Below, one piece after another: positions 1 through 64,000 of a DNA stretch of 64,000 nucleotides. Positions within the stretch are counted from its first letter, which is position 1. Every line of letters begins with the position of its first letter. The DNA is taken from positions 146,409 to 210,408 of the IMG/VR virus record IMGVR_UViG_3300046703_000335. The stretch is one strand, 5' to 3'. A program made the position numbers and the translations under genes. Below the pieces are notes generated by a model. The model did no database searches, was not told where the DNA came from, and was given only the letters and a program-made list of their open reading frames with translations.

Positions 1-159
1 AGCCGGGTCAAATGTAGCAAGGACTCCGATCTGAAAAGCCGTACTCTGGTCACCATCAGCTGGGATAGCATAAATTTTATTTTTAGAACTTATGACCGAA
101 GCGGTTTCGGGAGTAACACCTAACCGATGGACATAAGTATCTCTATCTCTAGCTGCCAT
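1..159 (-). CDS. Probable tail tube protein, 5' part only (runs off window start; not in ORF track)
   Basis: ATG at 159 behind an AGGAG RBS; reads MAARDRDTYVHRLGVTPETASVISSKNKIYAIPADGDQSTAFQIGVLATFDPA with no stop; lies two genes downstream of the sheath. Tube call rests on position and beta-rich character. Confidence 0.5.
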   Translation of the reverse strand, partial: MAARDRDTYVHRLGVTPETASVISSKNKIYAIPADGDQSTAFQIGVLATFDPA

Positions 160-182
160 AATTTATTTCTCCTTATAGTTAA

Positions 183-1145
183 TTACGAAAAGAGTCTGCT
201 AAGTTTTGCAGCTTCACCTGCATCAAGCTCAACTTCATCCAGGGATGACATAAGTTCGATACCTTCAATAACAGAAGATGCAGCATCTTTCTCTTCTTTT
301 TCAGCCTTTTCAGCTTTATCTTCTTCCTCTTTAGCCTCTTCCAATTTCTCTTCGGCTTTCTTAAGATCGTCCTGAGCTTGTTCAACCAACTTTTCGGCTT
401 CTTCCTCTTTCTTTTCAGCTATCTGCTCAATTTTTTCTTCAGCCTCATCAGAAGCGCTTTTTTCTTTTTTCTTAGTTTTCTTAGCCTTCTGATCTTTCTC
501 TAAAGTTTTAAGAAGCTCTTTATTTTTCTTTTCTTCTCTCGTCTTAGCAATGTCAGCCCCGGTAGCAGCTTCTTTCTTAACTGCTCCATGAGACTTCTCT
601 ACCATACCTGAATTAATGGATTTCTCAATGTCAGGAGCCTGTTCCTTCTTAAGAGTAGGAGCTAAAGTAGGCTTATGTGTACCATCAGGAATTTGCTCTT
701 TGTCGAGATGTCTTCCTGTGTCACAGCAGACACTCTTATTCATACCAACAACATCACGTAGTAAATTATCGACAACTGCTTTAGATGCTTGTTTACACCA
801 AAACATCCCAGCTGTTTTTTCTGAAGCTTCTACAGACATGGGCATCTCCCCTTCTTTTTTGATTATAATGACTTTTGGTTTTTCATCACTACCAGGAAGA
901 TCCAAAGGCTCATTCACTGGAACACCAGTTGGTATTATACCCTGTAAAGGCCCTGGGCCTTTATCACACATGCATGCATCAAACTCTTCAGATTCAAAGT
1001 CCCCAGAAAGAATACCTGTGAACTTATCATCAGCCATCTTATTCAAGACATAAGACATTGCCTTAAGATCACGATTATACGGCGTGTGACTGGCAAAGAC
1101 GCTTGATAAGCTCTCCAATCTTTTTGCTAATGCTATACGATCCAT
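183..1145 (-). CDS. Hypothetical virion-associated protein, Lys/Glu-rich coiled-coil C-terminus
   Basis: 320-aa ORF with AGGAG RBS, between sheath and probable tube; several K-x-A motifs (KTAG, KEAA, KSAS, KDAA). Confidence 0.6.
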   Translation of the reverse strand: MDRIALAKRLESLSSVFASHTPYNRDLKAMSYVLNKMADDKFTGILSGDFESEEFDACMCDKGPGPLQGIIPTGVPVNEPLDLPGSDEKPKVIIIKKEGEMPMSVEASEKTAGMFWCKQASKAVVDNLLRDVVGMNKSVCCDTGRHLDKEQIPDGTHKPTLAPTLKKEQAPDIEKSINSGMVEKSHGAVKKEAATGADIAKTREEKKNKELLKTLEKDQKAKKTKKKEKSASDEAEEKIEQIAEKKEEEAEKLVEQAQDDLKKAEEKLEEAKEEEDKAEKAEKEEKDAASSVIEGIELMSSLDEVELDAGEAAKLSRLFS

Positions 1146-1190
1146 AATATAAATCTCCTTATAATAGTTGTTTTCTACTGTTGTTCTTAA

Positions 1191-4124
1191 TTAAAGGCTC
1201 TGTCTCAGATTCAAAGTCACTACAATCCAATTCAAAGGAAATACTGGGCTGTAATATGCCTCTACATCAAGAGTACTAGGATCTTGTTGATTCTGAGTTA
1301 CGTTAATACCCGTAAAATCAACAATGAGCTCTTTTTGCTTCAGTGACTTAAAATATGACCCGACAGAATCTCTGACCTGAGACTGCATCTTTGGAAGATT
1401 CTTGGAACCAATGAATCTATCAAGAGATCTTCTAATACCCTGCTGAACAAAGTGCTTAACTTCTACTATTCTAGGATCTCTCGTTAAAGCTGTTGAAGTA
1501 TCAGATGTCAGATAGAAAAGAATCTTTATAACAGGAGCCTGTTCTTCAAGAACTGTACATCCAGCATTGGCAACAAGAGCTGCATTAACGCTATCCAATC
1601 TCCGATATAGTCTCTTAAATCCAACAATTGTAGAATTGGTTAAAGGAGTTGCTATATCAGAAACTTGAGATACATCTCGTCCAGCAACAGCAGCAGCTAT
1701 TATTGAACCATCAACGACATATTCCACTTCATTTCCATACGCATCCACGATACCTATAATCGCTCCATCAGGATAAATAGGAGTGAGTTTTTCAGTTTTA
1801 AGATTCTGGACCATTTGAATAACCTGGTCCGATGTCGTACCTACTGAAAAACCAAAGATACTCGTTCTCTCATTCTTATACCGTATACTTGACTGTATAG
1901 CATTTGAAGTCTTAAGATAACTGATAACTTCTGAATTAGTTGTCAAAGGTTGCATCAATGAAGGTCTCAAACCATTAGGTAAAGGTTCATTGAAAGCATC
2001 AATACCTGAGATGTAATCTGCAACAGAAGCATCCGTACCATTAGCACTACGTTTAATCTGCTTCAAGGCCACTGCCTGAGCACCATTTAAAAATGCTAAG
2101 TTAGCAGCTACAGTCAGTTTATTATTAATGTCCATAGGGCCATAATACTTTGTAACATCTCTCATGTTAGTCAAGAATCGTGTTGTATAATCTGTTTTTA
2201 CCTTATCAAAGGAAACATAATACAAATCACCAACTGCTGGCTCATTACCAGATTTTACATAAGTATCAATGATCACAGTGTCATCAGTATTATCAGGTGT
2301 TCCACCGCTTGTTGTAGGAACTGCTAAATTGACACCAGGGATTACTCTAACATTACTTACTGAAGCAGTAATGTAAAGTTTTTGTGTGGCATCTGACACG
2401 GTAGGATCACCTATATCATATCTTACTAAAGTACCCGCACCAGGATTAAAAGTTCCGGTATCACCAGAGAAAGTAATACGTAATCCTGTTGTAGGATCAA
2501 CATATGTCTTACCACAATAACCAATATTTTGATTATATGTAGTAACTGAACCAGTTCTTCCAGGAAGTGTGAATCCTGTACCAAGAAGTGAAGTAACTGT
2601 AAAAGCACCCGCACCATCAAAAGTAAATATTACACGTTCAACTGACCCTTTAAGAGGATCAATTTGAAAATTAGGGGTACCTGAACCAGAGTAAATTGGA
2701 GTAACTGTCCCACTGATATATTTAACTTCAAGTGCAGTACCACTTACTCTTGACGTTATAGTATACTTACCAATACCTGCACCACCAGGTACTTTATTGG
2801 TCATTGTCCACTTATCATCCAGAAGGAGATTTTCGAAGTATGTTACGAAAACTATTTCTTCAGTAGGTTGATCAGGAGACACCGTAAATGTAATCATATT
2901 GCCAGATATTTTTGAAACGGTTTTTGGTCCAGCTGTATAAGCTGCTGCCCAGTCAGTTCCAATATAAGCAATAATGTTTGCGGGATCTTCTGTCCATACA
3001 CCTAAACCTGATCCATCAACTGGCATCGTAGGAAGTGCAAAAGATTTATTACCTGCAAGATTGATCTGCTCTCCATTAGTATTAACTTGGATAACCCCAC
3101 CTACTGTATAAGGACTTGCTGGAGAAGCAACTCTTCCATATACACGTGTATCGGTAAGTGATACTGATACATTATTTATAAGAGGTACGGATCCTGCGGT
3201 AAACAAACCTTGAGCAGCATTGAAGGAATTTCCCCAATGAATTCTATTATTACCTGCAAGCACACAATCATCACCAATTGAGAAGTCATTAGTATCTTGA
3301 CTTAAACCAACCTTAACCAGTTGCTCAACAATTGATGCTGGAAGAATATCATATGTATCCTGCCAGGTATTTGTGAAGTAGGTAACAGTTAAAACTGATG
3401 AGACTGCAGGAGTATTTTGAAGTACAAACATTGCATCTGAACCATTAAGATGCGTAACCGGTACTTCTACACCGTTTACCTTAACTTGAAATACTCTTAC
3501 CTGACGTTCATACTCATCACCGATGATTAATGGGTCGGGGTTAAATAAGATAGTAGTCGTACCATTGATGTCGGAATCAACTGCTGATCTTCCACCATTA
3601 TCACCCTTTACAATACGATCACTTTTTACTTTGAAACTATTAGTAATACCATCTACTTGGACAGAAATGTCCTCATTTTCAATAAAGGTATCACGACGTT
3701 TGAAGTAGTAATTAGCTCTTACTTCATCACCCACTGCTGGGATCTGAACAAGAGTAACTTCACCAGTAAGACCATTTACAGAGTTAACTGCAACATTAAA
3801 TCCGTTAATTGAAACTATAACACTTCCAGGAGTAGTGGCTACTTTACCGCTACCATCACCAGTTACGATTGGTTTATTCTCGACTACAAATGTATTCTCC
3901 ATACCCGTGAATTGAGTACTGACATCTTCGTCAAGTATAAGATTATCAGAAATTGCTGATGAACCTCTTACCATTTCAAAGTTGCCAATACGAACAGTTT
4001 CAGCGGACACGCCCACAAAGGCTGGTATACGTATATCACCAGCTGCAGTAGTTCCAGCAGCTTCAGTGTTAGTTCTAGCGTATACACCTGGAAATACGAA
4101 ACTTTCTAAAGGTCCTATTGCCAT
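1191..4124 (-). CDS. Contractile tail sheath protein with large inserted beta/Ig-like domains
   Basis: N-terminal FPGVYART..IPAFVG; C-terminal sheath core (LAFLNGAQAV, AAAVAG..SDIATPLTN, YYSPVFPLNWIVVTLNL); 977 aa. Confidence 0.9.
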   Translation of the reverse strand: MAIGPLESFVFPGVYARTNTEAAGTTAAGDIRIPAFVGVSAETVRIGNFEMVRGSSAISDNLILDEDVSTQFTGMENTFVVENKPIVTGDGSGKVATTPGSVIVSINGFNVAVNSVNGLTGEVTLVQIPAVGDEVRANYYFKRRDTFIENEDISVQVDGITNSFKVKSDRIVKGDNGGRSAVDSDINGTTTILFNPDPLIIGDEYERQVRVFQVKVNGVEVPVTHLNGSDAMFVLQNTPAVSSVLTVTYFTNTWQDTYDILPASIVEQLVKVGLSQDTNDFSIGDDCVLAGNNRIHWGNSFNAAQGLFTAGSVPLINNVSVSLTDTRVYGRVASPASPYTVGGVIQVNTNGEQINLAGNKSFALPTMPVDGSGLGVWTEDPANIIAYIGTDWAAAYTAGPKTVSKISGNMITFTVSPDQPTEEIVFVTYFENLLLDDKWTMTNKVPGGAGIGKYTITSRVSGTALEVKYISGTVTPIYSGSGTPNFQIDPLKGSVERVIFTFDGAGAFTVTSLLGTGFTLPGRTGSVTTYNQNIGYCGKTYVDPTTGLRITFSGDTGTFNPGAGTLVRYDIGDPTVSDATQKLYITASVSNVRVIPGVNLAVPTTSGGTPDNTDDTVIIDTYVKSGNEPAVGDLYYVSFDKVKTDYTTRFLTNMRDVTKYYGPMDINNKLTVAANLAFLNGAQAVALKQIKRSANGTDASVADYISGIDAFNEPLPNGLRPSLMQPLTTNSEVISYLKTSNAIQSSIRYKNERTSIFGFSVGTTSDQVIQMVQNLKTEKLTPIYPDGAIIGIVDAYGNEVEYVVDGSIIAAAVAGRDVSQVSDIATPLTNSTIVGFKRLYRRLDSVNAALVANAGCTVLEEQAPVIKILFYLTSDTSTALTRDPRIVEVKHFVQQGIRRSLDRFIGSKNLPKMQSQVRDSVGSYFKSLKQKELIVDFTGINVTQNQQDPSTLDVEAYYSPVFPLNWIVVTLNLRQSL

Positions 4125-4224
4125 GTGTCGTTCTCCTTTTTATACCGTAAATATTTTTTCATTGATCTTATTTATATTTTTAAAATTCTTTATATAAGAT
4201 TTATTCATATTATTTAATGTGTAT

Positions 4225-4239
4225 ATTAGAAGAGTATTA
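4225..4239 (-). promoter_or_regulatory. Variant copy of 15-bp putative late promoter upstream of sheath
   Basis: Plus strand ATTAGAAGAGTATTA, 3 mismatches to consensus ATTAAGAGATTATTA, about 100 nt upstream of the sheath ATG. Confidence 0.45.
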
Positions 4240-4263
4240 CCAACGACACCAGGACCTGCAATA

Positions 4264-4743
4264 TCAACCTTCTGTAATTGCTCCAGATGATTCAAACTGT
4301 GGTATACCCTTTTTTACTCTATCTGATCTATGCTCCTGTAATGCTTCTGAATATTCTTTTCTTAACGTTCGTTCCTTATTATCTCCCAAGTGCATTATCG
4401 GACTATACTTACCATCCTGATCCTTGGGGATATTAACCTGCTCAGGAGTCTTACCCTTCCATCTCTTCTGCTGCCTAGCCTCATACCGGCTCTTCCATCT
4501 CTCATCGTAACCTTCCCATCTCTTTTCAGATACTTTACCTACGACTTTGTCAATCTCTTTACGAGTAACTATCGTATCTGTTTTAGGATTTAAGTCACTA
4601 TGCACCCCGAATAAAGAAGCCACTTTTCGTTCTGAAACCGTCCCACATCTTTTACAGGATTGCTCCGCATCCCTATCTTTATATGGCACTAATTCTTCAA
4701 ACTCATGACCACAGCCCACACACTTAAATTCATACAACGGCAT
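4264..4743 (-). CDS. FmdB-family zinc-ribbon protein
   Basis: MPLYEFKCVGCGHEFEEL...CKRCG signature. Confidence 0.75.
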   Translation of the reverse strand: MPLYEFKCVGCGHEFEELVPYKDRDAEQSCKRCGTVSERKVASLFGVHSDLNPKTDTIVTRKEIDKVVGKVSEKRWEGYDERWKSRYEARQQKRWKGKTPEQVNIPKDQDGKYSPIMHLGDNKERTLRKEYSEALQEHRSDRVKKGIPQFESSGAITEG

Positions 4744-4789
4744 AAATACTCCTATCTTATGTTATATATGATCTATTAATAGAATTCGT

Positions 4790-4804
4790 ATTAATAGATT
4801 ATCA
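4790..4804 (-). promoter_or_regulatory. Putative late promoter motif copy
   Basis: ATTAATAGATTATCA, 47 nt upstream of ATG 4743. Confidence 0.5.
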
Positions 4805-4839
4805 CCACTTAATGGGGTATATCATACACACCATGGATA

Positions 4840-6273
4840 CTAAAAATATCTAGGATAACCAATTTTGGGATAGGATACCTCAAAGATTGTGCTACTGGGC
4901 TTTAGCATCAATTCAAGTATTCTTCCCTGATTTGTTACGATATAACTCTTATTAGTTACATATCTGTAAATTTTAGTATCAAAATCTACAATCTCAGTCA
5001 GGAATGGAATAAACTTTTTCCATTCTGTCATAATCTGAATATTTATACCATGCCTATAGTATAAATCACCTGTATTCTCATCATATGGTTCCTCTGTTTC
5101 ACCCGTTGCATCCATCTCTTCAATAGTCAAACCTTCATCTATTAATAATAAACGGCGGTTTCCCCATATATCTTCTATTAGATGATCTGTAAGATTTGCC
5201 AGCTGCTGCGGGTCACGTGCCACTACATCAATATCAAAATTCATTTTATAGTGCCCACTATTCATATTTGCAGCAGCTTCCCGCTGAGGATATACAATAA
5301 CGACTACTTTATCTCCCACAGTTATTTCATTACTAAAAGAGAGAATCACCCCAGGAAGAGCCTCATTCACATAATGAAATTCACTGGGTATATTAAAAGG
5401 ACCCATAGTGCTGCCTACCCAGCGATAATTTGCATATAGGGTTGTATTAGCATCAAGAGGCTGTAAAAAAGTTATAAGACCATTTTGATCAATTGTATAG
5501 TCGATACCTTTTTCGAGATATAACTTAGTACTAACATCCATTTTTTTAGTGTAAAGCATATCAAAGTCACCATATAAATTTCCATTTAATAACTGTGCTG
5601 TAGGCTCCATACCTGTGGTTCTATCTATAACTTTTTCATTTTTAACAACATAAAATGGATCAATCACAAATTGCGTAGGAGATATTATCTCAATGTAATA
5701 CCTTCCCGGAGGAGTTAAATTACTATAATAATAAGACACTAAAAGCTGACTACCTAATACTGGGGCCATAGGCAAAGAAAACACACCACTGACACCATCT
5801 AAGAATTCTGGAAGTACTGATTGACCATCTAATAGAACCGAGATCTGCCGGAAATTATCAGCTACTAGCGTATTATTATACCCCGATAATACTGGCTTTC
5901 TTGGGATCTTAAAAAATCTATTAGTCCCTATAGATATTGTACCGGTTATTTGAGATGATAAATCTTCATCTTTTTGATATTTTGTCAAGTTATTAAAATC
6001 TTCCCAAACCCATGCTAAAAACTTTCCTTCAAAATTCTCTGCGTGAGCCATCATGACATGACTCTTCAATACCCCCGCGTGGTCATCAGCAGAGAGCTTT
6101 ATCCTTGATGATGAAGCATTCTTAAGTACGATCGCCATCATGGGTCTTTCTTTGTACGGGAATTTATGAAAAACCTCGACAGGAACTGATCTGAACACTT
6201 GATGTCTTTGTATAGAACCAGTAAGCTCATCCATGACCCGAGATTTAACAACTCTTAATAAATTATTTTCCAT
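4840..6273 (-). CDS. Probable tail completion/terminator-like structural protein with inserted beta domains
   Basis: 477 aa, upstream of sheath; shares a DEDLSSQITG..F....KP module with the sheath insertions; C-terminal MNFDIDVVARDPQQLANLTD resembles tail-terminator folds. Confidence 0.5.
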   Translation of the reverse strand: MENNLLRVVKSRVMDELTGSIQRHQVFRSVPVEVFHKFPYKERPMMAIVLKNASSSRIKLSADDHAGVLKSHVMMAHAENFEGKFLAWVWEDFNNLTKYQKDEDLSSQITGTISIGTNRFFKIPRKPVLSGYNNTLVADNFRQISVLLDGQSVLPEFLDGVSGVFSLPMAPVLGSQLLVSYYYSNLTPPGRYYIEIISPTQFVIDPFYVVKNEKVIDRTTGMEPTAQLLNGNLYGDFDMLYTKKMDVSTKLYLEKGIDYTIDQNGLITFLQPLDANTTLYANYRWVGSTMGPFNIPSEFHYVNEALPGVILSFSNEITVGDKVVVIVYPQREAAANMNSGHYKMNFDIDVVARDPQQLANLTDHLIEDIWGNRRLLLIDEGLTIEEMDATGETEEPYDENTGDLYYRHGINIQIMTEWKKFIPFLTEIVDFDTKIYRYVTNKSYIVTNQGRILELMLKPSSTIFEVSYPKIGYPRYF

Positions 6274-6277
6274 GCCA

Positions 6278-7636
6278 TCACCTATTCTTAATGTCTATTA
6301 TATCCAAATAAAGTTTTGATAATATATTGGGTAGTTCCGTATTTTGATTATAGCCTATTCGTATCAATGGTATTTTGTTTTCTTCACAAAACTTATTTTT
6401 AAGATTATCCCGATATTGCGACTTCTTGAAATTGGCGAGTGCTCTCTCCATAGATATGCCATTGAAACGGACTGGTCGGTAATGCTGTTCACCATCATAC
6501 TCAATTAATGTGTTTATTTCTGGGAGATAGAAATCAAACTGAAGCGGTTTTTTATCAACTTTTAATTCATTAAGCTTATACTGCTGAACAAAACTTATAC
6601 TATTTTCAGTAAACCATTTTTTTATTGCAAGTTCCCCATAAGATATATGGCAATTTGGGCACCTCTGCCCATCTATGTGATTATTTGGTTTCTGCCAGAA
6701 TTCACCATGCTCTCTACATATAATGCATACTTTAGTCCTCGAGTTATAATATTCAACTTTTGAATAATCGTAAATATCCCCATGTATTTCCTTAAATTTA
6801 TTAATACATTCAGATAAAGTATATGAAGCATACCCACATCTTTGACAACCATGCCCTTGTAAAAAAACATGTGCATTCTGATTAAACTCACCATGAATAT
6901 TACAAGTTACTATGACATCTGTAAGTGCATTTATATATCTTGTTTTATCATAGTTGTATTTATCTTTTCCGTATACTTTTATGGCCTTTTTAATAAATTT
7001 TTCCTGAGTCAGAGTACGTTTCTCACCAACTCTATCATACCCGCATTTAGGGCATCCACAACCACTTAAATGGTCGTTTGGGGTCTGATAGAATTTATTA
7101 TGCTTGGGACATATTATTAATAATTTAGAATGAGCATCAATGTACACAGATTTAGAATAATTGTACTTACTACCGTGAATAGAATTAGCTTTATCTACAA
7201 ATTCAGATAGGGTCTGTAGTTTTAGCTTTTTTAATAACTTATTAGCGCACTTTTTACAAATCCTACCCTTAAGATGTCCGTTAGGAGTCTGTAGGAAATC
7301 TCCATGTTCTGGGCAAGTTATTAGGACTTTAGAACCAATACCTGCATAGACAACTTTAGAATAATCATATCTATTACCATGAACTTTAATCGCTTTTTCA
7401 ACAAATTTATCTGTGGTGCAAGTATTAGACTTAGACCTGGACAAATTACCACATGTCGGGCACCCTTTTCCGGATATGTGACTTGAGGGCTTTTGACTAA
7501 AGATTCCATGTTCTGAGCATCTCATATCTATTTTTGTGCGCCAATCTTTATATTCAGATATGGAATAGTCATATCTGCTTCCATGCGTAGCCGTAGCTTT
7601 ATTAATAAATAATTGCGTTTGTTCTGATCTTTCCAT
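6278..7636 (-). CDS. Free-standing homing endonuclease: repeated Zn modules plus C-terminal PD-(D/E)XK (DUF559/Vsr-like) nuclease
   Basis: About five repeats of F..KA..HG..YDYS...Y....K..I.C..HG.F.Q.P..H..G.GCP.C; C-terminal FDFYLPEINTLIEYDGEQHY. Confidence 0.8.
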   Translation of the reverse strand: MERSEQTQLFINKATATHGSRYDYSISEYKDWRTKIDMRCSEHGIFSQKPSSHISGKGCPTCGNLSRSKSNTCTTDKFVEKAIKVHGNRYDYSKVVYAGIGSKVLITCPEHGDFLQTPNGHLKGRICKKCANKLLKKLKLQTLSEFVDKANSIHGSKYNYSKSVYIDAHSKLLIICPKHNKFYQTPNDHLSGCGCPKCGYDRVGEKRTLTQEKFIKKAIKVYGKDKYNYDKTRYINALTDVIVTCNIHGEFNQNAHVFLQGHGCQRCGYASYTLSECINKFKEIHGDIYDYSKVEYYNSRTKVCIICREHGEFWQKPNNHIDGQRCPNCHISYGELAIKKWFTENSISFVQQYKLNELKVDKKPLQFDFYLPEINTLIEYDGEQHYRPVRFNGISMERALANFKKSQYRDNLKNKFCEENKIPLIRIGYNQNTELPNILSKLYLDIIDIKNR

Positions 7637-7662
7637 AAGATATCCTCGACTATAATAAATCT

Positions 7663-7677
7663 ATTAAGGGATTATTA
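7663..7677 (-). promoter_or_regulatory. Putative late promoter motif copy
   Basis: ATTAAGGGATTATTA (1 mismatch), 27 nt upstream of ATG 7636, abutting a terminator. Confidence 0.6.
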
Positions 7678-7710
7678 AAAAAGGCTGAGAGAAGTTATTC
7701 TCCCAGCCCC
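7677..7710 (-). terminator. Rho-independent terminator after actin-like gene
   Basis: Minus strand GGCTGGGAGAA-TAAC-TTCTCTCAGCC followed by TTTTTT. Confidence 0.75.
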
Positions 7711-7758
7711 TTGCAGAAAGCTGTTCTTTCGCAAACAGCTAATTGATCAATATCTTAC

Positions 7759-8769
7759 TTAATCATTCATTGCAGCTATAAGAAGTCCTTTTGCTACATC
7801 TCCAAGAGGATCACTAGCCATTCTTATTTCAGATATGCTAATAGGAAAATTATCACGTTCTTTTTCGAACTCTTGTTTGAAAAATTCAAGGAAATTTTTG
7901 GCTTTAGCAGTACCACCACTAATAATCCATGGGATCTGGTCAGGAAGTTCAATCTTTCCATTATCCTTTTTGAACTCTCTCTTTATGCTATCTACCACAT
8001 AATGTATAAGATTCTTATAATAAACCACAATGGCTTCTCTTTCCCTAAGTTGTTTTGGATCACCTTCATTAGGATCAAGAAGATTTACACCTTTTTCCTT
8101 TATCGACATCAGACGTGTAGCAGTACTACCTACAGCTTTAGCTGCAGATTGATCAACCCAGTCACCACTACGTGAAACTGAAAATGACATACCCACCATG
8201 GTCTGGAAAACCAAAGCTGTATTTACCATACCTGCACCAAAAGATGAAGCAAGAGCTGTAAAACCATCAGAACTTCCATTTGCATAAACAATTGCAGCTG
8301 CTTCATTCATAGCAGTAGCTTTATAACCAAAAGACTCTATAATCTTTTGGAACATTGCTTGATGATAGATAATGTCCATATCTTTATCTATAGACTTCGC
8401 TGGTACAGAAAAGAATACTGACTCATTCTCAACTTTAGGAGAACTAAGAATATTTTTTAAAAGTATTACTAACATCCTCTCAGCATCATGTTCTCCAGAG
8501 GATATAACTCCCTGATTTAAAGGTCTTCTAGCTTCTCTTTTAAGAAGATTAGATACACTTAATGCAGGTTCTCCTACTATGTAAATAAAATCTTTTTCCT
8601 GCACGTAAGAAACATTTGACATCTTAAGCATATTCAAAATAGACTGGTCTGCTTCTACATCCAAAAATGCGTCCCGGATAGATTTTAGTTCTACAGGTGC
8701 ATTTTCATTTTTAATATCTTTTGTAGCACTTACCAAAAAACATGTCCCTATGTCAAGTCCAACTGCCAT
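7759..8769 (-). CDS. Actin-like ATPase (MreB/FtsA/Alp superfamily)
   Basis: Phosphate-1 GLDIGTCFL, FSVPA, connect-1 MNEAAA, phosphate-2 SFGAGMVN, RSGDWVD, adenosine IISGGTAK, C-terminal VAKGLLIAA; 336 aa. Confidence 0.85.
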   Translation of the reverse strand: MAVGLDIGTCFLVSATKDIKNENAPVELKSIRDAFLDVEADQSILNMLKMSNVSYVQEKDFIYIVGEPALSVSNLLKREARRPLNQGVISSGEHDAERMLVILLKNILSSPKVENESVFFSVPAKSIDKDMDIIYHQAMFQKIIESFGYKATAMNEAAAIVYANGSSDGFTALASSFGAGMVNTALVFQTMVGMSFSVSRSGDWVDQSAAKAVGSTATRLMSIKEKGVNLLDPNEGDPKQLREREAIVVYYKNLIHYVVDSIKREFKKDNGKIELPDQIPWIISGGTAKAKNFLEFFKQEFEKERDNFPISISEIRMASDPLGDVAKGLLIAAMND

Positions 8770-8783
8770 AAAAACCTCCTAAA

Positions 8784-9464
8784 TTATATTGATTTAGATT
8801 TCAACTCTTTAAGTTTTTTCAATGAATCAGACACGCTATCTCCAGAATCAATTGTCCGTACTTCTAACTTTATGTGTGAATTAGCATCTTCTACCCGAAT
8901 ATTAGGGATATAAACATCTTCTACCCGTCGACTATCTCCTTGTATAGATGCTGAATTCACACCAGATCGACTAATAATACCTTCAAGTTTTTCAAGTATA
9001 CCATCACTTTTATTACTCTGCATCCGTACTTCTATACTCTTTAAAGCATCTTGTATAACCGATAAATCAATAGAAGTAGGATTTTTTTCTAATTTCTCAA
9101 GTCTATCTAATATAATAGCCAAAGCATCATTATTCTGCGTTGAAGGAAGAGAAAGATTAGATTGATTTTTAACTGTTGCTTCTAAATCTTTAATCTTATC
9201 TAATAAGACTTCTATTTCTGGAGATGAGACTGATTCAGAAGATTTAATCTCAGAGGATATAATAGGTGTTTGAATATCAAAAGAACCTGTGGTATCTTCA
9301 GACTTTTTGAGAACTATAAGAATCTTACGTTCGATTGCGCGTTTTAAATCAACAGAACTTTCATATTGAGCATCAGTATAAACTTTCTGCTGCTTATAAT
9401 ACACACAATCGTTAAGATCTTTAAGTTCTACCTTCTTTGGGGAATTTCCAATGATATAGAACAT
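8784..9464 (-). CDS. Coiled-coil protein, possible partner of the actin-like ATPase
   Basis: 226 aa with repeated heptad segments (LLDKIKDLE, ILDRLEKLE, ILEKLEGII); directly upstream of the actin-like gene. Confidence 0.6.
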   Translation of the reverse strand: MFYIIGNSPKKVELKDLNDCVYYKQQKVYTDAQYESSVDLKRAIERKILIVLKKSEDTTGSFDIQTPIISSEIKSSESVSSPEIEVLLDKIKDLEATVKNQSNLSLPSTQNNDALAIILDRLEKLEKNPTSIDLSVIQDALKSIEVRMQSNKSDGILEKLEGIISRSGVNSASIQGDSRRVEDVYIPNIRVEDANSHIKLEVRTIDSGDSVSDSLKKLKELKSKSI

Positions 9465-9509
9465 ATTTTTTATTTTATATAAATTTTATGAAATTAAAAT
9501 ATCCAGCTA

Positions 9510-10388
9510 TTAAATGGAATATTTTACAACCGATTTCCAGAAATCATCTTGAGCTTCTTTTGGAATTTTTTCAAATTTAGGAACATTTTTTTTCGGGATT
9601 TCTACGCCTTTTTCATCTATTGGTTCTTCTTCCTCAGAGGTTCCCTCTTCTATAGATTCACCATCTATTACAGGCTCATCCTCAGGGACTGTCTCTTCTA
9701 CGACTGGCTCACCTTCAACAGCACCTTGATCCTCAGGTATTTCTTCATCCTTTGGAGCTACACCATCCTCAGGAGTTTCATCTCCCATTGGAGTTTCAGC
9801 TATTTCAGGTGTCTCATCCTTATCCGAAGTTGCATCACCTTCAGGTTTCTGTTCTTCATCAGGAGTTCCATCATAATCTGATATTTCAGGTGTTTCATCA
9901 GTTTTATCTTCATCAGAAGTTTCTTCATTTTCAGAAGTTTCAGAAACATCTTTATCTTCTTCAGGGTTCACTGCAGTCATGGGAAGAGTGCCATCAATAA
10001 CAGGGGGTTCATCAGTTTTAGGTTCGACTACATCAGAAGTCTCATCCCCCTTATCAGTTCCCTGATCATCAACAGGTTCGAATATATCCGCACCAGTATC
10101 TTCTGTATCATCAGACTCTACATAGTATTTTTCACTTGAGTCTGTAGGAACATAAGACATTTTACCACCACAAGCCAGACATGTTACGGCATCATTCACT
10201 GTAACATTAGCGATACGTTTAACACTATGATTTTTACCAGCAATCTTACGCTTTTTATTAATATCAAGTAATGACGATGTATGATTACATCCATCACAAA
10301 CAAAGAATGTATTATCCGCAGCTTCCTTCTCAAGATCATCAGCGATCTTAAGTAATCTTTCAGCGGCAAGTTTCATATTCGATCCCAT
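9510..10388 (-). CDS. Zinc-finger protein with long acidic tail, probable head-internal protein
   Basis: CDGC..CLACG; Asp/Glu-rich tail; N-terminal LLKIADDLEKEAA tag; ATG 10388 has an AGGAG RBS (track start is 10409). Confidence 0.6.
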   Translation of the reverse strand: MGSNMKLAAERLLKIADDLEKEAADNTFFVCDGCNHTSSLLDINKKRKIAGKNHSVKRIANVTVNDAVTCLACGGKMSYVPTDSSEKYYVESDDTEDTGADIFEPVDDQGTDKGDETSDVVEPKTDEPPVIDGTLPMTAVNPEEDKDVSETSENEETSDEDKTDETPEISDYDGTPDEEQKPEGDATSDKDETPEIAETPMGDETPEDGVAPKDEEIPEDQGAVEGEPVVEETVPEDEPVIDGESIEEGTSEEEEPIDEKGVEIPKKNVPKFEKIPKEAQDDFWKSVVKYSI

Positions 10389-10437
10389 GAAAAGACTCCT
10401 TTGAGGCAAAAGAACTTCTGATAGATTTATATATAAA

Positions 10438-10452
10438 ATTAAGAGATTATTA
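10438..10452 (-). promoter_or_regulatory. Putative late promoter motif, perfect copy
   Basis: ATTAAGAGATTATTA (coding strand TAATAATCTCTTAAT). Confidence 0.7.
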
Positions 10453-10507
10453 TAACAAAAGATTTCTTATAGAATAAAATTCTTAAAAGGAACTAAAAAT
10501 AAAAAGT

Positions 10508-11887
10508 TCAAAAAACAATATTCTCAAATGTTACTGTTCTCCCCTGTAAAGTATATTGACCTGGTATCCCTGGCTTGTTAGGGATAGTAGGACTTGCATC
10601 TGTAGGTCTATCTGTACGATAAGCATTCCACGCTGCGGGGACAATCAATCCTCCATTTATAGGTACCTGATACCTGATATCTCTCCGATCAAGGGGCGCT
10701 AACATAAAATGCTGCTGATATATAGCTCCACGAGATCCTTGTGGATTCACATGAGCTATGGACATCCTATCATTATTCTGTCTTACGATAAAATCACGAT
10801 CATTAAGAAGAGGATAAGGACCAGTCCAGGTTTGCCAATCGTAAGATATATGTAAACCCATATCCATAAGTTGGACAGTCTTTTCTGTTTCTGGGGGAGC
10901 TATAATTATATCATAAGGCCCTTCATACCCCCCAATATAACCTGTACCTAGGCATAAGGTATGATCACTTTGAGGAGTACGATATTGCTCATTCCAACAA
11001 GGGCAACGCTCTCCAGCCCATTTCCTAATGAATAACTTTACACGTTCTCCAGCCTGCTCTAATATCCATCTGTTTCGTCGAATACTTTCAGCCCAAATCC
11101 AATCAATCTTTTCCATATCATAAAGATTAATAGCGCCTACTTCAGTTAAGGGGGTCTCTTTCATTTCGTCATTAGACCCATCGATAGCAACTGTAGTACA
11201 TTTATAATAAATTTTTCTATTAGCATCCAACTGAATGTTATTATTGATATAGGTATAGGATACCCTTATCTCACCACCACTACTAAGAATGGGTAATACA
11301 GGAGGATCTAATCTATTAAACTGATTATTGTATGTTTGTTTATTTATTAAAAAGATTTCACCGGTTTCGCCTCTTACCTTAAATGCAGGAACTGTTTGAA
11401 ATGCATCCAAGGAAGTGGGCCTAATCTCAACCTTAACATGCTTAGGATGATTCGCCAATTCTCCATTTGTTCCGACAATTACTAATGGTTTATTATAGGT
11501 ATGAACAATCCAATCACCATTTGCATTAGTACCTGCTATAAGTCTTCCACCAGCTACAGGATCTTCCTGATTAGCCCAAACTTCCCGGGTTTCATCCCTA
11601 TAATACAAAGCCCCTATAGGTACATCATTTAACTTAATATAGGGTCCTTCAGGAGTATCATATGATCGATAGACATTTATACCAAGAACATTATACCCAT
11701 TATGCTCAGAATATTCTGCAGTAGAATCCCATCGGATGTCTATCGCTCCTATAAGATAAGGGCTGGTAGCATGTACATTCTTAGGTCCGAGAGGTATAGA
11801 AAGAGGCTTATCCGTATTCCATCGATAAGGAAGTTTAAAATCTGGTCTTCCATAATTATCCATAAAATTATGAGGAGATGTTGTCAT
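10508..11887 (-). CDS. Probable neck/head-closure protein with Fn3-like N-terminal region
   Basis: IRWD..GINVYRS (Fn3-like); GERVKLFIRKWAGERCPCW..CLGTGYIGGY; WTGPYPLLNDRDFIV; head-tail region context. Confidence 0.55.
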   Translation of the reverse strand: MTTSPHNFMDNYGRPDFKLPYRWNTDKPLSIPLGPKNVHATSPYLIGAIDIRWDSTAEYSEHNGYNVLGINVYRSYDTPEGPYIKLNDVPIGALYYRDETREVWANQEDPVAGGRLIAGTNANGDWIVHTYNKPLVIVGTNGELANHPKHVKVEIRPTSLDAFQTVPAFKVRGETGEIFLINKQTYNNQFNRLDPPVLPILSSGGEIRVSYTYINNNIQLDANRKIYYKCTTVAIDGSNDEMKETPLTEVGAINLYDMEKIDWIWAESIRRNRWILEQAGERVKLFIRKWAGERCPCWNEQYRTPQSDHTLCLGTGYIGGYEGPYDIIIAPPETEKTVQLMDMGLHISYDWQTWTGPYPLLNDRDFIVRQNNDRMSIAHVNPQGSRGAIYQQHFMLAPLDRRDIRYQVPINGGLIVPAAWNAYRTDRPTDASPTIPNKPGIPGQYTLQGRTVTFENIVF

Positions 11888-11898
11888 ACAATATATCC

Positions 11899-14316
11899 TT
11901 ATCCCTGTATTCCAGTAGAACCCATTATCGCAAAAAGTTTTTTCAGAGTCACAGTACTACTTATACCCGTAGCCCCTATAATAGCACTTGAAAAAGCACT
12001 TAAATTCGAAATAGTATCATCACCAGATCCTGAGTTAGTAAATCTCAGTACCCAATTTGTAAATGATCCTGAAACAAAATTATTAGTATAAGAACCATGA
12101 ACATATTTACCATCAATAGATATTACAAATTTATTACCATTAAATATAAATCGGACTTTAAGATCTGAAAATATCTCATCAGGTGTATGCGGATCAGATA
12201 TACTATAATTTATCTCATATGTATTTATGCCTGTCACATACCCATAAGTTATAACTGATAAAGATCTGTTTATCTTTATGTATGCACTATTATCATTATT
12301 ATTTATTTTTACCATTAAGTTATCTGATTTCACAGTAACAAATAGTTTTATATCTACATCTGTATTAAAACTAAATCCCCCCATTATATTCGAAGGGGAT
12401 GTCAATGTTAGATTATTCATATCATAACTATAAGTTCCTACCCCTGTCCAAGACCCATCTCTAGCATTACTATAAAAAATACCACTCAGACCGATTTCAT
12501 TAAATCTTTCTATACCTATAAGATTTATGCCTGTTACACCATGAAAAGAAGGGTAGTAACCTGGCTCCACAAGGATATATGGACTGCCATTCTGGAGTGC
12601 TCTATCAATAGTTCGGTAGGGGGATTCAAAAGTCCCAGTCCATAAATCATTACCATCCGGAGATGCATATATTAACCCTGTCTCAAAAGAAGGATGTGAT
12701 GGATATATAATGACCACATCATTTCTTGTCCTATTACCTATAATCAAATTGCTATCACTCAGAGTCATTTCTTTACTTCTAAACCTACTATAACTTGATC
12801 CAGTAGTATAAAAAGTATAAAGACCTGTTTCTCCATTTTGTGATGGGACAACATTTGTAGCTATATGTAAATCATTGACACCTGATCTCTGATACCCTCT
12901 ATCTGGAGTAGCATAAGGACCCGTTTCAGTACCCGGATAATCCTTATCGTACCCATATTCAGCGACATAATTTCCCAAAGCTGTTTCATTATAATTAAAC
13001 TCAAAAGCCCCTATATCTCCTGTAACACCCTGTATCCCTGTGGCACCTCTATGGAATAAGTCAAAATCTATATCACGATCAAATGGAGATACATTATCTC
13101 TGATACCTGTATAAGATGCAGTATAGTACCATCCCCCATCAATATTAACTTTCTTTACCCCTATCTCTCCATAGATATTATTCCACCTATCAAAATCTCC
13201 TCTATCGATATTTGGGGAAGAAAGCTGCAGTCTAAAATCCTCATTAAAAGGATCTCTATACATAGCAGTCTCACCGATATTATTCATACCAGTACTCCCA
13301 GTAGGAACAGATCCCCCCCACCATACGAGCACATCATCGAAATTATTATTTAAAATCTTTACAGGAGTATTGAAATAAACTCCAGTAGATATCGGAGTAC
13401 CTGCACTCGATATGCTATTAGAATCTACTCTACTATTCTCATCCCCGATATTACTAAGACTTATAGCCATACCAGGATCAATATCCCCTGCTTCTGAATA
13501 CATTACCCTAACTATATCACCTATAGCAAGTTCTTGTGATAGTTGAAGACCACTCCATGAAACTATAGATCCTAAAGATATAACTGTAAAATCCGTACCA
13601 TAATTAAATGATGGTCCATTTACGATATTTACAGCAACGTCATATTCTCCATTATTTGTCGGTGAAGCAAAACCTGGGAGTTGTATTCTATTATGGCTGA
13701 TATCAAAAGCATTAATAGTCTTATATATTACTCTAAGATTGGTATCAGGAAACAAAATCGGGGGTAAATCTAAAGCCCCATAAATAGTATTTCCCCACAG
13801 ATCTAATCTATCAACAGTAACTATGTCTATAGATTTTCGACCATTAGAAAAAACATTAGAATTTACACAGATTTCTTTTGCAGAATTAATTTTTATAGCT
13901 GATTGATGCTCATAGAAATAATTTCTATTAATTGAAATGTAATTTACGGAGTCTATATTTATTGCAATATCTACACTATTAAATCTACACCCACGAACTA
14001 TTGTTGAACCGACACTTAGATTATTTGCAGTTATTCCTGTGGAAATATTTTTAAATGTTAATCCTTCAATAAGACCCTGCATGTTTAATAGAGTTAAACT
14101 TCCCACTACTGGTGTAGCACCATATGCAGATTTAATTGTCAAATTTTTAGTAACAGTAAGATTTCCATAAGATACCCCATTACCGCTCTGAAGGACAATA
14201 ACACCACCCTCATATACTTGTGTCAAAGCATAAGGAAGTGTCTTCACCGGAGAAAGAAGTTCTCCGGTGTTTGTATCCAAGCCATATAAAGAATCAACGT
14301 ATACGGTATAAAGCAT
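11899..14316 (-). CDS. Right-handed beta-helix (pectin-lyase-like) virion protein
   Basis: Three YV/YA...G.D...G....P..T...A motifs (DUF1565-like), Asn/Ile ladder repeats, DFRLQLSSPNIDRG..DIGAFEF. Confidence 0.65.
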   Translation of the reverse strand: MLYTVYVDSLYGLDTNTGELLSPVKTLPYALTQVYEGGVIVLQSGNGVSYGNLTVTKNLTIKSAYGATPVVGSLTLLNMQGLIEGLTFKNISTGITANNLSVGSTIVRGCRFNSVDIAINIDSVNYISINRNYFYEHQSAIKINSAKEICVNSNVFSNGRKSIDIVTVDRLDLWGNTIYGALDLPPILFPDTNLRVIYKTINAFDISHNRIQLPGFASPTNNGEYDVAVNIVNGPSFNYGTDFTVISLGSIVSWSGLQLSQELAIGDIVRVMYSEAGDIDPGMAISLSNIGDENSRVDSNSISSAGTPISTGVYFNTPVKILNNNFDDVLVWWGGSVPTGSTGMNNIGETAMYRDPFNEDFRLQLSSPNIDRGDFDRWNNIYGEIGVKKVNIDGGWYYTASYTGIRDNVSPFDRDIDFDLFHRGATGIQGVTGDIGAFEFNYNETALGNYVAEYGYDKDYPGTETGPYATPDRGYQRSGVNDLHIATNVVPSQNGETGLYTFYTTGSSYSRFRSKEMTLSDSNLIIGNRTRNDVVIIYPSHPSFETGLIYASPDGNDLWTGTFESPYRTIDRALQNGSPYILVEPGYYPSFHGVTGINLIGIERFNEIGLSGIFYSNARDGSWTGVGTYSYDMNNLTLTSPSNIMGGFSFNTDVDIKLFVTVKSDNLMVKINNNDNSAYIKINRSLSVITYGYVTGINTYEINYSISDPHTPDEIFSDLKVRFIFNGNKFVISIDGKYVHGSYTNNFVSGSFTNWVLRFTNSGSGDDTISNLSAFSSAIIGATGISSTVTLKKLFAIMGSTGIQG

Positions 14317-14334
14317 AACTATTCATTTCTATTA

Positions 14335-14667
14335 TTAATTTGTGTATAGCCAGCTTGGTTTGGAAGATATGCTAAAAGTACCCCCGCCACCACCTCTCAC
14401 AGTTGTAACCGGTTTACTCTCTGCTGAGCCATCCGCAAGATTCACTCCTGAACTGTTATCTACTCTGTCTCCAAGAGGATTACCAAACTTTGTGTCAGGA
14501 GACACACCACCACCAGTAGAATTACTTATAGGAATGTTTTGAAACAATTCCGGAGGTATGACACCACCACTTAGTACTTCTCCATCATTAGAGGAATAGG
14601 AAGCAAAATTCCCATTAATAATTACAATATTCTTATCTGTATAATTCTGCACTATTACTTTGTTCAT
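14335..14667 (-). CDS. Hypothetical Gly/Ser-rich protein
   Basis: 110-aa ORF with GGGG-type RBS in the minus-strand operon. Confidence 0.5.
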   Translation of the reverse strand: MNKVIVQNYTDKNIVIINGNFASYSSNDGEVLSGGVIPPELFQNIPISNSTGGGVSPDTKFGNPLGDRVDNSSGVNLADGSAESKPVTTVRGGGGGTFSISSKPSWLYTN

Positions 14668-14718
14668 ACTAATACCCCTTTATGTGTTTATACAACTACC
14701 TGTATTAATCAACTTAAT

Positions 14719-15243
14719 TTAAAAATTTGGTATAACTAAACTTGGATCATTCATATCTCTCTGTATCTGCCAATAGGTAGGATCTAAACCAGTTATTATA
14801 TTTGATAATTTTTTTAGCTCTTCTAAATTTTCTTTAAAAGCTACAGACATAATTACCGTCTCACATCTACCCTTAACTGCATTAAATAGCTTAATGGCGC
14901 TATCGTAAACTCCCTCACCACGATATGCATCATGATATTCTTTAGTACCATCAAAGCTAATTCCTATCCTATCAACATGGTCAGCTATCTCTGGTCTATA
15001 AAAAGTTCCATTAGTAGTAACTCCTACTTTAAACCCTTTACTTTTTAGTATATCACAAATATCCGCTAAATTTGATATAGTAAAAGGTTCACCACCAGTA
15101 ATGTACACCCATTCTATTTCACCAGCTTTTGATAATATTGTTTCCAAACTTTTATCAATATCTATTATTGCGGTACTCTTTGCACAACATCCGGCGCATG
15201 ATAAATTACAAGCATACGTAATTGGGAAAAGTATATGATTCAT
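14719..15243 (-). CDS. Minimal radical SAM protein
   Basis: CNLSCAGC (CxxxCxxC), ITGGEPF, VTTNGT, ISFDG..HDAYRG; 174 aa, no SPASM domain. Confidence 0.85.
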   Translation of the reverse strand: MNHILFPITYACNLSCAGCCAKSTAIIDIDKSLETILSKAGEIEWVYITGGEPFTISNLADICDILKSKGFKVGVTTNGTFYRPEIADHVDRIGISFDGTKEYHDAYRGEGVYDSAIKLFNAVKGRCETVIMSVAFKENLEELKKLSNIITGLDPTYWQIQRDMNDPSLVIPNF

Positions 15244-15816
15244 TTATACAGTCTCTATTGGTTGTTCGATCATTTTAAGCTCGTTAATCCATTTTTGATG
15301 TAAGACCAATCCTGTAGAATATCGCCATTTATACATCGTAACAGCTTGCCAGTCTCGATAAAGATATGGAACCCATACATTACCCCCACCAAGTCGATGA
15401 TGTCTTGACCAGGCTACCGAATAAGGTAACCCTACATCATCAATACCATCCTCAGAAGGGCACTCTATACCATCAATGTAATATCGCATCTCACCATCAC
15501 CAAGACATACATAGGTAAGTAAATGCCATTTCTTATCATCTAATGATATACCTGTATACTGTTCAATAGGTTTAGATTCAGAATTAGAAAATTGTAATTT
15601 ATAATCGTAGTCACCAGATCTTTTTATTTCCATTAGTATTGCCTGATCTGACAGTACTAAACCTCCCGAATCTGATACAGTCAACAAATACACAGGGTAT
15701 TCATCCGGGATCTGTATATCATAAATCCACCCCATACAAGTAAACTTATTAGCCTTCTTAATACTGGTGGGTTCTACAGTTACATATTTACTTTTTATGA
15801 GTGAGACTTCTGGCAT
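15244..15816 (-). CDS. LamG/concanavalin-A-like domain protein
   Basis: FTCMGWIY...DDKKWHLLTYV...MRYYIDG. Confidence 0.6.
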   Translation of the reverse strand: MPEVSLIKSKYVTVEPTSIKKANKFTCMGWIYDIQIPDEYPVYLLTVSDSGGLVLSDQAILMEIKRSGDYDYKLQFSNSESKPIEQYTGISLDDKKWHLLTYVCLGDGEMRYYIDGIECPSEDGIDDVGLPYSVAWSRHHRLGGGNVWVPYLYRDWQAVTMYKWRYSTGLVLHQKWINELKMIEQPIETV

Positions 15817-15842
15817 ACTAATCCTTGAATTTATATATCGAT

Positions 15843-16145
15843 TTAATAGTTATATACTGCTCTCAGGTATAAGATACCTGTTACACCATGAGAAGTGTTA
15901 TTCATTACATCTTTTATATCCGAATTAGCAAGATTCAAAGCCAACATAGCTGTAGTACCCGGAACATTACTAAATGTAACTCCAAAATCGATACCATACC
16001 GCTGGGCAGGTCCATCAGTAGGATCTACAGCAATATCATAGGCACCATTGGGTCCAGTTGTCGGTGCTGCCCTTAACAGTATTAAGTCATTAGATAGAGG
16101 ACTTACCATACCTGTCAAACCAAAATATTCAACTTCTATAGCCAT
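15843..16145 (-). CDS. Small virion protein with G-x-T-G motifs
   Basis: 100 aa; GPAQRYGIDFGV resembles GPSFNYGTDFTV in the beta-helix protein. Confidence 0.55.
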   Translation of the reverse strand: MAIEVEYFGLTGMVSPLSNDLILLRAAPTTGPNGAYDIAVDPTDGPAQRYGIDFGVTFSNVPGTTAMLALNLANSDIKDVMNNTSHGVTGILYLRAVYNY

Positions 16146-16201
16146 GTGTATTTCACTTTATATGAACTTGTTTATGGAACGCCATTTATTAATATTGCTT
16201 C

Positions 16202-16216
16202 ATAAACAGATTATTA
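16202..16216 (-). promoter_or_regulatory. Putative late promoter motif copy
   Basis: ATAAACAGATTATTA, 57 nt upstream of ATG 16145. Confidence 0.5.
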
Positions 16217-16225
16217 GAAAAAGTC

Positions 16226-16254
16226 TTGAAATACCCGATAATAAGTAGTATTAT
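16226..16254 (+). promoter_or_regulatory. Sigma70-type promoter for the nuclease-Mom fusion
   Basis: TTGAAA-N17-TATTAT, followed by GGAGG RBS and ATG 16287. Confidence 0.6.
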
Positions 16255-16286
16255 TAATATTAAGACAACCATGCTATGGAGGATAT

Positions 16287-18422
16287 ATGACAGCAGCACA
16301 AAAAGGTATTACTTTGCTTTTATGGTCTGAACAAGAAGATACACTACTCAAGGAGCTATATTTAAAAACACCTAAAGATATAATATTAACTAAGTTAAAC
16401 AGAACTTGGAAATCTATAAGATATAGGGCTAGTAGACTAAAGTTTAAACGAGACCCATCCATTATAAAACAGGATAATATAGAAGGTACTAAAAAAGCTA
16501 TGCTTGAAAAATATGGTGTAGAATACTCTACCCTTCTACCGGCTATGAAAGAAAAAAGTAGACAAACCAATTTGAAAAAAAGGGGAGTAGAGTATCCTTC
16601 ACAATCCAAAGAAGTTCGTGACAAGATAAAATTAGTAGTAAATGAGAGATATGGTGTAGATAATGTATTTCAGGCACAGAAAATAAAAGAAAAATCTGAA
16701 CAAACTATTTTAAAAAGATATGGAGTAAGATATATAAACCAAAGTCCAACTATTCGAGAGAAAACAAAAGAAACAAATCTTGAAAGATATGGAATATCAA
16801 ATACTTTTCAATTAACAGATAGGGTCGAAAAAGGAATGATTGAAAAGTATGGACAAAGAGTCCCACTTAATGTCCCTGAAATTGCTGAAAAAAAGAAAAA
16901 AACGAGTTTAGAAAAATATGGTGTTGAAGTAGCTTCAAAAAATGAAGCTGTAAAAAGAAAATTATCAGAAACTTTAAAAACTGCTGTCGTTAGAGAAAAA
17001 AAATATCAAGCATTAAAGAAAAAAGGCTCTTTTAATTATTCTAATGAAGAGCTTGCATTCGCTAATTATTTATTAATAGCTGATCCAGACCTTAAAACTC
17101 ATCAGCTTCATCCTATAACAAAACATGTGATAGATTACTATATGCCCAGATATGACTTATGGGTACAATATGACGGAACTTATTGGCACGGTAAGGGAGA
17201 AGCAGTGCATACTGGACCTCAAGCCATATCCATAGAGAAGATAAAAGCAAAAGATATCTATCAGAACGAAAATATTCCAAATTTAATAAGATTCTGGTCA
17301 GATGATGTTAATGAAGCTATAAAAAAAGGCAGCATATTTACTCTTATTGAAATAAAAATAAAAGAAAAGATAAATACTACTGAGGATATATTTGTGTGCC
17401 ACCAGTATCGAAAAAAAATAGAACATTATACTGAAGACCGAGACAATTTACCATTTAACCCAGATAATATCAAAGCATCAAATTTTACGCTTATAAAGGA
17501 GGAACTATCAACAGAGATCGTAGAGTTTATAAAAAAATATGAATGGTTAGAAACTGTTGGAGTTAATCCTAAATGGTGTTTCACAGCTCGATACAATGAT
17601 AAACTTGGAGGAGTAGTCCTAATAAATGAACCTACTGCTTATTCAAAAATGCTGGGTAAAGATACCCCCATCTATGAAGCCCTTATACAAAGAGGTGCTA
17701 CAGCTTCCTGGACCCCTAAAAACCTCGGAAGCAGACTTGTTATGTTCTCTTGTAAGTGGATGGTAGCTAATACCCCAAAACGAATCTTTGTAGGTTATGC
17801 TGATCCTTCTGCTAAAGAACGCGGCATTATCTATCAAGCATGTAATTTTGATTATTTAGGGGATAATTTTGGGAATAGCTACCTATACAAGCACCCTGAA
17901 ATAAATCGAACATTTACATCCCAATATCTAAAAAGAACATCAACATTTAGACGCTGGTGTCTTCTTAATAAAATTGAACTGAGAAAAGAATGGTTTAAAG
18001 AAAATGGGTTTAAGAATTTGGAGATTATACCTCATGAAATTAAAAATATGTGGTATCTCTGGATAAAAGATATAATAAGCAGTGCAGAAAGAATAACTAT
18101 AAGTAAAAAGATGAAATATGCTATTCTACTCTATAGAGATAAAAAAGACAGAAAAATACTTGAACCTTTAAAAAAATATGACAAATTTCCATACAATAAA
18201 ATTTATAACACAACAAACCAGCTAACTCTCCGACCACGCGGAAAAAACAATCATGGCTTAACAGCAGATAGAAAAAATCCAGAAAAAATTGAATTTATAT
18301 TAAAAAATCATAGCACTATGTCCAGGTCAGTTATGGCCCTAGAGTTGAATGAAACTCAACGATGGGTAAAAAGACAAGTAAATAAATTAGTATCTGAGAA
18401 TAAGATTAAGCCAAAGAGATAA
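16287..18422 (+). CDS. Fusion: KYGV-repeat DNA-binding region + PD-(D/E)XK (Vsr/DUF559-like) endonuclease + Mom-like GNAT DNA-modification domain + C-terminal HTH
   Basis: Repeats (E/K)(K/R)YGV...; IDYYMPRYDLWVQYDGTYWHG; FIKKYEWL..RGATASWTPKNLGSRLV..GYADPSAKERGIIYQACNFDYLG; opposite strand to neighbours. Confidence 0.7.
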   Translation: MTAAQKGITLLLWSEQEDTLLKELYLKTPKDIILTKLNRTWKSIRYRASRLKFKRDPSIIKQDNIEGTKKAMLEKYGVEYSTLLPAMKEKSRQTNLKKRGVEYPSQSKEVRDKIKLVVNERYGVDNVFQAQKIKEKSEQTILKRYGVRYINQSPTIREKTKETNLERYGISNTFQLTDRVEKGMIEKYGQRVPLNVPEIAEKKKKTSLEKYGVEVASKNEAVKRKLSETLKTAVVREKKYQALKKKGSFNYSNEELAFANYLLIADPDLKTHQLHPITKHVIDYYMPRYDLWVQYDGTYWHGKGEAVHTGPQAISIEKIKAKDIYQNENIPNLIRFWSDDVNEAIKKGSIFTLIEIKIKEKINTTEDIFVCHQYRKKIEHYTEDRDNLPFNPDNIKASNFTLIKEELSTEIVEFIKKYEWLETVGVNPKWCFTARYNDKLGGVVLINEPTAYSKMLGKDTPIYEALIQRGATASWTPKNLGSRLVMFSCKWMVANTPKRIFVGYADPSAKERGIIYQACNFDYLGDNFGNSYLYKHPEINRTFTSQYLKRTSTFRRWCLLNKIELRKEWFKENGFKNLEIIPHEIKNMWYLWIKDIISSAERITISKKMKYAILLYRDKKDRKILEPLKKYDKFPYNKIYNTTNQLTLRPRGKNNHGLTADRKNPEKIEFILKNHSTMSRSVMALELNETQRWVKRQVNKLVSENKIKPKR

Positions 18423-18474
18423 GTACTTATCAAAAAGCATGTTAAGGATTATTTTTATATAATCCTCTTGGTCC

Positions 18475-19389
18475 TTAACTCCAACCCCCCCTTGCACCGG
18501 ACACGAAGTTTCTACGGCTTTGGACCCCCGGACGTGAATACGGTCCCAGGGCCGAACTGATACCTATACCGTAACGAGGCTGTTTTAGTCCTATAGCAAT
18601 CTTTATAGATCTCTTAGCTTGGTCAAGAAGCTTATCGTATTCACCTTCAAAAGAATCTCTCATTGATTGATACTTAGATGATTTCTCTATATTAAGAGAT
18701 ACACCACTGATGCTATAATCATATTCGTCAACTATCCAATTCAAAGCAAGAGCCCCGCAAGCCAGTGATGCGGACTTAAGAAGAATAACAGCTCTCCATC
18801 TATCTGGAGTTTGAAATAATGTTATACCTGTCACCGGAGGAGCCGTATTGAAATAATCAACAGCCATAAGTAGATACTCATAGAGTTCATAATCTTCCCA
18901 CACGTAACCAAATACCTGAGCTTGTGCTTGTATGAACTTTTCACTCGCCGGGGGACGAAATCTATAATTACGATCGGGATTATTATCCCTTAGCATAATT
19001 CTTAACCTTCTTACGAGCAACTGCTCAGAATCAACACTATTAATATCTGTCTTTACATCTTTAGCAACAACATTAAATTCCTGAACAACTTGAATTGTAG
19101 GAGATCCTGAAGTTTCCCTAAAATTCCATCGTACTAGCCAGTCTCCGATATTTGCATCTAAGGGTATGGTAATATTCACATAATATTGACCTACCCCCAT
19201 GGTAGCGGGGATTTGATCTGGAGGCCCAATAAGAACTTCAACACCTGTAGTATAATCAAATATAGAAAATCTAATATAATAGGGATCTACCAAATTTCCG
19301 ATATTATCCCGGATTAATATTTTCAAATCTTCTTGGGTAAGAGTTTGTCCCGGTTGGTATGCTACTGACATATTAAATTCCTCGATCAA
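18475..19389 (-). CDS. Probable head-tail adaptor/neck protein
   Basis: N-terminal Ig-like domain, then helical LRIMLRD...WEDYELYEYLLMAVDYFN...YDYSISGVSLNIEKSSKYQ; start may be ATG 19371. Confidence 0.55.
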   Translation of the reverse strand: MIEEFNMSVAYQPGQTLTQEDLKILIRDNIGNLVDPYYIRFSIFDYTTGVEVLIGPPDQIPATMGVGQYYVNITIPLDANIGDWLVRWNFRETSGSPTIQVVQEFNVVAKDVKTDINSVDSEQLLVRRLRIMLRDNNPDRNYRFRPPASEKFIQAQAQVFGYVWEDYELYEYLLMAVDYFNTAPPVTGITLFQTPDRWRAVILLKSASLACGALALNWIVDEYDYSISGVSLNIEKSSKYQSMRDSFEGEYDKLLDQAKRSIKIAIGLKQPRYGIGISSALGPYSRPGVQSRRNFVSGARGGWS

Positions 19390-19579
19390 TATTATTTAGA
19401 TACTTGTCAAGAACTTTCCTTACAGAGTCTTCTTTAAGGAATGAAAACTTATGGAACTGTTCCTGAATATATGGAGTAATCTTACCTGACTCATCTTTGA
19501 GAAACTCCCCATTTTCAGATCTTATATAGGATGATATTCGAATCATGTCCCTGAAGACAGGATTTTTTTTACGTTGCAT
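19373..19579 (-). CDS. Small hypothetical protein, possibly RHH-like
   Basis: 68 aa with GGGAG RBS; MIRISSYI...VRKVLDKYL. Confidence 0.45.
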   Translation of the reverse strand: MQRKKNPVFRDMIRISSYIRSENGEFLKDESGKITPYIQEQFHKFSFLKEDSVRKVLDKYLNNIDRGI

Positions 19580-19617
19580 AAGATTGTCTCCCTATAATAT
19601 TACTGTAAGGATTTTAT

Positions 19618-19632
19618 ATTATTAGATTATTA
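19618..19632 (-). promoter_or_regulatory. Putative late promoter motif copy
   Basis: ATTATTAGATTATTA, 39 nt upstream of ATG 19579. Confidence 0.5.
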
Positions 19633-19643
19633 GCTCTAAAATT

Positions 19644-20048
19644 TTAGTACAATATCATGAAAGCATTAATATCGAAGTGATTTTCCATAGCTGACATTTG
19701 CTGATGAATACCATCCGAAGTTACTGAAAATTCCACAGTGGTCAATTGTGTAGCAGAGGTCTCCAAAGCCCTATAATACCAGCGTATCTCATAAGTCCCA
19801 ATCTTCCATGTATCCTCAATAATAAAATTGGGTTTTATCTTTCCAGTATCTAAAATATCAGGTAACCGATTACGAATACCAATTGGCATAAATTGATTTG
19901 TAAGAAGATGAACAAACCCAATATCATATCTTATCCAATATGGAGTATATGGAAAAGTCTGGTATGGGTAGGCATTATAATACCGCGCATACAAATTAAG
20001 GATAAGATCTGTTTGTCCTATCCGATGTCCTTGTATAAAACTTTCCAT
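19644..20048 (-). CDS. Ig-like protein resembling the N-terminal domain of the adaptor gene
   Basis: PYWIRYDI..IG.YEIRWYYR parallels PYYIRFSI..IGDWLVRWNFR of 18475..19389. Confidence 0.5.
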   Translation of the reverse strand: MESFIQGHRIGQTDLILNLYARYYNAYPYQTFPYTPYWIRYDIGFVHLLTNQFMPIGIRNRLPDILDTGKIKPNFIIEDTWKIGTYEIRWYYRALETSATQLTTVEFSVTSDGIHQQMSAMENHFDINAFMILY

Positions 20049-20112
20049 AAGGAGTCTCCAGACAAAGGAACCGATATATGCAAGATCAGTTCTTTAACGG
20101 AAGGGCACAATC

Positions 20113-20571
20113 TTATTCTTCGTTATCTTCTTCTTCGATCTCAAGTACTAACTCAACAGTAAACTTGATCACCTTCTTATCCTCATCAATATCTGGCATA
20201 TAATCAACCTGGTCTTCCCAGATATAATCATCAAAATCCTGATTCAAATCTGATATATCAAGATTAGCATATTTTTCTTTAAGAAAGGATGATAGTTTTG
20301 GATTGATCATTTTTTTAAGATCACCATCATGATCATCAACCCAATCCTGAAGTATTCTATTAAGTACCCTATAACTGTCCGGTGGTATACCATCATAAGT
20401 TATATGGATATCTGCCCATACTTCAATATTTGCTGAGAATTCCTCATCATTGTTTTCTACAACATTTTCTTCATCGATATCAATGTTTTCAAACTCAATA
20501 AAAGAGGCTTCTTTTAGCTTAAAATTTTCAGAAGCTTTTTTAGCCATAAAATCAACAACAGATGCTCTCAT
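20113..20571 (-). CDS. Acidic hypothetical protein
   Basis: 152 aa; KKAS and KEAS near the N-terminus. Confidence 0.55.
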   Translation of the reverse strand: MRASVVDFMAKKASENFKLKEASFIEFENIDIDEENVVENNDEEFSANIEVWADIHITYDGIPPDSYRVLNRILQDWVDDHDGDLKKMINPKLSSFLKEKYANLDISDLNQDFDDYIWEDQVDYMPDIDEDKKVIKFTVELVLEIEEEDNEE

Positions 20572-20573
20572 AA

Positions 20574-20774
20574 TTAAAATCCATGTTTGCTGTTAGTAAA
20601 ATTAGCATCATTTATTCCCGTATAACCCATATCCCACATTACAGGCTCAAGTGTCCCCATACCTGTTATGCCACCGGTTTCAGGGGTCACTTTATCAATG
20701 TTATAAAATACATTGATTTCATATGGTCCTATAGCAGGGGATATAGTCATCATTTTACCTTGATATACATCCAT
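20574..20774 (-). CDS. Small virion protein with G-x-T-G motifs
   Basis: 66 aa, tightly packed in the operon; GITG, GYTG. Confidence 0.5.
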   Translation of the reverse strand: MDVYQGKMMTISPAIGPYEINVFYNIDKVTPETGGITGMGTLEPVMWDMGYTGINDANFTNSKHGF

Positions 20775-20782
20775 ATTAATTC

Positions 20783-21085
20783 TTATCCTTTTTTAATTTC
20801 ATTCCCAATTATGCTGGCACAAAGAGACTTTAATGACTTTATATTGTCAGCATAAGTAAGAGCATCAACTGGACATTGTCTTAAAAAGTATGCTGTTTTC
20901 AACTTTTCTACCACATCTGAATTTTCAAAAAAGAAAAATACTTTTCTTTGGTCCTTAGTGGTATTTTTTATTTTACAACCAGAGGTTGCAAATAGAGCTG
21001 CAAGATAAAGGTCACACGTCTTATACCCATCCCGTGTATAAATCAAATCACCGTGTATATTATCGTTCATTTGATCACCTCTCAA
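20783..21085 (-). CDS. DUF5659-like small protein
   Basis: YKTCDLYLAALFATSG..KVFFFFEN pattern; likely start is ATG 21070. Confidence 0.5.
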   Translation of the reverse strand: MRGDQMNDNIHGDLIYTRDGYKTCDLYLAALFATSGCKIKNTTKDQRKVFFFFENSDVVEKLKTAYFLRQCPVDALTYADNIKSLKSLCASIIGNEIKKG

Positions 21086-21120
21086 TATTTTTTATTATAG
21101 ATGTTATTTTAAATTTAAAC

Positions 21121-21152
21121 AAAAATTGCCGAGGTCGATGTAACCCCGGCAA
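21121..21152 (-). terminator. Rho-independent terminator
   Basis: Minus strand TTGCCGGGGTT-ACAT-CGACCTCGGCAA followed by a T run. Confidence 0.65.
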
Positions 21153-21183
21153 CCTCAAAAATCATCAAGTCTTAAAAAAAGTC

Positions 21184-21609
21184 TTAAGCATTACCGTAAT
21201 AATACCCAGTTGAACCAGCTGCACCAGTTGAATACTTATCATTAGCCAGAAGATCCATGTAAGTATTGGTGAATCTGGAAGTACCTGTATCACCGATATC
21301 TTGACGAGGGACTTCATCAGCTGAAGTGTATGCACCTTCAGTAAGAACAAATGGTGCACCATTATGGTCTGTGAAGAGTGAGTTACTTGCTGCTGTCGAG
21401 AAATACTTCAGGACACCCTTTGCAAGACTATACAGAACGTTATCTGTAAGTTGAATAACTTTTGTTTCTCCCCACACGATATATTCATCTTGACCGCTGA
21501 GGTAATTACCTTCCTGGGCACCGCCAAGCTGACTTCTTTTGTCAAAATCAGTAAAATAAATTTTACCTACGTTTGTGCCAAAATATTGTACACGTAGTGT
21601 ATCAGCCAT
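21184..21609 (-). CDS. Probable virion structural protein, monocistronic
   Basis: 141 aa, AGGAGG RBS, own promoter motif and terminator; GDTG and GSTG motifs. Confidence 0.6.
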   Translation of the reverse strand: MADTLRVQYFGTNVGKIYFTDFDKRSQLGGAQEGNYLSGQDEYIVWGETKVIQLTDNVLYSLAKGVLKYFSTAASNSLFTDHNGAPFVLTEGAYTSADEVPRQDIGDTGTSRFTNTYMDLLANDKYSTGAAGSTGYYYGNA

Positions 21610-21683
21610 AAAAGCCTCCTTAGACTAAATCTTTTTGTTTGTATATAAAACCCTTTATCAGGGATCTTCAATAAAGGTAGCAT

Positions 21684-21698
21684 ATTAAGAGATTATTA
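21684..21698 (-). promoter_or_regulatory. Putative late promoter motif, perfect copy
   Basis: ATTAAGAGATTATTA, 75 nt upstream of ATG 21609. Confidence 0.7.
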
Positions 21699-21705
21699 TC
21701 TATGT

Positions 21706-21742
21706 AAAAAAAAAGGCCACTCATTTTATTGAGCAGCCTTTT
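21706..21742 (-). terminator. Terminator after glycosyltransferase gene
   Basis: A9-GGC..CTCA/TGAG..GCC-T5 imperfect hairpin with A/T tails on both sides. Confidence 0.55.
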
Positions 21743-21766
21743 TACATACACGTTTAATAACTGATA

Positions 21767-24700
21767 TTATTTTATGCCAAATTCCTTAAGCCATCCATCA
21801 GCTATTTTTCCCCAATTATACTCCTTCATCTTAGCATAAGCCCTATCAGCCCACATAAGCCTATAAGACTCATCAGAAAGCATCCTTATAGCTTCTGCTA
21901 CGAATCTATTAACATATGAAGTGGGATATTCACCATTGCGACTTAATCCATCAGGAGAAAGAAGTATCCCTGCTGATCCTACAGTAGTTTGCAAACCGGC
22001 GAAGTCAGTACTTACAATAGAACACTTAGATAATCCTGCAGCAACTGCTGTTATACAAAATGTTTCACTGAACCAGCTCGGATACAACCAAATCTTTGAT
22101 TCTTTCTCATATTCAGCCAATTGCTTCTTACTCACTCGATCAACATACTTTACACCAGGCTGATTCATTAGATTTTTTATATCTGCTATAAATTTCAGTC
22201 CCTCGACATCCTTCCGCATACGAGCCATGGATTCCCAATTAAAAAAGCCATAAGCTACGACAAGTTCAAAATCAGGGATCTCTTTTCTTATTTGAGGAAC
22301 CATCTTTAAAAGCTGGTATAAACCTCTATCGGGGCTTGAAGAATAAACAGCTTGATTCTTCTTTTTATATTTGTCAACATCGCTATATAGACTGAAATCC
22401 TGACCATTTGCAGTAAGGAACATCTTATCACTTATAATACCATGGTGACTCATAATAAATTCTTTATGCCACTCTGACAAATAAGCGTACTTATCTACAC
22501 GCCAAGTCATAATATCATAACTTTTATCTGGGGATAACCAAATATCATGAAATATGATATAGTTTCTTAAAGAATGAATATTTAATTTTAATGGTTCCGT
22601 CGATCGTGACGCTATGAAATAATCAATAACATCATATTCTACATCAGCCTGCATCTTAGTATGATCACGATAAACAACATCCCCAACCTTTTCTCCGACA
22701 TTATCAAAGACCGGATCAAGAACGATATCATCTTTACTGTCTGATAGTAAATCATTATAAATAGTGGTCTCAAAACCTTTTTTTACAAATTCCCGAGCAA
22801 GATATGATGCCCAAGTTTCTGATCCTGCCATACCCTCATCTACTTTTTGTTTATTCCAAGGCTCCCAAGCTGGACCTGTCCAAATTACTACTCGGGGTTT
22901 ATTCCATTTTGCCCTATATTTCATATGATTTTCAGCATCTTCTTTATTATAAGATTCTCTATTCTCTTCCTGGTAGGCACCTCGGCTTATTCCGCCATAA
23001 TGAAAAACAAAAGAATCTATAGCTTGACCTGTCACATATCCAAATTTTGATAATCGATTCATAAGGTCAAGATCTTCGCACCCATTAAGGAAGAGAGGAT
23101 CAAATAAGCTTACTTCATTTATTGCACAGCGAGCAAAAATAGTAGCGTATGCTGCCACCCATCCCTGACGGACAAAAACATCCTTATGCTTTTTGTTAGA
23201 ATACTCCATGAATTTATAGAGTTCTTCCACATAAGGTTTAATCTCATCAATTTTCATAGCTGGGTGAAGATCAATCTTTGATTTTTCTAAGAGCATCGAA
23301 TAAGATGGTTTACCTGGAGCGTCATGCAACCAGCCTCTGTCACAATTAGACAATACCCCACAAGAAGCTAATCGATCAACAGTCTCCATTTTATTTACAA
23401 GGCTAGTAAGCCAGCACTTTGACACTATAACATCTGAATTCAAAATTACAAAATATTTTGTATTAGAAGCTTTAATACCTGCGTTACAAGTCTCAGAAAA
23501 AGATAAGCGCTTATTTGGGTCACCTATAACAGTAATTCCTTTTAATGTCAGCAAGTAATCCCATGTCTCTTTATTACTACCTCCATCTGAGATAATGATG
23601 TGGAAAGGGTATAGGGTATTCATGAGAATAGAGCTTACACACATCTTAAGATATTCAACGTTATTATAGTTAGCAATAATGATATCTACTATGGATCTAT
23701 TTTTTACATCTATCTTTTCGGGAGGATCCGGAAATTTCATCTGATTATTAATAAGCTCTGTTAAAGTGCTAATCCACTGACTAGCAATAACTGGTAGACT
23801 ATACTCTCCTATAGAAGCTTTTCCAGCTTCTCCTATCTTCTTTCTCACGGTACTATCTTTCAACTTTATGAGAGCATTTTTCCACTCTTCTTTAGTATCA
23901 CATATAAAACCGTTTTCTCCATCCTTGATAATTTCTTTGTATGCCTGAAGTGGAGAACAAAGAACTGGGAGACCAAGAGCCATTGCTACAGTAGCTTTCA
24001 CAGAACTCTTTGCTGGTTGAACCTCAACACGTTGAGGGCACAATACCACATCACAGGCATTCATTACATCGACCCAGCCTTCCTCTGTCCAGCGATGAGT
24101 AGCATTATCCCATTCTGTACATAATACTATTTCATAACCTGCTTCTTCAATTGTATCTTTTAGATATTCATTTACAAGCCAGGAATTTCCACCCATACCC
24201 ACATAAACTGCCTTAGGCTTTAGATATCGATTTTCATATACTGCTTTATCAGATGTTTTCTCCACTGCATCCTTAAGGACTACTGTCTTCATAAAACCAT
24301 GTTCATTAGTAATCTCTTTAAGCTTGGTAGAACAGCAGGTGATAAGATCAACCTCTTCCATACATTCCCGTTCAAACGGAAAATTGAATAAAGCCTCACA
24401 ATGATCAAAGACACATTTTATATCTGAGGATTTAAGATGCTTCATTATTTCAAGATCTTCTTTACCAAACTGAGTAAAAATAGCTACAGTTGCATCTCCT
24501 ACCTTGTTTCTTGTTTCATAGATATTATTACCGTAGTAATTAGAAATGATTGTGCTATCAATACCCATATCTACCAGTTGCTGGCAGATATTAAACCTTC
24601 TTAATCGGATAGAAGGATTCGTTAGATCAAGTGTGGGAATAAACCACACTATTTTAATATCGCGAATTTTATTCAATCTTATGTCACAAAAATCGAGGTT

Positions 24701-25888
24701 ATTCCGGAGAACACTCATATTAAGATCATTTTTCTGCAAAAATTCTTTTAATTTAGAAATGTCTTCTTCCTGGAGCACCATTCCTTTTGACAAACGATTC
24801 ATTTCGATATTCGTAATCTTAAGAAGTTCGCTCATCTGTTCATTACCGGGTTTATGCGTAAGAGCAAGTGTACAATATTTTACTACACTGTCATATTCTT
24901 TTCTGTTGTAATAAATAAGAGCCAGTTTAGCTGCTGGAATAAATCCATAATAGTCAATTATCTGAGACATTCCTCCTTCAAGCTTTTTATTAAGAGCTTC
25001 TTTATAATATGATACTGCGGTGTCTGTATCATTCTCTTGCTCAAAGATATTTCCAAGAACCACGTAATTCTCAGCATAAATGCTATTGAATCTAATACCT
25101 TTTAGTGCATAATTTTTTGATGAGGAATAATCAGATTTTTCAAAATAGTATCTTGATAATTTTATACATGCTGTAGTAAGATTATCCGCAAAATCAGCCC
25201 CCTTTTTTATATACGGATCAAGTACCGATATTGCTTTTTCCCACATTCCAAAATCAGCCAGTTCTTTACCATAATAAAATTTTATTCGCTCTGAACAATC
25301 TCCCGTTTCATATACTTTTTTGAGAGCCTCTATATTGCGAGCGGGATTATGTACTCTAACCCTATAATGATCAATATTGATATTTTCCCGATGTAATCTA
25401 TTGGGGGGGACATCCAAATTCATATACTCGTGTATGGGGTCATGCCATTTTATATGCTCACAATTTTTTACTATTCTTTCTCTAGGGAGAATTAGTACTG
25501 GAGCATCCTTCTCATCATGGCTATATACGTAGTTAAGAATTATAATATCCCAAGCACTTATCTTTGGCTTCAATACCTGCAGTCTCATATACTCTGAAGG
25601 CCTCAAAACATCGTCAGAGTCTAACCACATGATATATTGAGATGTATTATTACTAAAAGAGAAGTTTCTCGCAGCTGAGAAATCAGAAATCCATTTAAAG
25701 AAAAATGTCTTAGCACCATAACTTTCAGCTAAAGACTTTATCTCTGGGTCCTCTTTTTCCATAGCAAGAGTTATTACTATCTCGTCAAATAGTTCACCTT
25801 GACAACTTTTAAGACATCTATCTAAAACATCCTTATCATCAGGACCTACAATAATATTCAAACCCAATAAAGGGGTGCGTATACTCAT
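21767..25888 (-). CDS. Multidomain glycosyltransferase: GT2 + TPR + GT4-like + GT2 + GT4-like
   Basis: DFSAARNFSF..WLDSDD..IHEY (GT2 of SunS/flagellin-GT type); TPR helices; GT-B domain with AMALGLPVLCS..GENGFI; second GT2 IIIANYN..LNSDV..GCEDLD; last GT-B SSPDRGL..YPSWFSETFCIT. Confidence 0.85.
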   Translation of the reverse strand: MSIRTPLLGLNIIVGPDDKDVLDRCLKSCQGELFDEIVITLAMEKEDPEIKSLAESYGAKTFFFKWISDFSAARNFSFSNNTSQYIMWLDSDDVLRPSEYMRLQVLKPKISAWDIIILNYVYSHDEKDAPVLILPRERIVKNCEHIKWHDPIHEYMNLDVPPNRLHRENINIDHYRVRVHNPARNIEALKKVYETGDCSERIKFYYGKELADFGMWEKAISVLDPYIKKGADFADNLTTACIKLSRYYFEKSDYSSSKNYALKGIRFNSIYAENYVVLGNIFEQENDTDTAVSYYKEALNKKLEGGMSQIIDYYGFIPAAKLALIYYNRKEYDSVVKYCTLALTHKPGNEQMSELLKITNIEMNRLSKGMVLQEEDISKLKEFLQKNDLNMSVLRNNLDFCDIRLNKIRDIKIVWFIPTLDLTNPSIRLRRFNICQQLVDMGIDSTIISNYYGNNIYETRNKVGDATVAIFTQFGKEDLEIMKHLKSSDIKCVFDHCEALFNFPFERECMEEVDLITCCSTKLKEITNEHGFMKTVVLKDAVEKTSDKAVYENRYLKPKAVYVGMGGNSWLVNEYLKDTIEEAGYEIVLCTEWDNATHRWTEEGWVDVMNACDVVLCPQRVEVQPAKSSVKATVAMALGLPVLCSPLQAYKEIIKDGENGFICDTKEEWKNALIKLKDSTVRKKIGEAGKASIGEYSLPVIASQWISTLTELINNQMKFPDPPEKIDVKNRSIVDIIIANYNNVEYLKMCVSSILMNTLYPFHIIISDGGSNKETWDYLLTLKGITVIGDPNKRLSFSETCNAGIKASNTKYFVILNSDVIVSKCWLTSLVNKMETVDRLASCGVLSNCDRGWLHDAPGKPSYSMLLEKSKIDLHPAMKIDEIKPYVEELYKFMEYSNKKHKDVFVRQGWVAAYATIFARCAINEVSLFDPLFLNGCEDLDLMNRLSKFGYVTGQAIDSFVFHYGGISRGAYQEENRESYNKEDAENHMKYRAKWNKPRVVIWTGPAWEPWNKQKVDEGMAGSETWASYLAREFVKKGFETTIYNDLLSDSKDDIVLDPVFDNVGEKVGDVVYRDHTKMQADVEYDVIDYFIASRSTEPLKLNIHSLRNYIIFHDIWLSPDKSYDIMTWRVDKYAYLSEWHKEFIMSHHGIISDKMFLTANGQDFSLYSDVDKYKKKNQAVYSSSPDRGLYQLLKMVPQIRKEIPDFELVVAYGFFNWESMARMRKDVEGLKFIADIKNLMNQPGVKYVDRVSKKQLAEYEKESKIWLYPSWFSETFCITAVAAGLSKCSIVSTDFAGLQTTVGSAGILLSPDGLSRNGEYPTSYVNRFVAEAIRMLSDESYRLMWADRAYAKMKEYNWGKIADGWLKEFGIK

Positions 25889-26061
25889 GCGTACACCTCA
25901 CGTATATTTTCAAGTCCTGTAAATCCTTCAAATTTCTTTCTATTAATATAGTCATCAATTGCACGTCTTATAATCTCAGCACGAGGTACCCCCGTAAGTT
26001 CAGATATTACTCGAAGACCATGTATCTCACCATCGGTAAGATGAAAATTCACTCTTTCCAT
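25885..26061 (-). CDS. Ribbon-helix-helix (CopG-type) regulator, 58 aa (not in ORF track)
   Basis: MERVNFHLTDGEIHGLRVISELTGVPRAEIIRRAIDDYINRKK...; AGGAG RBS; its stop overlaps the GT start (ATGA). Confidence 0.8.
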   Translation of the reverse strand: MERVNFHLTDGEIHGLRVISELTGVPRAEIIRRAIDDYINRKKFEGFTGLENIREVYA

Positions 26062-26075
26062 TAAAAACTCCTATA

Positions 26076-26104
26076 TATAGGTAAGTACCATATACTTACC
26101 TATA
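26076..26104. promoter_or_regulatory. 12-bp inverted repeat, candidate RHH operator
   Basis: TATAGGTAAGTA-ccata-TACTTACCTATA between the promoter motif and the RBS of the RHH gene. Confidence 0.55.
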
Positions 26105-26112
26105 GAAAAGAT

Positions 26113-26127
26113 ATTAAGAGATTATTA
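26113..26127 (-). promoter_or_regulatory. Putative late promoter motif, perfect copy
   Basis: ATTAAGAGATTATTA, 52 nt upstream of ATG 26061. Confidence 0.7.
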
Positions 26128-26156
26128 ATTTTTAAAAATTATTAGAGAAAGGAAAT

Positions 26157-26609
26157 TTATACTGCGGCTTCTTTAGCAGCTTTCCACTTCCTGTCATCGA
26201 TACCGGAGATCTTTGAAATATTTTTTTCTTGAGTAATGAGAGGTTCATATGATTTAGTACTCAAACCAGCTTCTGAGGCTAATTTACTAGCATCTGACCA
26301 AGATTCTGTCTCTACCCCTGCAACATTGGGTTTTAATTTAGTCCCACCTGAACCATAGCGTTCGATTTGGCGAATTTCAAGTTCAGTATTCTGCTTCCTT
26401 TTATCCCGACTGATCTTATACGTCTGAGCCTCTGTCCATTGCTTGAAAAAAAATCCACCATTTAAATTTAGAGATATCAGGCGTTCCATCTTTACTTCCT
26501 TATGACCCTCTTCACATCGAGGGCATAAGATATCGGGGGTTTCTTTAATGGAATGAATAACTTCTTGTATCAAGCTACAGCTATTACATCTGTACTCGTA
26601 GGTAGGCAT
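26157..26609 (-). CDS. FmdB-family zinc-ribbon protein
   Basis: MPTYEYRCNSC...CPRC..MERLIS. Confidence 0.75.
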   Translation of the reverse strand: MPTYEYRCNSCSLIQEVIHSIKETPDILCPRCEEGHKEVKMERLISLNLNGGFFFKQWTEAQTYKISRDKRKQNTELEIRQIERYGSGGTKLKPNVAGVETESWSDASKLASEAGLSTKSYEPLITQEKNISKISGIDDRKWKAAKEAAV

Positions 26610-26629
26610 ATCTTAACTCCTATGTAATA

Positions 26630-26929
26630 TTATATTAATGATAATTTTAATTTAAATGTTTCATGTTGATTTATAAACCATATACCATTCTCTTTTACCG
26701 AAGGAAGGTATTTCAGATAAGCTGTTCTGAATATACCAATACCCTGATGAACATAGTCAAATTTTACTTCATCAGAAAAAGTTAAGACTATTTTTTTAAT
26801 TATGTCAGGATTGGCATAAATCATTCCAACGATATCATCGTGGAATTCTATGTAGTTAAAAGCACAATCAATCGCTTTTGAAAAAAGATTCTTATCAAAT
26901 TCGATAAGATATACGGGTAGATCATTCAT
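26630..26929 (-). CDS. Hypothetical protein
   Basis: 99-aa ORF with GGAG RBS in operon. Confidence 0.5.
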   Translation of the reverse strand: MNDLPVYLIEFDKNLFSKAIDCAFNYIEFHDDIVGMIYANPDIIKKIVLTFSDEVKFDYVHQGIGIFRTAYLKYLPSVKENGIWFINQHETFKLKLSLI

Positions 26930-26958
26930 TAATACTCCATTTTATATATATCTGTTTT

Positions 26959-28518
26959 TTATTTTATCGCTGGTCGTACTTTCGTTGGTCTTTTCATTCT
27001 TCCAGGATTTTTAACTTTCTTTGGTATAGTGGTAGGCATCCAATCAGGAGCTTCATTATTAACAACATCCACTTCACCAGTACCTATAGTACCATCATCA
27101 AGCTCTGGGATAACCTGAGCTTCAGCAGGATTATCCTTATCTATAACCTGATCCATTAACTCAAATCCCTCGTCGACAAGCCTCTTTGATATATACCCAC
27201 CGCTTTGACGTTTTAAGTATGCTTCTTCTATGAGTATAAAAAATACTCTTTCAGGAAACATACTGAATTCTTTAAGAGATTTTAATTTTTGTTCATCTGT
27301 CCGAGGGAACCAGGTATTCTGAAACCAATCAATAACTGTTGGCATAAAACTTTCTCTTTTAAAATACCCAGGCACTTTAGGACTTGAAGATAATAACCTA
27401 TTCTTTACATCTTTTTCTGTAAAAGGAAATTTCATCATCTTTTCCCATGCCGTTACATCAATTTTCTTGGATGGTGGAGAATATACAGGATAATTCTTAT
27501 AATGTACTTCTATGGGAGTATTCTTTATCTCATCAAAAACTGCAAGTATATGCTTACATACTCTCGCATTTTTACCCCTACCAGGGTTTCTTTTCCCATT
27601 AGGATATCTTTGACTTTTAGAAACAGTATATTGACCAGGTTCTTTCGGAGCAACTAAATCAGGTTTAAACGCAGGCATATACATGTAATTGTCTTTAACA
27701 GCATAATACTGAGCTCCGCTATACAAAAAAGCGGGGCAGGTACAACCAATATGTACAGGATAATCGACATACTTGGTTGCATCTATTTTATCATCTCTTA
27801 AAAACTGTAGATAGACACTATGCGTCCCATATCTGGATCCCGGGGAGGTTACTCTAAAAGTAAATAACCCACGTTCATATTGTTTAGGGTTATTTTTATT
27901 TGACCATATAGCCCTACACTTATTAGCACGCTGCAATTTTAAATCATTTTTATAATGATAATCTTTTTCAATTATCTCATCAAGAGATGCTGCAACTTTA
28001 CACCTCATAACAAATTCATTGAAGTCATTACCTGATATAGTAAGATTAGCTAAAAGTTCTTCCGGAATAATATCAGAAGATAATTTTCTGGTAAGACTTA
28101 TAGCAGGCTGTTGTTGATCCTCATCTGTAGTAAAATCCTGCTCTCTTGATTTTCTCCATTCTTCTAAAACGCCCCCCTCACTATATATTTTTGGGGTATT
28201 AAAGTACCCAAATTGAGTAGGATCTGAAATAGCGTTCTCAAAAGGGGGGGAGTCCTCCTGATCTTTTGGTTTATCAGAAGGACTATCATAATCATATGGA
28301 TCAGTTGTACTAAAAGAAGTATCAAGATGTTCCTTGCCTTTAAGCATATCAGGAACGGGATTATCTGGACCATGTGTAGTTTTAGCTTTATCCTTAAGAT
28401 ATTCCATCCAGGATTTATCAGTGTCTGTAGATACTTCTCCTGGTAAGTCATAATTCGGAGGACAATCCTCCGGTTTTTCGAAATATCTTGCTAAAACTCT
28501 TCTGACCCTTATATCCAT
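26959..28518 (-). CDS. SWIM zinc-finger protein
   Basis: HIGCTCPAFLY...VCKHILAVF (CxC..CxH); 519 aa. Confidence 0.7.
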   Translation of the reverse strand: MDIRVRRVLARYFEKPEDCPPNYDLPGEVSTDTDKSWMEYLKDKAKTTHGPDNPVPDMLKGKEHLDTSFSTTDPYDYDSPSDKPKDQEDSPPFENAISDPTQFGYFNTPKIYSEGGVLEEWRKSREQDFTTDEDQQQPAISLTRKLSSDIIPEELLANLTISGNDFNEFVMRCKVAASLDEIIEKDYHYKNDLKLQRANKCRAIWSNKNNPKQYERGLFTFRVTSPGSRYGTHSVYLQFLRDDKIDATKYVDYPVHIGCTCPAFLYSGAQYYAVKDNYMYMPAFKPDLVAPKEPGQYTVSKSQRYPNGKRNPGRGKNARVCKHILAVFDEIKNTPIEVHYKNYPVYSPPSKKIDVTAWEKMMKFPFTEKDVKNRLLSSSPKVPGYFKRESFMPTVIDWFQNTWFPRTDEQKLKSLKEFSMFPERVFFILIEEAYLKRQSGGYISKRLVDEGFELMDQVIDKDNPAEAQVIPELDDGTIGTGEVDVVNNEAPDWMPTTIPKKVKNPGRMKRPTKVRPAIK

Positions 28519-28519
28519 T

Positions 28520-29794
28520 TTACACTTCCGCTAAAAGATCATTAAGATCAATATCATCGTCCTTGGCATAAATTACTTCTGCCTCTGAAGCATCAAAGGG
28601 GGTATCTTCACCTGAAGAATACACTGCGGTAGGTTCCTCAAAATCATTATTCGATGAAAAAGTAACCTCACCAGCATCAACTTCACCAGAAGCACCTACA
28701 GTCACTCTCGAAGTGATTCCATCTTCAGTTTGAATACTTGACCTTGTATCTCGGGATACCTTACTTATCACAACAGCTTCCTGACCTTCAGTAATAACTG
28801 TGACCCCTTTAGCTACTGTAGGTTTAGTATCCACTATAATTGGAGCACTATCGATAAGTTCTTCAACAGAATCTGTAACATTCATAACCGGAGCATTAGA
28901 AGTAATTTTAGCAGGAGCCTTCTTAGCAGGAGCCTTCTTAACAGGAGCCTTCTTAGCAGGAGCTTTTTTAACCGGAACCTTATTAGAAGAAACCTTATGT
29001 TGTTCCATCTGAGCCTGAGTACTTGACCCTACATCTGTTGTTTGTGTCGATGGGTAAGATGTCCCAGCAACTTCTACATCAGTAGCAAATGTTTCCATTT
29101 TTACAGGAGCTTTAACTACATTACTTTTATTATTCGATGTCTTACGAACTTCTACACCAGATGATTCATAATCAATAGTTAATTTTTTTCTATCCTCAGT
29201 ACTGGCTTGTTTACCTGTATAATTTGTTGCTTTGGCAACATTACCTTCATGAGATAACGTTGCACTTTTTGCATTAGTATTGCTGCCAATAGCTACGCTA
29301 TCCTTATTTGTAACTGGAGCGCCATCATAAGCAGATACTTTTCTAACTTCATTGGCATCCTCGTTAACAACAGTAACTTCTCTTTTAATATCATCCAGAT
29401 CACTGGTAACTTCTCTTTTACCATTAACCAATTTAATCTCAGGTGTCTTATCATAACCCTTTAAAAGTTTATCGATGCTATCACTGGGAGGATTCTGTAT
29501 TCCAACGAGGGGATCAGAAGTGTAATCACTATGCTCTACAACCCTACCTCCTGTAGCATTACGAGATACAGATGCAAGCTGCTTCTCGACAGGTTTTAAT
29601 GATGTCCCCGTAAGAGCTATCCATTCCCCTACTACTTTAGATAATGAACGTGCGGTACCCTGCTCCCCACGAAGTATCACATTAAGACCATCAAATTGTA
29701 AAATCTCCCCTCTTTTTACATAGAGAGAAGTCTTACCATTATCCAGACTTACGGTAAAATCCTGAAGTGCTGAGTATTCCTTTAAATTTGACAT
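28520..29794 (-). CDS. Low-complexity protein with histone-H1-like KKAP(A/V) repeats
   Basis: KVPVKKAPAKKAPVKKAPAKKAPAK; acidic C-terminus. Confidence 0.6.
   Translation of the reverse strand: MSNLKEYSALQDFTVSLDNGKTSLYVKRGEILQFDGLNVILRGEQGTARSLSKVVGEWIALTGTSLKPVEKQLASVSRNATGGRVVEHSDYTSDPLVGIQNPPSDSIDKLLKGYDKTPEIKLVNGKREVTSDLDDIKREVTVVNEDANEVRKVSAYDGAPVTNKDSVAIGSNTNAKSATLSHEGNVAKATNYTGKQASTEDRKKLTIDYESSGVEVRKTSNNKSNVVKAPVKMETFATDVEVAGTSYPSTQTTDVGSSTQAQMEQHKVSSNKVPVKKAPAKKAPVKKAPAKKAPAKITSNAPVMNVTDSVEELIDSAPIIVDTKPTVAKGVTVITEGQEAVVISKVSRDTRSSIQTEDGITSRVTVGASGEVDAGEVTFSSNNDFEEPTAVYSSGEDTPFDASEAEVIYAKDDDIDLNDLLAEV
28908..28982. repeat. 15-bp tandem repeat, about 5 copies, coding KKAP(A/V)
   Basis: Unit approximately ttagcaggagccttc. 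Confidence 0.8.
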
Positions 29795-29836
29795 ATCTGT
29801 ATCTCCTTTTTATGTTATTATGATTTGATTTATATG

Positions 29837-31117
29837 TTATATATTCAATGGTAACTTTTTTTCATTATCCCTATCTTTACCATTAGAAAATACTATATTA
29901 TTTACTTTAAACGTCTTACCTTTAAAAGTCTCATCCCCTATAAAATTGTCCATGGAATCTTTTTTAACATATGCTATAGTAACATGGGGATTGTATGTCG
30001 GGAATGTGCTTTCATTTTTTATCTTTTTTACGAGATTATAATACAATTTCTCAAGATCTCCAGATTCTACTTCAATCTTAAGAACATCATATTCTTTTTT
30101 ATCCTTAAATGCATTAATCAAACCAAGGCGTACTTCAAAAGGTTTAATTTCTCCAATAATCTTTGCAGTCCTTATAGGAGAATCATCTGTAATCCCATAA
30201 AGCACTGTTACATGAATATCATCCTCTCGACCTTTTGAATTATCCCCTTCTACATATAATTTATTACCTGGTACATTATCCTTACCCCATTTTATAATTG
30301 ACTTAGATAAGGCATCCGGTAAATTGATTTTAGTACACGAATACTCATACTTCACTCCGGTTTTTGCAACTTTTGTACGTACATCAACGTAGGTACTAGA
30401 AGGAACATCATAAGTGAAGATAATTGATTCTGGATTGCGATTAGAAAATGTTTTTTTTACATGTTCAATATCTTTATAATTCTTAAGAAATGCCAAAGAG
30501 TTATCCGGATCAGAGAGACTTTTAATACTAAATGTGTTAAATCCTGTAGTAGCTTCACCATACTTTGGAATTCTTATAGTCTTACCAGAGAAAATATCAT
30601 TCACTACTTTTGGGATGGAATCCGTATCCAGGCGTTCAAATTTAAAATCTATAGCCCTTGAGGTACCTTTATCTGGAGATACGAAAGGCATAGCCATTTT
30701 TGAAAGTGTATTCGCGCACTTTCTTATTTTTGAGCTAATACTTTTCAAATTTTTTTCCTTTAGTTTATTTAAAAACTTTTTTACACTGTCGATACTGTCA
30801 AATTCCTTGACTATGCCACTACGCCTACCTATAAGTTCAAGAAATTTCTTTTCCCTATCTGATTGGTTACCGCCATTATAGAAAATAACATAATCTGAAT
30901 TTATCATCCCAGCTATTTCTTTATAAGTATTCTTTGCTGGATCATAATTATTATCAAAAGGGTCTAATAGGTATAAGTCTCCTCCAAACTCTTTCTCGAT
31001 TTCTTTACGCCAACTGTTATTCTGACAGTCTCCACCAAGAAAAATAACAGGGGTACCAGATTTTGGAGCGTTAACAATATCTTTATCAGATAAATAGGAT
31101 GTAATTAAACGAATCAT
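29837..31117 (-). CDS. Fusion: nucleoside 2-deoxyribosyltransferase-like Rossmann domain + 2H phosphoesterase (Acb1/T4 gp57B-like)
   Basis: N-terminal VIFLGGDC..SWR..LLDPF..EIAGMINSDYVIFY; C-terminal GREDDIHVTVLYG and YNPHVTIAYV (two HxT motifs). Confidence 0.7.
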   Translation of the reverse strand: MIRLITSYLSDKDIVNAPKSGTPVIFLGGDCQNNSWRKEIEKEFGGDLYLLDPFDNNYDPAKNTYKEIAGMINSDYVIFYNGGNQSDREKKFLELIGRRSGIVKEFDSIDSVKKFLNKLKEKNLKSISSKIRKCANTLSKMAMPFVSPDKGTSRAIDFKFERLDTDSIPKVVNDIFSGKTIRIPKYGEATTGFNTFSIKSLSDPDNSLAFLKNYKDIEHVKKTFSNRNPESIIFTYDVPSSTYVDVRTKVAKTGVKYEYSCTKINLPDALSKSIIKWGKDNVPGNKLYVEGDNSKGREDDIHVTVLYGITDDSPIRTAKIIGEIKPFEVRLGLINAFKDKKEYDVLKIEVESGDLEKLYYNLVKKIKNESTFPTYNPHVTIAYVKKDSMDNFIGDETFKGKTFKVNNIVFSNGKDRDNEKKLPLNI

Positions 31118-31317
31118 ATTCTAAGTAATTCTCGTGATAGTTCTCTAATAATATCTGAAGCGCACTTTTTCTTTTTATCCTTATCTCTCCACATACCTAA
31201 ACATTGAGCGATACTTTGATCTCTATCCTTGTTTTCAATGCGGACACATTGATGCATACAATCACCCATAAATTTTTGCTTGTCTCCATCATATTTGTTA
31301 GGATCAGGCATCATCAT
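31114..31317 (-). CDS. Small Cys-containing head-associated protein
   Basis: P.P.......FMGDCM.....E..D.DQ.IAQC..MW pattern seen in phage head-morphogenesis proteins. Confidence 0.5.
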   Translation of the reverse strand: MMMPDPNKYDGDKQKFMGDCMHQCVRIENKDRDQSIAQCLGMWRDKDKKKKCASDIIRELSRELLRI

Positions 31318-31565
31318 TCCCCTGTCTTAAGTAAATCACTATCAGTAGTCTTCTTATTTTCCGAAAAAGATTGGGCTGCTTTCGCACCTAAAACTCCAGC
31401 AATCAAAAGTGCTTCTGATGTCCCTAACGAAATAAAACCTCCACCCTTTATCATAGAAACAATATTATGTGCAGCAAAAACTATCATAATAGTTATACAT
31501 ACTACAAAAGACATCAAACGCATCATACTAATTTTTCCATCAGGACCAGTGAACAAACTACTCAT
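31314..31565 (-). CDS. Two-TM membrane protein, holin-like
   Basis: DGKISMMRLMSFVVCITIMIVFAA and LLIAGVLGAKAAQ hydrophobic helices; charged tail. Confidence 0.5.
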   Translation of the reverse strand: MSSLFTGPDGKISMMRLMSFVVCITIMIVFAAHNIVSMIKGGGFISLGTSEALLIAGVLGAKAAQSFSENKKTTDSDLLKTGE

Positions 31566-31587
31566 AATGCCCCCAATATCCTAAAGG

Positions 31588-32172
31588 TTACTCTGAAACT
31601 GCTTTTGTATATTCATCCATAGCAATTTTTAATTTTTTCACTAATAAAGTATATCCTCGCTTTTTCAAACAATCCTTAATATATGATAGTCTCTCAGCTG
31701 GATAACGTACTTCATCTATCTTTTTTGAAGAAATATTACGGGATGCTTCTTTACTTTTTGCATATTCTATTAAAGGTCTCATCTGTGCTTTTACATCAGG
31801 AGTAGCTTTATTATATGGACCAATCAAACGCTCTTCTCTCATAGCCCCTGTTTCAACCATATCCTCAATTTCTTTTTTAGGAACTAATCTCTTACCATCC
31901 CACATCATCAACTCTTCTTTACCAGTAGAAGAATTCAGTTCAATAACAAATTCTCCCTTTTCATACGGTTTGATATTAGGATCAGTAGGCTCATGAAAAG
32001 TTTTACCAGGTGTTCTATCACTCAATAATCGTGGACTATGCTTGGTTTCCCCAAAAAAAGGATACCCAGTAAGAGTCGCTTCCTTAATAGCTTTTAGCTC
32101 AGAAGCTTCTTTACTAAAACCACGTTCATTAAGAATATCAGAAATCTTATTTAGTCTACTTAAGATACTCAT
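31588..32172 (-). CDS. Hypothetical, probable head-internal protein
   Basis: N-terminal LSRLNKISDILNERGFSKEASEL; similar helix at the C-terminus (LSYIKDCLKKRGY). Confidence 0.55.
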   Translation of the reverse strand: MSILSRLNKISDILNERGFSKEASELKAIKEATLTGYPFFGETKHSPRLLSDRTPGKTFHEPTDPNIKPYEKGEFVIELNSSTGKEELMMWDGKRLVPKKEIEDMVETGAMREERLIGPYNKATPDVKAQMRPLIEYAKSKEASRNISSKKIDEVRYPAERLSYIKDCLKKRGYTLLVKKLKIAMDEYTKAVSE

Positions 32173-32888
32173 TATTTACCACCTTTAAGATATTTCTTTA
32201 AAAGCTTATCAAAATACGCTATTTTATCCTTTGGTAAGTAGCTTTTAGCTCCTCCAAGATAATATGAAAAGCTATCCGCCCAATCCTCCCAAGGGGATCT
32301 TTTTGCATAGAATCTTGTGAATCTAGCATATGGTGAATAATAATAATCTCCTATTACTTCAGGAGTACCTTTTTCATTAATATGTATTCTTTTAAGTCCT
32401 GGTTTTGGATATTTTGACCAACCAGATAATTCCTGCCAATCTTTTTTAAGAGATAGATCCCCATCTTCTCCCTGTGCTTCATCCCACCCATGACCAAGCT
32501 CATGATAAAGAGTTTGATCAAATTTATTTATTATAGACCCATTATCAGGATCTATAATTAACTTGGGGTCATTAAGCAATTGATCATTCATGATAAGAGT
32601 ATTATTAACATATTTACCATGATTCGGATAGTATTCCTTGGAGGGACCTAAGTCATCAAATGATAAAGATTTTATACCACACATCTTTACAATTTCTGGA
32701 GATATTCTCTGAAGGCTACTATATAATGCCTGGATACACTCAGGATTAGTTTTTCTATCTACATTAATACCATAAATTTCTTTGATACCAGAAAACAAAT
32801 CAGAGTTACGACTATGTTCTTCTAAATCAGCCGCAATTCTCCGTAGACGAAAAATAAGTTCTATTGGTGTACTTTTTATAGTCATCAT
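32172..32888 (-). CDS. Zincin-type metallopeptidase (lethal-factor-like)
   Basis: LYHELGHGWD (HExxH) and downstream YA..SPWEDWADSF third-ligand motif. Confidence 0.75.
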   Translation of the reverse strand: MMTIKSTPIELIFRLRRIAADLEEHSRNSDLFSGIKEIYGINVDRKTNPECIQALYSSLQRISPEIVKMCGIKSLSFDDLGPSKEYYPNHGKYVNNTLIMNDQLLNDPKLIIDPDNGSIINKFDQTLYHELGHGWDEAQGEDGDLSLKKDWQELSGWSKYPKPGLKRIHINEKGTPEVIGDYYYSPYARFTRFYAKRSPWEDWADSFSYYLGGAKSYLPKDKIAYFDKLLKKYLKGGK

Positions 32889-32903
32889 TACACTAAAAAA
32901 AAT

Positions 32904-32918
32904 ATTAATGTATTATTA
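32904..32918 (-). promoter_or_regulatory. Putative late promoter motif copy
   Basis: ATTAATGTATTATTA, next to a terminator. Confidence 0.4.
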
Positions 32919-32924
32919 TTTAAT

Positions 32925-32956
32925 AAAAAAGGTATTGGGCTACATACCCAATACCC
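32925..32956 (-). terminator. Rho-independent terminator
   Basis: GGTATTGGG / CCCAATACC stem with A6 on plus (T6 on minus). Confidence 0.7.
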
Positions 32957-32989
32957 TTATTAATATCTTACTATTCCTAAAAAATGAAT

Positions 32990-33748
32990 TTAACTATTAT
33001 GTGGTAAATTAGATCTATCTGTTTTTACCATTGGAGCATTAGGGGTAAAAGGAATTTCACCTGATCGGACTAACTTATCACGAAGACTCACACCACCATG
33101 CATAATATCCCCTTCTAATTTCTTCTTACCATCAGTATAAGTAATCAATCGAGCGGTATTACCAAATGCATCCTTTAGTTCTTCAACATTTTTTACAGTT
33201 TTATCAGCTTGTCCAGGTTTTCGAGAATTTTGTGCATCATCTACATTTACGCTATCCTGAAAACGAGACTTATGATGCTCAGCTTCTTGTTTATGATAAT
33301 TCTCCATAACTATCGCAAAACTTTTAGGATCCCCTTTTTCAAGTTGTCTCAAATCCTTAGCAGTATAAGTAACTGTGCCTCCCTGAGGAGCCTTAACTGT
33401 AATGGGGCTACCTTTTGCTTCTACCTGAGAAAGAAATGAAGAAGCAAGTACCATAGCTAACATAGCCAAGGATCTTATCTTAGGACTAACACCCATAGCT
33501 TCCTTATCCCCTATACCCTCTGTAGAAGGCGTATTCAAGTATTTCGCAACAATCTCAGCAGCATTCTGGGGATTAAGCGTAATACCTACCTCACGTGCCA
33601 ATTGAACTGCTTCAGGGGGGAAAGTAGTCATGGCTTCCAAAGATTCAGAAATCTTATCAATTTCATAAGCTTCTTTTAAATACCCATGAGACTCTACTGA
33701 ATCAGCAATTTTATCAAGAGCTTTAGCTATCTTCAAAAATTCACACAT
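32990..33748 (-). CDS. Hypothetical, probable head-internal protein with one hydrophobic helix
   Basis: KIAKALDKIADSVESHGYLKEAYEIDKISESLEA tag; KEAM; hydrophobic SLAMLAMVLASSFL. Confidence 0.55.
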   Translation of the reverse strand: MCEFLKIAKALDKIADSVESHGYLKEAYEIDKISESLEAMTTFPPEAVQLAREVGITLNPQNAAEIVAKYLNTPSTEGIGDKEAMGVSPKIRSLAMLAMVLASSFLSQVEAKGSPITVKAPQGGTVTYTAKDLRQLEKGDPKSFAIVMENYHKQEAEHHKSRFQDSVNVDDAQNSRKPGQADKTVKNVEELKDAFGNTARLITYTDGKKKLEGDIMHGGVSLRDKLVRSGEIPFTPNAPMVKTDRSNLPHNS

Positions 33749-33808
33749 ACTATCTCCACCTTCTATAGTGATTCAATAAACATACACGTCATATCCCTTA
33801 TACGCGAT

Positions 33809-33823
33809 ATTAATAGACTATTA
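33809..33823 (-). promoter_or_regulatory. Putative late promoter motif copy
   Basis: ATTAATAGACTATTA, 61 nt upstream of ATG 33748. Confidence 0.55.
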
Positions 33824-33840
33824 ATTTTTTAATAACCTTG

Positions 33841-33869
33841 TTGTTATGCTCATTCTAAACCAGTATATT
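33841..33869 (+). promoter_or_regulatory. Sigma70-type promoter
   Basis: TTGTTA-N17-TATATT, then AAGGAG RBS and ATG 33899. Confidence 0.5.
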
Positions 33870-33898
33870 ATTAATAGACACACTAACAAGGAGACTTT

Positions 33899-34405
33899 AT
33901 GTTGAATAAGAAACTAATAATCATGTTGACCGTAATTTTAATGTCAGTAATTAATATCTCTGCAAAAAATATCCTCAGCATCTATGATAGTCATAAAAAG
34001 CTATATACCAGCAAGTCACTGAACCCTGCTTATATTGGACCTCTATTTGCCACTGGGGGAGCCATGACAGACATTAACCGGTATATCAACAATATGGCAC
34101 CAGAGAAGATTGGGCATTTCACCAGTAATACTTTAGTTCTTATTGAAACAGACACCCTCCTAAATCAGGTGTATACATTTAATAAAGTGACAGCCTATAA
34201 TGTGACAAAAGATACCAATAGCTTTAATATAATGCACATAGTTGGTACTCTGGGGGGAGAAAAGTATGATATAATTGTAGAAATAAAAGAGGGACCAGAG
34301 TATGATCGGATCATCACGATCTATAAGAATCTTAAACCTATAACAATAATTTTGTGGTTAGATAATTCAAAAATTACTCAGAAGAAAGCTCCTACTACTA
34401 TCTAA
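33899..34405 (+). CDS. Secreted hypothetical protein (moron-like)
   Basis: Signal peptide MLNKKLIIMLTVILMSVINISA; own promoter and terminator; opposite strand. Confidence 0.65.
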   Translation: MLNKKLIIMLTVILMSVINISAKNILSIYDSHKKLYTSKSLNPAYIGPLFATGGAMTDINRYINNMAPEKIGHFTSNTLVLIETDTLLNQVYTFNKVTAYNVTKDTNSFNIMHIVGTLGGEKYDIIVEIKEGPEYDRIITIYKNLKPITIILWLDNSKITQKKAPTTI

Positions 34406-34419
34406 CATCATATAGCAGT

Positions 34420-34460
34420 AAAGGCTCCTGGTACAAAACAACCTGTACCAGGAGCCTTTT
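34420..34460. terminator. Bidirectional terminator between convergent genes
   Basis: AAAGGCTCCTGGTACA ... TGTACCAGGAGCCTTT 16-bp stem. Confidence 0.8.
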
Positions 34461-34475
34461 TAATACACTATCCGT

Positions 34476-37058
34476 TTACATAAACTCTTTTAAGAATCTT
34501 CCATGATCAGCAGCAATAGGAGCTACTTTGAAAAGTTCTTCTTTTAGCGAAGCATATTTCTTACCAGCATTAAACAATCGCTTCATCTTAAGAGTATAAT
34601 TATTTCCTCGAATCTTCCCATACTCATAGAAGGACAGAGCTTTATTCTGTGCGAGGCATTCTTTAAAATACTCTGACACTATTATAGTAGGAGTCTCAGC
34701 CTGATATTGTGGTATCATCCCACAGGCTTCTATAAACTTATTCCAACTACCATAATAGTGCTCAATAACATGTGAGGGTGCCCCCAAAATTGATTTTTCA
34801 CGATAGGTCTCTCGAGACATCCCTAATTTTAAGCTAACTTCTTTAAACTTATTCTGGATTGTATTCTCGTCAAAAGATACCGAAAAAGCTCTTTTATTTA
34901 CTTCATGTGGAGCATCAGTGCACTTTATAATATTATCATAACTGTTTTTTAAGTTAACCCAGTTAATCGAGTCCTTAACATGTCTGGAAAACAACAAGAT
35001 AACTTCATAACTGTCTGAGGTAGTCACATGCTTAAAAGGTATTCTCAACACTTTAAATAACTTATACCCTAAATTACTACATGTGTTTATTGATCTTTCA
35101 ATAAGGGGAACTTTTTGGTTGGGGCTATAACAGACACCGAATACTCCATCCTCCCTCAAGGATTTAATACAACCTTTTACAGTAGCATCCCAATACTGAG
35201 TCAACCAATCGGAAAGTTCTGGAAATCTATTGATACTTTGAGATTCTTCATTAGAATAGCTTTCATAATCAAAGTATGGTGGTGATGAAAATGCTAATCC
35301 AAAATAATTCGTGTAAGGGATATCAACTTCAGAGCCCTTATTGTGTACACAATAATTTCCCCCTAAGTTAGCTTTTACAAATGCTCCGAAATTTAATAGA
35401 TTTTCATATGTTATAGTATTAGGCTCAAAACCTACATACTCCATACCTAAAGACATTGCTGCCAGCATCCTTGAACCAAAACCAGCAGAATAATCTAATA
35501 CCTTACCATTTTTACAAAAGTTGGCATATATATACCTAGCTATTGAGGGCTTAAAGTTACTTACAACAGTATTCATTAACTTTAGCCCTTTACGCATTGA
35601 AGAATCATTTATTCTATCTGCGTACCTCAACCTATTCTCTACTAACTTTTTAAAAAAAGTCTCATCAACCCATACATCTATAGGTGCTGGATAACCTTTA
35701 CGTTTACTGCTATATATATTCGGAAAAAACTTCTCGCATAATTCCATCCCAGAGGTGTTAAAGCTTAAGAGATCGCCATCACATGTTGAAATCCCGTTGT
35801 CTTTAAAGCTCCTTAACAAATAAAGAGCCCTACTGTCTGATATGTCTGAAAATGGAAAAGGTTTCCCCCAATATTGCTCAAAAGTCATATTAAACATCCG
35901 GGCCTTCATAACATCATTACCTACCCTATAAAATTTAGGATGTACCATTAATGGGGTTAAGGTATTAACCTTATCGGGGATTAAGAACTCTTCAGGTATC
36001 TTATATAGGACATCCGGAGTGGCTACTTGATATACAATATCAAAAAATTCCTTATAAAATTTTTTAGAAAAACTTATCCCACTTTTATAAAGCTGAAAAC
36101 CCCACCCCAACTTATTCTCTAAAAAATCAACAAAAGCACTTAGTTGTTCCTTTATAGGGCAATAATTATTAATTATAAGAAATCGAGAATCATCATCGTA
36201 ATAACCATCATCTATAAACCAATAGGCCAATATTCTTTCATCCCAGTACTCTGAAATTAAGTCTATTGGAATTAGCTTACCTTCAACACCCTCTTTATAA
36301 AAAGATTCTCTAAACTTTGAGAAATGTTCACTCTGAATTGTTGCAAAACGTAACCCTGTTCCGTTATCACAGGGGTAGCAATTAGTGGAATAAGGTTCTA
36401 AAAGTTTATGTTTTAAACGAAGGTACTGCTCTTGTTTTAATGAGTGACTCTCATAATATCTTGGAGAAGAATCTATTCCACCATCCCCAAGTAGACCACC
36501 AATAATTAAGACAATCTGATTATGTGTTAAAGGAGGAGACTGCTTCTGTGTTTTTAATAAAATCCCTTTATCTTGTATTATAGGTCTCCAAGTAGTTTTT
36601 GAAACACCATATTTAGAAGAAAATTCTTCTTGTGTTAATTCATAATAATCTTTTTCAAGAACTTCTTTTGGAGTCTGTATGACTCTTTCTTTTTGTATAT
36701 CATTAACTTTTATAGATATCCCAAGATTCAATTTCTTCCTTCTATATGCTACACCCTCTCCAGACATCTTAAAAAGTTTGCCAATATTTGAATCTGTTTT
36801 TCCTTCAGCGTGCAAGGTTCTCAAGATATCATCAGTGAGTTTATTCTTAAGATCTTTTCGTATACCCTCATACACCACAGTAATTTTCGAGTTATATGCC
36901 CCTCTACTATCCGAAGTAATACCATAGGTTTTCATTCGCTTAAAGATTGCATCTTCTGAGACACCAAAAATTCCACCTATAGCTTTTGCAGTAAAACCAA
37001 AATCGCAATATAGCCTTTTTATGGATTCCATATTTAATTCTTCGATAGTATACTGCAT
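34476..37058 (-). CDS. Fusion: HTH repeats + LAGLIDADG endonuclease + amino (N4C/N6A) DNA methyltransferase + homing-endonuclease-associated repeat
   Basis: IIGGLLGDGGI and LAYWFIDDGYY; MTase motif I LDYSAGFGSR and motif IV FSSPPYFDYE; PSHVIEHYYGSWNKFIEACG; 860 aa. Confidence 0.8.
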   Translation of the reverse strand: MQYTIEELNMESIKRLYCDFGFTAKAIGGIFGVSEDAIFKRMKTYGITSDSRGAYNSKITVVYEGIRKDLKNKLTDDILRTLHAEGKTDSNIGKLFKMSGEGVAYRRKKLNLGISIKVNDIQKERVIQTPKEVLEKDYYELTQEEFSSKYGVSKTTWRPIIQDKGILLKTQKQSPPLTHNQIVLIIGGLLGDGGIDSSPRYYESHSLKQEQYLRLKHKLLEPYSTNCYPCDNGTGLRFATIQSEHFSKFRESFYKEGVEGKLIPIDLISEYWDERILAYWFIDDGYYDDDSRFLIINNYCPIKEQLSAFVDFLENKLGWGFQLYKSGISFSKKFYKEFFDIVYQVATPDVLYKIPEEFLIPDKVNTLTPLMVHPKFYRVGNDVMKARMFNMTFEQYWGKPFPFSDISDSRALYLLRSFKDNGISTCDGDLLSFNTSGMELCEKFFPNIYSSKRKGYPAPIDVWVDETFFKKLVENRLRYADRINDSSMRKGLKLMNTVVSNFKPSIARYIYANFCKNGKVLDYSAGFGSRMLAAMSLGMEYVGFEPNTITYENLLNFGAFVKANLGGNYCVHNKGSEVDIPYTNYFGLAFSSPPYFDYESYSNEESQSINRFPELSDWLTQYWDATVKGCIKSLREDGVFGVCYSPNQKVPLIERSINTCSNLGYKLFKVLRIPFKHVTTSDSYEVILLFSRHVKDSINWVNLKNSYDNIIKCTDAPHEVNKRAFSVSFDENTIQNKFKEVSLKLGMSRETYREKSILGAPSHVIEHYYGSWNKFIEACGMIPQYQAETPTIIVSEYFKECLAQNKALSFYEYGKIRGNNYTLKMKRLFNAGKKYASLKEELFKVAPIAADHGRFLKEFM

Positions 37059-37090
37059 CTTATTCCCCCTATTATGTAAATTATTAAGTA

Positions 37091-37119
37091 AGTATACTAT
37101 ATTTTACGCCAATAATCCA
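37091..37119 (-). promoter_or_regulatory. Sigma70-type promoter for the LAGLIDADG-MTase gene
   Basis: TGGATT-N17-TATACT on minus (weak -35), then AGGGGG RBS. Confidence 0.4.
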
Positions 37120-37145
37120 TAAATTTTAGATCCTTATGCACAAAT

Positions 37146-37181
37146 AAAAAAGGATTGGTAATTTTACTTACCAATCCTAAA
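37146..37181 (-). terminator. Terminator after major capsid gene
   Basis: AGGATTGGTAA / TTACCAATCCT stem with T run on minus. Confidence 0.7.
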
Positions 37182-37242
37182 ATGATAACCTGATGTTTTA
37201 CTTTAAGGTAGTATGTAAACACACTACCTTTACAGTTGAAAA

Positions 37243-39252
37243 TTAGCGAGCTATCTTAACCCTTGTAATTGCCAATGGGTTATGGCACCCAATACCTAAA
37301 TTTTCGAAGACTGAAAATCCTATTCTTCTTGCCTTTGGATCATCAGCAGATAGTACTGTAAGTTCGGTACGTACAGGAATGCGCCCGAAAAATTCTGGTT
37401 CTGCGCAAACATAAGCATAACCAGGATTAACTTTTCTGCTGACGATGATCTGAGCACCCCAAACGGTACCAAGTAGACCACTCTTAAGCAATGTCCCTTG
37501 AGTTTCAATATCAAGAACGTCTCTTCCCCATTTTCTTAAATCTGCAAAGTCAAGAGCGTTCATGAAAATACGAGCAACTCGAAGATCATGAGTCTCAATA
37601 CGTGCAAAAGCGTCAATCAAGTTTGCAGGTGTAAGAGGAGCAACAGCATTGATCTGTGCGTTTACATATGCACTTCCAAGATTGTCAAAACCAAACTGAG
37701 AAACTGCATCCATAACATCAAAGGCACGTGCATCTTCAGCAGCTTGAATTTGAGCTTTTGCCAAATCCTGTGCGCGTTCGATAAGGTCAAAACGACGTTC
37801 TTTGATCTGTGTCAAAGGCAGTTCAGGATTCGATGCTATTTCGAAAAGAGGGAATATCACACGGCGAGGTTTTGTGATCGCCAGAATGTTTTCACCTTCT
37901 TCTCCGACAACGAAAGCAGTGACGTTAGGATCTTTGTCGTAAATTGGCAGCGCACCATCAGGGAGCTGTTCTACGAGAAAAGCCTTACGTGCAACTGACG
38001 TATAATCTCTGCGAAGACGCAGAGGCTGGATCCACTTTGTTACTACCCTATTTAAGGGCGTATGAGTCTTTCAACTCATATCTCATGGTTACCCATGAGT
38101 TCAGACTGTATCACTACCTGTTATATACAGGTACTCGGCATGTCTTGACAAATTACTCTGTCAAGGTAGGTCTTATCGCCATTACCAAAACTTGGTATTA
38201 GGCTTCCCTCAGTCGTTGAACCTTCAATGGGGTTTCCCCCAAAGCTTGGCTGCTGATTGTCCTTTGAACGATATCTCTTAGGTAACTTATAGATCAAATC
38301 ATTAGTAATATTATCACGGATATACTCATAAGCAGTATCTCTTGATTCCTTCAAAACCCTAATATGGCATTCACCATCAGAGTTCTCAGTAACACTTACA
38401 ACCAGGTTTAAAACATCCTTAAAGATATCTATAACCAGTTCTTTGTTGTTTTTGAAAAAGCTATCATAAGACACTATAGTAAACCCGTAATCACCAACCG
38501 CCCCATCATCCATCCACCAAAAAGACAACCCTACACCAGTAAGTTCACTTAGTAGTTCAGCACTCAGTACCTTTGTACCTTCAGGATAAAACTTTTTTCT
38601 TAACTCTGTAAATTGATGCAAGGCATAACTCCTTGCATCAACATATGAAAAAAGTTCTCCACCGGATATAAAAGCTCTTTCACCATAAAATACTTTAGCA
38701 GTAAAAAGGCTTCATTATCTCTGCTTTTCTAAGCAATAGTTGCTCTTGTTTCACACTATGCCTACAAAGCCAATATCCAGTCCCAGATGATTGTACTGCA
38801 ATGCAGGAATCCCCAAACAAACTCCCATGCAGAAATTCTTTCTGATAGCTATTTAACGGAACCAATCTTAATGCGTTACGATTCAAATGATAGCCCTTAT
38901 TTGTACTAATACCATAGATACTTCTTAAGGTACAAACTACTCTATCAGTTAAACCATATTTTTCACCTATCTCAATATCGCATAAACCAGCATTGATGTA
39001 CTCTTCAACAAGCACATCTTCCGGCAAAACACTTATAAGTCTTGCCAGTTTCTCTTCGCTGATTATTACGTTATTGATCTTCATACCTACCCATCGTTCA
39101 AAGGATGTTCCAGACAATTTACCGAGTTTTACGTCCACCATCCAGAATCAATTAATGGACGCCGCTAACTTTGCACGGCCAGAAGCAGTCTTAATGTAAT
39201 CTCCAATGATCTGTTGTTTCAGTTCATTAGTGATTGTGTTTGTTCCTTCCAT
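37243..39252 (-). CDS. Major capsid protein (HK97 fold), 295 aa after splicing: exon 1 39252-39155, exon 2 38032-37243
   Basis: Exon 1 MEGTNTITNELKQQIIGDYIKTASGRAKLAAS+AT (AGGAGG RBS) joins G+IQPLRLRRDYTSVARKAFLVEQLPDG.. in frame with track ORF 37243..37860 (IFMNALDFADLRKW, GTVWGAQIIVS, GFSVFENLGIG); follows protease, scaffold and decoration genes. Confidence 0.9.
38033..39154 (-). ncRNA. Group I intron (1122 nt) in the major capsid gene
   Basis: 5' exon ends in U pairing with G of IGS GTGGACGT (P1); CTGGAT pairs with 3' exon ATCCAG (P10); P AAATTGTCTGGAA, Q AATCAGCAGCC, R TTCAACGACTGA, S GATACAGTCTG; P3 CTCGGTA/TGCCGAG; P9 hairpins; terminal G. Confidence 0.9.
38121..39084 (-). pseudogene. 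Intron-encoded HTH-LAGLIDADG homing endonuclease split by a 1-nt frameshift near 38705
   Basis: Motif 1 FLHGSLFGDSCI in ORF 38695..39141, motif 2 LSFWWMDDGAV in ORF 38121..38621; removing one T from CCTTTTTAC gives a continuous 320-aa frame (..MKPFTAKVFYGERAF..YALHQFTELRKKFY). Confidence 0.75.
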
Positions 39253-39331
39253 TTCACTTCCTCCTAAAAAAATAAGTTTTCTGCGTGTCTACTATATCAT
39301 ATTATGGATTATTTTCACGGCTAACGATTAA

Positions 39332-39910
39332 TTAGATCGAAAGCTGAACAACCATAAATGGATCAGTTGCACTTGGAGCAATCAATACGATACCAACTAC
39401 GAAAGCTGCAACATCAACAGCTGTACTAACAGCATTGCTGAGCAAGCCATTCTGAGAAACATAAAGTCTTGCACCAGGAAGATATGTGATAGGAACTCCG
39501 GCACCAGCCTGAGTACATGTCTCATACATATCTGTTGAGAAAACGGTACCTGTTCCATGTAAATATGGGCATTTACCACTTGCTACACCAGAGCTTGACT
39601 CGAAAGGATAACCAACAGCGTTATTAATCGCAACACCAACTGGGCGACCAACAAGAACTGATGGAGCTGCATCTGTACCTGTACATGCTACGACTGTTCC
39701 GTTCACTGTTCCAACACATACAAACTGACCTGCAAGAATACCCTTAGGTGTGTCAGCACTAAGACGAGAATTCGCCAAAGATTGAACATTTGCACCGTAG
39801 TTATCTCTTGTCAGTCCAGCCGCTGTCAGATTCATGAGAGTATTCATTGTCACGCGATTGAGGATATTTAGGCCTCTATCAGGGGCAATTCCACTTCCTT
39901 CACCAACCAT
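39332..39910 (-). CDS. Head decoration/cement protein
   Basis: Between scaffold and MCP; SGVASGKCPYLHG..TDMYE..GARLYVSQNGLL..VGIV beta-rich pattern. Confidence 0.65.
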   Translation of the reverse strand: MVGEGSGIAPDRGLNILNRVTMNTLMNLTAAGLTRDNYGANVQSLANSRLSADTPKGILAGQFVCVGTVNGTVVACTGTDAAPSVLVGRPVGVAINNAVGYPFESSSGVASGKCPYLHGTGTVFSTDMYETCTQAGAGVPITYLPGARLYVSQNGLLSNAVSTAVDVAAFVVGIVLIAPSATDPFMVVQLSI

Positions 39911-40031
39911 GTTAAACCTCCTATTAAATGAAACCCAATCCCCTTATGGGGCGGGTAGATACTGTTAAAAATCTTATATCGATCTTTTTACTACTGATAC
40001 CCCTCTAATAAAGTGGGGTATCGAATATCAC

Positions 40032-41039
40032 TTAATTAAAAATTTCTCTTACATCCGGAGCAGTAGACCATAGACTTGATAAGTCACTGGAACCACTTGA
40101 AGAAGCTTCTTTCTTAACCATACCGGAAAGTTTTGAAGCACCCTTCTTGATAGGAGAAGGCATAACACCACTGAAAATCTGATCAAGAAGACTTGCATCT
40201 TTTGATGAGCCTTCTTCTTCATCTTCTTCTTTTTTATCCTTGGAGGAAGCTTCGACTTCTTCTTCATCTTCTTCTTTTTTGGCAGAAGCTTCGACTTCTT
40301 CTTCGTCTTTGCCTACTTCTTTTTCAAGCTCTTCAGCTTGCTTTTTCAGGCTGGCAAGTTTTTCTTTTTTCTTTTTAATGTCCAGATCCTTAGTGCCGGC
40401 TTCTTTTTCTTTCTTATCATCTTCGTCTTTGTCGGCAGAGGCATCCTTCTCTTCTTTATCCTTATCATCTTCATCTTTGTCAGCAGAAGCATCCTTCTCT
40501 TCTTTATCCTTGTCATCTTCATCTTTGTCAGCAGAAGCATCCTTCTCTTCATCTTCTTCATCAGAAGAATCAGAAGCAGCTTTTGCGATCATCTGAGCGA
40601 GACCTTCTTGGTTTGCAAGAGTCGCATTAAGGCCCTCTTCAGGAAGATGCATAAGAATACCCGCCTGCTTCTCGATAATCTCGTCTGTAGCACCAGGAAG
40701 CATTCTCTGTGAAGCAATAATAGCTTTGACAGCTTTCTCTTCAAGTCTACGAGCACTTGCGATAGCTTCTTGAGCAGCATGTTTATCAATAAGAGGAGCA
40801 TGACCAGTCTCTTCACGTTTCTGATCATCTTTATTTACTTTGTCTTTATTAACGCCTTCATTCCATGCTTCAGGATCACCCTTAGCATATTCACCGACAC
40901 TTGGATTATTCTTGCTGTGTCCAGTATCATTCATATCAAAAACATCATTGTCAATTCCAGAACCCTTATCTTCAACTTGGGCACCTGGTTTTGACTTCAT
41001 ATCCGAAGCTAATCTGTTAGTCAAACGATTACGAGACAT
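40032..41039 (-). CDS. Probable capsid scaffolding protein
   Basis: Highly charged and coiled-coil, between protease and decoration/MCP; C-terminal LSSLWSTAPDVREIFN. Confidence 0.65.
   Translation of the reverse strand: MSRNRLTNRLASDMKSKPGAQVEDKGSGIDNDVFDMNDTGHSKNNPSVGEYAKGDPEAWNEGVNKDKVNKDDQKREETGHAPLIDKHAAQEAIASARRLEEKAVKAIIASQRMLPGATDEIIEKQAGILMHLPEEGLNATLANQEGLAQMIAKAASDSSDEEDEEKDASADKDEDDKDKEEKDASADKDEDDKDKEEKDASADKDEDDKKEKEAGTKDLDIKKKKEKLASLKKQAEELEKEVGKDEEEVEASAKKEEDEEEVEASSKDKKEEDEEEGSSKDASLLDQIFSGVMPSPIKKGASKLSGMVKKEASSSGSSDLSSLWSTAPDVREIFN
40413..40550. repeat. 48-bp tandem repeat x3 coding EEKDASADKDEDDKDK
   Basis: gcatccttctcttc recurs at 40441, 40489 and 40537. Confidence 0.85.
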
Positions 41040-41109
41040 GCTTGTCCTCCTGTGTCAATTTATTTATGAAGTTCTAATGAACTTGGTTGTTTTCAGAGAA
41101 AAAACAGAT

Positions 41110-41124
41110 ATTAAGAGATTATTA
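41110..41124 (-). promoter_or_regulatory. Putative late promoter motif, perfect copy (scaffold-decoration-MCP unit)
   Basis: ATTAAGAGATTATTA, 71 nt upstream of ATG 41039. Confidence 0.7.
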
Positions 41125-41136
41125 TAAAAAAGTTTT

Positions 41137-43989
41137 TTACTCTTCAAATTGAGATAAAATCTTAGCCCATGAAGCTAACTTTTTACACTCTCTCTGACTT
41201 GGCTTGCGACCTATCTCAACTATCATCTTTGTGAAAAAGGGCACCATTCCTGTTGATCCAAGTTTGACTCTGGATAAAGTCTTAACTGCATCTGTACCAA
41301 CAGGGATATTAGAAGCATTCTTATCTATAAAGTGCAATATCCCTAAAACATCATCACGAGTGTACCCATACTTTTTAAATTGTTTCCAATTCTTAGTATT
41401 AGATAAAATCATAATACCATTGTACAGCCGATCATTTTTTGTATCTCTTGCAGAAGCTAAAATCTTTTTAAAACTAGCGGACTTGTTCACTAAGTTATCA
41501 TTTGTAGAAGTCTCTTCATCCGAAGGACGTCCACTATCTCCGCCATCTTGCTTAGCCTGATCCTTCATGATCTCTCTACGAATCTGATTAAGCAATTGTC
41601 TCTTTACCATATCTTTTACTTCACCGACTGTAGCATCCTCTTTAGGTTCTTCTATCTGAGGTTCCGGAGCTGCTGCGGGAGCACCACCCAAACCACCACC
41701 AAGATCATCACCAGGAGCACCCATAGAATCCGCAGGAGGAGCTGCTCCCTCTGCTGGAGGGGTATCTACGGTAAGAGGCTTATCTGCTTCTGGGGGAGCT
41801 TCAGGGAAGCTGAAATCATCTTTTGGAGGAGCCGGTGCATCGCCTTCAGCAGCTTCAAGATCTCTTACGATATCCTTTGCTGATTGAGCTGCTGACTTCA
41901 GGTACATTCCCGGGGTATAATCAAACCCTGGCATAACTACAGCTTTTTGTATCTTATCAGATACGTCAAAATCACAAGGAAGAACTTTATGAAGCACTGC
42001 CCCTTCAAAGGCAGGTTTACGTACCCAACTTGCATCTATAAATTTACAACTCTCAGGGTCGTCAACGCTGCCACATAATTCTGCTATTATCCTTTTTGTA
42101 CCATTCTTATCATAGAAATAATTACCTTTAAAATATTTTATATGCTTGCAAGATTGGGACTCATCTTCAGCTATACAACCGCACTGTGTACAGATACTAT
42201 ATTTTATCAAGCATCCCATTGACACAGCGGAATATTCACCAGATTGAATCTTATTTACAAGATCTGTATGCTTCTTATTAGTAGCTATAAGGATATCTAC
42301 GTACAGAGAAGTAAGGTCATTACCGTTTACATCTTTTGCAAAGGGTACCTCTCTCAAAGCCATATCAATAACTTTGCCTTTTGACAATTCAGAGATCTGG
42401 ACGTGTTCACAGTTATGCACTGTTACACCTTCAGCAACATAAGAGTTATCCCCTTCAACCTCTATGTTATAAACATCAAAAGTACCTTCTAAATCTCTTA
42501 TTCCATCTATTTTAGATATAGTCCATTTATTCCCACCATCTTCAAATACATGGGTTATCTTTTTAGATAATCTATCTGAAATCCTGGTATCTGTATGTCC
42601 TACAATTTCATTTAACTTTTTAGAATCCCTTGTAGATATCCTTAAAAAATATCCAGGTCTTGACTTCTTATTAGTAATTGGGTCTGTATATACTTCATAC
42701 CCATCAATTAACTCACAATCTGTATATCTCGGTAAAACCCCAACTTCCCTATAATTCGGAAGTATCCCCATTCTCCAAAACATCCAGTTAATTTGTTGAA
42801 TTAACGCTTGTGATTTAAGCTCTAGGCAATAACCTCTTGAGGTATGCTCTCCACACCCATCTCCATTAATACAATGCTTAACTATTATAGCCTGTAATTT
42901 TTTGGGGAGCCACATTGCCTCTTCTGGCATTTTTTTAGCCCAGGAATATTTACCACACCACTTCTTAAAAAACTGAGCTACTTCCTTATTACTAATTGAT
43001 AGGCAGTATGATCCTGATTGAGTTTCATACAATCTTGGTTTGCAATCTATTCTAAAAGTACTTCCAAATTCTTTTATTAATAGATAGGATAGCCTTTCAG
43101 CTACATCAGTCTCTTCATTACCAAGGGCAAAGGTTACTCCTGACTCTTCATCAGAAAAGACATTCTTATTATCATAATAACCTTCGGCAAGAAACCACCC
43201 TATTAACTCCGCTCTAGCTTCATTTATCTCATCATTAGGAATTTCGACTAACGATACAGGATGAGTAAAGAAATCTCTATCAGAATTAATATCCCCAGCA
43301 TTTTTCCATTCTGATGTTATCCCCCTTGGGTAAACTTCACCGGATGCTCTATGCACTCCGACAGAAAAACCTGTCCAGGTATCTAATAAACCAAAATTTG
43401 CATCTTTATCAAAAAAATTAGGACGACCTGTTTTTGGACAAGTCTCACGAGCATGGTATACCCAAAAAGGGTGATTTCTAGTTACGCATATTTTCCTAGA
43501 GAGAATATTCAGACCTGACATCTCTACTAAGTTATCAGCCTGATGCTTAAAAGTTCTTGTTACTTTTCCTATTTCACCCTTACGATTTATAACCCTATCA
43601 CCTTCGACTACCTGTTCTATAGCTTTATACGTACCATCAGCCATTAATACCCGTGTACCTGCTACAAAACAAAAATTATCAGCCCCAAGAAAACTCTTTG
43701 AAGCCATCCTCAATAATTTGGTTTCCCAGCTGTCTCCATTATTATTTACAAAAATTGAATATTCAGGTTTGATCAGATAGTTACTCTTAGGATCTTTTGG
43801 ATCAGCTAAGTCGACATCTACTGAGGCCATTATAGAAACATGACTAAGTAGCCATTTGGATGGATCAAACTGAGCTACAACATTTTTTGCTACAACAATG
43901 CGACCTTTTGGAACAACATTGTCCACCCATTTACCAGGGCAGACAACTTTATTCACTACAGCAGCATGTCCAAATTTAAGCATTGCCAT
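41137..43989 (-). CDS. Prohead (maturation) protease, intein-containing; about 530 aa after splicing
   Basis: NNNGDSW, F|CEH (probable catalytic His), AVSMGC (Ser), CTQCG..CKH, DASWVRKPAFEGA. Confidence 0.8.
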   Translation of the reverse strand: MAMLKFGHAAVVNKVVCPGKWVDNVVPKGRIVVAKNVVAQFDPSKWLLSHVSIMASVDVDLADPKDPKSNYLIKPEYSIFVNNNGDSWETKLLRMASKSFLGADNFCFVAGTRVLMADGTYKAIEQVVEGDRVINRKGEIGKVTRTFKHQADNLVEMSGLNILSRKICVTRNHPFWVYHARETCPKTGRPNFFDKDANFGLLDTWTGFSVGVHRASGEVYPRGITSEWKNAGDINSDRDFFTHPVSLVEIPNDEINEARAELIGWFLAEGYYDNKNVFSDEESGVTFALGNEETDVAERLSYLLIKEFGSTFRIDCKPRLYETQSGSYCLSISNKEVAQFFKKWCGKYSWAKKMPEEAMWLPKKLQAIIVKHCINGDGCGEHTSRGYCLELKSQALIQQINWMFWRMGILPNYREVGVLPRYTDCELIDGYEVYTDPITNKKSRPGYFLRISTRDSKKLNEIVGHTDTRISDRLSKKITHVFEDGGNKWTISKIDGIRDLEGTFDVYNIEVEGDNSYVAEGVTVHNCEHVQISELSKGKVIDMALREVPFAKDVNGNDLTSLYVDILIATNKKHTDLVNKIQSGEYSAVSMGCLIKYSICTQCGCIAEDESQSCKHIKYFKGNYFYDKNGTKRIIAELCGSVDDPESCKFIDASWVRKPAFEGAVLHKVLPCDFDVSDKIQKAVVMPGFDYTPGMYLKSAAQSAKDIVRDLEAAEGDAPAPPKDDFSFPEAPPEADKPLTVDTPPAEGAAPPADSMGAPGDDLGGGLGGAPAAAPEPQIEEPKEDATVGEVKDMVKRQLLNQIRREIMKDQAKQDGGDSGRPSDEETSTNDNLVNKSASFKKILASARDTKNDRLYNGIMILSNTKNWKQFKKYGYTRDDVLGILHFIDKNASNIPVGTDAVKTLSRVKLGSTGMVPFFTKMIVEIGRKPSQRECKKLASWAKILSQFEE
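42412..43671 (-). mobile_element. Intein (420 aa) with LAGLIDADG endonuclease in prohead protease
   Basis: Starts CFVAGTRVLMADG; block B TRNHPFWV; LIGWFLAEG and HCINGDG; ends YVAEGVTVHN followed by Cys. Confidence 0.9.
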
Positions 43990-44010
43990 TATATAAAATC
44001 CTTATTGCTA

Positions 44011-44565
44011 TTAAGCCTTAATGCTCTTATAGATTTTGCTGACAGCAGATCTCATAAGACCATCGGAGCAGATATTAGAATACCGAGGATACAAACTCTG
44101 ATAAGCTTGTATGTCCGTCAGACCTTTACTGACACATGCAACGACATCATTAGCCAATTTTGTCACGACATTATCAGCAAAGTTACCTGCTACCTTAGAA
44201 GCCATCCCAGACATACGCTTTTTAGCGGCTTCTTTAGAGGTCATCTTACTTGCCATTTTTTTAATCTTATCCTGAAGAGTACCGTAATTCTCATCAGAAA
44301 TAGTCTTATCAAAACTACCGTAACCTGTATCTTCACCAACCGGAGAAGTACCTACAAAAGGTGTAATCAGAATAAGCTCCGTAGGATCTTTCTGCTGATT
44401 ACCTCCCATAGGAAAATCTACCCACACCTTATTTATTGCGGGACATACTTGAGTCACCACACCAACATAAGGTGATATAGATTTCTCACTGGTGAACCAT
44501 TTTACCTGATCACCAATTTTATAGTTCTCTGCCGATCCTGATGGATGAGGGTATAAACCTGGCAT
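44011..44565 (-). CDS. Hypothetical head-region protein, SH3-like N-terminus
   Basis: YKIGDQVKWF..VGVVTQV..VWVDFP; KMAS, KEAA and KVAG motifs. Confidence 0.55.
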   Translation of the reverse strand: MPGLYPHPSGSAENYKIGDQVKWFTSEKSISPYVGVVTQVCPAINKVWVDFPMGGNQQKDPTELILITPFVGTSPVGEDTGYGSFDKTISDENYGTLQDKIKKMASKMTSKEAAKKRMSGMASKVAGNFADNVVTKLANDVVACVSKGLTDIQAYQSLYPRYSNICSDGLMRSAVSKIYKSIKA

Positions 44566-44583
44566 GATTACTATCCTTTCGCC

Positions 44584-45207
44584 TTATTTAGCTATCTGGT
44601 ATGGGAAACTAGAAGCATCCTTACCGAGCTGTTTTTTCTGAAACTTATCTTTAAGCTCCGTACTGGTATCTGTGTTGTATTCTTTCATGTAAGGTTCATC
44701 GCTGTCTGTCTCACGGGCACCAGCATGAAAGAACTGCTTCATGTATGGTTCGTCACTATCACTCTCAAGAGTGGAAGCTTCTTTTCTACCTTCAAGGACA
44801 TCAGAGACTCTATCGAGTTCGTAAGCAAGTTTTGTAAGTTCAGGGTCATTCTGAGATTCAAGAAGACCGGCTATCTGATCAAGAGATTCTGCCACTTTTG
44901 CAGCAGCTTCTTTTTCTTTCTTTTTCTTATCAGAATCTTTCTTGTCGTCCTTCTTGTCATCCTTCTTTACATCATCTTTTTTAGTATCGCCACCCTTTAT
45001 CTTTTTCTTACATTTAAGGCAGTAGCTTGTGGCTTTTAAAACTTTTGAGCCGCAGTCTGGGCATTTAATCATATCAGCTTTACCAGCTTCTTTTTCAGTA
45101 GCCTTTTCTTTTTCGTCCTCGTCTTCATCTTCACCTGCGAGCACTTGAAGTGCAGCCAATTTACGACGAGTAGCTTCGATTTCACTCTTGATAATAGACT
45201 TGTCCAT
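44584..45207 (-). CDS. Charged zinc-ribbon protein, probable head-internal
   Basis: CPDCG..CLKC; LDQIAGLLES..KLAYELDRVSDVLEGRKEAS; duplicated E(S/T)DSDEPYMK. Confidence 0.6.
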   Translation of the reverse strand: MDKSIIKSEIEATRRKLAALQVLAGEDEDEDEKEKATEKEAGKADMIKCPDCGSKVLKATSYCLKCKKKIKGGDTKKDDVKKDDKKDDKKDSDKKKKEKEAAAKVAESLDQIAGLLESQNDPELTKLAYELDRVSDVLEGRKEASTLESDSDEPYMKQFFHAGARETDSDEPYMKEYNTDTSTELKDKFQKKQLGKDASSFPYQIAK

Positions 45208-45242
45208 CCTAATCCTCCTTAAAAACCTATGTCAAATTATTA

Positions 45243-45659
45243 TTACGACTTTAGCAAGTTATCCATTAAGAGACTATATGTGGATGCATTGATTTTATTA
45301 GCATATTTACCATCATCTAATGTAGCAATAGCCCTTGTTAAGGCATCTTCCATAGCCACTCTCTCATCATATTCCTTCATTGGGGCATCTACAATCTTTT
45401 TTGCATGTTTGGATATCGCATGAAGATCCTCATTCTTAACATCATATTGAGTTCTAGGCATGATAGATGCTTCAGTACTTAAGTCCCCGCGAGGAACCAT
45501 AGCCTCAATGACCGTTTCCCCATTTTTATTGTGAAAAAGATCACGGGCGCTAAAAAGAATCTCTGGATGATTTGCTAAAAGATCCTTAGCTTTTTCACGA
45601 GCGGAGTCTTTTTCACCAGGCTGTACCTTAAGGCTTTTTTTATCTTCAGTTTTTGACAT
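45243..45659 (-). CDS. Hypothetical protein
   Basis: 138-aa ORF with GGGG RBS. Confidence 0.55.
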   Translation of the reverse strand: MSKTEDKKSLKVQPGEKDSAREKAKDLLANHPEILFSARDLFHNKNGETVIEAMVPRGDLSTEASIMPRTQYDVKNEDLHAISKHAKKIVDAPMKEYDERVAMEDALTRAIATLDDGKYANKINASTYSLLMDNLLKS

Positions 45660-45705
45660 AAATTCCCCAATAAATGGAACGACAAGATGTTATTACAATT
45701 CTAAT

Positions 45706-45720
45706 ATTAATACATTATTA
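45706..45720 (-). promoter_or_regulatory. Putative late promoter motif copy
   Basis: ATTAATACATTATTA, 47 nt upstream of ATG 45659. Confidence 0.5.
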
Positions 45721-46026
45721 AAAATCTGTACTACTAGACAGAAACTGATTGATCACGCTTGTGGTTGTTTCCTTACTAACATTCCCTGCAAATCTGTCAC
45801 TGCTATAGTACTGTTCTGTCACTGCCCTCTCCATGTAACTCTTGAAAAGCTCAAGATCATTACGTAATTCCATAGCTTTCGTTCGAATCTTAGTGAGAGG
45901 TTCAAGAAAATCCTTACCATAATTTTCAACCTTAATTTTCTTATTATCAATAAGAGTATTTACACTTTCAATAACTCCAGAAACAATCTCTATCTGCTTG
46001 ATAAGTTCTTTTGGTGGCTTAGGCAT
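45718..46026 (-). CDS. Hypothetical helical protein
   Basis: 102 aa, AGGAG RBS. Confidence 0.55.
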   Translation of the reverse strand: MPKPPKELIKQIEIVSGVIESVNTLIDNKKIKVENYGKDFLEPLTKIRTKAMELRNDLELFKSYMERAVTEQYYSSDRFAGNVSKETTTSVINQFLSSSTDF

Positions 46027-46043
46027 ATCACTAATCTCCTTAT

Positions 46044-46400
46044 TTAAACTTTAAATTTTTTCTTATAAGTACTCTTTGGGCCGTCAACTTCTTTATCCTT
46101 ACCCTCTGCTCGATACTCAGTTATATAATCTTTCATAAGTCCTGTCTTAGTCTCCTCATTCCATTTATTTTTATGACCCGGTTGCTTCCTGGGTCTCCTC
46201 TGCTGAGAAGGGGCTGTAGGAGTTGTTTCCTCAATATCAACATTTTTTGGTTTCACTACCTGCTTTTTCTTTTCTACAGGTTGTTCTTCCCTACCCCCCT
46301 CAAGCATCTTATGATCTCCAATTGAGGTATCCTCTGGAGTATTATCCCGCTCTATAAGGGAAGCCAGTTTTCGAATCTCATCAGATATCAAAAATTTCAT
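46044..46400 (-). CDS. Hypothetical protein with N-terminal helical tag
   Basis: MKFLISDEIRKLASLIER; directly after portal. Confidence 0.55.
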   Translation of the reverse strand: MKFLISDEIRKLASLIERDNTPEDTSIGDHKMLEGGREEQPVEKKKQVVKPKNVDIEETTPTAPSQQRRPRKQPGHKNKWNEETKTGLMKDYITEYRAEGKDKEVDGPKSTYKKKFKV

Positions 46401-46403
46401 AAG

Positions 46404-49400
46404 TTAACCCTTAGACATATATTCAGCTATTTTATCCAACTTTTCAGGATGCTTCATAACTACAGAAATAAGTTTAGTTAATGCTGCCTGTTTCTTACTA
46501 TCTAACCCTGCAGAAGAAAATCTACCCATACCTCCACCGCCAAGACCCCCACCGCCAAGACCCTCGCCTAACCCGCCCTCTTCCCCAGCAGGTGGTGGTG
46601 GAAGCGGATCAAGATTAAGATACTCAGCAAGTCGATCAGCCACTGTAAATCGTTCGACCAGCGCCTGTCCTGCGGCACTATAGATATTTGCCAAAAGTTG
46701 ATTGAATGCAAAGTCATTGACTGTGAACAAATCAGCTTCAATCTTTTTACGAGTAGAAATAGGATCGATATTAAGCATCTCAAGGATCACATCTATGGAA
46801 ATTGATCCTTTATTATAAAGCTGCATAGCCTGGTCAAAGAAAGTATCGTTATCTTTGATAGCAAGACGTGTAAAGCTTAATCGTGGATATATAAGTTTTT
46901 CTCTTCCGTATTTATCCTTCTCAATAAAACCTTTTTTTCTCGCCACAGGTTTAAAGAGATAATCCTCAACATATTCCTGAAGGAGTTCCCGGAATAAGAG
47001 GTACTGGGTATTTAGAATCTCGAGAGTCATCTTATTACCCGCATATGTACCTTCACCGGTCAAAATCTCTCGGGTAACTCCAAGACCTGCAAATAAGCTA
47101 TTCTCAATGTGCTCATACTCACTGGAGAGTTCTAAGAGACGACCATTTGAACCCATTTCTTCCCAGTGAACTTCATAGTTGGCAATGATAGAGAAGTCGG
47201 GATCAACAAGAGCAGTGTCCACTTGTTCCCTTAAATTCTCGATATCCACATCAGATAACTCTTCAGCCCATACTACCCGTATTGGGGTCATATGCCGGGA
47301 TGCTATCTGTGTCTGAGCCTGACGAAGCTTATCCTGTAGTAGTAACGAGTTAATACATCTTTCAAGAATTGATACTCCAAGAGTCTCATATTGACTTTTT
47401 TTACGAGCCATATGATAAACATATGACCCACTGTATGGATCAGTATCAAGAGGGATACTACCATTCTGTTGAAGATCCATAGAGAGTGACTTGGGTAATC
47501 GTGGCATGGCACTCTCCTCTTCCGGACTAAGCGGGAAGTAGGCAGGATCCTGCGAACTGAGAATACTCTTACGGGTTTCCGGATCAGGAATAAATTCTAT
47601 AAGGCTCTCATCCGAAAAAGGAATCTTTTTGATACGGACCTGGTCAGGTGGGAGGATTATTAACTTTCTCCAGCCCTTATAATTTGGATCCTTATCAATA
47701 ACTTTAAATTCTTTGAAGAGTCTCTCAGACTCTATTCTTCCCCACTCCTTAAGCTCTGCTACTTTAGCTTTACCCTCTTCATTACCCTCATCTACTTCAT
47801 ATGGGTTGTGGTCCTCCGCATAAGTAAAACAGTTGTGCGTGCTATATCCTGCTACCTGATATGTATGATCCTCTTCCACTTCAAAGTTATAAACGAAGTC
47901 ATTATAAGCTGTCTCTTCTATTGTTTTAACTTTAAATGCTATATCCCCATCAATATTAATCCAATATCTATTATCATCAGGGAAATGAGCATCATCAGGT
48001 AGGCTCTTATTAGAATATTGGGTTAGTATGTCACAGGAAGTTTCATCAGAGGCAGTTAATATATATGCATCTCTTACTACTTTTAGGGTACCATTTGGAA
48101 GAACGCATTCCCTGTTAGAAAAGTGATTTAAGCTACACACAGCACCACATTTAAGAGAGATATCCCTAATATTATCGATTAAACCTTTTGAGACCGTGGT
48201 ACAAGAAACAATAGTATGTCTTTTAGGACCCGCCACAGTGACACACCCATCTGAATCAACAATCCCTGCTAAAAAGTTCTTTAACTTTTCGATAGGTAAA
48301 TTTATAAACCACTCAGGTATCCTTTTTAGATTTTTACCAAGAGATGTTTCACCAAAGTTACTTGACCACCACTCTATAAATGCAGGGTTAGAATTTACTT
48401 TAAGATAAGTCATCCCCTCACATGTCCATACTTTTATAGCATCGATACCAAAGATCTTTATTAATATTCGATATAATCTATCGATTTCTATTACACATGT
48501 TTCTTTAGCAGATATCTGCCACAAACCTCTACCCCAGTTACTACGTGAGGAATCCCGAGAGAGAGTTCCATCCCCAGCCCAGAAACCTACTAAATAAGCG
48601 AAATCATCATCTATCTCAAGAGTATCTATTGCATTTAGAAACTTCTGTCTCTTATGTATGTACGTACCAGTAATTTCAATACTGGAGGTATCCGTTGGTA
48701 GCCATCTTACTTGTGATCCTTTTTGATATCCTTTAGCTCCTATCCGCTCATGAAACTTAGTATCTATAATCTCCTGTAATGAACTCACAGCAGCATTTAA
48801 TGATCGTAAGGGCACATCAAAAAGTTCAGCGAGTTCTTGATGAGTTTTTATTATAGGTTCTTTTAAAGCATTAAGCCAATTTAAAAGTCCTTTTTTAGCA
48901 GTAATCGCTTTTTCTGATCTTGGCTGATTTATCGTAACATTTGATATATATCCCCCATCAACTTTTGTATAGGTTGATGGAAAACTAAGAGGCAATTCAT
49001 GTACATCTGACACCTCTACAGGCCATGTTACTCTTATGTAGTCTTTTAAAGTTAAATCTTCAGCTTCAATAAAGATAAATTCCCCGTCTCTAAATACCTC
49101 TACAGGGTGCTCTCCTGTAATGGGTAACTCTTTAAATGTCTTCCAGGTATTTATCTTATATATAGTATCTGAGGGTCTACAAAATTTATTAGTTACTTTT
49201 CGATATCTTCCTTTATTCGTTAGTAGATAATCACCGATAGCTACTTCATCAGCTCTTTTAATGCCTGATAGCGTCTTTATTTCAGCGTAATTAGCCAGGC
49301 AATTACCTAACAAATGGTATTCGTGGCTTATCTCGAGTAAGGTCTTAAAAAGCTTGGTTTCACTACATAATTCTAAAAAGAACTCATATACATAGTCAAT

Positions 49401-49829
49401 CTGTTCCTGATTATCCCCATGAGGTTTTTCAAGCCTAATTTTAGACAAAGGAAGAGTAGAATGGAGATCGATCGCCTGTCCTACAAACTCATTTGCATTA
49501 TAAAAGTTTCGATACCAGGCGCGTCGTTCTCGTAAATTTTGCGGTTTCTCAAGAAAGTCAGTAGATAGCTGAGGAGAATAAAAGTTACCTTGAGAACTCT
49601 CTGATGTACCACCACTACTATAGCCTCCACCAGAAAAAGCTGAGCGGGTATTAAACCCAAAATTACTTGTAGTAGCATACTTTTTTATCTTACGTACTGC
49701 TTTTTCTTTTTCAGTAAGTTTTGAGGAAGGCATAATGTTATCCCCATTCTTTACTGTGGCAGCAGTCTTTATCGTGGCAGCAGTCTTAGAGCGTACAGTT
49801 GTTTTAGTACGAGTTCCTTCTTTATTCAT
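46404..49829 (-). CDS. Portal protein, intein-containing; about 651 aa after splicing
   Basis: FYSPQLSTDFLEKP..WYRNFY..VGQAIDLHSTLPLS..HEYHLLGN|CF; GVSILERC; GLGVTREILTGEGTY; position upstream of protease. Confidence 0.85.
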   Translation of the reverse strand: MNKEGTRTKTTVRSKTAATIKTAATVKNGDNIMPSSKLTEKEKAVRKIKKYATTSNFGFNTRSAFSGGGYSSGGTSESSQGNFYSPQLSTDFLEKPQNLRERRAWYRNFYNANEFVGQAIDLHSTLPLSKIRLEKPHGDNQEQIDYVYEFFLELCSETKLFKTLLEISHEYHLLGNCLANYAEIKTLSGIKRADEVAIGDYLLTNKGRYRKVTNKFCRPSDTIYKINTWKTFKELPITGEHPVEVFRDGEFIFIEAEDLTLKDYIRVTWPVEVSDVHELPLSFPSTYTKVDGGYISNVTINQPRSEKAITAKKGLLNWLNALKEPIIKTHQELAELFDVPLRSLNAAVSSLQEIIDTKFHERIGAKGYQKGSQVRWLPTDTSSIEITGTYIHKRQKFLNAIDTLEIDDDFAYLVGFWAGDGTLSRDSSRSNWGRGLWQISAKETCVIEIDRLYRILIKIFGIDAIKVWTCEGMTYLKVNSNPAFIEWWSSNFGETSLGKNLKRIPEWFINLPIEKLKNFLAGIVDSDGCVTVAGPKRHTIVSCTTVSKGLIDNIRDISLKCGAVCSLNHFSNRECVLPNGTLKVVRDAYILTASDETSCDILTQYSNKSLPDDAHFPDDNRYWINIDGDIAFKVKTIEETAYNDFVYNFEVEEDHTYQVAGYSTHNCFTYAEDHNPYEVDEGNEEGKAKVAELKEWGRIESERLFKEFKVIDKDPNYKGWRKLIILPPDQVRIKKIPFSDESLIEFIPDPETRKSILSSQDPAYFPLSPEEESAMPRLPKSLSMDLQQNGSIPLDTDPYSGSYVYHMARKKSQYETLGVSILERCINSLLLQDKLRQAQTQIASRHMTPIRVVWAEELSDVDIENLREQVDTALVDPDFSIIANYEVHWEEMGSNGRLLELSSEYEHIENSLFAGLGVTREILTGEGTYAGNKMTLEILNTQYLLFRELLQEYVEDYLFKPVARKKGFIEKDKYGREKLIYPRLSFTRLAIKDNDTFFDQAMQLYNKGSISIDVILEMLNIDPISTRKKIEADLFTVNDFAFNQLLANIYSAAGQALVERFTVADRLAEYLNLDPLPPPPAGEEGGLGEGLGGGGLGGGGMGRFSSAGLDSKKQAALTKLISVVMKHPEKLDKIAEYMSKG
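47832..49301 (-). mobile_element. Intein (490 aa) with LAGLIDADG endonuclease in portal
   Basis: Starts CLANYAEIKT; ITGEHPV; LVGFWAGDG and LAGIVDSDG; ends YQVAGYSTHN followed by Cys. Confidence 0.9.
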
Positions 49830-49832
49830 AGA

Positions 49833-50150
49833 TTAATCCCTCAATATCTTATCTAATTCTTTTACAAGTTCATCGTGCTCACTGATGTCAAAACCAGACA
49901 GGTCAGACATTCTGGACAAAAGATTACAAGCGGATCTTACCGTACCAAAATTCTTTTTACAGATATAGGACAACTGATGGAAATCTTCAAGCCCATTTAG
50001 CTTATTGTTATTATGGCTGTATTCCTCTTGAAATCTGCTCTGGACTTCTTTTTCCAAAGCAGCATAGTGTGCCATGTATTCCTGTAATATCTTAAGAGCA
50101 TTTTTCCTCATTCCATTTGCATCTAATATCATTTTATTTATATCTGGCAT
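49833..50150 (-). CDS. Hypothetical protein
   Basis: 105-aa ORF coupled to neighbours. Confidence 0.55.
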   Translation of the reverse strand: MPDINKMILDANGMRKNALKILQEYMAHYAALEKEVQSRFQEEYSHNNNKLNGLEDFHQLSYICKKNFGTVRSACNLLSRMSDLSGFDISEHDELVKELDKILRD

Positions 50151-50359
50151 TATGAAAGCTCCTGTTTTCCTTGTTCATTCTCCATACGATCTTTTGTAAA
50201 ATTACGAAGAACTTTCATCACGCTTCTCTGTGTAGGTTTTTTTTTCATGTCCCCTATAGTGCCTTGAGGCTTCATATTGGGGGTATCATCAGGAGAATAT
50301 CTATGCTCATAGTATCCTACACTACTCTGCTCTTCCTCATTTCCCAATTCTCCAGGCAT
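50150..50359 (-). CDS. Hypothetical protein
   Basis: 69-aa ORF with AAGGA RBS, first gene of the portal operon. Confidence 0.5.
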   Translation of the reverse strand: MPGELGNEEEQSSVGYYEHRYSPDDTPNMKPQGTIGDMKKKPTQRSVMKVLRNFTKDRMENEQGKQELS

Positions 50360-50398
50360 AAAAGTTCCTTTATCAAAAGCGTATATTCTATTACCAGT

Positions 50399-50413
50399 AA
50401 TAAGAGATTATTA
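50399..50413 (-). promoter_or_regulatory. Putative late promoter motif copy (portal operon)
   Basis: AATAAGAGATTATTA, 40 nt upstream of ATG 50359. Confidence 0.65.
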
Positions 50414-50590
50414 TGTTGTTTTAGCAGTAATATTTTTTGATGTCTCTTCATTTACTATCTTCTTACCACTATCGAGATACTTATCCATGACTCTTCGAAG
50501 CAACTCTGACTTAGATATTCCCAATATTTTAGCTTCTGCACCCAATATTTCCATTTGACGTTCTGTTAGACTAATAAGCGTCTTTACCAT
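50411..50590 (-). CDS. Ribbon-helix-helix (CopG-type) regulator, 59 aa (not in ORF track)
   Basis: MVKTLISLTERQMEILGAEAKILGISKSELLRRVMDKYLDSGKK...; AGGAG RBS. Confidence 0.8.
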   Translation of the reverse strand: MVKTLISLTERQMEILGAEAKILGISKSELLRRVMDKYLDSGKKIVNEETSKNITAKTT

Positions 50591-50650
50591 CTTTTTACTC
50601 CTGAATCATTTGATGTTATTTTAGATAGATATCTATTAGATATGAAGTGT

Positions 50651-50665
50651 ATTAAGAGAGTATTA
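50651..50665 (-). promoter_or_regulatory. Putative late promoter motif copy, with palindrome ATAGATATCTAT (50625-50636) downstream
   Basis: ATTAAGAGAGTATTA, 61 nt upstream of RHH ATG 50590. Confidence 0.6.
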
Positions 50666-50693
50666 CTCATGGAATTTAATTTTTTTATAATTA

Positions 50694-50798
50694 TTGAAAA
50701 ATTCATTTTATGAGTATATTCTTTAGATATATCCAATATATAAATTTTTAATATTTATTTAGTTGTTTATTGTTTAACTCATTTTATATAAGTATATT
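50694..50798 (+). promoter_or_regulatory. Two tandem sigma70-type promoters
   Basis: TTGAAA-N17-TATTCT (50694-50722) and TTGTTT-N17-TATATT (50770-50798). Confidence 0.45.
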
Positions 50799-50841
50799 AA
50801 TTATAGATAGATCATTTAATAACCTTAAAATGGAGTTTTTT

Positions 50842-51984
50842 ATGAACAAGTTAACTCAAACACTGATGATTGTTCTACTCACAATTCTTCCGGTATTATC
50901 TCAAATTCCTACAAAGGGACTTGTTGCCTGGTTCCCTTTCACCGGGAATTTTGCTGATGAAAGTGGAAACGGGATTGTACTTACTCAAGTAATGGCTCTC
51001 CCTACACTTACTGCTGACCATAATGGTATTGCTAATGCTGCCTACAGTTTTGATGGCTCAAAAAGTGGTTTCAAATATCCTACTTCTGCAAAATTTCCAT
51101 TAGGTAATTCTGATCTTACTATCAGTGCCTGGGTTTATATGCTGAATGGCGGAATACCTAGAGCTTTTACAAGCTGGGGCACCGATACCACAGGGCAAAA
51201 AAAGGAGATAGTATTTTATCAGGCAACTATTAATGATGTTATTTGCCTCGGTGTAACAAACGGAGTAGACTCTGTTACAACAGAATTCCCTGGAAATCCT
51301 GGTGGAAAGTGGTTACATGTTGCTGTATCGGTAAAATCTGGTAATGCTAAATTATATATCAATGGCATCTTGGGTGTATCAAAAGCAATAACTTTCAACA
51401 TTCAGAATGGTACATTAGGTGGAGCAGCATTCGGTATTGGAACTGATATGACTAATGCCTATTATGGTGATAATTATTTTGGAGGATCTCTTGATGATAT
51501 TTCGATATATAACAGAGCTCTTACCGATCAAGAGATTCTTTATGTTAAAAATTGCAAATCAACAAAAAATTCTGCACCGACATTCACTTCTATACCTTCC
51601 GCTACAGCTAATATTGCAGTTCAATATAACTATAATATAATTACTACTGATATCGAAAATCAGGCTGTTACAATAGCTCTTAAAGCTAACCCTTCTGGTA
51701 TGACTCTTGTTAACGGAAAAATATCATGGACACCAGAAAAAAGTCAAGTTGGAAAAAATTCTATCACTATCGTTGCTAAGGATGTTACAGGAGATTCAAC
51801 AATTCAAAGTTTTGAAGTAACAGTAACTCCATCGACTTCAGTTATACAAAAAGTTATTAACCCAAGACTTTCAAATAAGTCGACAAGCACTCTTTTTTAT
51901 CTCCCAAATGGTCAGGCTTGTGTTAATAAAAATTTTAGTGGTTTAAGATTGATTAATAACATGAAACAGTTAATTGTACGATAA
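50842..51984 (+). CDS. Secreted LamG + Ig-like (He_PIG/cadherin-like) protein, moron-like
   Basis: ATG 50842 with GGAG RBS; signal peptide; GLVAWFPFTGN..D.SGNG; KWLHVAV..LYING; GSLDDISIYNRALT; PSGMTL..G.ISWTP. Confidence 0.8.
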   Translation: MNKLTQTLMIVLLTILPVLSQIPTKGLVAWFPFTGNFADESGNGIVLTQVMALPTLTADHNGIANAAYSFDGSKSGFKYPTSAKFPLGNSDLTISAWVYMLNGGIPRAFTSWGTDTTGQKKEIVFYQATINDVICLGVTNGVDSVTTEFPGNPGGKWLHVAVSVKSGNAKLYINGILGVSKAITFNIQNGTLGGAAFGIGTDMTNAYYGDNYFGGSLDDISIYNRALTDQEILYVKNCKSTKNSAPTFTSIPSATANIAVQYNYNIITTDIENQAVTIALKANPSGMTLVNGKISWTPEKSQVGKNSITIVAKDVTGDSTIQSFEVTVTPSTSVIQKVINPRLSNKSTSTLFYLPNGQACVNKNFSGLRLINNMKQLIVR

Positions 51985-52011
51985 AAGAAAGGGGGCTTTT
52001 CGCCCCCTTTC
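51985..52011. terminator. Terminator between convergent genes
   Basis: GAAAGGGGGC-TTTTC-GCCCCCTTTC. Confidence 0.75.
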
Positions 52012-52015
52012 CTGT

Positions 52016-55000
52016 TTAAGATTGATAGTATCCTATGTAAGTTTTACCTACCATGTTTGCCACTTTACCAATACCTTCTGATACGATGCACAGATCAAGA
52101 CTCCACTCTCCACTATAGATCTTTTCAAGATTAGTACCCACATGAATTCTATTCTGTTTAATTAATCTTGGATAAAGTACCATCTTCCAATCAGCAGTCT
52201 CTGCTCCATTATCAGCATTCTGTTTGCCAAAAGTTATAAAATTGAAATCCTTAATAACTCTCTCGTATGGTGTATAAAGTGAAAAAGATTTATAGCCATT
52301 ATTATCCGCAGAAGTAGCATACTGCCACCAATTACTCTTAGGAATATACAACCCAATCGCTTTATCCACTGAATAGATAGATGGAAATGCCGCATTAGTA
52401 TCAATAATATCTGCTTGAACTTTAATGACAAAATTATCATCTCCAAATCTATTACCTTCAGGATACCAGTCGATATTTATTCCACCATCCCGATTACGGA
52501 AATATGGTGAAGTAAAATAATATTTAGTAATTGCACTTGTAGTAGGCACTATTATTGATGGGTCATACTTATAGCCAGACCATTCAATGATTAATGACCC
52601 AAGACTTGCTATAGTTATTCTTTCACACCGTAGCTTCTTATACTTCTGTATAGTAATATCTCCCACTATAATCTCATCAGGAGATGTATCTGTTGAAGCC
52701 TCAATTTCATTATATTGCGTTTCAAGATAACTAGCATTATCAAATGCCCATCTACCCGGGATTCTATCTATAGGAGTATCGTAATACTCTTTCATAGTCA
52801 GCATATAATACTGTTGCGGATCAGTAATAGGTGGATCTAAAGGCAATCCAAGTCCACTACTATTATCCAAATAAATTCTCTTAGTAGATGTAAATTTCTT
52901 TTCACGAAGAATGATCTGATTATTCTGATACTCCTCTCCATTCGAAGAATCGGCTATCCGCCCAATAACGGTAACATTAGGAGGGGTAACAATATCCTGA
53001 TTACCCTCTGGAGCCTCAGCCCCTACAAATCTCAATGCCTTTACCTCAAGAATATCGTTAATCAGTACTCTACCCTGAACCTGCAACCTATAATCAGTAT
53101 TAACATCTGTAATGGGACCAACACCCATATACTGAGTTTTAAGAATGCCGTTAGTAGAAATATTCCCCTTAACTTCAACAGCTACATCTGAATAATTCCC
53201 TCGACCATCAGAAAAATCTACAGTAAATGTCTTTAATTTTTCAGTATCTGTAACATTACGACTATCAATGAGGTGAAGACCAAAAGGATTTGATGTGCTA
53301 CCTGGTGTACCACCAATATTCGCAGATACTTTTGGATCTTTAAGATTTGTGAAGCCTAAAGTCCCCATAATATTACTATTAACATCCGTACCCCTTAAAG
53401 CGATCTCATTCGCCATCCCTGTACCTTTTACATAAAGATTGAGATTAGCATCAGATTGCCTTAATCCTTCATATATTACATCCGCACCATCTCCGAAAGA
53501 AGCTCCTTCTTTGAAGTACCCCTTTTTACCACACCAGATATTATTCTTTACAGTTAGATTCTGGACATTAGCAATATTAAAAATCTGCTCATTTGCATAA
53601 ATCGTCCCGTAAACAAAGATATCATCTCTAAAAATAACATTTGGGGAAAAGGTCACCCGGTTAAGCAGGCCTATTCCATTGAAATAGACATCACCGTTAA
53701 ACAACCACCCATCCGCAGCTTCACCAAGATCGAGCTTAGCAAATTTAATATTGAGGAAATCTCCACCATACCCACCAGAACCAAAATAATGAAATTTGGT
53801 AAATGCGACATCTACAGGAGCAAACAAACCTCGTGTCACTCTAAATAATTCTACTGCCTCGACCTTGATAGGATCAGCACCATTTAAAAGGTCTTTAATA
53901 ATAATGCGACCATGCTGATCACCACTCATACCTGTATACCCAAACGGATCTTCTACAACTTGTACTCCATATGCTATACCGGTTTCTGAAGTCACGGTAC
54001 CATCAGTATTATTATAAATAAAATTGTAAACTCTACTATCAGGCATACCAGTATATCCCTGATTGGGATCTGCCGGGAATCCTATGTTGTTAAGGATATC
54101 ATCTTTAACTTCTTCAATACCCCCCCACCCAGCTTGTGTAAGGGTAACGCTACCTGATACAATGGTACTATTTTCGAGTCTTATTTGATAATCGACCACA
54201 TCACCAGCGATAACAGTCCCTATCGGTTCTGGAAGAAGAAGCAAAGAATAATCGGACAGATATGCTGTACTGATGCCCATACCATAGAGACTCTTAACAT
54301 CACGATCATAACCATTTCCGATATCACCAATGGTAAAAAGACGAGTTCCCTCCGCATCATAAGCCTCATACGCTACCTGACCCCCAGTATAACCATAAGC
54401 AGAGACCCCTGTCTCACCAATAACTGCTATACCGCGTTTAACGAGAACAATAGCTGCAGCATCCACAACATCGGAGGATTGCGGGATTCCTGTAAACCCT
54501 ATTAAAGCAGGCATTTCACGTGAAACTGTCCCAGGGAGTTTCCAGGTTCTACCATACATATCCCGCTCGATATATGCATCTTTCCCTACAAACAAATGAT
54601 CATTTACCTGAGCAGACCCGTTAATTTCAAGAATGGTATTTACACCAGTGGCACCTTGGAAGCCATCATTATATCGATCAGTATTCCAGATAGGATCAGG
54701 TTGTTCCTGTCCCGGTGTTACAGTATTAAGACCTACTCGACCTTCATAGTCAACTGCTACATAATTCTTTATATCACCATCTTGTATAGCTTTGGCGAGA
54801 AGAATCAGTGAACCGGTCTCCCCATCGAAGTTTGTTATAGATACTATATTTTTACCAGTTTCACCTCTATGAATTACACTTAATGTATCCGAATATTCTC
54901 TCATACCTGTGATACCGGTTTCTCCAAACCCAATCATGACCTGTCTAGCAGATATCTGCTGAGCTATAATTTCTCCGGAATTAAGAGCTTCAGGACCTGT

Positions 55001-56083
55001 CTCCAGGGTAATTAATCCTGTATCATTCCCTACCATCAAACCTTGCATGGCGAACATGCCAGTATTACTTAAAACACGAGGAGTCACAGAATTACTATTG
55101 AATGCTTCAGTACCCAGACCTTGGTTTAACCCCGTGGCAAAAGCACCCTCATCTATAATCCCATTGGGGAATTGTGGTGTAAAACCATCAAGATTTTTAT
55201 CAGCAATATTTTCAGTATTATACCCACCATGAGTGATCCGATAAGAAATCTCATCAAGAGAGCACACTCTTTTATTATACAAGCTAAGTAAATCAACTAT
55301 CTGATTATCTTCTATTGTATCAGAAAAAGCAGTACGGTAAATAGCTGCTATTGGTATATTATAAGTATTGTCAGTAGGTTGACCATCGGAGCTTACAGCT
55401 CCGATAAACTCTACATCTCCTTGAGACTCATTGAAAATATCCTTACTTATAGGAGTATTCCAACCTTCAAGGACTCTTATATCTATAACCGCTCTTAATC
55501 GATTAGCTGTCTCTGTTCCTACAATAGGATTTTTAAGATTGCTATCCCGGTAGACATCCTGATCGGTACCCGTAGCTGCAGTAACTTCTGCAAAATGAAG
55601 ACTTACATAAACTATATCTATGCGATCTGTATCGGGCTGATTGATCATTGGGATAGGGGTAAGTGTTTTTGATTTATCTGTTTGAGTATTCAGATCGATA
55701 TTGTCTGAAGGATATGTCTGATCCCTATACTCTATATCTCCTGTCAGAAAAATATAATATCCTTTTGCATACAATACTGCTGGTCGATCGAGACTGACTC
55801 CTCCAGATACCGTAAAATTTTCCTGAGTACCAAATATCATTCCACCTTCTTTTACTTTGAAAGCTTCTGCAGTACTAAAAAATCCGGAAAATTTATTATT
55901 AGGAGATGCTACTTCGCCATAGACATGCTGGATACCCCGGCGTACTTGATCCAGTAAACCAATACCCATGTTACGGACTTCATCATCAAGTAAGGGCTTG
56001 TTTTTCTGAGCCCACAGATAATAGTAACGATTATATTCACCATATACGATCACATCAGAGTAAAATCCGCGTTTTCCTGACAT
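52016..56083 (-). CDS. Large tail-fibre/baseplate-like structural protein
   Basis: N-terminal QKNKPLLDDEVRN and R.DIVYV..H..EV....D...NP.VG.ETANRL typical of fibre/baseplate N-termini; GRVGLNT.TP fibre motif; 10 G-x-T-G motifs; 1355 aa. Confidence 0.6.
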   Translation of the reverse strand: MSGKRGFYSDVIVYGEYNRYYYLWAQKNKPLLDDEVRNMGIGLLDQVRRGIQHVYGEVASPNNKFSGFFSTAEAFKVKEGGMIFGTQENFTVSGGVSLDRPAVLYAKGYYIFLTGDIEYRDQTYPSDNIDLNTQTDKSKTLTPIPMINQPDTDRIDIVYVSLHFAEVTAATGTDQDVYRDSNLKNPIVGTETANRLRAVIDIRVLEGWNTPISKDIFNESQGDVEFIGAVSSDGQPTDNTYNIPIAAIYRTAFSDTIEDNQIVDLLSLYNKRVCSLDEISYRITHGGYNTENIADKNLDGFTPQFPNGIIDEGAFATGLNQGLGTEAFNSNSVTPRVLSNTGMFAMQGLMVGNDTGLITLETGPEALNSGEIIAQQISARQVMIGFGETGITGMREYSDTLSVIHRGETGKNIVSITNFDGETGSLILLAKAIQDGDIKNYVAVDYEGRVGLNTVTPGQEQPDPIWNTDRYNDGFQGATGVNTILEINGSAQVNDHLFVGKDAYIERDMYGRTWKLPGTVSREMPALIGFTGIPQSSDVVDAAAIVLVKRGIAVIGETGVSAYGYTGGQVAYEAYDAEGTRLFTIGDIGNGYDRDVKSLYGMGISTAYLSDYSLLLLPEPIGTVIAGDVVDYQIRLENSTIVSGSVTLTQAGWGGIEEVKDDILNNIGFPADPNQGYTGMPDSRVYNFIYNNTDGTVTSETGIAYGVQVVEDPFGYTGMSGDQHGRIIIKDLLNGADPIKVEAVELFRVTRGLFAPVDVAFTKFHYFGSGGYGGDFLNIKFAKLDLGEAADGWLFNGDVYFNGIGLLNRVTFSPNVIFRDDIFVYGTIYANEQIFNIANVQNLTVKNNIWCGKKGYFKEGASFGDGADVIYEGLRQSDANLNLYVKGTGMANEIALRGTDVNSNIMGTLGFTNLKDPKVSANIGGTPGSTSNPFGLHLIDSRNVTDTEKLKTFTVDFSDGRGNYSDVAVEVKGNISTNGILKTQYMGVGPITDVNTDYRLQVQGRVLINDILEVKALRFVGAEAPEGNQDIVTPPNVTVIGRIADSSNGEEYQNNQIILREKKFTSTKRIYLDNSSGLGLPLDPPITDPQQYYMLTMKEYYDTPIDRIPGRWAFDNASYLETQYNEIEASTDTSPDEIIVGDITIQKYKKLRCERITIASLGSLIIEWSGYKYDPSIIVPTTSAITKYYFTSPYFRNRDGGINIDWYPEGNRFGDDNFVIKVQADIIDTNAAFPSIYSVDKAIGLYIPKSNWWQYATSADNNGYKSFSLYTPYERVIKDFNFITFGKQNADNGAETADWKMVLYPRLIKQNRIHVGTNLEKIYSGEWSLDLCIVSEGIGKVANMVGKTYIGYYQS

Positions 56084-56111
56084 TTTTACATCCTCTTTTT
56101 ATATTTCCACA

Positions 56112-59100
56112 TTATCTCGAGAATCTATTCCCACTACTCATACCAGAAAATCTTGAGGATGGTCTATTTAAACTAAATTTACTCATCTCAGATTTTCTTA
56201 ACATCCTAGCCATCCTCAAATGTCCTACAGCAGCTGACCCTGCTATATTATGTGTAAATGACTTATTTCTATATTCATGAGCGATATACACCATACGAGC
56301 AAGACTATCACTTAAGTCATCGTGCTCTCCTTCTCTTTCTGGAGCTGCTACTTGTACGATATATTTAGATTTCTGTTGAGCCTGCAAAGTCAAAAGTTCT
56401 GTAACAAGTATAGAATCTGTAGATCTTATACCTTTTACAAATACTTCATCACCTTCAGGTATTCTTAATATCCTGGATAGTAAACATGACAAAAGCATTT
56501 GATATACGGAAGAATTAAGACTGTCATTAAAGTGTCTTGCTTCAAACTGCTTAAGTCCTAATCTATGAAGCTTAGGTTCCATAGTCATATCATAGTACTG
56601 ATCAAACAAACCTTTAGCTATGTAAAACTTTTTAGTGAAAGATGCTATCCAATCCACCATTTCTTCTGGTTCAAAATATTCCTTACCTTCATCTTTGGCG
56701 AATCTTATACCATAGTAGTCAATTTCAAGCTTATCAACTTTTACCCCTTCAACTAATTCCTGTATCCAATGACCTATAGTTATGGCAGTACCATCCTTTT
56801 TTAATCCTAAATCTACTCCCATAAAATGAGGTACACGTTGCATACTTCGATCTTTTATTTTAAGACCAGGTATAACATTTCTTCTTACAATTTCTGGATC
56901 ATCTAACCAGCCAAACATACGATCGCTGAACTGAGCACCATATTCTGATTTAAAAGTTATAGGGTTAGCACTATAACTATTCTTTAGAAATTGTGTAGAG
57001 AGATCGGGATCAACTTCCCATGTTGGAGCCTGCATCATAAATAAATCTTCATTTTCCTCTTCAAAAGATCGTTCATATTCCTTGAAGAATTTTCCAGTCA
57101 TAGGCCCAGGAGAAGACAAACAAATAATTTTTCCATCTGGCGTACCATCAGGTTTTTTAAACTTAGCGACAGATGGTGTAGCTGCTTTATATATCGCCCC
57201 ATCATCCCTGTCTTTATTACTGGTTACACCGCCACCCTTTTCGTCTGCGAAAAAGAATGCCATCTCATCAAGAGCCACGACGATATTACCTGGACCACGA
57301 AGACCCTTCGCACTACACGGTGCTACTCGAATATTTATAGATGCCAAACCCTTTGGACCATACTTATCAAGATCTCTCTGGGTATGTAAATAGACATATT
57401 GCTGTGTGGGTTTTCTTCGATATTTACGAAAAAATTCAGATCGTTCTATATGACCCACGATCTTTGTAAATAGTTCACTGGCTGTATCTTTACTAGTAGA
57501 TATGCATGTTACTTTTATAGTATCTTCTGGCATGATCCCATAGTATTCTTGAGGGCAATATTTATTTAGCAATTTATAAACTTCATAGGCTATAATACAA
57601 GACGTGATTGTCGAGTTATGATTAGTCATGCCATTAGCTACGAATGACTCTCCATCAGGTACATTTAAATCATAAACTTTACATTCTCCAGACTCAGTGC
57701 TTACAACTTTATCCCAGTAATAATTCGCATTATATATTTCTTCAAAATGATTTATTAGTAGTATATCAGCATTAGCGTCTTTTACCTTATCTAATACATT
57801 TTTTAACCTTGGGTAAGTCATTTGCTCATTACAGTTTTTTATAACATTCCCCAGAGCATCTTTAATCCTTGTACGATGACGATCTCCACTCCCTTTACCA
57901 TTTATATTGAACTGACCATTAGGTACAGAATCTCTTAATTTTCTACACCATTCTTTTTGATTAGGTATAGATTCGGTAGAACTCTTATTACCCTGATAAC
58001 CCTTTAGTATATATTCATTTAATAAAGATTGCTTTCTATCACTTAAAAAGCCTATCTCCTTATTAAATATATTCATTGAGTTAGAACCTATGATATTTAT
58101 ATGACAATAAACTTTATTATATTTTTTATTAGTCCGATATCTTATTCTACATACAATGCCAAAATTTAATAAAAGAAGTTGTACTTCCTGAGCTAATCTT
58201 TTACTTGCAGTTGAAAAAGAAATAACTCTATTACCCTCAAAGCAACCATCTGTTTCAAATAAACCTTTTAGAAACGCAGCTACTACTCTCTTCGGAGACT
58301 GCATGATAACCCATGGTATTCGTTTATTATCAGATTTTGCATCTAAATTATACCCTATCTTATCAAGAAAACTTCTTAGTAGCATTGAATAATAACACAC
58401 TCTATAGTATCTATTTTTACGATAGCAATTAACACTTGGAGTACCCACGGACTTTTCGAATATATCCTTTACTTTTTCTAACCACTCAGGATAAGGGCCC
58501 ACCGTTACTTGGATACCGTTTTCATTACCCCAAGTTCCATCCCCAACAAGTACTCCTAATAATGTAGCCCAATTCTCATCTATGATATTAGGAAGGTTAT
58601 ATTCTTTGATGTTAACTTTATTTTCAAGTACTAAATTTTCATGAAATTTTTTCAAGGAAATATTCTCTATAGGCCACAGATCAGTCTTTCTATTTATACC
58701 TATATAATCCCCTATCTTAATATCTTCTAAGTATCTCCATTGAATAATACCTTCTTCAGACATAACCTTAATTCGATGATTGGGGGTTCCTTCCTCTTCA
58801 AAACCACAATAACTAACTACTCTGATAGTTTTCCTTACCCCACCATTATAAAAATAAGCAGAAGAAGATCTTTTACCCATTTCTTGAACGACAGTCTCAA
58901 TAAGAGGCTGATATTCCGGTCCATCAGGATTACCCAGCTTTTGAATCTCTATAAAACCTCTACCAGTATTAATTAATGTATCCCCTGTTAAGCACTTTCC
59001 AGAACGCCGCCCGCACACTAAAACCATGTTAGGATACATCTGACCTTGTTCATATAGTCTGTTGATCCTGCCTTCATTGAACAAAAACATCATGTATTCC

Positions 59101-59360
59101 TGTTCATTGAATCGATAGAGTTCAACTTCATTAAACTGATCATTTACTATGATATCTCTATTTGCAGAATTATCAAGTTCAAGACCATAATATGATTTTA
59201 TGATAAATCTTTGAGCGGGGTAAAGAGCTGGAACGTCACTATTGCAACCCATGGCAAGACCCCAGGGTGCTGTAATAAAATCTATAACATTTTTATCAAG
59301 ATATTCTTTATTTTCGCCTCTCGGAGAAATGAGATTAGCACATAGTTCAGATAAGCTCAT
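56112..59360 (-). CDS. terL: Terminase large subunit, intein-containing; about 622 aa after splicing
   Basis: Walker A CGRRSGK|S, Walker B VVALDEMAFF, LSSP coupling motif, RNase-H nuclease GVDLG..HDDLSDS. Confidence 0.92.
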   Translation of the reverse strand: MSLSELCANLISPRGENKEYLDKNVIDFITAPWGLAMGCNSDVPALYPAQRFIIKSYYGLELDNSANRDIIVNDQFNEVELYRFNEQEYMMFLFNEGRINRLYEQGQMYPNMVLVCGRRSGKCLTGDTLINTGRGFIEIQKLGNPDGPEYQPLIETVVQEMGKRSSSAYFYNGGVRKTIRVVSYCGFEEEGTPNHRIKVMSEEGIIQWRYLEDIKIGDYIGINRKTDLWPIENISLKKFHENLVLENKVNIKEYNLPNIIDENWATLLGVLVGDGTWGNENGIQVTVGPYPEWLEKVKDIFEKSVGTPSVNCYRKNRYYRVCYYSMLLRSFLDKIGYNLDAKSDNKRIPWVIMQSPKRVVAAFLKGLFETDGCFEGNRVISFSTASKRLAQEVQLLLLNFGIVCRIRYRTNKKYNKVYCHINIIGSNSMNIFNKEIGFLSDRKQSLLNEYILKGYQGNKSSTESIPNQKEWCRKLRDSVPNGQFNINGKGSGDRHRTRIKDALGNVIKNCNEQMTYPRLKNVLDKVKDANADILLINHFEEIYNANYYWDKVVSTESGECKVYDLNVPDGESFVANGMTNHNSTITSCIIAYEVYKLLNKYCPQEYYGIMPEDTIKVTCISTSKDTASELFTKIVGHIERSEFFRKYRRKPTQQYVYLHTQRDLDKYGPKGLASINIRVAPCSAKGLRGPGNIVVALDEMAFFFADEKGGGVTSNKDRDDGAIYKAATPSVAKFKKPDGTPDGKIICLSSPGPMTGKFFKEYERSFEEENEDLFMMQAPTWEVDPDLSTQFLKNSYSANPITFKSEYGAQFSDRMFGWLDDPEIVRRNVIPGLKIKDRSMQRVPHFMGVDLGLKKDGTAITIGHWIQELVEGVKVDKLEIDYYGIRFAKDEGKEYFEPEEMVDWIASFTKKFYIAKGLFDQYYDMTMEPKLHRLGLKQFEARHFNDSLNSSVYQMLLSCLLSRILRIPEGDEVFVKGIRSTDSILVTELLTLQAQQKSKYIVQVAAPEREGEHDDLSDSLARMVYIAHEYRNKSFTHNIAGSAAVGHLRMARMLRKSEMSKFSLNRPSSRFSGMSSGNRFSR
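57615..58994 (-). mobile_element. Intein (460 aa) with LAGLIDADG endonuclease in the TerL Walker A motif
   Basis: Starts CLTGDTLINT; GTPNHRI; LLGVLVGDG and LKGLFETDG; ends FVANGMTNHN followed by Ser. Confidence 0.92.
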
Positions 59361-59363
59361 ATA

Positions 59364-60077
59364 TTATTCCTTCCCATAATATATGCGCTCGGCACTCTTT
59401 TCAAAGCTATCAAATGACTTTGCTAACTCTGTAAAGAAAATATCCTCAAATTGTTCTGGAATGTGAACTTTACGAAAGGTCTTCTGGATAGTCTCAAGGA
59501 AGAATTTTAAAACTTTTTGAAAAGGTTCTCCATGAAAATCAACTTTACCTGTTACTGTATCCTTCTTTAGCTTTTCCTGTTCTACTATAGTCTCGACAAG
59601 ATGCTTAAGTATTTTTATTCTTTTAAAGGTCGGTTCAGAAAGGTCTTCACCAGTACTCCAGTTCTCATTTCTCCAAGCTTTTAGATATGCTGCTTCTTCA
59701 GCAATTTCCTCCATGATAGTCCTAAGCACTGTATTTATTGGCTTATTATCTCGAATTACAGCTAATAAATTGTCATTTTCCGTAGGACTGGCTATAGCAT
59801 GACTTAAAGAGCTACCGGGCTTAATATTAATATTCATAACGCCATGAGCACTATTTCTAAGAACTTGTGAAGGAGCCGTAGCAGGTATTATAACTTCTTT
59901 TTTTAGTAGTCTAGCCTCCGCTTCCTGCCCTATATCAGCCATAAATTCACTATCAACATTTAATATAGGGGAGACATCCTTAAAATCTTCATCTATTAGA
60001 CTATTGACTAAATCCATATTTGGATCAATACAAATGTCCTTCTCATAAATGACAATATCTGGTTTCTTTTTTTCCAT
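59364..60077 (-). CDS. Candidate terminase small subunit
   Basis: Helical 237-aa ORF directly upstream of TerL; positional inference only. Confidence 0.4.
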   Translation of the reverse strand: MEKKKPDIVIYEKDICIDPNMDLVNSLIDEDFKDVSPILNVDSEFMADIGQEAEARLLKKEVIIPATAPSQVLRNSAHGVMNINIKPGSSLSHAIASPTENDNLLAVIRDNKPINTVLRTIMEEIAEEAAYLKAWRNENWSTGEDLSEPTFKRIKILKHLVETIVEQEKLKKDTVTGKVDFHGEPFQKVLKFFLETIQKTFRKVHIPEQFEDIFFTELAKSFDSFEKSAERIYYGKE

Positions 60078-60131
60078 GCTAATTGCTCCATAGTATTTAT
60101 ATTTTATGTTATATTATATACTTGATAATAA

Positions 60132-62036
60132 TTATTCAAGGTGGCTGTCAATACCCTCATTGTTAAGGTCAATGACAGATTCACTTGGAGATGCTTCACG
60201 TATATTATCCAGAGCTATATTCATCCCTGATCCAAAATCATCAGACATATCATATTTTTGATTAATATCCTCACGCTCTACATCAGGATTTTCATTAAAT
60301 TGTACTTTAACTATAACTTCTTCAACAGATGGTTTTTCTCCATTAGCTTCCTTTAAGTCAAAAAAGGCTTTATCAAGATTAATACTACCGATAAAATCAG
60401 TTGACTGCTTAATGCAACTTGAAGCACCTTTAAGTACACACTCCTTACATTTCTCAGTGGGCTTAATTGAAGCTGTTTTACTAAGATCATATCTCTCGTA
60501 AGTACATTTTGACAAGCAATCCGCACTAATTTCAGGAATATTAGCTATAACATTATGTACCATACCAACAGCCTCAGATGTACCAACTATCGATGCAACT
60601 TTATCTTCAATACGATCAATAGCTACACCTGCTTCGATAGCCTTTATAATATTCTTTTTAAGACCTACATGATCAAGAGCTTGTTTGCTCACTACTGGTG
60701 CAGCAACCCCCTGCACACCTCCCATACGAACATCTTTCTTATGAAGTAATGATGCATCAAAAGCTTCTTTTATAACATTTAAATTACATTCCCCATTTAG
60801 TACTTTATTTAACAGACCCTGGGAGATATTCGAAGCAATACGATTATTAGCTTGAAGATCTTTAATGTAGCTAAATGCAACTTTTTTATCCAATTTACCA
60901 TCTTCTGGTAATCCTGAGCAACCTGTAGCGCTAGCTACTTTTGCGAGAGTATTATCAAATGCATTCTGCTTAAAAGATTGTACCAGATATAATGGATTAG
61001 TACTAGCATTCTTAATAGCATAGATAGCATCTTTAGCAGTATCATAATAAGAAACATCTACATAGATGTTTCCAAGAATACCTTGTAAAGATGCCACTTT
61101 AGCGATTTCATTAGAATACTCAGCGATATGCGTTGAAGAAAATTTTTGACGAATACTCTCCTTAAGAGATTCCCCCGCTTTTCCCTTTAATAACTGATCC
61201 TGCATATAAGCAAGAAGTGGGCGTGCAGCAAAAAATCTTTGTTCCGCGGCATCCTTTTTTTGTATTGCGGCATTCTTCTCTATATGCTCAGAAAAATCCT
61301 TTTTAACTTGTGTTATATCGATTGGTGCAGCTTCTTTTGTACTAACTTCAGAATGTATCTCAGGCTGCTTTAAAAATGCTTCCCTAAGATTATCCTTAGA
61401 AGTGATAGTCTCTGACGCCCCTATCACACCAGCAATCCGAAGATGTGTGGTATATTCACTAAGAACAGGATCAGAATAATCCATTGATTCTTTGACTCTT
61501 TTATTGAGCTCTTTGCAAAAGCCATCATGATGTGAAGAGCATACTCTACGAGCAGGATTACCTACAACGTAACGAGCTGTACGAATACGATTTTTACCGA
61601 GAACTTCTGCAGCTTCATGGCAACTATCAAAAGGAGTAAGATCAATATAAACTTTTCCAAGGAGGCCCTGTTCCGCAGCAAGCTTGACAAGTTCATCTTT
61701 AGCAGCATATATCATATCAGGCAAGTATAAACTAGCGAGTTTATCTGCGAGCTTTTTCCCACTAAACCCCATCATCATTTCTTTTTTAGCCTGCTTAACT
61801 ACACCAGAGATATCTTCCTGTGAAGCTTTCTTCATGCTTTCACCGCCCTTAACGGTCGCGTTGGATACCAGACGAGTACTTGGCTCATTAGTATGAGTCC
61901 AGGCTTCCTGGAGCTGAGGAATAGATTCTACTGGGAATTCCCCGGGGATATTTTCTCTTGATAGCACTAACCAATCAAGATCAGGAATTTGAACCAAATT
62001 TTTATCTTGCTCAATTGACTTTCCAAACGCGTCCAT
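60132..62036 (-). CDS. Large head-associated protein with internal duplication
   Basis: LAAEQGLLGKVYIDL and VASLQGILGNIYVDV repeats; Cys clusters; many K-x-A motifs. Confidence 0.55.
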   Translation of the reverse strand: MDAFGKSIEQDKNLVQIPDLDWLVLSRENIPGEFPVESIPQLQEAWTHTNEPSTRLVSNATVKGGESMKKASQEDISGVVKQAKKEMMMGFSGKKLADKLASLYLPDMIYAAKDELVKLAAEQGLLGKVYIDLTPFDSCHEAAEVLGKNRIRTARYVVGNPARRVCSSHHDGFCKELNKRVKESMDYSDPVLSEYTTHLRIAGVIGASETITSKDNLREAFLKQPEIHSEVSTKEAAPIDITQVKKDFSEHIEKNAAIQKKDAAEQRFFAARPLLAYMQDQLLKGKAGESLKESIRQKFSSTHIAEYSNEIAKVASLQGILGNIYVDVSYYDTAKDAIYAIKNASTNPLYLVQSFKQNAFDNTLAKVASATGCSGLPEDGKLDKKVAFSYIKDLQANNRIASNISQGLLNKVLNGECNLNVIKEAFDASLLHKKDVRMGGVQGVAAPVVSKQALDHVGLKKNIIKAIEAGVAIDRIEDKVASIVGTSEAVGMVHNVIANIPEISADCLSKCTYERYDLSKTASIKPTEKCKECVLKGASSCIKQSTDFIGSINLDKAFFDLKEANGEKPSVEEVIVKVQFNENPDVEREDINQKYDMSDDFGSGMNIALDNIREASPSESVIDLNNEGIDSHLE

Positions 62037-62037
62037 G

Positions 62038-62691
62038 TTATTTATCTCCTTTTGCTATATTTGCCATGATTCTTTTACTGAGGACAGAAGCTACTTTATC
62101 TTTAACATTACCATTAACAAGATCGCCATATCTCTTAAAAGCATCTACCTCAAATGAGTTTACAACATCGTCAGGATTAATATCTTCCAAAGGTGTTTTA
62201 TTAACTTCAGGGGGAAGATCTGTATTATCCGTGTCAGAAGTATTTTTACCAGGAACTACTTCCTCAACTTCTTGAATTTCTTCTTCAACAATCTCATTTT
62301 CCTGCTTTACTTTTTTCTTATCAGAATCACTTAAACCCCACTTAGGATTTGTAAGCTCATCTGCAAGAGTATCTGTCACATCAGACAATTCCGTAATAGC
62401 TGTATTGATCTTAGCTTTCACATCTTTGAAAGGCATAATAAAACCCCGACCACCCAGCATCCCATCGGGAGTAATATCCGATCCTCTGAGAATAGATAAA
62501 TCTTTCATGGCTGAGATCATTGTACCAAGAGAGACATTGATATTATGGAGTGCCTTTTTAAGTACTGTAGCTTTAGAAGGATCATACTCAAACCCTCTAA
62601 TATCCCTACTCATACCACCTTTATTTTCTTTTCTTTTTTCTGCGGCTTTTTCAGCAGCAGCTACTCGCATGGTTAAACGATCTCTGCTCAT
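62038..62691 (-). CDS. Hypothetical head-associated protein
   Basis: MSRDRLTMRVAA start resembles scaffold MSRNRLTNRLAS; PDGMLGGRGFIM. Confidence 0.55.
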   Translation of the reverse strand: MSRDRLTMRVAAAEKAAEKRKENKGGMSRDIRGFEYDPSKATVLKKALHNINVSLGTMISAMKDLSILRGSDITPDGMLGGRGFIMPFKDVKAKINTAITELSDVTDTLADELTNPKWGLSDSDKKKVKQENEIVEEEIQEVEEVVPGKNTSDTDNTDLPPEVNKTPLEDINPDDVVNSFEVDAFKRYGDLVNGNVKDKVASVLSKRIMANIAKGDK

Positions 62692-62696
62692 TTTAT

Positions 62697-63365
62697 TTAT
62701 CCTTTAATTGGGTCACCGGTGTTATCAAAAAGTCTTTTGATCTGGACGTTTCCATCTTTATCGGAATCAATAGTCCACAAATCATGAGTACATTTGTGTA
62801 TAAGCTGATTACTTCCTATTCGATCAAATGAAAAGAGATCGTCAAGACTTGCTACTTTCATTCTGCTCTCATCAAAGAAAGGATCAATACCATTTTCGGA
62901 AGCTACTGAAATGATTGATGCTGATTTTATTGTCTGATGAAGATTATTAAAAACTCCATTAATAATATTCTTGTCAAAATCTCCACTGCTTGACAACTTT
63001 TGTACTACTGCTTTTACAGCCATTTCATATCTGTCTGACATAGAAGCACTCCTATTATCTATAGAAAATCCTGGGCATCTTTTTTCAAACTTTTTAGGAA
63101 AATCAGCACACTGTTCTGGTTTAACATCCCATATGCTGCATTTATTGTCTTTAAGAAAAACACATGATGAGGAATTTGGCTTATTTCTTAGTACAATATT
63201 TGTCTTATACTTTCTTGTATGTTCTTCTAAAAACTTTTCTTTATTAACAAACTGATAATCAGCTATCCTGTTAATGTCGTCAGGAGTAAGCAGAACTACA
63301 CCTTCCCACTTACAGCAAGCTCCACATTTTTTACACTCAAACTCTTTCCCATCAATTACTCTCAT
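62697..63365 (-). CDS. YkgJ/CxxCxxCC metal-cluster domain fused to an unknown C-terminal domain
   Basis: FECKKCGACC...CVFL..NKCSIWDVKPEQCADFP. Confidence 0.75.
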   Translation of the reverse strand: MRVIDGKEFECKKCGACCKWEGVVLLTPDDINRIADYQFVNKEKFLEEHTRKYKTNIVLRNKPNSSSCVFLKDNKCSIWDVKPEQCADFPKKFEKRCPGFSIDNRSASMSDRYEMAVKAVVQKLSSSGDFDKNIINGVFNNLHQTIKSASIISVASENGIDPFFDESRMKVASLDDLFSFDRIGSNQLIHKCTHDLWTIDSDKDGNVQIKRLFDNTGDPIKG

Positions 63366-63374
63366 AAATCACTT

Positions 63375-63776
63375 TTAAAAAGGATTAAAGTTAAGTTCAT
63401 CTGGATCAAATCCAATAGTATCTTTATTCTCATTAAGTCCATCAGGAGTTGTACTATCATTTACAGGCTCACCCTGTACATTTTCAAAATGCCCTCCAGG
63501 ATTAGTATCAATCATTGGTCTGGAGTTATAATCCATCCAATCAACTGGAGTTGGTCTTTCTCCTTGCCTACGGATATCCTCTACATTCTTACATTTGTCT
63601 TCTTTGTCTGTATCATTGTACATACTTGGAGGACCATCACCAATTTCTTTAGAATCCTCTTCAGGCTCTGTTTGTTGTTGATAATAAGGGATATTCATAT
63701 ACGGGGAATCACCGGAATAGTTATCATCCACCATAAAGGCTAATTTTCTTATCCGGTCAGAGAAGCTTATAAACAT
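63375..63776 (-). CDS. Acidic hypothetical protein with N-terminal helical tag
   Basis: MFISFSDRIRKLAFMVDD. Confidence 0.55.
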   Translation of the reverse strand: MFISFSDRIRKLAFMVDDNYSGDSPYMNIPYYQQQTEPEEDSKEIGDGPPSMYNDTDKEDKCKNVEDIRRQGERPTPVDWMDYNSRPMIDTNPGGHFENVQGEPVNDSTTPDGLNENKDTIGFDPDELNFNPF

Positions 63777-63836
63777 ACATACCCCTACAAAAAGATAACA
63801 TTACTGCATAATGTAAAACCTAAGTGTAGGTATAGT

Positions 63837-63851
63837 ATTAAGAGATTATTA
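63837..63851 (-). promoter_or_regulatory. Putative late promoter motif, perfect copy
   Basis: ATTAAGAGATTATTA, 61 nt upstream of ATG 63776. Confidence 0.7.
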
Positions 63852-63853
63852 CT

Positions 63854-64000
63854 TTAGCAGATCTTATGGAGTCGAACCCTATAACCTTTATCAAAGTGAG
63901 GAAGAACAACCTCATGCATCATATACAGATTTTCCTGAATGTATACTAACAATTTGAGACATACAGCTAAATCAATATTATTCTTCTTACTTTTCTTAAG
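63854..64000 (-). CDS. 3' end of a gene entering from beyond the window
   Basis: Open frame LKKSKKNNIDLAVCLKLLVYIQENLYMMHEVVLPHFDKGYRVRLHKIC-stop. Confidence 0.5.
   Translation of the reverse strand, partial: LKKSKKNNIDLAVCLKLLVYIQENLYMMHEVVLPHFDKGYRVRLHKIC

What the first reader, a model, noticed from the sequence alone, without database searches (positions are those of the whole stretch)
4225..63851. 15-bp motif TAATAATCTCTTAAT repeated 15 times: probable phage-specific late promoter
Seen on the plus strand as ATTAAGAGATTATTA: perfect at 10438, 21684, 26113, 41110 and 63837; variants at 4225, 4790, 7663, 16202, 19618, 32904, 33809, 45706, 50399 and 50651. Every copy I found has the same orientation, lies 16-101 nt upstream of a minus-strand start codon, and several follow a terminator directly. 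No -35 element accompanies it. The three plus-strand genes and the LAGLIDADG-MTase instead have sigma70-like promoters. Inference: two promoter classes, with the late one read by a phage sigma factor or RNA polymerase; it does not match the T4 late TATAAATA.
Basis: partly seen in the sequence, partly recalled or inferred. Interest (0 to 1): 0.6.

Follow-up and report, generated by a model that had tools for sequence, protein, structure and literature searches.

The report
Huge-phage structural-gene promoter motif
A 17-base signal, TAATAATCTnTTAATAy, sits in front of about 25 gene groups of an uncultivated peat "huge phage" and is almost certainly the phage's own promoter for its particle-building genes; this is a new sequence but an ordinary kind of phage control element.

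Summary
All 15 reported copies exist, all in the orientation of the minus-strand genes, and none was missed.

- **Consensus and excess over chance.** The real consensus is 17 nt, TAATAATCTnTTAATAy. In the whole 210-kb contig, 29 sense sites score at least 14 bits. Twenty-five of them lie in the 4.7% of DNA that is intergenic; 22 lie wholly inside it, against 0.08 expected.
- **Conservation.** Three relatives at about 72-90% nucleotide identity keep the motif at orthologous sites, at the same distance from the start codon, while the upstream flank is scrambled.
- **Orientation.** In a two-armed relative (G006) the motif follows gene orientation on both strands.
- **Second class.** A bipartite sigma70-type promoter, TTTAAA-N16-GTATATT, serves the DNA-metabolism and tRNA arm. 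It also serves the replication operon, the phage's RpoD-like sigma gene, and the window's plus-strand genes and methyltransferase.
- **Candidate factor.** The gene ending at 63854 is the tail of a conserved 208-aa "minimal sigma" (a sigma-70 region 4 helix-turn-helix plus an unknown C-terminal domain). The first motif copy follows it in six phages.
- **No phage polymerase.** No phage RNA polymerase was detected by Pfam.

Best reading: a single-block promoter for structural and packaging genes, read by host RNA polymerase redirected by a phage factor. No transcription start data exist. I class it as a new member of a known kind, of moderate interest.

The parts
63835..63851 (-). Class-B promoter motif, 25.3 bits. 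It starts 2 nt after the stop codon of the minimal-sigma gene and heads the operon 63776 -> terminase (56112-59360) -> 52016.
   Evidence: orthologous sites in G003 and L144
50649..50665 (-). Class-B motif, 22.4 bits, 58 nt before the start of ORF 50411-50590.
50397..50413 (-). Class-B motif, 21.9 bits. It heads the small ORFs 50150-50359 and 49833-50150, followed by the portal gene 46404-49829.
45704..45720 (-). Class-B motif, 19.8 bits. It heads 45243-45659 and the genes down to the prohead protease 41137-43989.
41108..41124 (-). Class-B motif, 25.4 bits, 68 nt before ORF 40032-41039. The motif and the whole leader are conserved in three relatives.
33807..33823 (-). Class-B motif, 20.3 bits, before ORF 32990-33748. 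It lies in a divergent intergenic region shared with the + gene at 33899.
32902..32918 (-). Weak class-B motif, 14.2 bits, 13 nt before ORF 32172-32888, directly after the terminator at 32928-32958.
26111..26127 (-). Class-B motif, 25.4 bits. It heads 25885-26061 and the 1373-aa glycosyltransferase 21767-25888. The leader forms a strong hairpin.
21682..21698 (-). Class-B motif, 25.4 bits, before ORF 21184-21609, directly after the terminator at 21710-21743.
19616..19632 (-). Class-B motif, 19.8 bits, before ORF 19373-19579.
16200..16216 (-). Weak class-B motif, 14.4 bits, before ORF 15843-16145, in a divergent intergenic region.
10436..10452 (-). Class-B motif, 22.8 bits, 26 nt before ORF 9510-10409.
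7661..7677 (-). Class-B motif, 20.1 bits, before the HNH homing-endonuclease gene 6278-7636. It directly follows a strong terminator hairpin (about 7678-7712).
4788..4804 (-). Class-B motif, 21.4 bits, TGATAATC variant, before ORF 4264-4743. The same variant is kept in G002 and G003.
4223..4239 (-). Class-B motif, 18.4 bits, TAATACTCTTCTAATAT variant, 98 nt before the tail sheath gene 1191-4124.
63854..64000 (-). Last 48 codons plus the stop codon of the 'minimal sigma' gene. The family is 208 aa: a Sigma70_r4 helix-turn-helix plus a conserved C-terminal domain. It is the candidate specificity factor.
33863..33869 (+). Class-A (sigma70-type) -10 element GTATATT, 29 nt before the + gene at 33899. 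Conserved in G003.
50792..50798 (+). Class-A -10 element GTATATT before the + strand virion-protein-like gene. Conserved in G003. A second copy lies at 50714-50720.
16248..16254 (+). Class-A-like -10 element GTATTAT, with TTGAAA 17 nt upstream, before the + gene at 16287 (homing endonuclease + Mom-like).
37091..37097 (-). Class-A-like -10 element GTATACT before the LAGLIDADG/HNH-methyltransferase gene 34476-37058, after the terminator at 37151-37178.

Best explanation
The motif is a phage-specific promoter, called class B here. It is one contiguous block of 17 bp, TAATAATCTnTTAATAy, with no -35 partner. It starts the transcription units that hold the particle and packaging genes (sheath, portal, protease, terminase) and some homing-endonuclease and small genes.

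**Inferred mechanism.**
1. Early and replication genes are transcribed from bipartite sigma70-type promoters (class A, TTTAAA-N16-GTATATT). These are read by the host primary sigma, the phage's RpoD-like sigma, or both.
2. One product of that phase is a phage specificity factor. It redirects the host core RNA polymerase to class B.
3. The leading candidate for that factor is the 208-aa 'minimal sigma'. Its gene closes the replication operon and ends 2 nt before the first class-B site.
4. The 3' half of the motif, TAATAy, probably acts as the -10-like melting element. Transcription would then begin a few nucleotides downstream of the motif.

**Shown:** sequence, statistics, position, orientation, conservation, the existence of two classes, and the gene repertoire.

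**Inferred:** promoter activity, timing, start site, and the identity of the reading factor.
For: **Statistics.** 22 sites lie wholly inside intergenic DNA against 0.08 expected. Sense versus antisense is 29 to 3 at 14 bits or more.

**Position.**
- Sites lie 12-103 nt before start codons.
- Some follow strong terminators, and some sit in divergent intergenic regions where no upstream same-strand gene can supply a transcript.
- The shortest spacings (12-15 nt) rule out a -35-type role.

**Orientation.** In G006, which has two gene arms, 22 forward and 11 reverse sites follow gene orientation, and 29 of 33 are intergenic.

**Phylogenetic footprint.** This rests on 25 orthologous pairs at about 72% coding identity.
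- Motif positions 1-9 and 12-17 are 84-100% identical.
- Positions 10-11 are about 50% identical.
- The upstream flank is about 35% identical, which is random.
- The leader is 50-75% identical.
- The distance to ATG is kept within 1 nt in most pairs.

**A separate class A.**
- 37 intergenic GTATATT sites were found, and 25 have a 5/6 or better -35 match at 16-18 nt.
- Class A sits before the sigma operon, before both divergent operons of G006, and before the replication operon in L144.
- The 10 kb of replication genes in L144 have no class-B site. The first one follows the minimal-sigma stop codon in G000, G003, L144, L147, L151 and L152.

**Gene repertoire.**
- The minimal sigma has Sigma70_r4 at 6.6e-12. 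Structural matches of Z 8-10 are to sigma domain 4 only.
- An RpoD-like sigma is present in G004 and G006.
- No Rpb1 or T7-type RNA polymerase match was found in G000, G006 or the 98%-complete G004, and no Rpb2 match in G000.
- This repertoire matches published 'group 2' jumbo phages, which have sigma factors of minimal and RpoD-like types and no RNA polymerase (PMC7824862).
Against: - There is no transcript 5'-end or expression-timing evidence. No RNA run holds this phage.
- The contig is only about 45% of a genome. The lineage's own other half, where a polymerase could lie, was not seen.
- Pfam models can miss very divergent phage polymerases of the phiKZ or crAss type.
- The recognition helix of the minimal sigma is invariant across the family. 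Yet the distant relatives G004 and G005 carry only a diverged or rare version of the motif. This weakens a simple one-factor, one-motif link.
- A protein with sigma region 4 but no region 2 is not known to recognise a -10-proximal element.
- The motif also occurs before non-structural genes, so 'late' may be too narrow.
Confidence: 0.6

Rival explanations
1. The motif is a promoter, but it is read by a phage-encoded RNA polymerase. This would be a single-subunit T7-like enzyme or a divergent multisubunit one, encoded in the unseen half of the genome.
For: - A contiguous block of about 17 bp without a -35 element is the architecture of T7-type promoters.
- Only 45% of the genome is in hand.
- Divergent phage polymerases often escape Pfam.
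Against: - No PF00940 or PF00623 match was found in G000, G006 (258 kb, has the motif) or G004 (98% complete), and no PF00562 match in G000.
- There is no base preference at the position just after the motif, whereas T7-type enzymes favour G at +1.
- The clade encodes two sigma-type proteins, which makes sense only if it uses the host core enzyme.
Confidence: 0.1
2. The motif is a promoter read by an unmodified host holoenzyme, either the host primary sigma using it as an unusual extended -10 or a host alternative sigma. No phage factor is needed.
For: - The 3' half, TAATAy, resembles a -10 hexamer.
- The host is unknown, and promoter consensus in the candidate host group (FCB bacteria) is poorly known.
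Against: - Within the same phages a distinct, canonical bipartite class exists with a different -10 (GTATATT) and a -35. The two classes are partitioned by gene module.
- 17 conserved contiguous positions far exceed what a -10 element needs.
- The motif is kept across phages whose G+C, and probably host, differ.
Confidence: 0.12
3. The motif is not a promoter. It would be a binding site for a phage DNA-binding regulator (operator or activator box next to a weak promoter), or an RNA-level signal such as a processing site or translational operator.
For: - The motif contains two TAATA words 11 bp apart, about one helical turn. This would suit a protein with two DNA-binding domains such as the minimal sigma.
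- Conserved leaders could also reflect RNA-level control.
Against: - No second conserved element such as a -10 lies at a fixed distance downstream. An activator box would therefore have no promoter to activate.
- Some sites lie directly after terminators or in divergent regions, where an RNA-level signal would not be transcribed from upstream.
- Leaders show no shared structure: mean z is -1 and only 1 of 18 is below -4.
- The upstream flank is unconserved.
Confidence: 0.08

Closest known systems
Phage phiEco32 / 7-11 middle-late promoters read by the phage sigma gp36 (consensus tAATGTAtA; PMC4331800)
   Same: - A single conserved block near -10 with no -35.
- Structural genes are driven by the phage-specific class, and the first part of the 'functional' cluster by bacterial-type promoters.
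- The phage sigma gene sits in the functional cluster.
   Different: - The sequence is different and the block is about twice as long (17 nt against 9).
- The phage here is a roughly 460-kb myovirus-type huge phage.
- The candidate factor has region 4 only, whereas gp36 is a sigma with region 2.
- Nothing has been tested experimentally.
T4 late promoters (TATAAATA) with gp55, gp33 and the gp45 clamp
   Same: - A single AT-rich element without a -35.
- It is used for morphogenesis genes.
- The specificity proteins are made together with the replication genes. Here the minimal-sigma gene lies in an operon with clamp loader, primase and flap endonuclease.
   Different: - The motif does not contain TATAAATA and is 17 nt long.
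- No gp55 or gp33 homologue was looked for or found.
- A clamp link was tried by complex prediction and gave no verdict.
'Group 2' jumbo phages of Iyer et al. 2021 (PMC7824862): no RNA polymerase, a minimal one-HTH sigma plus an RpoD-like sigma
   Same: The same repertoire is seen in this clade: a 208-aa Sigma70_r4 protein, an RpoD-like sigma of 297-314 aa, and no polymerase hit.
   Different: - That paper, in the passages read, describes proteins and reports no promoter motif for them.
- Membership of this clade in group 2 was not tested (capsid and DNA polymerase markers were not examined).
- The minimal sigma here has an extra conserved domain of about 110 aa.
T7-group promoters (about 17-23 bp contiguous, read by single-subunit RNA polymerase)
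   Same: A contiguous conserved block of similar length directly before the transcribed region, AT-rich at the 5' end, and often placed after terminators.
   Different: No T7-like polymerase was detected. There is no conserved initiating G, and the sequence is unrelated.
RinA/ArpU-type late activators of Gram-positive siphophages (PMC3152322, abstract seen)
   Same: A small phage protein acts on a promoter region situated upstream of terS, at the head of the late (packaging and morphogenesis) operon. This parallels the minimal-sigma gene lying just before the first class-B site.
   Different: - There is one late promoter per genome there, against about 25 or more here.
- No RinA or ArpU family appeared among the 25 best of 45 NCBIfam matches to the 208-aa protein.
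- The sigma-like nature of these activators, and the position of their gene, are from memory and were not checked.

Membership tests
Canonical bipartite sigma70-type promoter | A -35 hexamer 16-18 bp upstream of a -10 hexamer | tested here: not met
   No column upstream of the motif exceeds 0.3 bits in 44 instances. The two halves of the motif are only 4 bp apart. The same genomes contain a true bipartite class, TTTAAA-N16-GTATATT, for comparison.
T4-type late promoter | The TATAAATA element at -10 | tested here: not met
   The consensus TAATAATCTnTTAATAy does not contain TATAAATA.
T4-type late promoter | gp55/gp33 homologues and clamp dependence | not tested
   No gp55 or gp33 profile was searched. 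The complex prediction of the minimal-sigma tail with a putative beta clamp gave no verdict.
T7-group (single-subunit RNA polymerase) promoter | A cognate T7-like RNA polymerase gene in the phage | tested here: inconclusive
   PF00940 found nothing in G000-G008, including the 98%-complete G004. However, the control genomes cannot ring for this family, G000 is 45% complete, and G004 carries only a diverged motif.
phiKZ/AR9-type promoters of phage multisubunit RNA polymerases | Phage beta/beta'-like genes | tested here: inconclusive
   PF00562 in G000 and PF00623 in six relatives gave no hit at E<=1. These enzymes are very divergent and the lineage's genome is incomplete.
Phage-sigma-dependent single-element promoter (phiEco32 type) | One conserved block close to the start site, without a -35, placed before middle/late genes | tested here: met
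   Downstream genes are sheath, portal, protease and terminase.
Phage-sigma-dependent single-element promoter (phiEco32 type) | A phage-encoded sigma that reads it | not testable with these tools
   Sigma-type genes are present: a Sigma70_r4 protein next to the first site and an RpoD-like sigma in relatives. Which one binds the motif, if either, needs biochemistry.
Sigma-70 family (for the 208-aa protein) | Region 2 (core binding and -10 recognition) together with region 4 | tested here: not met
   Only Sigma70_r4 and r4_2 are found. A six-frame search for Sigma70_r2 in G000 found nothing. The fold matches cover residues 30-96 only. The protein is a region-4 protein, not a complete sigma.

The most novel reading that the evidence does not exclude
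The 208-aa 'minimal sigma' is itself the specificity subunit for the 17-bp promoters. It has a sigma region 4 helix-turn-helix plus a conserved C-terminal domain of unknown fold, and no region 2. Promoter recognition and opening by host core polymerase would then happen without any sigma region 2, or through a split sigma whose second half is still unidentified. The two TAATA words 11 bp apart might each be read by one of its two domains.
Probability: 0.2. Interest if true: 0.7.

Novelty: new member of a known kind. Interest (0 to 1): 0.4.

Why it matters
**Regulatory map.** Huge phages are known almost only from metagenomes, and their gene regulation is unstudied. This result gives one peat and sediment clade a concrete two-class promoter map. 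That map lets operons and likely temporal classes be drawn from sequence alone.

**A testable candidate.** It points to a specific protein family of 359 or more members as a candidate transcription specificity factor. It also supplies short, portable promoter sequences for in vitro tests.

**Limits.** The finding does not change general understanding. Phage-specific promoter classes and phage sigma factors are textbook matters.

Tried and rejected
- **Nearest annotated phage.** Megablast of 12 kb against GenBank phages gave no match. A protein search with the sheath found only a 33%-identical uncultured 485-kb phage and Tunturiibacter phage Tunturi_5.
- **Exact 15-mer scan of IMG/VR.** A few contigs with two or more sites were not followed up.
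- **tRNA idea.** A GGTTCGA-like word just upstream of the last motif suggested a tRNA. ARAGORN finds none, and the stretch is coding sequence.
- **Consensus sigma70 scan.** Hits were at chance level (109 against 87±10, and 55 against 66±9), so it gives no evidence by itself.
- **G004-specific 16-mer.** The sequence after the minimal-sigma gene in G004 (CCCGATCGGGTATATT, two copies) does not recur elsewhere, so it is a local duplication and not a promoter class.
- **Leader structure.** Leaders share no common fold.
- **Clamp tether.** I asked whether the conserved disordered tail of the minimal sigma binds the phage's putative beta clamp, as in T4. The prediction scored 0.00, which is no verdict and counts neither for nor against.
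- **Walking the JGI contig.** The 194-kb JGI contig of a close relative is not held for whole-record search. Stepwise walking would have cost too many look-ups.
- **RNA reads.** No RNA run holds the phage.
- **Not needed.** No alternative genetic code was used.

Full report
**What the window is.** The window is the last 64 kb of a 210,408-bp IMG/VR virus contig (G000), rated about 45% complete. Of its ORFs, 172 of 184 are on the minus strand, and coding density is 95%. Window genes include:
- a tail sheath (1191-4124);
- a multi-domain glycosyltransferase (21767-25888);
- a prohead protease, a portal and a large terminase, each interrupted by an intein;
- a LAGLIDADG/HNH-methyltransferase.

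The window is therefore the morphogenesis arm of a huge phage. The DNA occurs in peat and freshwater-sediment metagenomes, and no RNA run holds it. No close relative is in GenBank phages.

**The observation.**
- Aligning intergenic instances from three genomes extends the motif to 17 nt, TAATAATCTnTTAATAy. Position 10 is free, position 16 is mostly A, and there is no information upstream.
- In G000, 29 sense sites reach 14 bits, and 25 of them lie in the 4.7% of DNA that is intergenic. There are 3 antisense sites, and 1.3 per strand are expected.
- Against a null matched to the AT-rich intergenic composition, 22 are observed and 0.08 expected. The reversed matrix finds nothing. A matrix trained only on two relatives finds 26 sense (22 intergenic) and 5 antisense sites.

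**Is it a promoter?**

*Position.* The motif ends 12-103 nt before a start codon. The shortest spacings exclude a -35-like role. Four of the 25 sites (three in the window: 7663, 21684, 32904) come straight after strong intrinsic terminators. Others sit in divergent intergenic regions (16200, 33807). In both situations a new transcript must start there.

*Orientation.* Inside G000 the uniform orientation is confounded by the uniform gene strand. Relative G006 (258,580 bp) has a minus arm and a plus arm. There, 22 forward and 11 reverse sites each face their downstream gene, including five forward sites before isolated plus-strand genes in the minus arm. Of the 33, 29 are intergenic.

*Conservation.* G001 (about 90% identical), G002 and G003 (about 72%) are syntenic with G000. 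They carry the motif at the orthologous intergenic sites. Over 25 orthologous pairs:
- motif positions 1-9 and 12-17 are 84-100% identical;
- positions 10-11 are about 50% identical;
- the upstream flank is about 35% identical, which is random;
- the downstream leader is 50-75% identical;
- the distance to the ATG is kept within 1 nt in most pairs.

This sharp 5' boundary is what a promoter followed by a transcribed leader predicts. The best-site search biases the motif columns, but not the flank contrast or the spacing. More distant members of the clade keep the motif. The 49%-GC phage G004 has a diverged form, GATACTCTTCTCATTTT, at three intergenic sites. That form resembles the sheath variant in this window.

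**A second promoter class.** After masking the motif, the most enriched intergenic word not explained by tRNA genes or ribosome-binding sites is GTATATT.
- In context it is the -10 of a bipartite sigma70-type promoter, TTTAAA-N16-GTATATT. Of 37 intergenic instances in G006 and G000, 25 have a 5/6 or better -35 at 16-18 nt.
- In G006, 18 lie in the minus arm in gene orientation. That arm encodes topoisomerase, a CCA-adding/poly(A) polymerase-like enzyme, NAD synthase, ribonucleotide reductase, RecA, a RecD2 helicase and tRNAs.
- Class A also heads both divergent operons at the arm junction. This includes the replication operon that contains the minimal-sigma gene. It also heads the operon of the RpoD-like sigma.
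- In the close relative L144 the replication operon starts with a class-A promoter and contains no class-B site for 10 kb.
- In the window, GTATATT or one-off variants precede the plus-strand genes at 33899, about 50840 and 16287, and the methyltransferase. Two of these are conserved in G003.

The generic consensus scan alone would not have shown it.

**Who reads class B?**

*The neighbouring gene.* The gene that ends at 63854, 2 nt before the first motif, is cut by the contig end. Its orthologue in G003 is a protein of 208-216 aa with a Sigma70_r4 domain at residues 50-97 (E 6.6e-12, above the Pfam cut-off) and nothing else recognisable.

*Its family.* The family has at least 359 members in metagenomes. 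They have nearly constant length, an invariant recognition helix, and an equally conserved C-terminal half. The AlphaFold model (pLDDT 75) matches only sigma domain 4 and YlxM-like proteins over residues 30-96 (Z 8-10). The C-terminal domain has only weak, non-specific helix-turn-helix-like matches.

*Its position.* It always lies at the end of an operon with clamp-loader subunits, a primase-like protein and a flap endonuclease. In six phages the first class-B site follows it.

*Other transcription genes.* Relatives G004 (98% complete) and G006 also encode a 297-314-aa RpoD/RpoS-like sigma. Its nearest proteins are the short primary sigmas of Fibrobacter, Ignavibacteria and Bacteroidota at 46-49% identity. 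No RNA polymerase domain was detected in any of these records.

*Published parallel.* This repertoire matches the 'group 2' jumbo phages: sigma factors of a minimal and an RpoD-like type, and no polymerase (PMC7824862).

*Reading.* The RpoD-like sigma is the natural reader of the canonical class A. Class B then needs another specificity determinant, and the minimal sigma is the best-placed candidate. This last step is inference.

Two points against it:
- A region-4-only protein is not known to read a -10-proximal element.
- Its recognition helix is invariant even in phages where the motif has drifted.

**How it most likely works.**
1. Class-A promoters drive the early and replication genes, including the two sigma-type genes.
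2. A phage factor then directs host core polymerase to the 17-bp class-B blocks scattered through the morphogenesis arm.
3. Each block starts an operon. The four operons identified are:
   - 63835 to terminase;
   - 50397 to portal;
   - 45704 to protease;
   - 4223 to sheath.
4. The TAATAy 3' half plausibly serves as the melted -10-like element, with the start site a few bases downstream.

The closest worked example is phiEco32/7-11. There a phage sigma reads a single tAATGTAtA block before the structural genes, while bacterial-type promoters serve the early cluster (PMC4331800).

**Rivals and confidence.** Three rivals remain: an undetected phage polymerase, the unmodified host holoenzyme, and a non-promoter binding site or RNA signal. 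Each is weighed in its own section. I put the promoter function at about 0.85. The full statement, including dependence on a phage factor, I put at 0.6. The minimal sigma as that factor I put at about 0.35.

**Novelty.** The sequence and the clade are new. The kind of element is well known. The minimal-sigma family with its extra domain is the more interesting lead.

**Limits.**
- There are no RNA data.
- The genome is incomplete.
- The host is unknown.
- Gene calls were made by a simple longest-ORF rule, so a few start codons and 'in-gene' labels are approximate.

Noticed in passing
window 41137-43989, 46404-49829, 56112-59360 (all minus strand): The prohead protease, portal and large terminase genes each carry a Hint/LAGLIDADG intein. 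The terminase of relative L144 is only 622 aa, apparently without the intein.
   Followed up: partly
window 34476-37058 (-): One 860-aa ORF combines HNH and LAGLIDADG endonuclease parts with a DNA methyltransferase part. It has its own terminator-plus-class-A-like promoter. Blastn found no orthologous region in G001-G003, so it is probably a mobile insertion.
   Followed up: partly
window 16287-18422 (+): A plus-strand ORF fuses homing-endonuclease repeats to a Mom-like DNA-modification domain. Together with the 1373-aa glycosyltransferase at 21767-25888, this hints at modified DNA.
   Followed up: no
G000 outside the window, + coordinates about 51,521-51,921 and 63,433-63,508 (minus strand): ARAGORN predicts a tmRNA and a tRNA-Ile(TAT) in the contig. 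The tmRNA is directly preceded by a GTATATT -10 element.
   Followed up: no
window 26060-26110 (-), leader after the motif at 26111-26127: The leader forms a perfect 13-bp hairpin (dG -17.2, z -6.1 against shuffles) just before the ribosome-binding site. Other leaders lack such structure.
   Followed up: partly
window 32341-32357 (+ orientation, inside ORF 32172-32888): This is a 20-bit copy of the motif in the antisense direction inside a gene. It is not conserved in G003, so it is probably chance or coding-driven.
   Followed up: yes
L156:4855-5799:- (G006) and L154:1030-1923:- (G004): The phage RpoD-like sigma is closest (46-49% identity) to the short ~284-aa primary sigmas of Fibrobacter, Ignavibacteria and Bacteroidota, a lead to the host group. 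One minimal-sigma homologue is filed in an Exilispira MAG. In L181 the neighbours include ribosomal protein S21 and HPr genes.
   Followed up: partly
L142:2754-3413:- (G003) and L144:8389-9036:+: A conserved protein of about 215 aa lies between the clamp loader and the flap endonuclease, just before the minimal sigma. It has no Pfam or PHROG match and only a sub-threshold NCBIfam hit (TraY, E 0.0027).
   Followed up: no
G000 outside the window (oriented 178572; + coordinates 31820-31836): A 17-bit sense copy of the motif lies inside a 1989-nt ORF and could be an internal promoter. The contig also has giant ORFs of up to 3,401 aa.
   Followed up: no
IMG/VR loci L018, L036, L084, L096, L120 and others: Other viral contigs hit by the exact 15-mer carry two or more strong motif sites within a few kb. 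They may be further members of this promoter-sharing clade.
   Followed up: no

What the first reader, a model, noticed from the sequence alone, without database searches (positions are those of the whole stretch)
7759..10452. Actin-like ATPase in a three-gene late operon inside the tail/neck cluster
Seen: promoter motif (10438), then Zn-finger/acidic protein, coiled-coil protein, actin-fold ATPase and terminator (7677). Known: phage cytoskeletal proteins are mostly tubulins (PhuZ, TubZ); actin-likes are rare (AlpC with adaptor AlpA in prophage CGP3) and usually tied to DNA segregation. Inference: late expression among virion genes suggests a filament or chaperone for positioning or assembling particles, with the coiled-coil protein as adaptor.
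Basis: partly seen in the sequence, partly recalled or inferred. Interest (0 to 1): 0.68.

Follow-up and report, generated by a model that had tools for sequence, protein, structure and literature searches.

The report
Huge-phage actin with its adaptor
A large lineage of huge phages carries, next to its tail genes, its own actin-like protein and a partner predicted to dock on it; the same partner motif sits beside this actin family's genes outside these phages, so it looks like a two-part cytoskeleton that phages took over, perhaps to organise virus assembly.

Summary
On the minus strand, a conserved upstream motif (10438-10452) precedes three genes. They encode a Zn-ribbon/acidic protein (9510-10388), a 226-aa helical protein (8784-9464) and an actin-fold protein (7759-8769). 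A hairpin plus U-run terminator follows (7677-7712).

The actin-fold protein is a full-length member of Pfam Volactin (E 1.4e-61). Its model best matches the filament formers MamK, MreB, BeeR and actin.

It is not a recent host capture. At least 375 IMG/VR contigs (up to 619 kb) encode it. 78 phage-context sequences form one clade, in a fixed gene order three genes upstream of the tail sheath. It is the most conserved gene of that block.

The constant unit is the pair of 226-aa protein and actin, not the trio. The pair is present in 76 of 78 testable loci. The Zn-ribbon gene is limited to one sub-clade.

A controlled complex prediction places the partner's conserved C-terminal strand and helix on the actin (0.66; best control 0.15). 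The same C-terminal motif ends the gene directly upstream of Volactin genes in Magnetococcales chromosomes, where it is membrane-anchored, and on archaeon-labelled contigs.

I read this as a filament-plus-adaptor module retargeted by phages. Polymerisation, timing and cargo are inferred. I found no published description.

The parts
10438..10452 (-). Conserved upstream motif TAATAATCTCTTAAT; a candidate phage promoter element for the unit.
   Evidence: Exact match; 14 sites in the window against 1.23 expected. 15 of 16 sites in the 210-kb record lie on the gene strand. Conserved in the same position in at least 18 related loci.
9510..10388 (-). Gene 1 (292 aa). N-terminal helix, then a CxxC...CxxC zinc ribbon, then a long acidic D/E/T/P-rich linker with degenerate 6-aa repeats, then a short conserved C-terminus. 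Specific to one sub-clade.
   Evidence: No Pfam or PHROG family.
8784..9464 (-). Gene 2 (226 aa), the putative adaptor. Confident 55-aa N-terminal globular domain, variable helical middle, and a conserved C-terminal strand plus helix (residues about 185-225) with the YIP...L motif.
   Evidence: Alignment A3. AlphaFold2 model. Docking on the actin scores 0.66 against a best control of 0.15. The motif is shared with partners outside these phages.
7759..8769 (-). Gene 3 (336 aa), a Volactin-family actin-like protein. D6-x-G8-T9, E156, D203 and G285-G286 are conserved. The second phosphate loop reads S176-x-G-x-G, as in the whole family sampled.
7677..7740 (-). Two hairpins after the actin stop codon. 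The second (7679-7712) runs into a U-tract, giving an intrinsic terminator.
   Evidence: sequence. (fold, -30.8 kcal/mol, z -3.5).
7663..7677 (-). One-mismatch copy of the upstream motif, which starts the next unit.
6278..7636 (-). HNH homing endonuclease. A sporadic insertion between the actin gene and the next conserved gene; not part of the system.
   Evidence: phrog_559, E 1.6e-96. Absent from most related loci.
10508..11887 (-). Conserved upstream flank (459 aa), probably a virion protein.
   Evidence: Weak PHROG 'virion structural protein' hits. Syntenic in most loci.
4840..6273 (-). Conserved downstream flank (477 aa). Shares a short domain with the sheath protein.
4264..4743 (-). Conserved 159-aa zinc-ribbon protein between the 477-aa gene and the sheath gene.
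   Evidence: PF09723, E 1.2e-12. Synteny.
1191..4124 (-). Tail sheath (977 aa). Anchors the block as a tail module.
   Evidence: phrog_2839, E 2.9e-26.

Best explanation
The unit encodes a phage-borne, two-component actin system of the Volactin family.

The 336-aa protein is an actin-fold nucleotide-binding protein. It most likely polymerises, as its characterised relative in Haloferax volcanii does.

The 226-aa protein is its adaptor. Its conserved C-terminal strand adds to the actin's first beta-sheet (actin residues 25-31). Its terminal amphipathic helix sits in the cleft formed by residues 162-170 and the C-terminal helix 319-335, the place where ParR docks on ParM. Its helical middle would act as spacer or oligomeriser. 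Its 55-aa N-terminal domain would hold a cargo.

In Magnetococcales the same C-terminal motif is attached to a membrane anchor and to a FimV-type protein. The phage lineage replaced this with a soluble domain.

The pair sits between conserved virion genes three genes upstream of the sheath gene, and carries the same upstream motif as other genes of the structural region. I therefore infer that it is made together with virion parts and serves to place or bring together large virion components (or the assembly site) in the infected cell.

Shown here: family, fold, conservation, synteny and the shared motif. Predicted: binding. Inferred: polymerisation, timing and cargo.
For: Family and fold:
- Pfam Volactin E 1.4e-61 over the full length. 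Model pLDDT 90.3.
- Top structural matches are filament-forming actins; no Hsp70 or kinase appears in the top 50.
- MamK is the only PDB hit by sequence profile, E 4e-7.
- Volactin forms dynamic filaments in vivo, attached to the membrane by their tips (PMC10869688).

Distribution and inheritance:
- 375 IMG/VR contigs encode a relative.
- 78 phage-context sequences form one clade, SH-aLRT 96.
- The order 459-aa gene, variable gene, adaptor, actin, 477-aa gene, 159-aa gene, sheath holds down to 46% actin identity.
- All 25 loci anchored independently on the 477-aa gene, and with enough upstream sequence, carry the actin gene.
- The actin is more conserved than the sheath in every locus, for example 78% against 61% and 60% against 43%.
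- One relative carries an intein in the second phosphate loop.

Adaptor:
- Present in 71 of 81 loci by HMM, plus 5 by motif.
- Complex prediction 0.66 against a best control of 0.15. That mark was reached by 58 of 80 solved complexes and 2 of 110 mismatched pairs (roughly, as my own alignments were used). Partner pLDDT at least 56; the runs agree in at least 63% of contacts.
- The same motif ends the upstream gene in Magnetococcales and in archaeon-labelled loci. hhalign gives P 0.0028 and 0.0003. A post-hoc pattern finds it in none of 2329 other ORFs.
- The contacted C-terminal helix of the actin is nearly invariant.

Regulation: motif and terminator.
Against: - No experiment or expression data.
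- Polymerisation is not tested for any phage member.
- The family has Ser where other actins have the first Asp of the second phosphate loop. ATP turnover may therefore differ.
- The adaptor's N-terminal domain has no significant fold match, so the cargo is unknown.
- Gene position in a structural block does not prove a role in assembly.
- The docking site overlaps what is a longitudinal contact in other actin filaments. The partner could therefore cap or sequester subunits rather than tether a filament.
- The complex score is a model's confidence, not a measurement.
Confidence: 0.5

Rival explanations
1. It is a ParMRC-like segregation system for phage DNA. The actin filament would push or position replicated phage genomes, or a plasmid-like carrier state. 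The 226-aa protein would be the ParR-like link to DNA.
For: Salactin aids DNA partitioning (PMC10869688). The predicted docking of a C-terminal helix in the cleft resembles ParR on ParM (the ParR comparison is from my own knowledge).
Against: - No centromere-like repeat array lies in or beside the unit. The only repeats are in-frame ones in the acidic linker.
- The adaptor's N-domain gave no match to a DNA-binding fold.
- The non-phage partners carry membrane or FimV-type heads, not DNA-binding ones.
- The unit is fixed inside the tail-gene block.
Confidence: 0.13
2. It is a non-polymerising actin-fold ATPase that acts as a chaperone or assembly platform for tail or neck proteins, in the manner of Hsp70 nucleotide-binding domains or PilM. 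The 226-aa protein would be its co-factor or client.
For: The fold is shared with Hsp70 and PilM-type proteins (my own knowledge). The gene lies among tail genes. The unusual Ser in the second phosphate loop could mean altered ATPase behaviour. A short partner peptide bound to an actin fold also occurs in non-filament systems such as PilM-PilN (my own knowledge).
Against: The best structural and sequence matches are filament formers, and no Hsp70 appears in the top 50. There is no substrate-binding domain. The one studied family member forms filaments. Conservation above that of the sheath fits a polymer with many contacts.
Confidence: 0.12
3. It is a virion component. The actin-fold protein, with its partner, would be built into the particle (tail appendage, neck or internal structure) rather than acting in the cytoplasm.
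For: It sits between conserved structural genes, shares their upstream motif, and is conserved like a core structural gene.
Against: To my knowledge no actin-fold protein is known in a phage particle. The conserved nucleotide-binding residues argue for an enzyme or dynamic polymer. Homologous pairs outside these phages have nothing to do with particles.
Confidence: 0.1
4. It is a host-takeover factor. The phage filament would reshape or enlarge the host cell, or reorganise its envelope, to make room for very large particles.
For: Volactin affects cell shape in Haloferax volcanii. Non-phage partners tie the filament to the membrane or to FimV-type pole proteins.
Against: The phage adaptor has lost the membrane anchor. 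The unit is grouped with virion genes rather than with early genes.
Confidence: 0.1

Closest known systems
Volactin (VolA, HVO_2015) of Haloferax volcanii; Pfam PF25216
   Same: Same Pfam family, matched over its full length at 209 bits. Same four-subdomain actin fold. The family pattern S-x-G-x-G in the second phosphate loop is shared with every non-phage member I sampled. Volactin filaments touch the membrane by their tips, and its authors expect unknown binding factors. This fits an end-binding adaptor.
   Different: This copy is encoded by huge phages within a tail-gene block, not by a cell. The adaptor has a soluble head instead of a membrane anchor. I could not obtain the Haloferax sequence or its neighbours, so the Ser and the upstream partner are unverified for VolA itself.
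MamK with MamJ (magnetosome chain)
   Same: MamK is the closest solved structure by fold (5ljv, E 3e-14, TM 0.70). It is the only PDB hit by sequence profile (E 4e-7). An acidic, repetitive partner gene nearby recalls MamJ; that is an analogy from my own knowledge.
   Different: Only 16% identity. The MamK-like genes of a Magnetococcales genome are distant outgroups in the tree. No homology of either partner to MamJ was tested or seen.
ParM-ParR-parC plasmid partition
   Same: An actin-like protein with an adjacent adaptor gene. The adaptor's C-terminal helix is predicted in the cleft between the two halves of the actin.
   Different: No ParM family match. No centromere repeats. The adaptor gene lies upstream, and its head is not a recognised DNA-binding fold.
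AlpC-AlpA of prophage CGP3, and Alp-type phage or plasmid actins
   Same: A virus-encoded actin-like protein with an adaptor.
   Different: A different actin family. Those systems act on DNA and lie near replication or lysogeny genes. This one is a core gene of a tail module in lytic-looking huge phages.
PhuZ/TubZ phage tubulins
   Same: A phage-encoded cytoskeletal polymer thought to organise the infected cell of a very large phage.
   Different: Tubulin fold, not actin fold. No tubulin gene is present in the 210-kb record, which is only about 45% of the genome.
BeeR bacterial actin filament (8r2n)
   Same: Highest TM-score among the structural matches (0.73).
   Different: 17% identity. No sequence-profile hit.

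Membership tests
Volactin (PF25216) | Match to the family model above its curated cut-off, over the full length | tested here: met
   209.2 bits against a cut-off of 35; positions 1-321 of 321; E 1.4e-61. Repeated on the whole record.
Volactin (PF25216) | Four-subdomain actin fold with nucleotide-binding motifs (D-x-G-T, catalytic Glu, G-G adenosine loop) | tested here: met
   Model pLDDT 90.3. Matches to MamK, MreB and actin. D6, G8, T9, E156, D203, G285 and G286 are invariant in 28 sequences.
Volactin (PF25216) | Family-specific second phosphate loop S-x-G-x-G, shared with non-phage members | tested here: met
   S176, G178 and G180 are invariant, including in Magnetococcales, Omnitrophota and Planctomycetota members. 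Not checked in the Haloferax protein itself.
Volactin (PF25216) | Forms dynamic filaments | not testable with these tools
   Shown only for Haloferax volcanii (PMC10869688).
MreB/Mbl (PF06723) | Match above the curated cut-off | tested here: not met
   19.6 bits against a cut-off of 27. MreB genes are distant outgroups.
ParMRC type II partition system | Centromere-like repeat array next to the operon | tested here: not met
   No intergenic repeat array in 7600-10600.
ParMRC type II partition system | Adaptor docks by a C-terminal helix in the cleft of the actin-like protein | tested here: inconclusive
   Predicted only: 0.66 against a best control of 0.15.
Two-gene Volactin module (proposed here) | The gene directly upstream ends in an acidic stretch, then [YF][IFM]P, about 20-35 residues, then an amphipathic helix with a conserved Leu | tested here: met
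   Phage: alignment A3, with P187 nearly invariant and L218 invariant. Magnetococcales, Neomarinimicrobiota-, Thermoplasmatales- and Heimdall-labelled loci. hhalign P 0.0028 and 0.0003. No hit among 2329 other ORFs (the pattern was made after seeing the sequences).
Hsp70 nucleotide-binding domain | Closest fold or sequence match, and an attached substrate-binding domain | tested here: not met
   No Hsp70 family in the Pfam scan. None among the top 50 fold matches. The protein is 336 aa and has only the actin fold.

The most novel reading that the evidence does not exclude
A whole lineage of huge phages (genomes up to about 620 kb) may depend on its own actin cytoskeleton, a filament plus an end-binding adaptor, as a core part of virion morphogenesis, moving or placing very large virion parts. 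The adaptor's C-terminal motif would then also identify the so far unknown Volactin-binding factors of archaea and bacteria, with interchangeable heads (membrane anchor, FimV-type protein, phage cargo domain).
Probability: 0.3. Interest if true: 0.85.

Novelty: new variant of a known kind. Interest (0 to 1): 0.72.

Why it matters
Phage cytoskeletons are known mainly from tubulins of nucleus-forming jumbo phages, and from a few actin-likes tied to DNA segregation.

This case differs in four ways:
- The actin homologue is a vertically inherited core gene of hundreds of huge-phage genomes.
- It is more conserved than the tail sheath.
- It is fixed inside the tail-gene block.
- It is paired with a dedicated partner.

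If it forms filaments that organise assembly, it would show a second, independent way in which very large phages solve the problem of moving large parts through a crowded cell.

The shared partner motif also gives a direct, testable candidate for the 'volactin-binding factors' that the Haloferax study left open. It suggests that this actin family works as a filament with swappable adaptors.

Both proteins are small and soluble, so binding and polymerisation can be tested without culturing the phage.

Tried and rejected
Searches that found nothing useful:
- PHROGs found no family for any of the three proteins.
- phmmer of the actin-like protein against PDB sequences found nothing useful. Only a profile reached MamK.
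- The sigma-70/terminator consensus scan gave promoter counts at chance level and missed the real hairpin. T4-type late-promoter strings were not informative.
- No tubulin gene in the 210-kb record, which is incomplete.
- No Rfam family in 7500-10700.
- The protein-atlas search with the 226-aa protein returned only its own viral cluster.
- Pfam and PHROGs gave no identity for several other motif-preceded genes, so I could not assign the motif to a temporal class.

The adaptor's N-terminal domain:
- Foldseek and VIA searches gave no significant match. The best were B. subtilis YqbF (probability 0.93, E 0.2) and Z below 5.
- I do not claim a fold for it.

Technical failures:
- A 33-sequence alignment of the 477-aa protein was too divergent for a locus scan. 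A 14-sequence one worked.

A failed route to Haloferax: a search from the archaeon-labelled actin, meant to reach Haloferax volactin, listed only Heimdall-labelled and unnamed proteins among its best 120 hits. The neighbours of HVO_2015 therefore remain unchecked.

Rejected readings:
- Recent capture of host MreB or FtsA.
- A conserved three-gene operon across the lineage.
- 'Archaeal' or 'bacterial' origin for the MAG contigs L007-L010, which carry phage gene order.

No other genetic code was used.
Full report
**What the window is.** The window is the last 64 kb of a 210,408-bp IMG/VR virus record. CheckV rates the record 45% complete, which suggests a genome of roughly 450 kb. Almost all genes run on the minus strand. 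PHROGs identify several virion genes:
- a tail sheath at 1191-4124;
- a portal at 46404-49829;
- a prohead-protease domain at 41137-43989.

Several homing endonucleases and glycosyltransferases are also present. The finding therefore lies in the virion-gene region of a huge tailed phage.

**The observation.** Three ORFs follow one another on the minus strand.
- Gene 1 is listed from a TTG at 10409. An ATG at 10388 sits 7 nt after AAGGAG and is the likelier start, giving 292 aa.
- Gene 2 (8784-9464) encodes 226 aa.
- Gene 3 (7759-8769) encodes 336 aa. It starts 14 nt after gene 2 and has an AGGAGG ribosome-binding site.

Upstream of gene 1 lies TAATAATCTCTTAAT (10438-10452).
- The motif occurs 14 times in the window with up to two mismatches, against 1.23 expected. 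13 of these are on the gene strand, and those I placed against the ORFs lie between genes.
- In the whole record there are 16 sites with up to one mismatch, 15 on that strand. A reversed control pattern gives one.
- In at least 18 related phage loci a copy sits in the gap just upstream of the gene-1 homologue, under 120 nt before the called start. In six loci another copy follows the actin gene.

This makes it a real, conserved regulatory element that brackets the unit. Its timing is unknown.

After the stop of gene 3 come two hairpins. The second (7679-7712) runs into a U-tract ending at 7677. Folding energy is -30.8 kcal/mol, z -3.5. A one-mismatch motif copy follows at 7663-7677. There is no Rfam family in the region.

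**The actin-like protein.**
- Family: Pfam gives Volactin (PF25216) at E 1.4e-61, 209 bits, covering the whole model. MreB reaches only 19.6 bits, below its cut-off.
- Fold: an AlphaFold2 model from 28 sequences has mean pLDDT 90.3. Foldseek against the PDB puts the MamK filament first (5ljv, E 3e-14, TM 0.70). MreB, the BeeR filament (TM 0.73), actin and crenactin follow. No Hsp70 or sugar kinase is among the top 50.
- Sequence profile: only MamK is reached, at E 4e-7.
- Conserved residues: D6-x-G8-T9, E156, D203 and G285-G286 are invariant. The second phosphate loop reads S176-x-G-x-G in all 28 sequences, including Magnetococcales, Omnitrophota- and Planctomycetota-labelled members. This is a family trait, not a phage defect.
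- Function known for the family: the only studied member, Haloferax volcanii volactin, forms dynamic filaments. They span the cytoplasm, touch the membrane by their tips and influence cell shape. Its authors expected unknown binding factors (PMC10869688).

**Distribution and descent.**
- A protein search found 481 relatives. The best 120 share 63-99% identity, and many lie on contigs of 100-470 kb.
- In IMG/VR, 375 contigs encode a relative, including records of 416-619 kb.
- Among deposited phage genomes only two uncultured huge phages match: LR745208.1 at 46% and LR756511.1 at 31%. No cultured phage carries the gene.
- In one genome per prokaryote species, the closest hits (47-74%) are short MAG contigs that carry the phage gene order (L007-L010). 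The next group is Magnetococcales at 34-35%.
- One Magnetococcales gene lies on a 2.29-Mb contig among housekeeping genes and is itself Volactin at E 2.9e-71.

I built a maximum-likelihood tree of 98 sequences (IQ-TREE quick search; SH-aLRT support only).
- 78 phage-context sequences form one clade (support 96).
- Their sister clade holds Magnetococcales plus two other contigs (support 97).
- MreB and MamK-like genes are far outside.
- The 595-kb phage LR756511.1 falls outside on a long branch.

So this is an old phage gene, not a recent capture.

**Gene order.** Across 80 IMG/VR loci the order is the 459-aa gene, a variable gene, the adaptor, the actin, the 477-aa gene, the 159-aa Zn-ribbon gene, the sheath, then a 320-aa gene. 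This order holds down to 46% actin identity.
- HNH endonuclease genes, like the one at 6278-7636 here, are sporadic insertions.
- Loci found independently through the 477-aa protein carry the actin gene in all 25 cases that have enough upstream sequence.
- The actin is the most conserved gene of the block in every comparison. Examples are 90% against 80% for the sheath, 78% against 61%, and 60% against 43%.
- In one relative (L120) the gene carries a 364-aa LAGLIDADG intein between S176 and G178, with Cys...His-Asn|Cys junctions. Inteins favour conserved, functionally critical sites.

**The partner.** The 226-aa protein has three parts:
- a conserved N-terminal 55 residues, modelled as a small alpha/beta domain at pLDDT about 97;
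- a variable helical middle;
- a conserved C-terminus, P-x-Y-I-P-x-I, about 20 residues, then an amphipathic helix with an invariant Leu.

By HMM it lies directly upstream of the actin in 71 of 81 phage loci, and five more are recognised by the motif. Three loci end at a contig edge and two are unclear.

The Zn-ribbon/acidic protein (pI 4.05) is confined to the window's sub-clade. The other sub-clade has an unrelated basic protein of 170-215 aa in that position.

**Predicted binding.** A complex prediction with controls scored 0.66 (three runs: 0.66, 0.66, 0.69) against a best control of 0.15.
- That mark was reached by 58 of 80 solved complexes and by 2 of 110 mismatched pairs. These counts hold only roughly, because my own alignments were used.
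- Partner pLDDT is at least 56. The runs agree in at least 63% of contacts.
- The interface is the partner's residues 189-225. A strand pairs with actin strand 25-31. The last helix lies against actin residues 162-170 and the C-terminal helix 319-335.
- Those actin residues are nearly invariant.
- From my own knowledge, this is the cleft between the two halves of the actin fold that ParR uses on ParM.

The result supports binding; it does not show it.

**The same motif outside these phages.** The gene directly upstream of the Magnetococcales Volactin gene encodes a 135-154-aa protein. It has N-terminal membrane helices, a coiled-coil stretch, an acidic run, and the ending ...ERYIPAYGAG...SVEDVARKLASMQR. 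The preceding FimV_N protein of 530-700 aa ends in a similar ...PFIPSIH...NRLNAL.

Contigs labelled Neomarinimicrobiota, Thermoplasmatales and Heimdallarchaeota also have an upstream gene with this ending. Statistical support comes from two tests:
- Profile-profile comparison aligns the C-terminal 45-47 columns in register, at P 0.0028 and P 0.0003.
- A pattern written after seeing these sequences hits 15 of 2344 other ORFs. All 15 are the upstream neighbours of non-phage actin genes.

A caution applies to the 'archaeal' branch of 1140 proteins. Its contigs hold several HNH/NUMOD3 endonucleases, NUDIX and glycosyltransferase genes, and one is 223 kb. It may itself be viral. Only Magnetococcales and Haloferax volcanii (control hit) are safely cellular in my sample.

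**Interpretation.** The data fit an ancestral two-gene module: an actin-like filament plus an adaptor with a constant actin-binding tail and an exchangeable head. The huge-phage lineage holds this module with a soluble head, fixed among tail genes and under the same motif as other genes of the structural region.

- I think the likeliest function is a phage filament system that places or joins large virion parts, or marks the assembly site.
- The docking site may overlap a filament contact. The partner could therefore act at filament ends (as ParR does), or cap or sequester subunits.
- Rivals are DNA segregation, a non-polymerising chaperone or platform, a particle component, and host reshaping. 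Against DNA segregation: there are no centromere-like repeats, and no DNA-binding fold was found.
- None of these rivals is excluded.

**Literature.** Searches for volactin, for actin-like proteins in huge, jumbo or mega-phages, and checks of the main reviews and surveys found no description of this gene. The library does not hold every journal.

**Limits.**
- No expression data were available.
- The tree is a quick search with one support measure.
- Reference sequences for ParM, Alp, FtsA, salactin and Haloferax volactin could not be fetched, so they are not in the tree.
- The host is unknown.

Noticed in passing
L120:2746-4875 (IMGVR_UViG_3300028837_003833): The actin-like gene of a relative (about 86% identical to the window's) carries a 364-aa intein with a LAGLIDADG domain. 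It is inserted between S176 and G178 of the second phosphate loop, with junctions ...ALASS|CLTPG...SLHN|CGAGM.
   Followed up: yes
L020:3449-5571 and the other Magnetococcales loci L015-L027: Two genes lie upstream of the chromosomal Volactin gene: a FimV_N protein and a small membrane/coiled-coil protein. Both end in the same C-terminal motif as the phage adaptor. This suggests several adaptors for one filament.
   Followed up: partly
L144, L146 (JGI and ENA contigs; one of 223 kb): The large 'Heimdall/Thermoplasmatales' Volactin branch (1140 proteins) lies on contigs rich in HNH/NUMOD3 endonucleases, NUDIX and glycosyltransferase genes. It may be viral rather than archaeal.
   Followed up: partly
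window 56112-59360: This 1082-aa protein contains an intein (Intein_splicing plus a LAGLIDADG domain). Further homing endonucleases lie at 6278-7636, 16287-18422 and 34476-37058. The genome is heavily colonised by selfish elements.
   Followed up: no
window 10508-11887, 4840-6273 and 1191-4124: The 459-aa protein, the 477-aa protein and the tail sheath share a short homologous domain. Their HMMs hit one another.
   Followed up: no
L068 and L073 (IMGVR_UViG_3300025141_000016, 297 kb): One contig carries two different actin-adaptor loci about 150 kb apart. This is either a duplication or a chimeric assembly of two related phages.
   Followed up: no
L063, L066, L072, L079, L093 and others, directly upstream of the adaptor gene: In the second phage sub-clade the Zn-ribbon gene's place is taken by a conserved basic protein of 170-215 aa. 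It has motifs such as RGVYGKPL and TAPLTTDKAWIHPGIAKHTF. Its function is unknown.
   Followed up: no
window 9729-9944: The acidic linker of the Zn-ribbon protein is built of degenerate in-frame 18-nt (6-aa) repeats. Homologues range from about 116 to 355 aa, mostly by length change in this linker.
   Followed up: partly
L007-L010 (MAGs labelled Altiarchaeales, KSB1, Legionellales, uncultured bacterium): These MAG contigs carry the phage gene order around the actin gene. They are most likely mis-binned phage contigs, so they give no clue to the host.
   Followed up: partly

What the first reader, a model, noticed from the sequence alone, without database searches (positions are those of the whole stretch)
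11899..56083. Candidate virion O-glycosylation system: a G-x-T-G motif in five structural proteins plus a GT2-TPR four-glycosyltransferase enzyme
Seen: hand count gives G-x-T-G 7 times in the beta-helix protein (11899..14316; GSTG, GATG, GVTG, GETG), 10 times in the central third of the fibre protein (52016..56083; GETG, GITG, GATG, GFTG, GYTG) and twice each in the 100-, 66- and 141-aa proteins (15843, 20574, 21184). That is about 23 in roughly 2470 aa, mostly dispersed rather than collagen-like and usually followed by I/M/V/L. A rough estimate at about 9% G and 8% T gives about 2. The same late region encodes a 1373-aa GT2-TPR-GT4-GT2-GT4 protein (21767..25888). Known: GT2-TPR enzymes (SunS type, flagellin and spore BclA glycosyltransferases) glycosylate proteins, BclA glycans lie on G-x-T repeats, and some mycobacteriophage virions are glycosylated by phage GTs. 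Inference: G-x-T-G is a sequon, GT2-TPR primes the Thr, and the other three GT domains extend the glycan as a single-chain assembly line on exposed virion appendages.
Basis: partly seen in the sequence, partly recalled or inferred. Interest (0 to 1): 0.85.

Follow-up and report, generated by a model that had tools for sequence, protein, structure and literature searches.

The report
Phage virion O-glycosylation with scattered sequons
A 210-kb jumbo phage carries a four-in-one sugar-adding enzyme, related to the enzymes that glycosylate collagen-like spore-coat and flagellar proteins, together with a short G-x-T-G tag scattered over five late proteins that most likely marks where the sugars go; this is predicted, not measured.

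Summary
G-x-T-G occurs 7, 10, 2, 2 and 2 times in the five proteins: 23 observed against 2.2 in shuffles, and 17 of 23 are followed by I/M/V/L. Codons vary, so selection acts on the protein. The motif sits at conserved columns in 66 and 37 homologues and shows loss-and-gain turnover in the small proteins.

The 1373-aa enzyme is GT-A/TPR/GT-B/GT-A/GT-B. Its first module matches GmaR (E 7.5e-29) and SunS (1.3e-20). It has the architecture of C. difficile SgtA, which puts GlcNAc on single G-x-T-G peptides.

New evidence comes from relatives of this module. Their neighbouring genes are about 5-fold enriched in G-x-T-G, in 72 viral and 68 bacterial loci. The closest relatives sit beside collagen-like (G-x-T-G-[VIL]-Q)n or BclA-like genes.

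Within the clade, phages with a collagen-like gene next to the enzyme lack the scattered motifs in the orthologous proteins. Phages like this one show the reverse.

The sequon reading is therefore the best explanation (about 0.55), but no glycan has been shown. I rejected two rivals. A protease site is unlikely because a separate K-x-A-S motif fits that role. The radical SAM gene is absent from relatives that keep the motif. It is a new variant of a known kind.

The parts
21767..25888 (-). 1373-aa fused glycosyltransferase: GT-A(GT2)/TPR/GT-B(GT1-4)/GT-A(GT2)/GT-B(GT4)
   Evidence: Pfam and PHROG hits. 58 full-length homologues share 243 invariant residues spread over all four GT domains.
25181..25888 (-). 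Residues 1-236: priming GT-A domain with invariant W88-L-D90-S-D92-D93 (DxD) and I152-H-E154
   Evidence: Profile search gives GmaR E 7.5e-29, SunS 1.3e-20 and 7msk 3.5e-19. Single-sequence search gives GmaR 6e-8 and SunS 5e-5. Alignment; invariance.
24809..25180 (-). Residues about 237-360: tetratricopeptide repeats, presumed substrate-binding arm
   Evidence: TPR_1/2/7/8 hits. Matches consensus TPR and OGT TPR chains.
23759..24691 (-). Residues about 400-710: first GT-B (Glycos_transf_1 / Glyco_trans_1_4) domain
22949..23701 (-). Residues about 730-980: second GT-A (GT2) domain
   Evidence: PF00535 at 736-861 and phrog_3692. Matches chondroitin synthase and GalT1. Conserved S818-D819 and E938-D939-x-D941.
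21770..22861 (-). Residues about 1010-1373: second GT-B (GT4) domain
   Evidence: Glyco_transf_4 at 1022-1164 and phrog_2170 at 1062-1368.
11899..14316 (-). 805-aa protein: N-terminal right-handed beta-helix, a low-confidence linker, and a C-terminal ConA-like lectin/glucanase jelly roll. It has seven G-x-T-G at residues 340, 424, 430, 495, 593, 781 and 799.
   Evidence: Counts. AF2 pLDDT 80 with all seven motifs in coil and three in segments below pLDDT 50. Foldseek matches GH16/CBM66/legume lectins. Motif columns are conserved in 37 homologues.
15843..16145 (-). 100-aa protein with GLTGM (residue 9) and GVTGI (residue 87)
   Evidence: Orthologues keep 2-3 motifs while their positions shift.
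20574..20774 (-). 66-aa protein with GITGM (residue 35) and GYTGI (residue 50)
   Evidence: Positional counterparts in L020, L021, L176 and L178 hold 2-3 motifs.
21184..21609 (-). 141-aa protein with GDTG (residue 106) and GSTG (residue 132) in its C-terminal tail
   Evidence: Orthologues lose GDTG and gain extra C-terminal copies.
52016..56083 (-). 1355-aa conserved protein between terminase and portal, possibly a fibre; ten G-x-T-G
   Evidence: 66 homologues at 35-94% identity carry 6-14 motifs each, except P0043 with one. Only weak fibre-like leads.
53930..54925 (-). Residues 387-718 of the 1355-aa protein: the motif zone
   Evidence: G/T/G occupy 60-67 of 67 sequences at six columns. AF2 pLDDT is below 50 over 311-603 despite this conservation.

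Best explanation
The late region encodes a protein O-glycosylation system for virion-associated proteins. The N-terminal GT-A+TPR module of the 1373-aa enzyme is an SgtA/GmaR/SunS-type protein glycosyltransferase. Its TPR arm binds short exposed segments of the form (hydrophobic/H/R)-G-x-T-G-(I/M/V/L), and the GT-A domain transfers a first sugar to the Thr (sometimes Ser) hydroxyl, most likely a HexNAc by analogy with SgtA and GmaR. The three further GT domains on the same chain (GT-B, GT-A, GT-B) then most likely add further sugars.

The motif is one unit of the collagen-like hexad G-x-T-G-[VIL]-Q. In related phages that hexad forms long fibre proteins encoded beside the same enzyme. In this phage lineage the unit has been spread as single copies over loops and flexible segments of at least five late proteins.

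What is shown: the enrichment, conservation and turnover of the motif; the enzyme's family relationship; and its gene-neighbourhood link with G-x-T-G proteins. What is inferred: that these particular threonines are glycosylated, the identity of the sugar, the role of the three downstream GT domains, and that the proteins are on the virion surface.
For: 1. Enrichment: 23 observed against 2.2 expected, p 3e-16. The following residue is I/M/V/L in 17 of 23, p 6e-7. Codons vary.

2. Conservation: motif Thr identity is 0.66 against 0.42 for other Thr in the 1355 family (p 0.003), and 0.76 against 0.54 in the 805 family (p 0.014). Ser is the main substitute.

3. Linear-motif behaviour: positions shift while copy number is kept in the 100-aa and 141-aa families, and there are lineage-specific gains in the 1355 family. 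All seven motifs of the 805-aa model are in coil, and the 1355 motif zone is low-confidence.

4. Enzyme family: GmaR E 7.5e-29, SunS 1.3e-20, invariant DxD, TPR directly after the GT-A domain.

5. Gene neighbourhood, viral: over 72 loci with relatives of the module, G.TG is 1207 observed against 223 expected (5.4x), while six control patterns are 0.85-1.5x. Six of the 7 closest non-lineage relatives (30-42% identity; 3 of 4 lineages) sit beside (G-x-T-G-[VIL]-Q)n proteins carrying up to 386 motifs (Fisher p 1e-5 raw, 0.003 after collapsing lineages).

6. Gene neighbourhood, bacterial: 510 observed against 101 expected. Twelve of the 21 closest homologues (354-367 aa, Clostridia/Bacilli) have a BclA-like (G-x-T)n gene immediately adjacent (Fisher p 4e-5).

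7. Biochemical precedent: SgtA (358 aa, GT-A + 4 TPR, gene next to bclA3) adds beta-O-GlcNAc to Thr or Ser in 12-17-aa peptides. These include single-site DGATGLIGPDGAGADGA and DGAVGLIGPTGAGADGA (PMC7157674).

8. Complementarity inside the clade: eight loci like the window have the enzyme, no collagen-like gene, and 6-11/2-3/2-3 motifs in the 805/100/141 orthologues. Five loci in three lineages have collagen-like gene, 196-aa gene, 202-aa gene, then the enzyme, and their orthologues carry 0-1/0/1 motifs. So the motif is not required by these folds.

9. About 62 related loci without the enzyme show no dispersed enrichment.

Against: - No direct evidence of glycosylation exists, and the phage is uncultured.
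- The association within the clade amounts to one or a few evolutionary events, so it is not statistically independent.
- P0043 replaced the motif Thr by Glu/Asp at most columns although its contig carries GT2-TPR-GT2, GT1, RmlA and RmlC genes.
- In the 258-kb relative and in L169, the 805 orthologue lost its motifs while the 100-aa orthologue kept them. No enzyme gene was seen at the syntenic site of the 258-kb contig.
- In the window itself there is no collagen-like gene, so the enzyme's true substrate could lie in the unseen 146 kb of the genome.
- Gly-rich turns with Thr/Ser/Asp are also ordinary structural elements.
- A direct alignment with SgtA could not be made.
- Virion location of the five proteins is not shown.
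Confidence: 0.55

Rival explanations
1. The motif is a structural element with no modification: a tight Gly-x-Thr-Gly turn, or a relic of collagen-like fibre segments. The glycosyltransferase acts on something else, such as a collagen-like protein encoded outside the window, host envelope glycans or DNA.
For: - The two glycines are the most conserved positions, 0.80-0.89.
- Thr is replaced by Ser/Asp/Glu, as at ST/Asx turns.
- The 1355 motif zone is conserved yet unfoldable as a monomer, as in intertwined trimeric fibres.
- P0043 keeps the glycines but not the threonines while a GT2-TPR gene is present.
- Related phages have true collagen-like proteins that would be sufficient substrates.
Against: - Orthologues of the 805-, 100- and 141-aa proteins in group-B phages lack the motifs, so the folds do not need them.
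- Motif positions turn over while copy number is kept.
- The same 5-residue pattern recurs in at least five proteins with no detectable homology to each other.
- There is a strong preference for I/M/V/L after the motif, as in the collagen-like hexad beside the enzyme in other phages.
- No collagen-like gene lies within 64 kb.
Confidence: 0.27
2. G-x-T-G is the cleavage site of the head-maturation protease (41137-43989), and the five proteins are processed head components.
For: Some motifs lie near protein termini: residues 9 and 87 of 100, 799 of 805, and 911 of 950 in the protease itself. Jumbo phages process many head proteins at short motifs (general knowledge).
Against: - The major capsid protein pieces, the scaffold-like 335-aa protein and the portal have no G-x-T-G.
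- A different motif, K-x-A-S, is the top enriched pattern in the window (39 observed against 6.9 expected). It is concentrated in the scaffold-like protein (8), the protease C-terminus (3) and the 634-aa protein (8), and it is conserved in their homologues. This fits a protease site far better.
- The 805-aa beta-helix/lectin protein lies in the neck-tail module.
Confidence: 0.03
3. The motif is the target of the radical SAM enzyme (14719-15243) encoded between the 100-aa and 805-aa genes, in a RiPP-like modification.
For: The gene lies among motif-bearing genes. Its best family matches are SPASM-type peptide maturases: StsB, MftC and AlbA.
Against: The gene is absent at this position from L019-L022, L176, L180 and L184, which keep all the motifs; it is seen only in the window and its 93%-identical relative. 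It is only 174 aa, has no SPASM domain, and scores far below every curated cut-off.
Confidence: 0.02
4. The enrichment is a chance or compositional artefact.
For: The proteins are somewhat rich in Gly and Thr (10-14% G, 8-11% T).
Against: Composition-preserving shuffles give 2.2 against 23 observed, with a maximum of 9 in 20,000. The motifs sit at conserved columns across families down to 35% identity. The control patterns GxSG, GxAG, AxTG, GxTA and GTxG are not enriched in related loci.
Confidence: 0.01

Closest known systems
SgtA-BclA3 of Clostridioides difficile (exosporium collagen-like glycoprotein and its O-GlcNAc transferase)
   Same: Both have a GT-A domain followed directly by TPRs. 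The acceptor is Thr (Ser tolerated) in G-x-T-G, the enzyme gene lies beside the substrate gene, and single G-x-T-G peptides suffice in vitro (PMC7157674). Bacterial relatives of the window module of the same size (354-367 aa) sit beside BclA-like genes.
   Different: Here the module is fused to three more GT domains (1373 aa) and is encoded by a jumbo phage. The presumed acceptors are single dispersed units in non-collagen proteins, not a long triple-helix region. A direct alignment with SgtA was not possible with the tools.
GmaR of Listeria monocytogenes (flagellin O-GlcNAc transferase and MogR anti-repressor)
   Same: It is the best solved-structure relative of the first GT-A domain (E 7.5e-29). 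It is a GT-A plus TPR-type protein that glycosylates Ser/Thr of a surface filament protein (PMC9638930 and general knowledge).
   Different: GmaR has a second, regulatory function and no fused extender GT domains. Flagellin sites have no reported G-x-T-G consensus (own knowledge).
SunS/ThuS glycocin S/O-glycosyltransferases
   Same: They show GT-A domain similarity (E 1e-20 and 3.5e-19). They act on a residue in a Gly-flanked loop of a peptide (own knowledge).
   Different: They modify Cys/Ser of small bacteriocin precursors. They have no collagen-like partner and no multi-GT fusion.
BclA of Bacillus anthracis/cereus (GPT collagen-like exosporium glycoprotein)
   Same: Thr sits in the Y position of G-x-T triplets carrying O-linked oligosaccharides (own knowledge; cited in PMC7157674). 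Relatives of the window enzyme neighbour (GPT)n/(GAT)n proteins.
   Different: BclA needs long uninterrupted triplet runs. The window proteins have at most four triplets.
Mycobacteriophage virion glycosylation (Freeman et al. 2023, as summarised in PMC12619734)
   Same: Phage-encoded GTs decorate virion proteins. The GT genes lie in the structural module.
   Different: There the glycans sit on C-terminal extensions of capsid and tail-tube subunits. Here the capsid and the tube candidate lack the motif, the enzyme family and sequon differ, and nothing has been measured.

Membership tests
SgtA/GmaR/SunS-type GT-A+TPR protein glycosyltransferases | N-terminal GT-A (GT2) catalytic domain with a DxD metal/nucleotide-sugar motif | tested here: met
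   PF00535 on residues 20-99. W88-L-D90-S-D92-D93 is invariant in 4 distant and 58 full-length homologues.
SgtA/GmaR/SunS-type GT-A+TPR protein glycosyltransferases | Significant sequence similarity to experimentally characterised members | tested here: met
   GmaR 22ao_A E 7.5e-29, SunS 7msp_A 1.3e-20 and 7msk_A 3.5e-19 with profile A5. Single-sequence search gives 6e-8 and 5e-5.
SgtA/GmaR/SunS-type GT-A+TPR protein glycosyltransferases | TPR repeats immediately C-terminal to the GT-A domain | tested here: met
   TPR_1/2/7/8 at residues 272-349.
SgtA/GmaR/SunS-type GT-A+TPR protein glycosyltransferases | Gene adjacent to the gene of its protein substrate (as sgtA-bclA3) | tested here: inconclusive
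   This holds for relatives: 12 of 21 closest bacterial and 6 of 7 closest viral homologues (3 of 4 lineages). In the window, the nearest motif-bearing gene (141 aa) starts 158 bp downstream, but there is no collagen-like gene in 64 kb.
SgtA/GmaR/SunS-type GT-A+TPR protein glycosyltransferases | Direct homology to C. difficile SgtA itself | not tested
   No tool returned the SgtA sequence. Only architecture, size and context are compared (PMC7157674).
SgtA/GmaR/SunS-type GT-A+TPR protein glycosyltransferases | Transfers a sugar to Ser/Thr (or Cys) of a protein | not testable with these tools
   Needs an enzyme assay or glycoproteomics.
Bacterial/phage collagen-like (BclA-type) glycoproteins | Long uninterrupted (G-x-y)n region able to form a triple helix | tested here: not met
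   The longest run in the five proteins is four triplets. The window proteins are therefore not members, although relatives L165 (180 motifs) and L036 (386 motifs) are.
Bacterial/phage collagen-like (BclA-type) glycoproteins | Thr in the Y position preceding Gly | tested here: met
   All 23 instances are G-x-T-G. Two sites in the 805 family read G-[AS]-T-G-I-Q-G, identical to the hexad of the collagen-like relatives.
Head-maturation protease substrates | Motif present in the major capsid protein, scaffold and protease itself, clustered in propeptides | tested here: not met
   There are zero G-x-T-G in the capsid pieces, the 335-aa scaffold-like protein and the portal. K-x-A-S fills that pattern instead.
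Mycobacteriophage-type virion glycosylation | Glycans on C-terminal extensions of capsid and tail-tube subunits, with GT genes next to the capsid gene | tested here: not met
   The capsid pieces (37243-37860, 38695-39141) and the 320-aa protein next to the sheath have no motif. The enzyme lies 11 kb from the capsid gene.

The most novel reading that the evidence does not exclude
A jumbo-phage clade has reduced a collagen-like glycoprotein repeat to a portable five-residue O-glycosylation sequon, G-x-T-G-(I/M/V/L). It has sown this sequon over loops of several unrelated virion proteins. A single-chain, four-domain glycosyltransferase reads it and builds a defined oligosaccharide. This would be the first defined sequon for phage virion glycosylation, a natural case of a sequon moving between a dedicated substrate and the rest of the virion, and a compact tool for site-directed O-glycosylation.
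Probability: 0.4. Interest if true: 0.8.

Novelty: new variant of a known kind. Interest (0 to 1): 0.62.

Why it matters
Virion glycosylation by phage-encoded enzymes has so far been shown experimentally only for some mycobacteriophages, to my knowledge (not established by the literature search), and no acceptor consensus is known for any phage. This locus offers three things.

First, it gives a concrete, testable sequon and a candidate enzyme.

Second, it links huge phages of uncultured hosts to the well-studied spore and flagellar O-GlcNAc systems of Firmicutes.

Third, it shows two states within one clade, a dedicated collagen-like substrate versus scattered single units. That contrast could explain how glycan coats spread over virus particles.

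A short sequon read by one polypeptide that both primes and extends would also be of practical use in glyco-engineering. If the threonines are not glycosylated, the locus is still useful. It shows that this GT2-TPR family is a reliable genomic marker of G-x-T collagen-like proteins in phages.

Tried and rejected
- Megablast of 25 kb, and tblastn of the 1355-aa and 805-aa proteins, against GenBank phages found nothing. Only the sheath finds distant jumbo phages.
- Rfam gave no hits in the window, so no intron model explains the split capsid gene.
- AF2 of residues 1-1200 of the 1355-aa protein gave pLDDT 58, and Foldseek found nothing below E 0.1. The ESM Atlas gave only weak tail-fibre-like leads.
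Only secondary structure and pLDDT were used.
- The protease-site idea was rejected.
- The radical SAM idea was rejected.
- A DNA-level repeat was rejected.
- The podovirus MW202524, which carries a distant homologue of the enzyme, has three GxTG[IV] in a repeat protein beside its GT cluster. This is not significant by composition (3 against 1.6) and was set aside.
- Co-occurrence look-ups for motif-poor 805 homologues (P0098, P0099, P0102) and for P0043 were uninformative, because the contigs end or the flanks do not reach the enzyme's position.
- I first took the 807-aa protein of L030 for an orthologue of the 805-aa protein. BLAST shows it is not.
- Literature searches found no description of this phage system. 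Freeman et al. 2023 is not held.

Full report
**What the window is.** The 64-kb window is part of IMG/VR contig IMGVR_UViG_3300046703_000335, 210,408 bp. It is a jumbo myovirus with nearly all genes on the minus strand and about 35% G+C. No close relative is in GenBank. The sheath finds only distant huge phages: an uncultured 485-kb phage, Tunturiibacter phage Tunturi_5 and Bacillus phage G.

In transcription order the map reads as follows:
- Terminase with an intein (56112-59360).
- The 1355-aa protein (52016-56083).
- Portal with an intein (46404-49829).
- Prohead protease with an intein (41137-43989).
- A scaffold-like 335-aa protein (40032-41039).
- A split major capsid gene (38695-39141 and 37243-37860, with a LAGLIDADG gene between).
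- The 1373-aa glycosyltransferase (21767-25888).
- The 141-aa, 66-aa and 100-aa proteins.
- A LamG-domain protein and a radical SAM gene.
- The 805-aa protein (11899-14316).
- Several conserved unknowns, including an actin-family gene.
- The tail sheath (1191-4124).

This map rests.

**The observation.** Seventeen of the 23 are followed by I, M, V or L, against a background of 24% (p 6e-7).

Codons for both glycines and the threonine vary freely, so this is selection on the peptide and not a DNA repeat. An unbiased scan of all gapped three-residue patterns puts G.TG third in the window. So the signal survives the look-elsewhere objection. The motifs are dispersed, and the longest G-x-y run is four triplets.

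**Conservation.** The 1355-aa protein has 66 homologues of 35-94% identity and nearly constant length. They carry 6-14 motifs each, in the same central zone. At six columns the G, T and G are each present in 60-67 of 67 sequences, and Ser is the main replacement for Thr.

The 805-aa protein has 37 homologues with the same behaviour. Motif threonines are more conserved than other threonines: 0.66 against 0.42 (p 0.003), and 0.76 against 0.54 (p 0.014).

In the small proteins the motif shows turnover. A copy is lost at one place and a new one appears nearby, while the number per protein stays at 2-3. That is how short linear motifs behave, not structural turns.

**Structure.**
- The 805-aa model has pLDDT 80. 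It shows an N-terminal right-handed beta-helix, a low-confidence linker at 395-467, and a C-terminal ConA-like lectin/glucanase jelly roll.
- All seven motifs fall in coil, and three lie in segments below pLDDT 50.
- The model of residues 1-1200 of the 1355-aa protein is poor, at pLDDT 58. The strongly conserved motif zone (311-603) is below 50. This fits either an intertwined oligomeric fibre or a flexible region.
- No fold match was found for it. Language-model neighbours are tail-fibre families, but only at lead level.
- 'Fibre' and 'structural' therefore remain inferences from gene position.

**The enzyme.**
- Pfam and PHROGs confirm the order GT2, TPR, GT1/GT4, GT2, GT4.
- With a four-sequence profile, the first GT-A domain matches GmaR, the Listeria flagellin O-GlcNAc transferase, at E 7.5e-29. 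It matches SunS at 1.3e-20 and a SunS-like enzyme at 3.5e-19.
- The DxD motif is invariant.
- Fifty-eight full-length homologues share 243 invariant residues spread over all four GT domains. All four are therefore under purifying selection.
- C. difficile SgtA has the same GT-A plus TPR layout in 358 aa, and its gene lies beside bclA3.
- SgtA adds beta-O-GlcNAc to Thr or Ser in peptides of 12-17 residues. These include peptides with one G-A-T-G-L or G-P-T-G site (PMC7157674).

**The new comparative evidence.** I scanned IMG/VR with the GT-A+TPR profile and obtained 72 loci. Over all their ORFs, G.TG is 1207 observed against 223 expected, while GxSG, GxAG, AxTG, GxTA and GTxG are at 1.0-1.5 times expectation.

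The excess comes from proteins beside the enzyme gene that are built of the hexad G-x-T-G-[VIL]-Q:
- 45 motifs in L030.
- 85 in L031 and L032.
- 124 to 386 in L033, L035 and L036, where the four GT domains are split into two adjacent genes.
- (GPT)n or (GAT)n proteins in L040, L056, L083 and L096.

Six of the seven closest relatives outside the window's lineage have such a neighbour, against four of sixty distant ones. Fisher p is 1e-5, or 0.003 after collapsing related contigs.

The same scan of one genome per bacterial species gave 68 loci, mostly Clostridia, Bacillus, Brevibacillus and Paenibacillus. There G.TG is 510 against 101 expected. Twelve of the 21 closest homologues (354-367 aa) have a BclA-like gene immediately adjacent.

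The window's motif, especially G-A-T-G-I-Q-G-V-T-G and the C-terminal G-S-T-G-I-Q-G of the 805-aa protein, is one unit of that hexad.

**Inside the clade.** A scan with the conserved 298-aa neighbour protein returned 80 loci. They fall into three sets.
- Eight loci of the window type have the enzyme and no collagen-like gene. They carry 6-11, 2-3 and 2-3 motifs in the orthologues of the 805-, 100- and 141-aa proteins.
- Five loci in three lineages have the order collagen-like gene, 196-aa gene, 202-aa gene, enzyme. Their orthologues of the same three proteins carry 0-1, 0 and 1 motifs.
- About 62 more distant loci without the enzyme show no dispersed enrichment, and only two have a collagen-like gene.

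The 258-kb relative has a 1546-aa (G-E-T-G-V-Q)n protein with 180 motifs in the same module.

These contrasts show that the folds do not need the motif, and that dispersed units and a dedicated repeat protein tend to replace each other. However, they represent few independent events.

**What speaks against.**
- P0043, a 41%-identical 1355 homologue, has Glu or Asp in place of Thr at most motif columns. Yet its contig carries GT2-TPR-GT2, GT1, RmlA and RmlC genes. That enzyme is only 29% identical to the window's module.
- Some relatives lost the motifs in the 805 orthologue but not in the 100-aa orthologue.
- No enzyme gene was seen at the syntenic site of the 258-kb contig.
- Nothing shows that any sugar is attached.

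**Rivals.**
- A protease-site reading fails. Capsid, scaffold and portal lack the motif. A different motif, K-x-A-S, is the most enriched pattern in the window. It clusters in the scaffold-like protein, the protease C-terminus and the 634-aa protein, and is conserved in their homologues.
- The radical SAM gene is absent from relatives that keep every motif.
- A purely structural reading is weakened by the turnover and by the motif-free orthologues, but it is not excluded. I give it about a quarter.

**Verdict.** It remains a prediction.

It is a new variant of a known kind. The SgtA-BclA type of collagen-repeat O-glycosylation appears here in a jumbo phage, fused into a four-GT chain, and apparently acting on dispersed single-unit sequons.

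Noticed in passing
40032-41039, 41137-43989 (C-terminal 115 residues), 60132-62036: K-x-A-S is the most enriched three-residue pattern in the window: 39 observed against 6.9 expected, p 4e-17. There are 8 copies in the scaffold-like 335-aa protein, 3 in the tail of the prohead protease and 8 in a 634-aa protein. It is conserved in homologues at 42-86% identity. It looks like the head-maturation protease cleavage motif (K-x-A|S, compare the herpesvirus assemblin A|S site).
   Followed up: partly
7759-8769: A 336-aa protein matches the Volactin actin family over its full length (PF25216, E 1.4e-61). It is among the most conserved genes of the module in relatives (60-90% identity). An actin homologue lying between the neck and sheath genes of a jumbo phage is unexpected.
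   Followed up: partly
14719-15243 and 15244-15816: A 174-aa radical SAM core follows in frame, after a single TAA, a 190-aa LamG/ConA-like protein. Its best matches are SPASM-type peptide maturases, but it has no SPASM domain. The radical SAM gene is present only in the window and its 93%-identical relative, so it looks like a recent insertion.
   Followed up: partly
37243-39141: The major capsid gene is split. The C-terminal part is at 37243-37860 (phrog_2522) and a possible N-terminal part at 38695-39141, with a LAGLIDADG endonuclease gene at 38121-38621 between them. No Rfam intron model matches.
   Followed up: no
56112-59360, 46404-49829, 41137-43989, 34476-37058, 6278-7636, 16287-18422(+): The window is unusually dense in selfish elements. 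There are inteins with LAGLIDADG domains in terminase, portal and prohead protease, a LAGLIDADG/HNH/methylase-like 860-aa ORF, an HNH endonuclease, and a plus-strand homing-endonuclease-like protein fused to a Mom-like DNA-modification domain.
   Followed up: partly
25885-26061: A 58-aa ribbon-helix-helix (CopG) protein overlaps the start of the glycosyltransferase gene by 4 bases and is conserved in L019. It may regulate the enzyme gene. Its single GFTGL is probably chance.
   Followed up: no
L004:10001-13978 (P0043): One 1355-family member has Glu/Asp instead of Thr at most motif columns while keeping the glycines (GFEG, GEEG, GEED). The next genes on its contig are GT1, RmlC, RmlA and GT2-TPR-GT2.
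   Followed up: partly
L036:1-8444; L165:147-4787: These are giant phage collagen-like proteins made almost only of G-x-T-G-[VI]-Q. One has at least 2814 aa with 386 motifs on a 356-kb contig. The other has 1546 aa with 180 motifs on a 258-kb relative of this phage.
   Followed up: partly
28520-29794: A 424-aa protein contains a lysine/alanine/proline repeat, (KKAP[VA])n, around residues 265-295 that resembles histone H1 or extensin tails.
   Followed up: no
14335-14667: A 110-aa Gly/Ser-rich protein carries a conserved core, GNPLGDRVDN...SKPSWLY. In relatives L021 and L022 its homologue sits directly after the glycosyltransferase gene instead of before the 805-aa gene.
   Followed up: no
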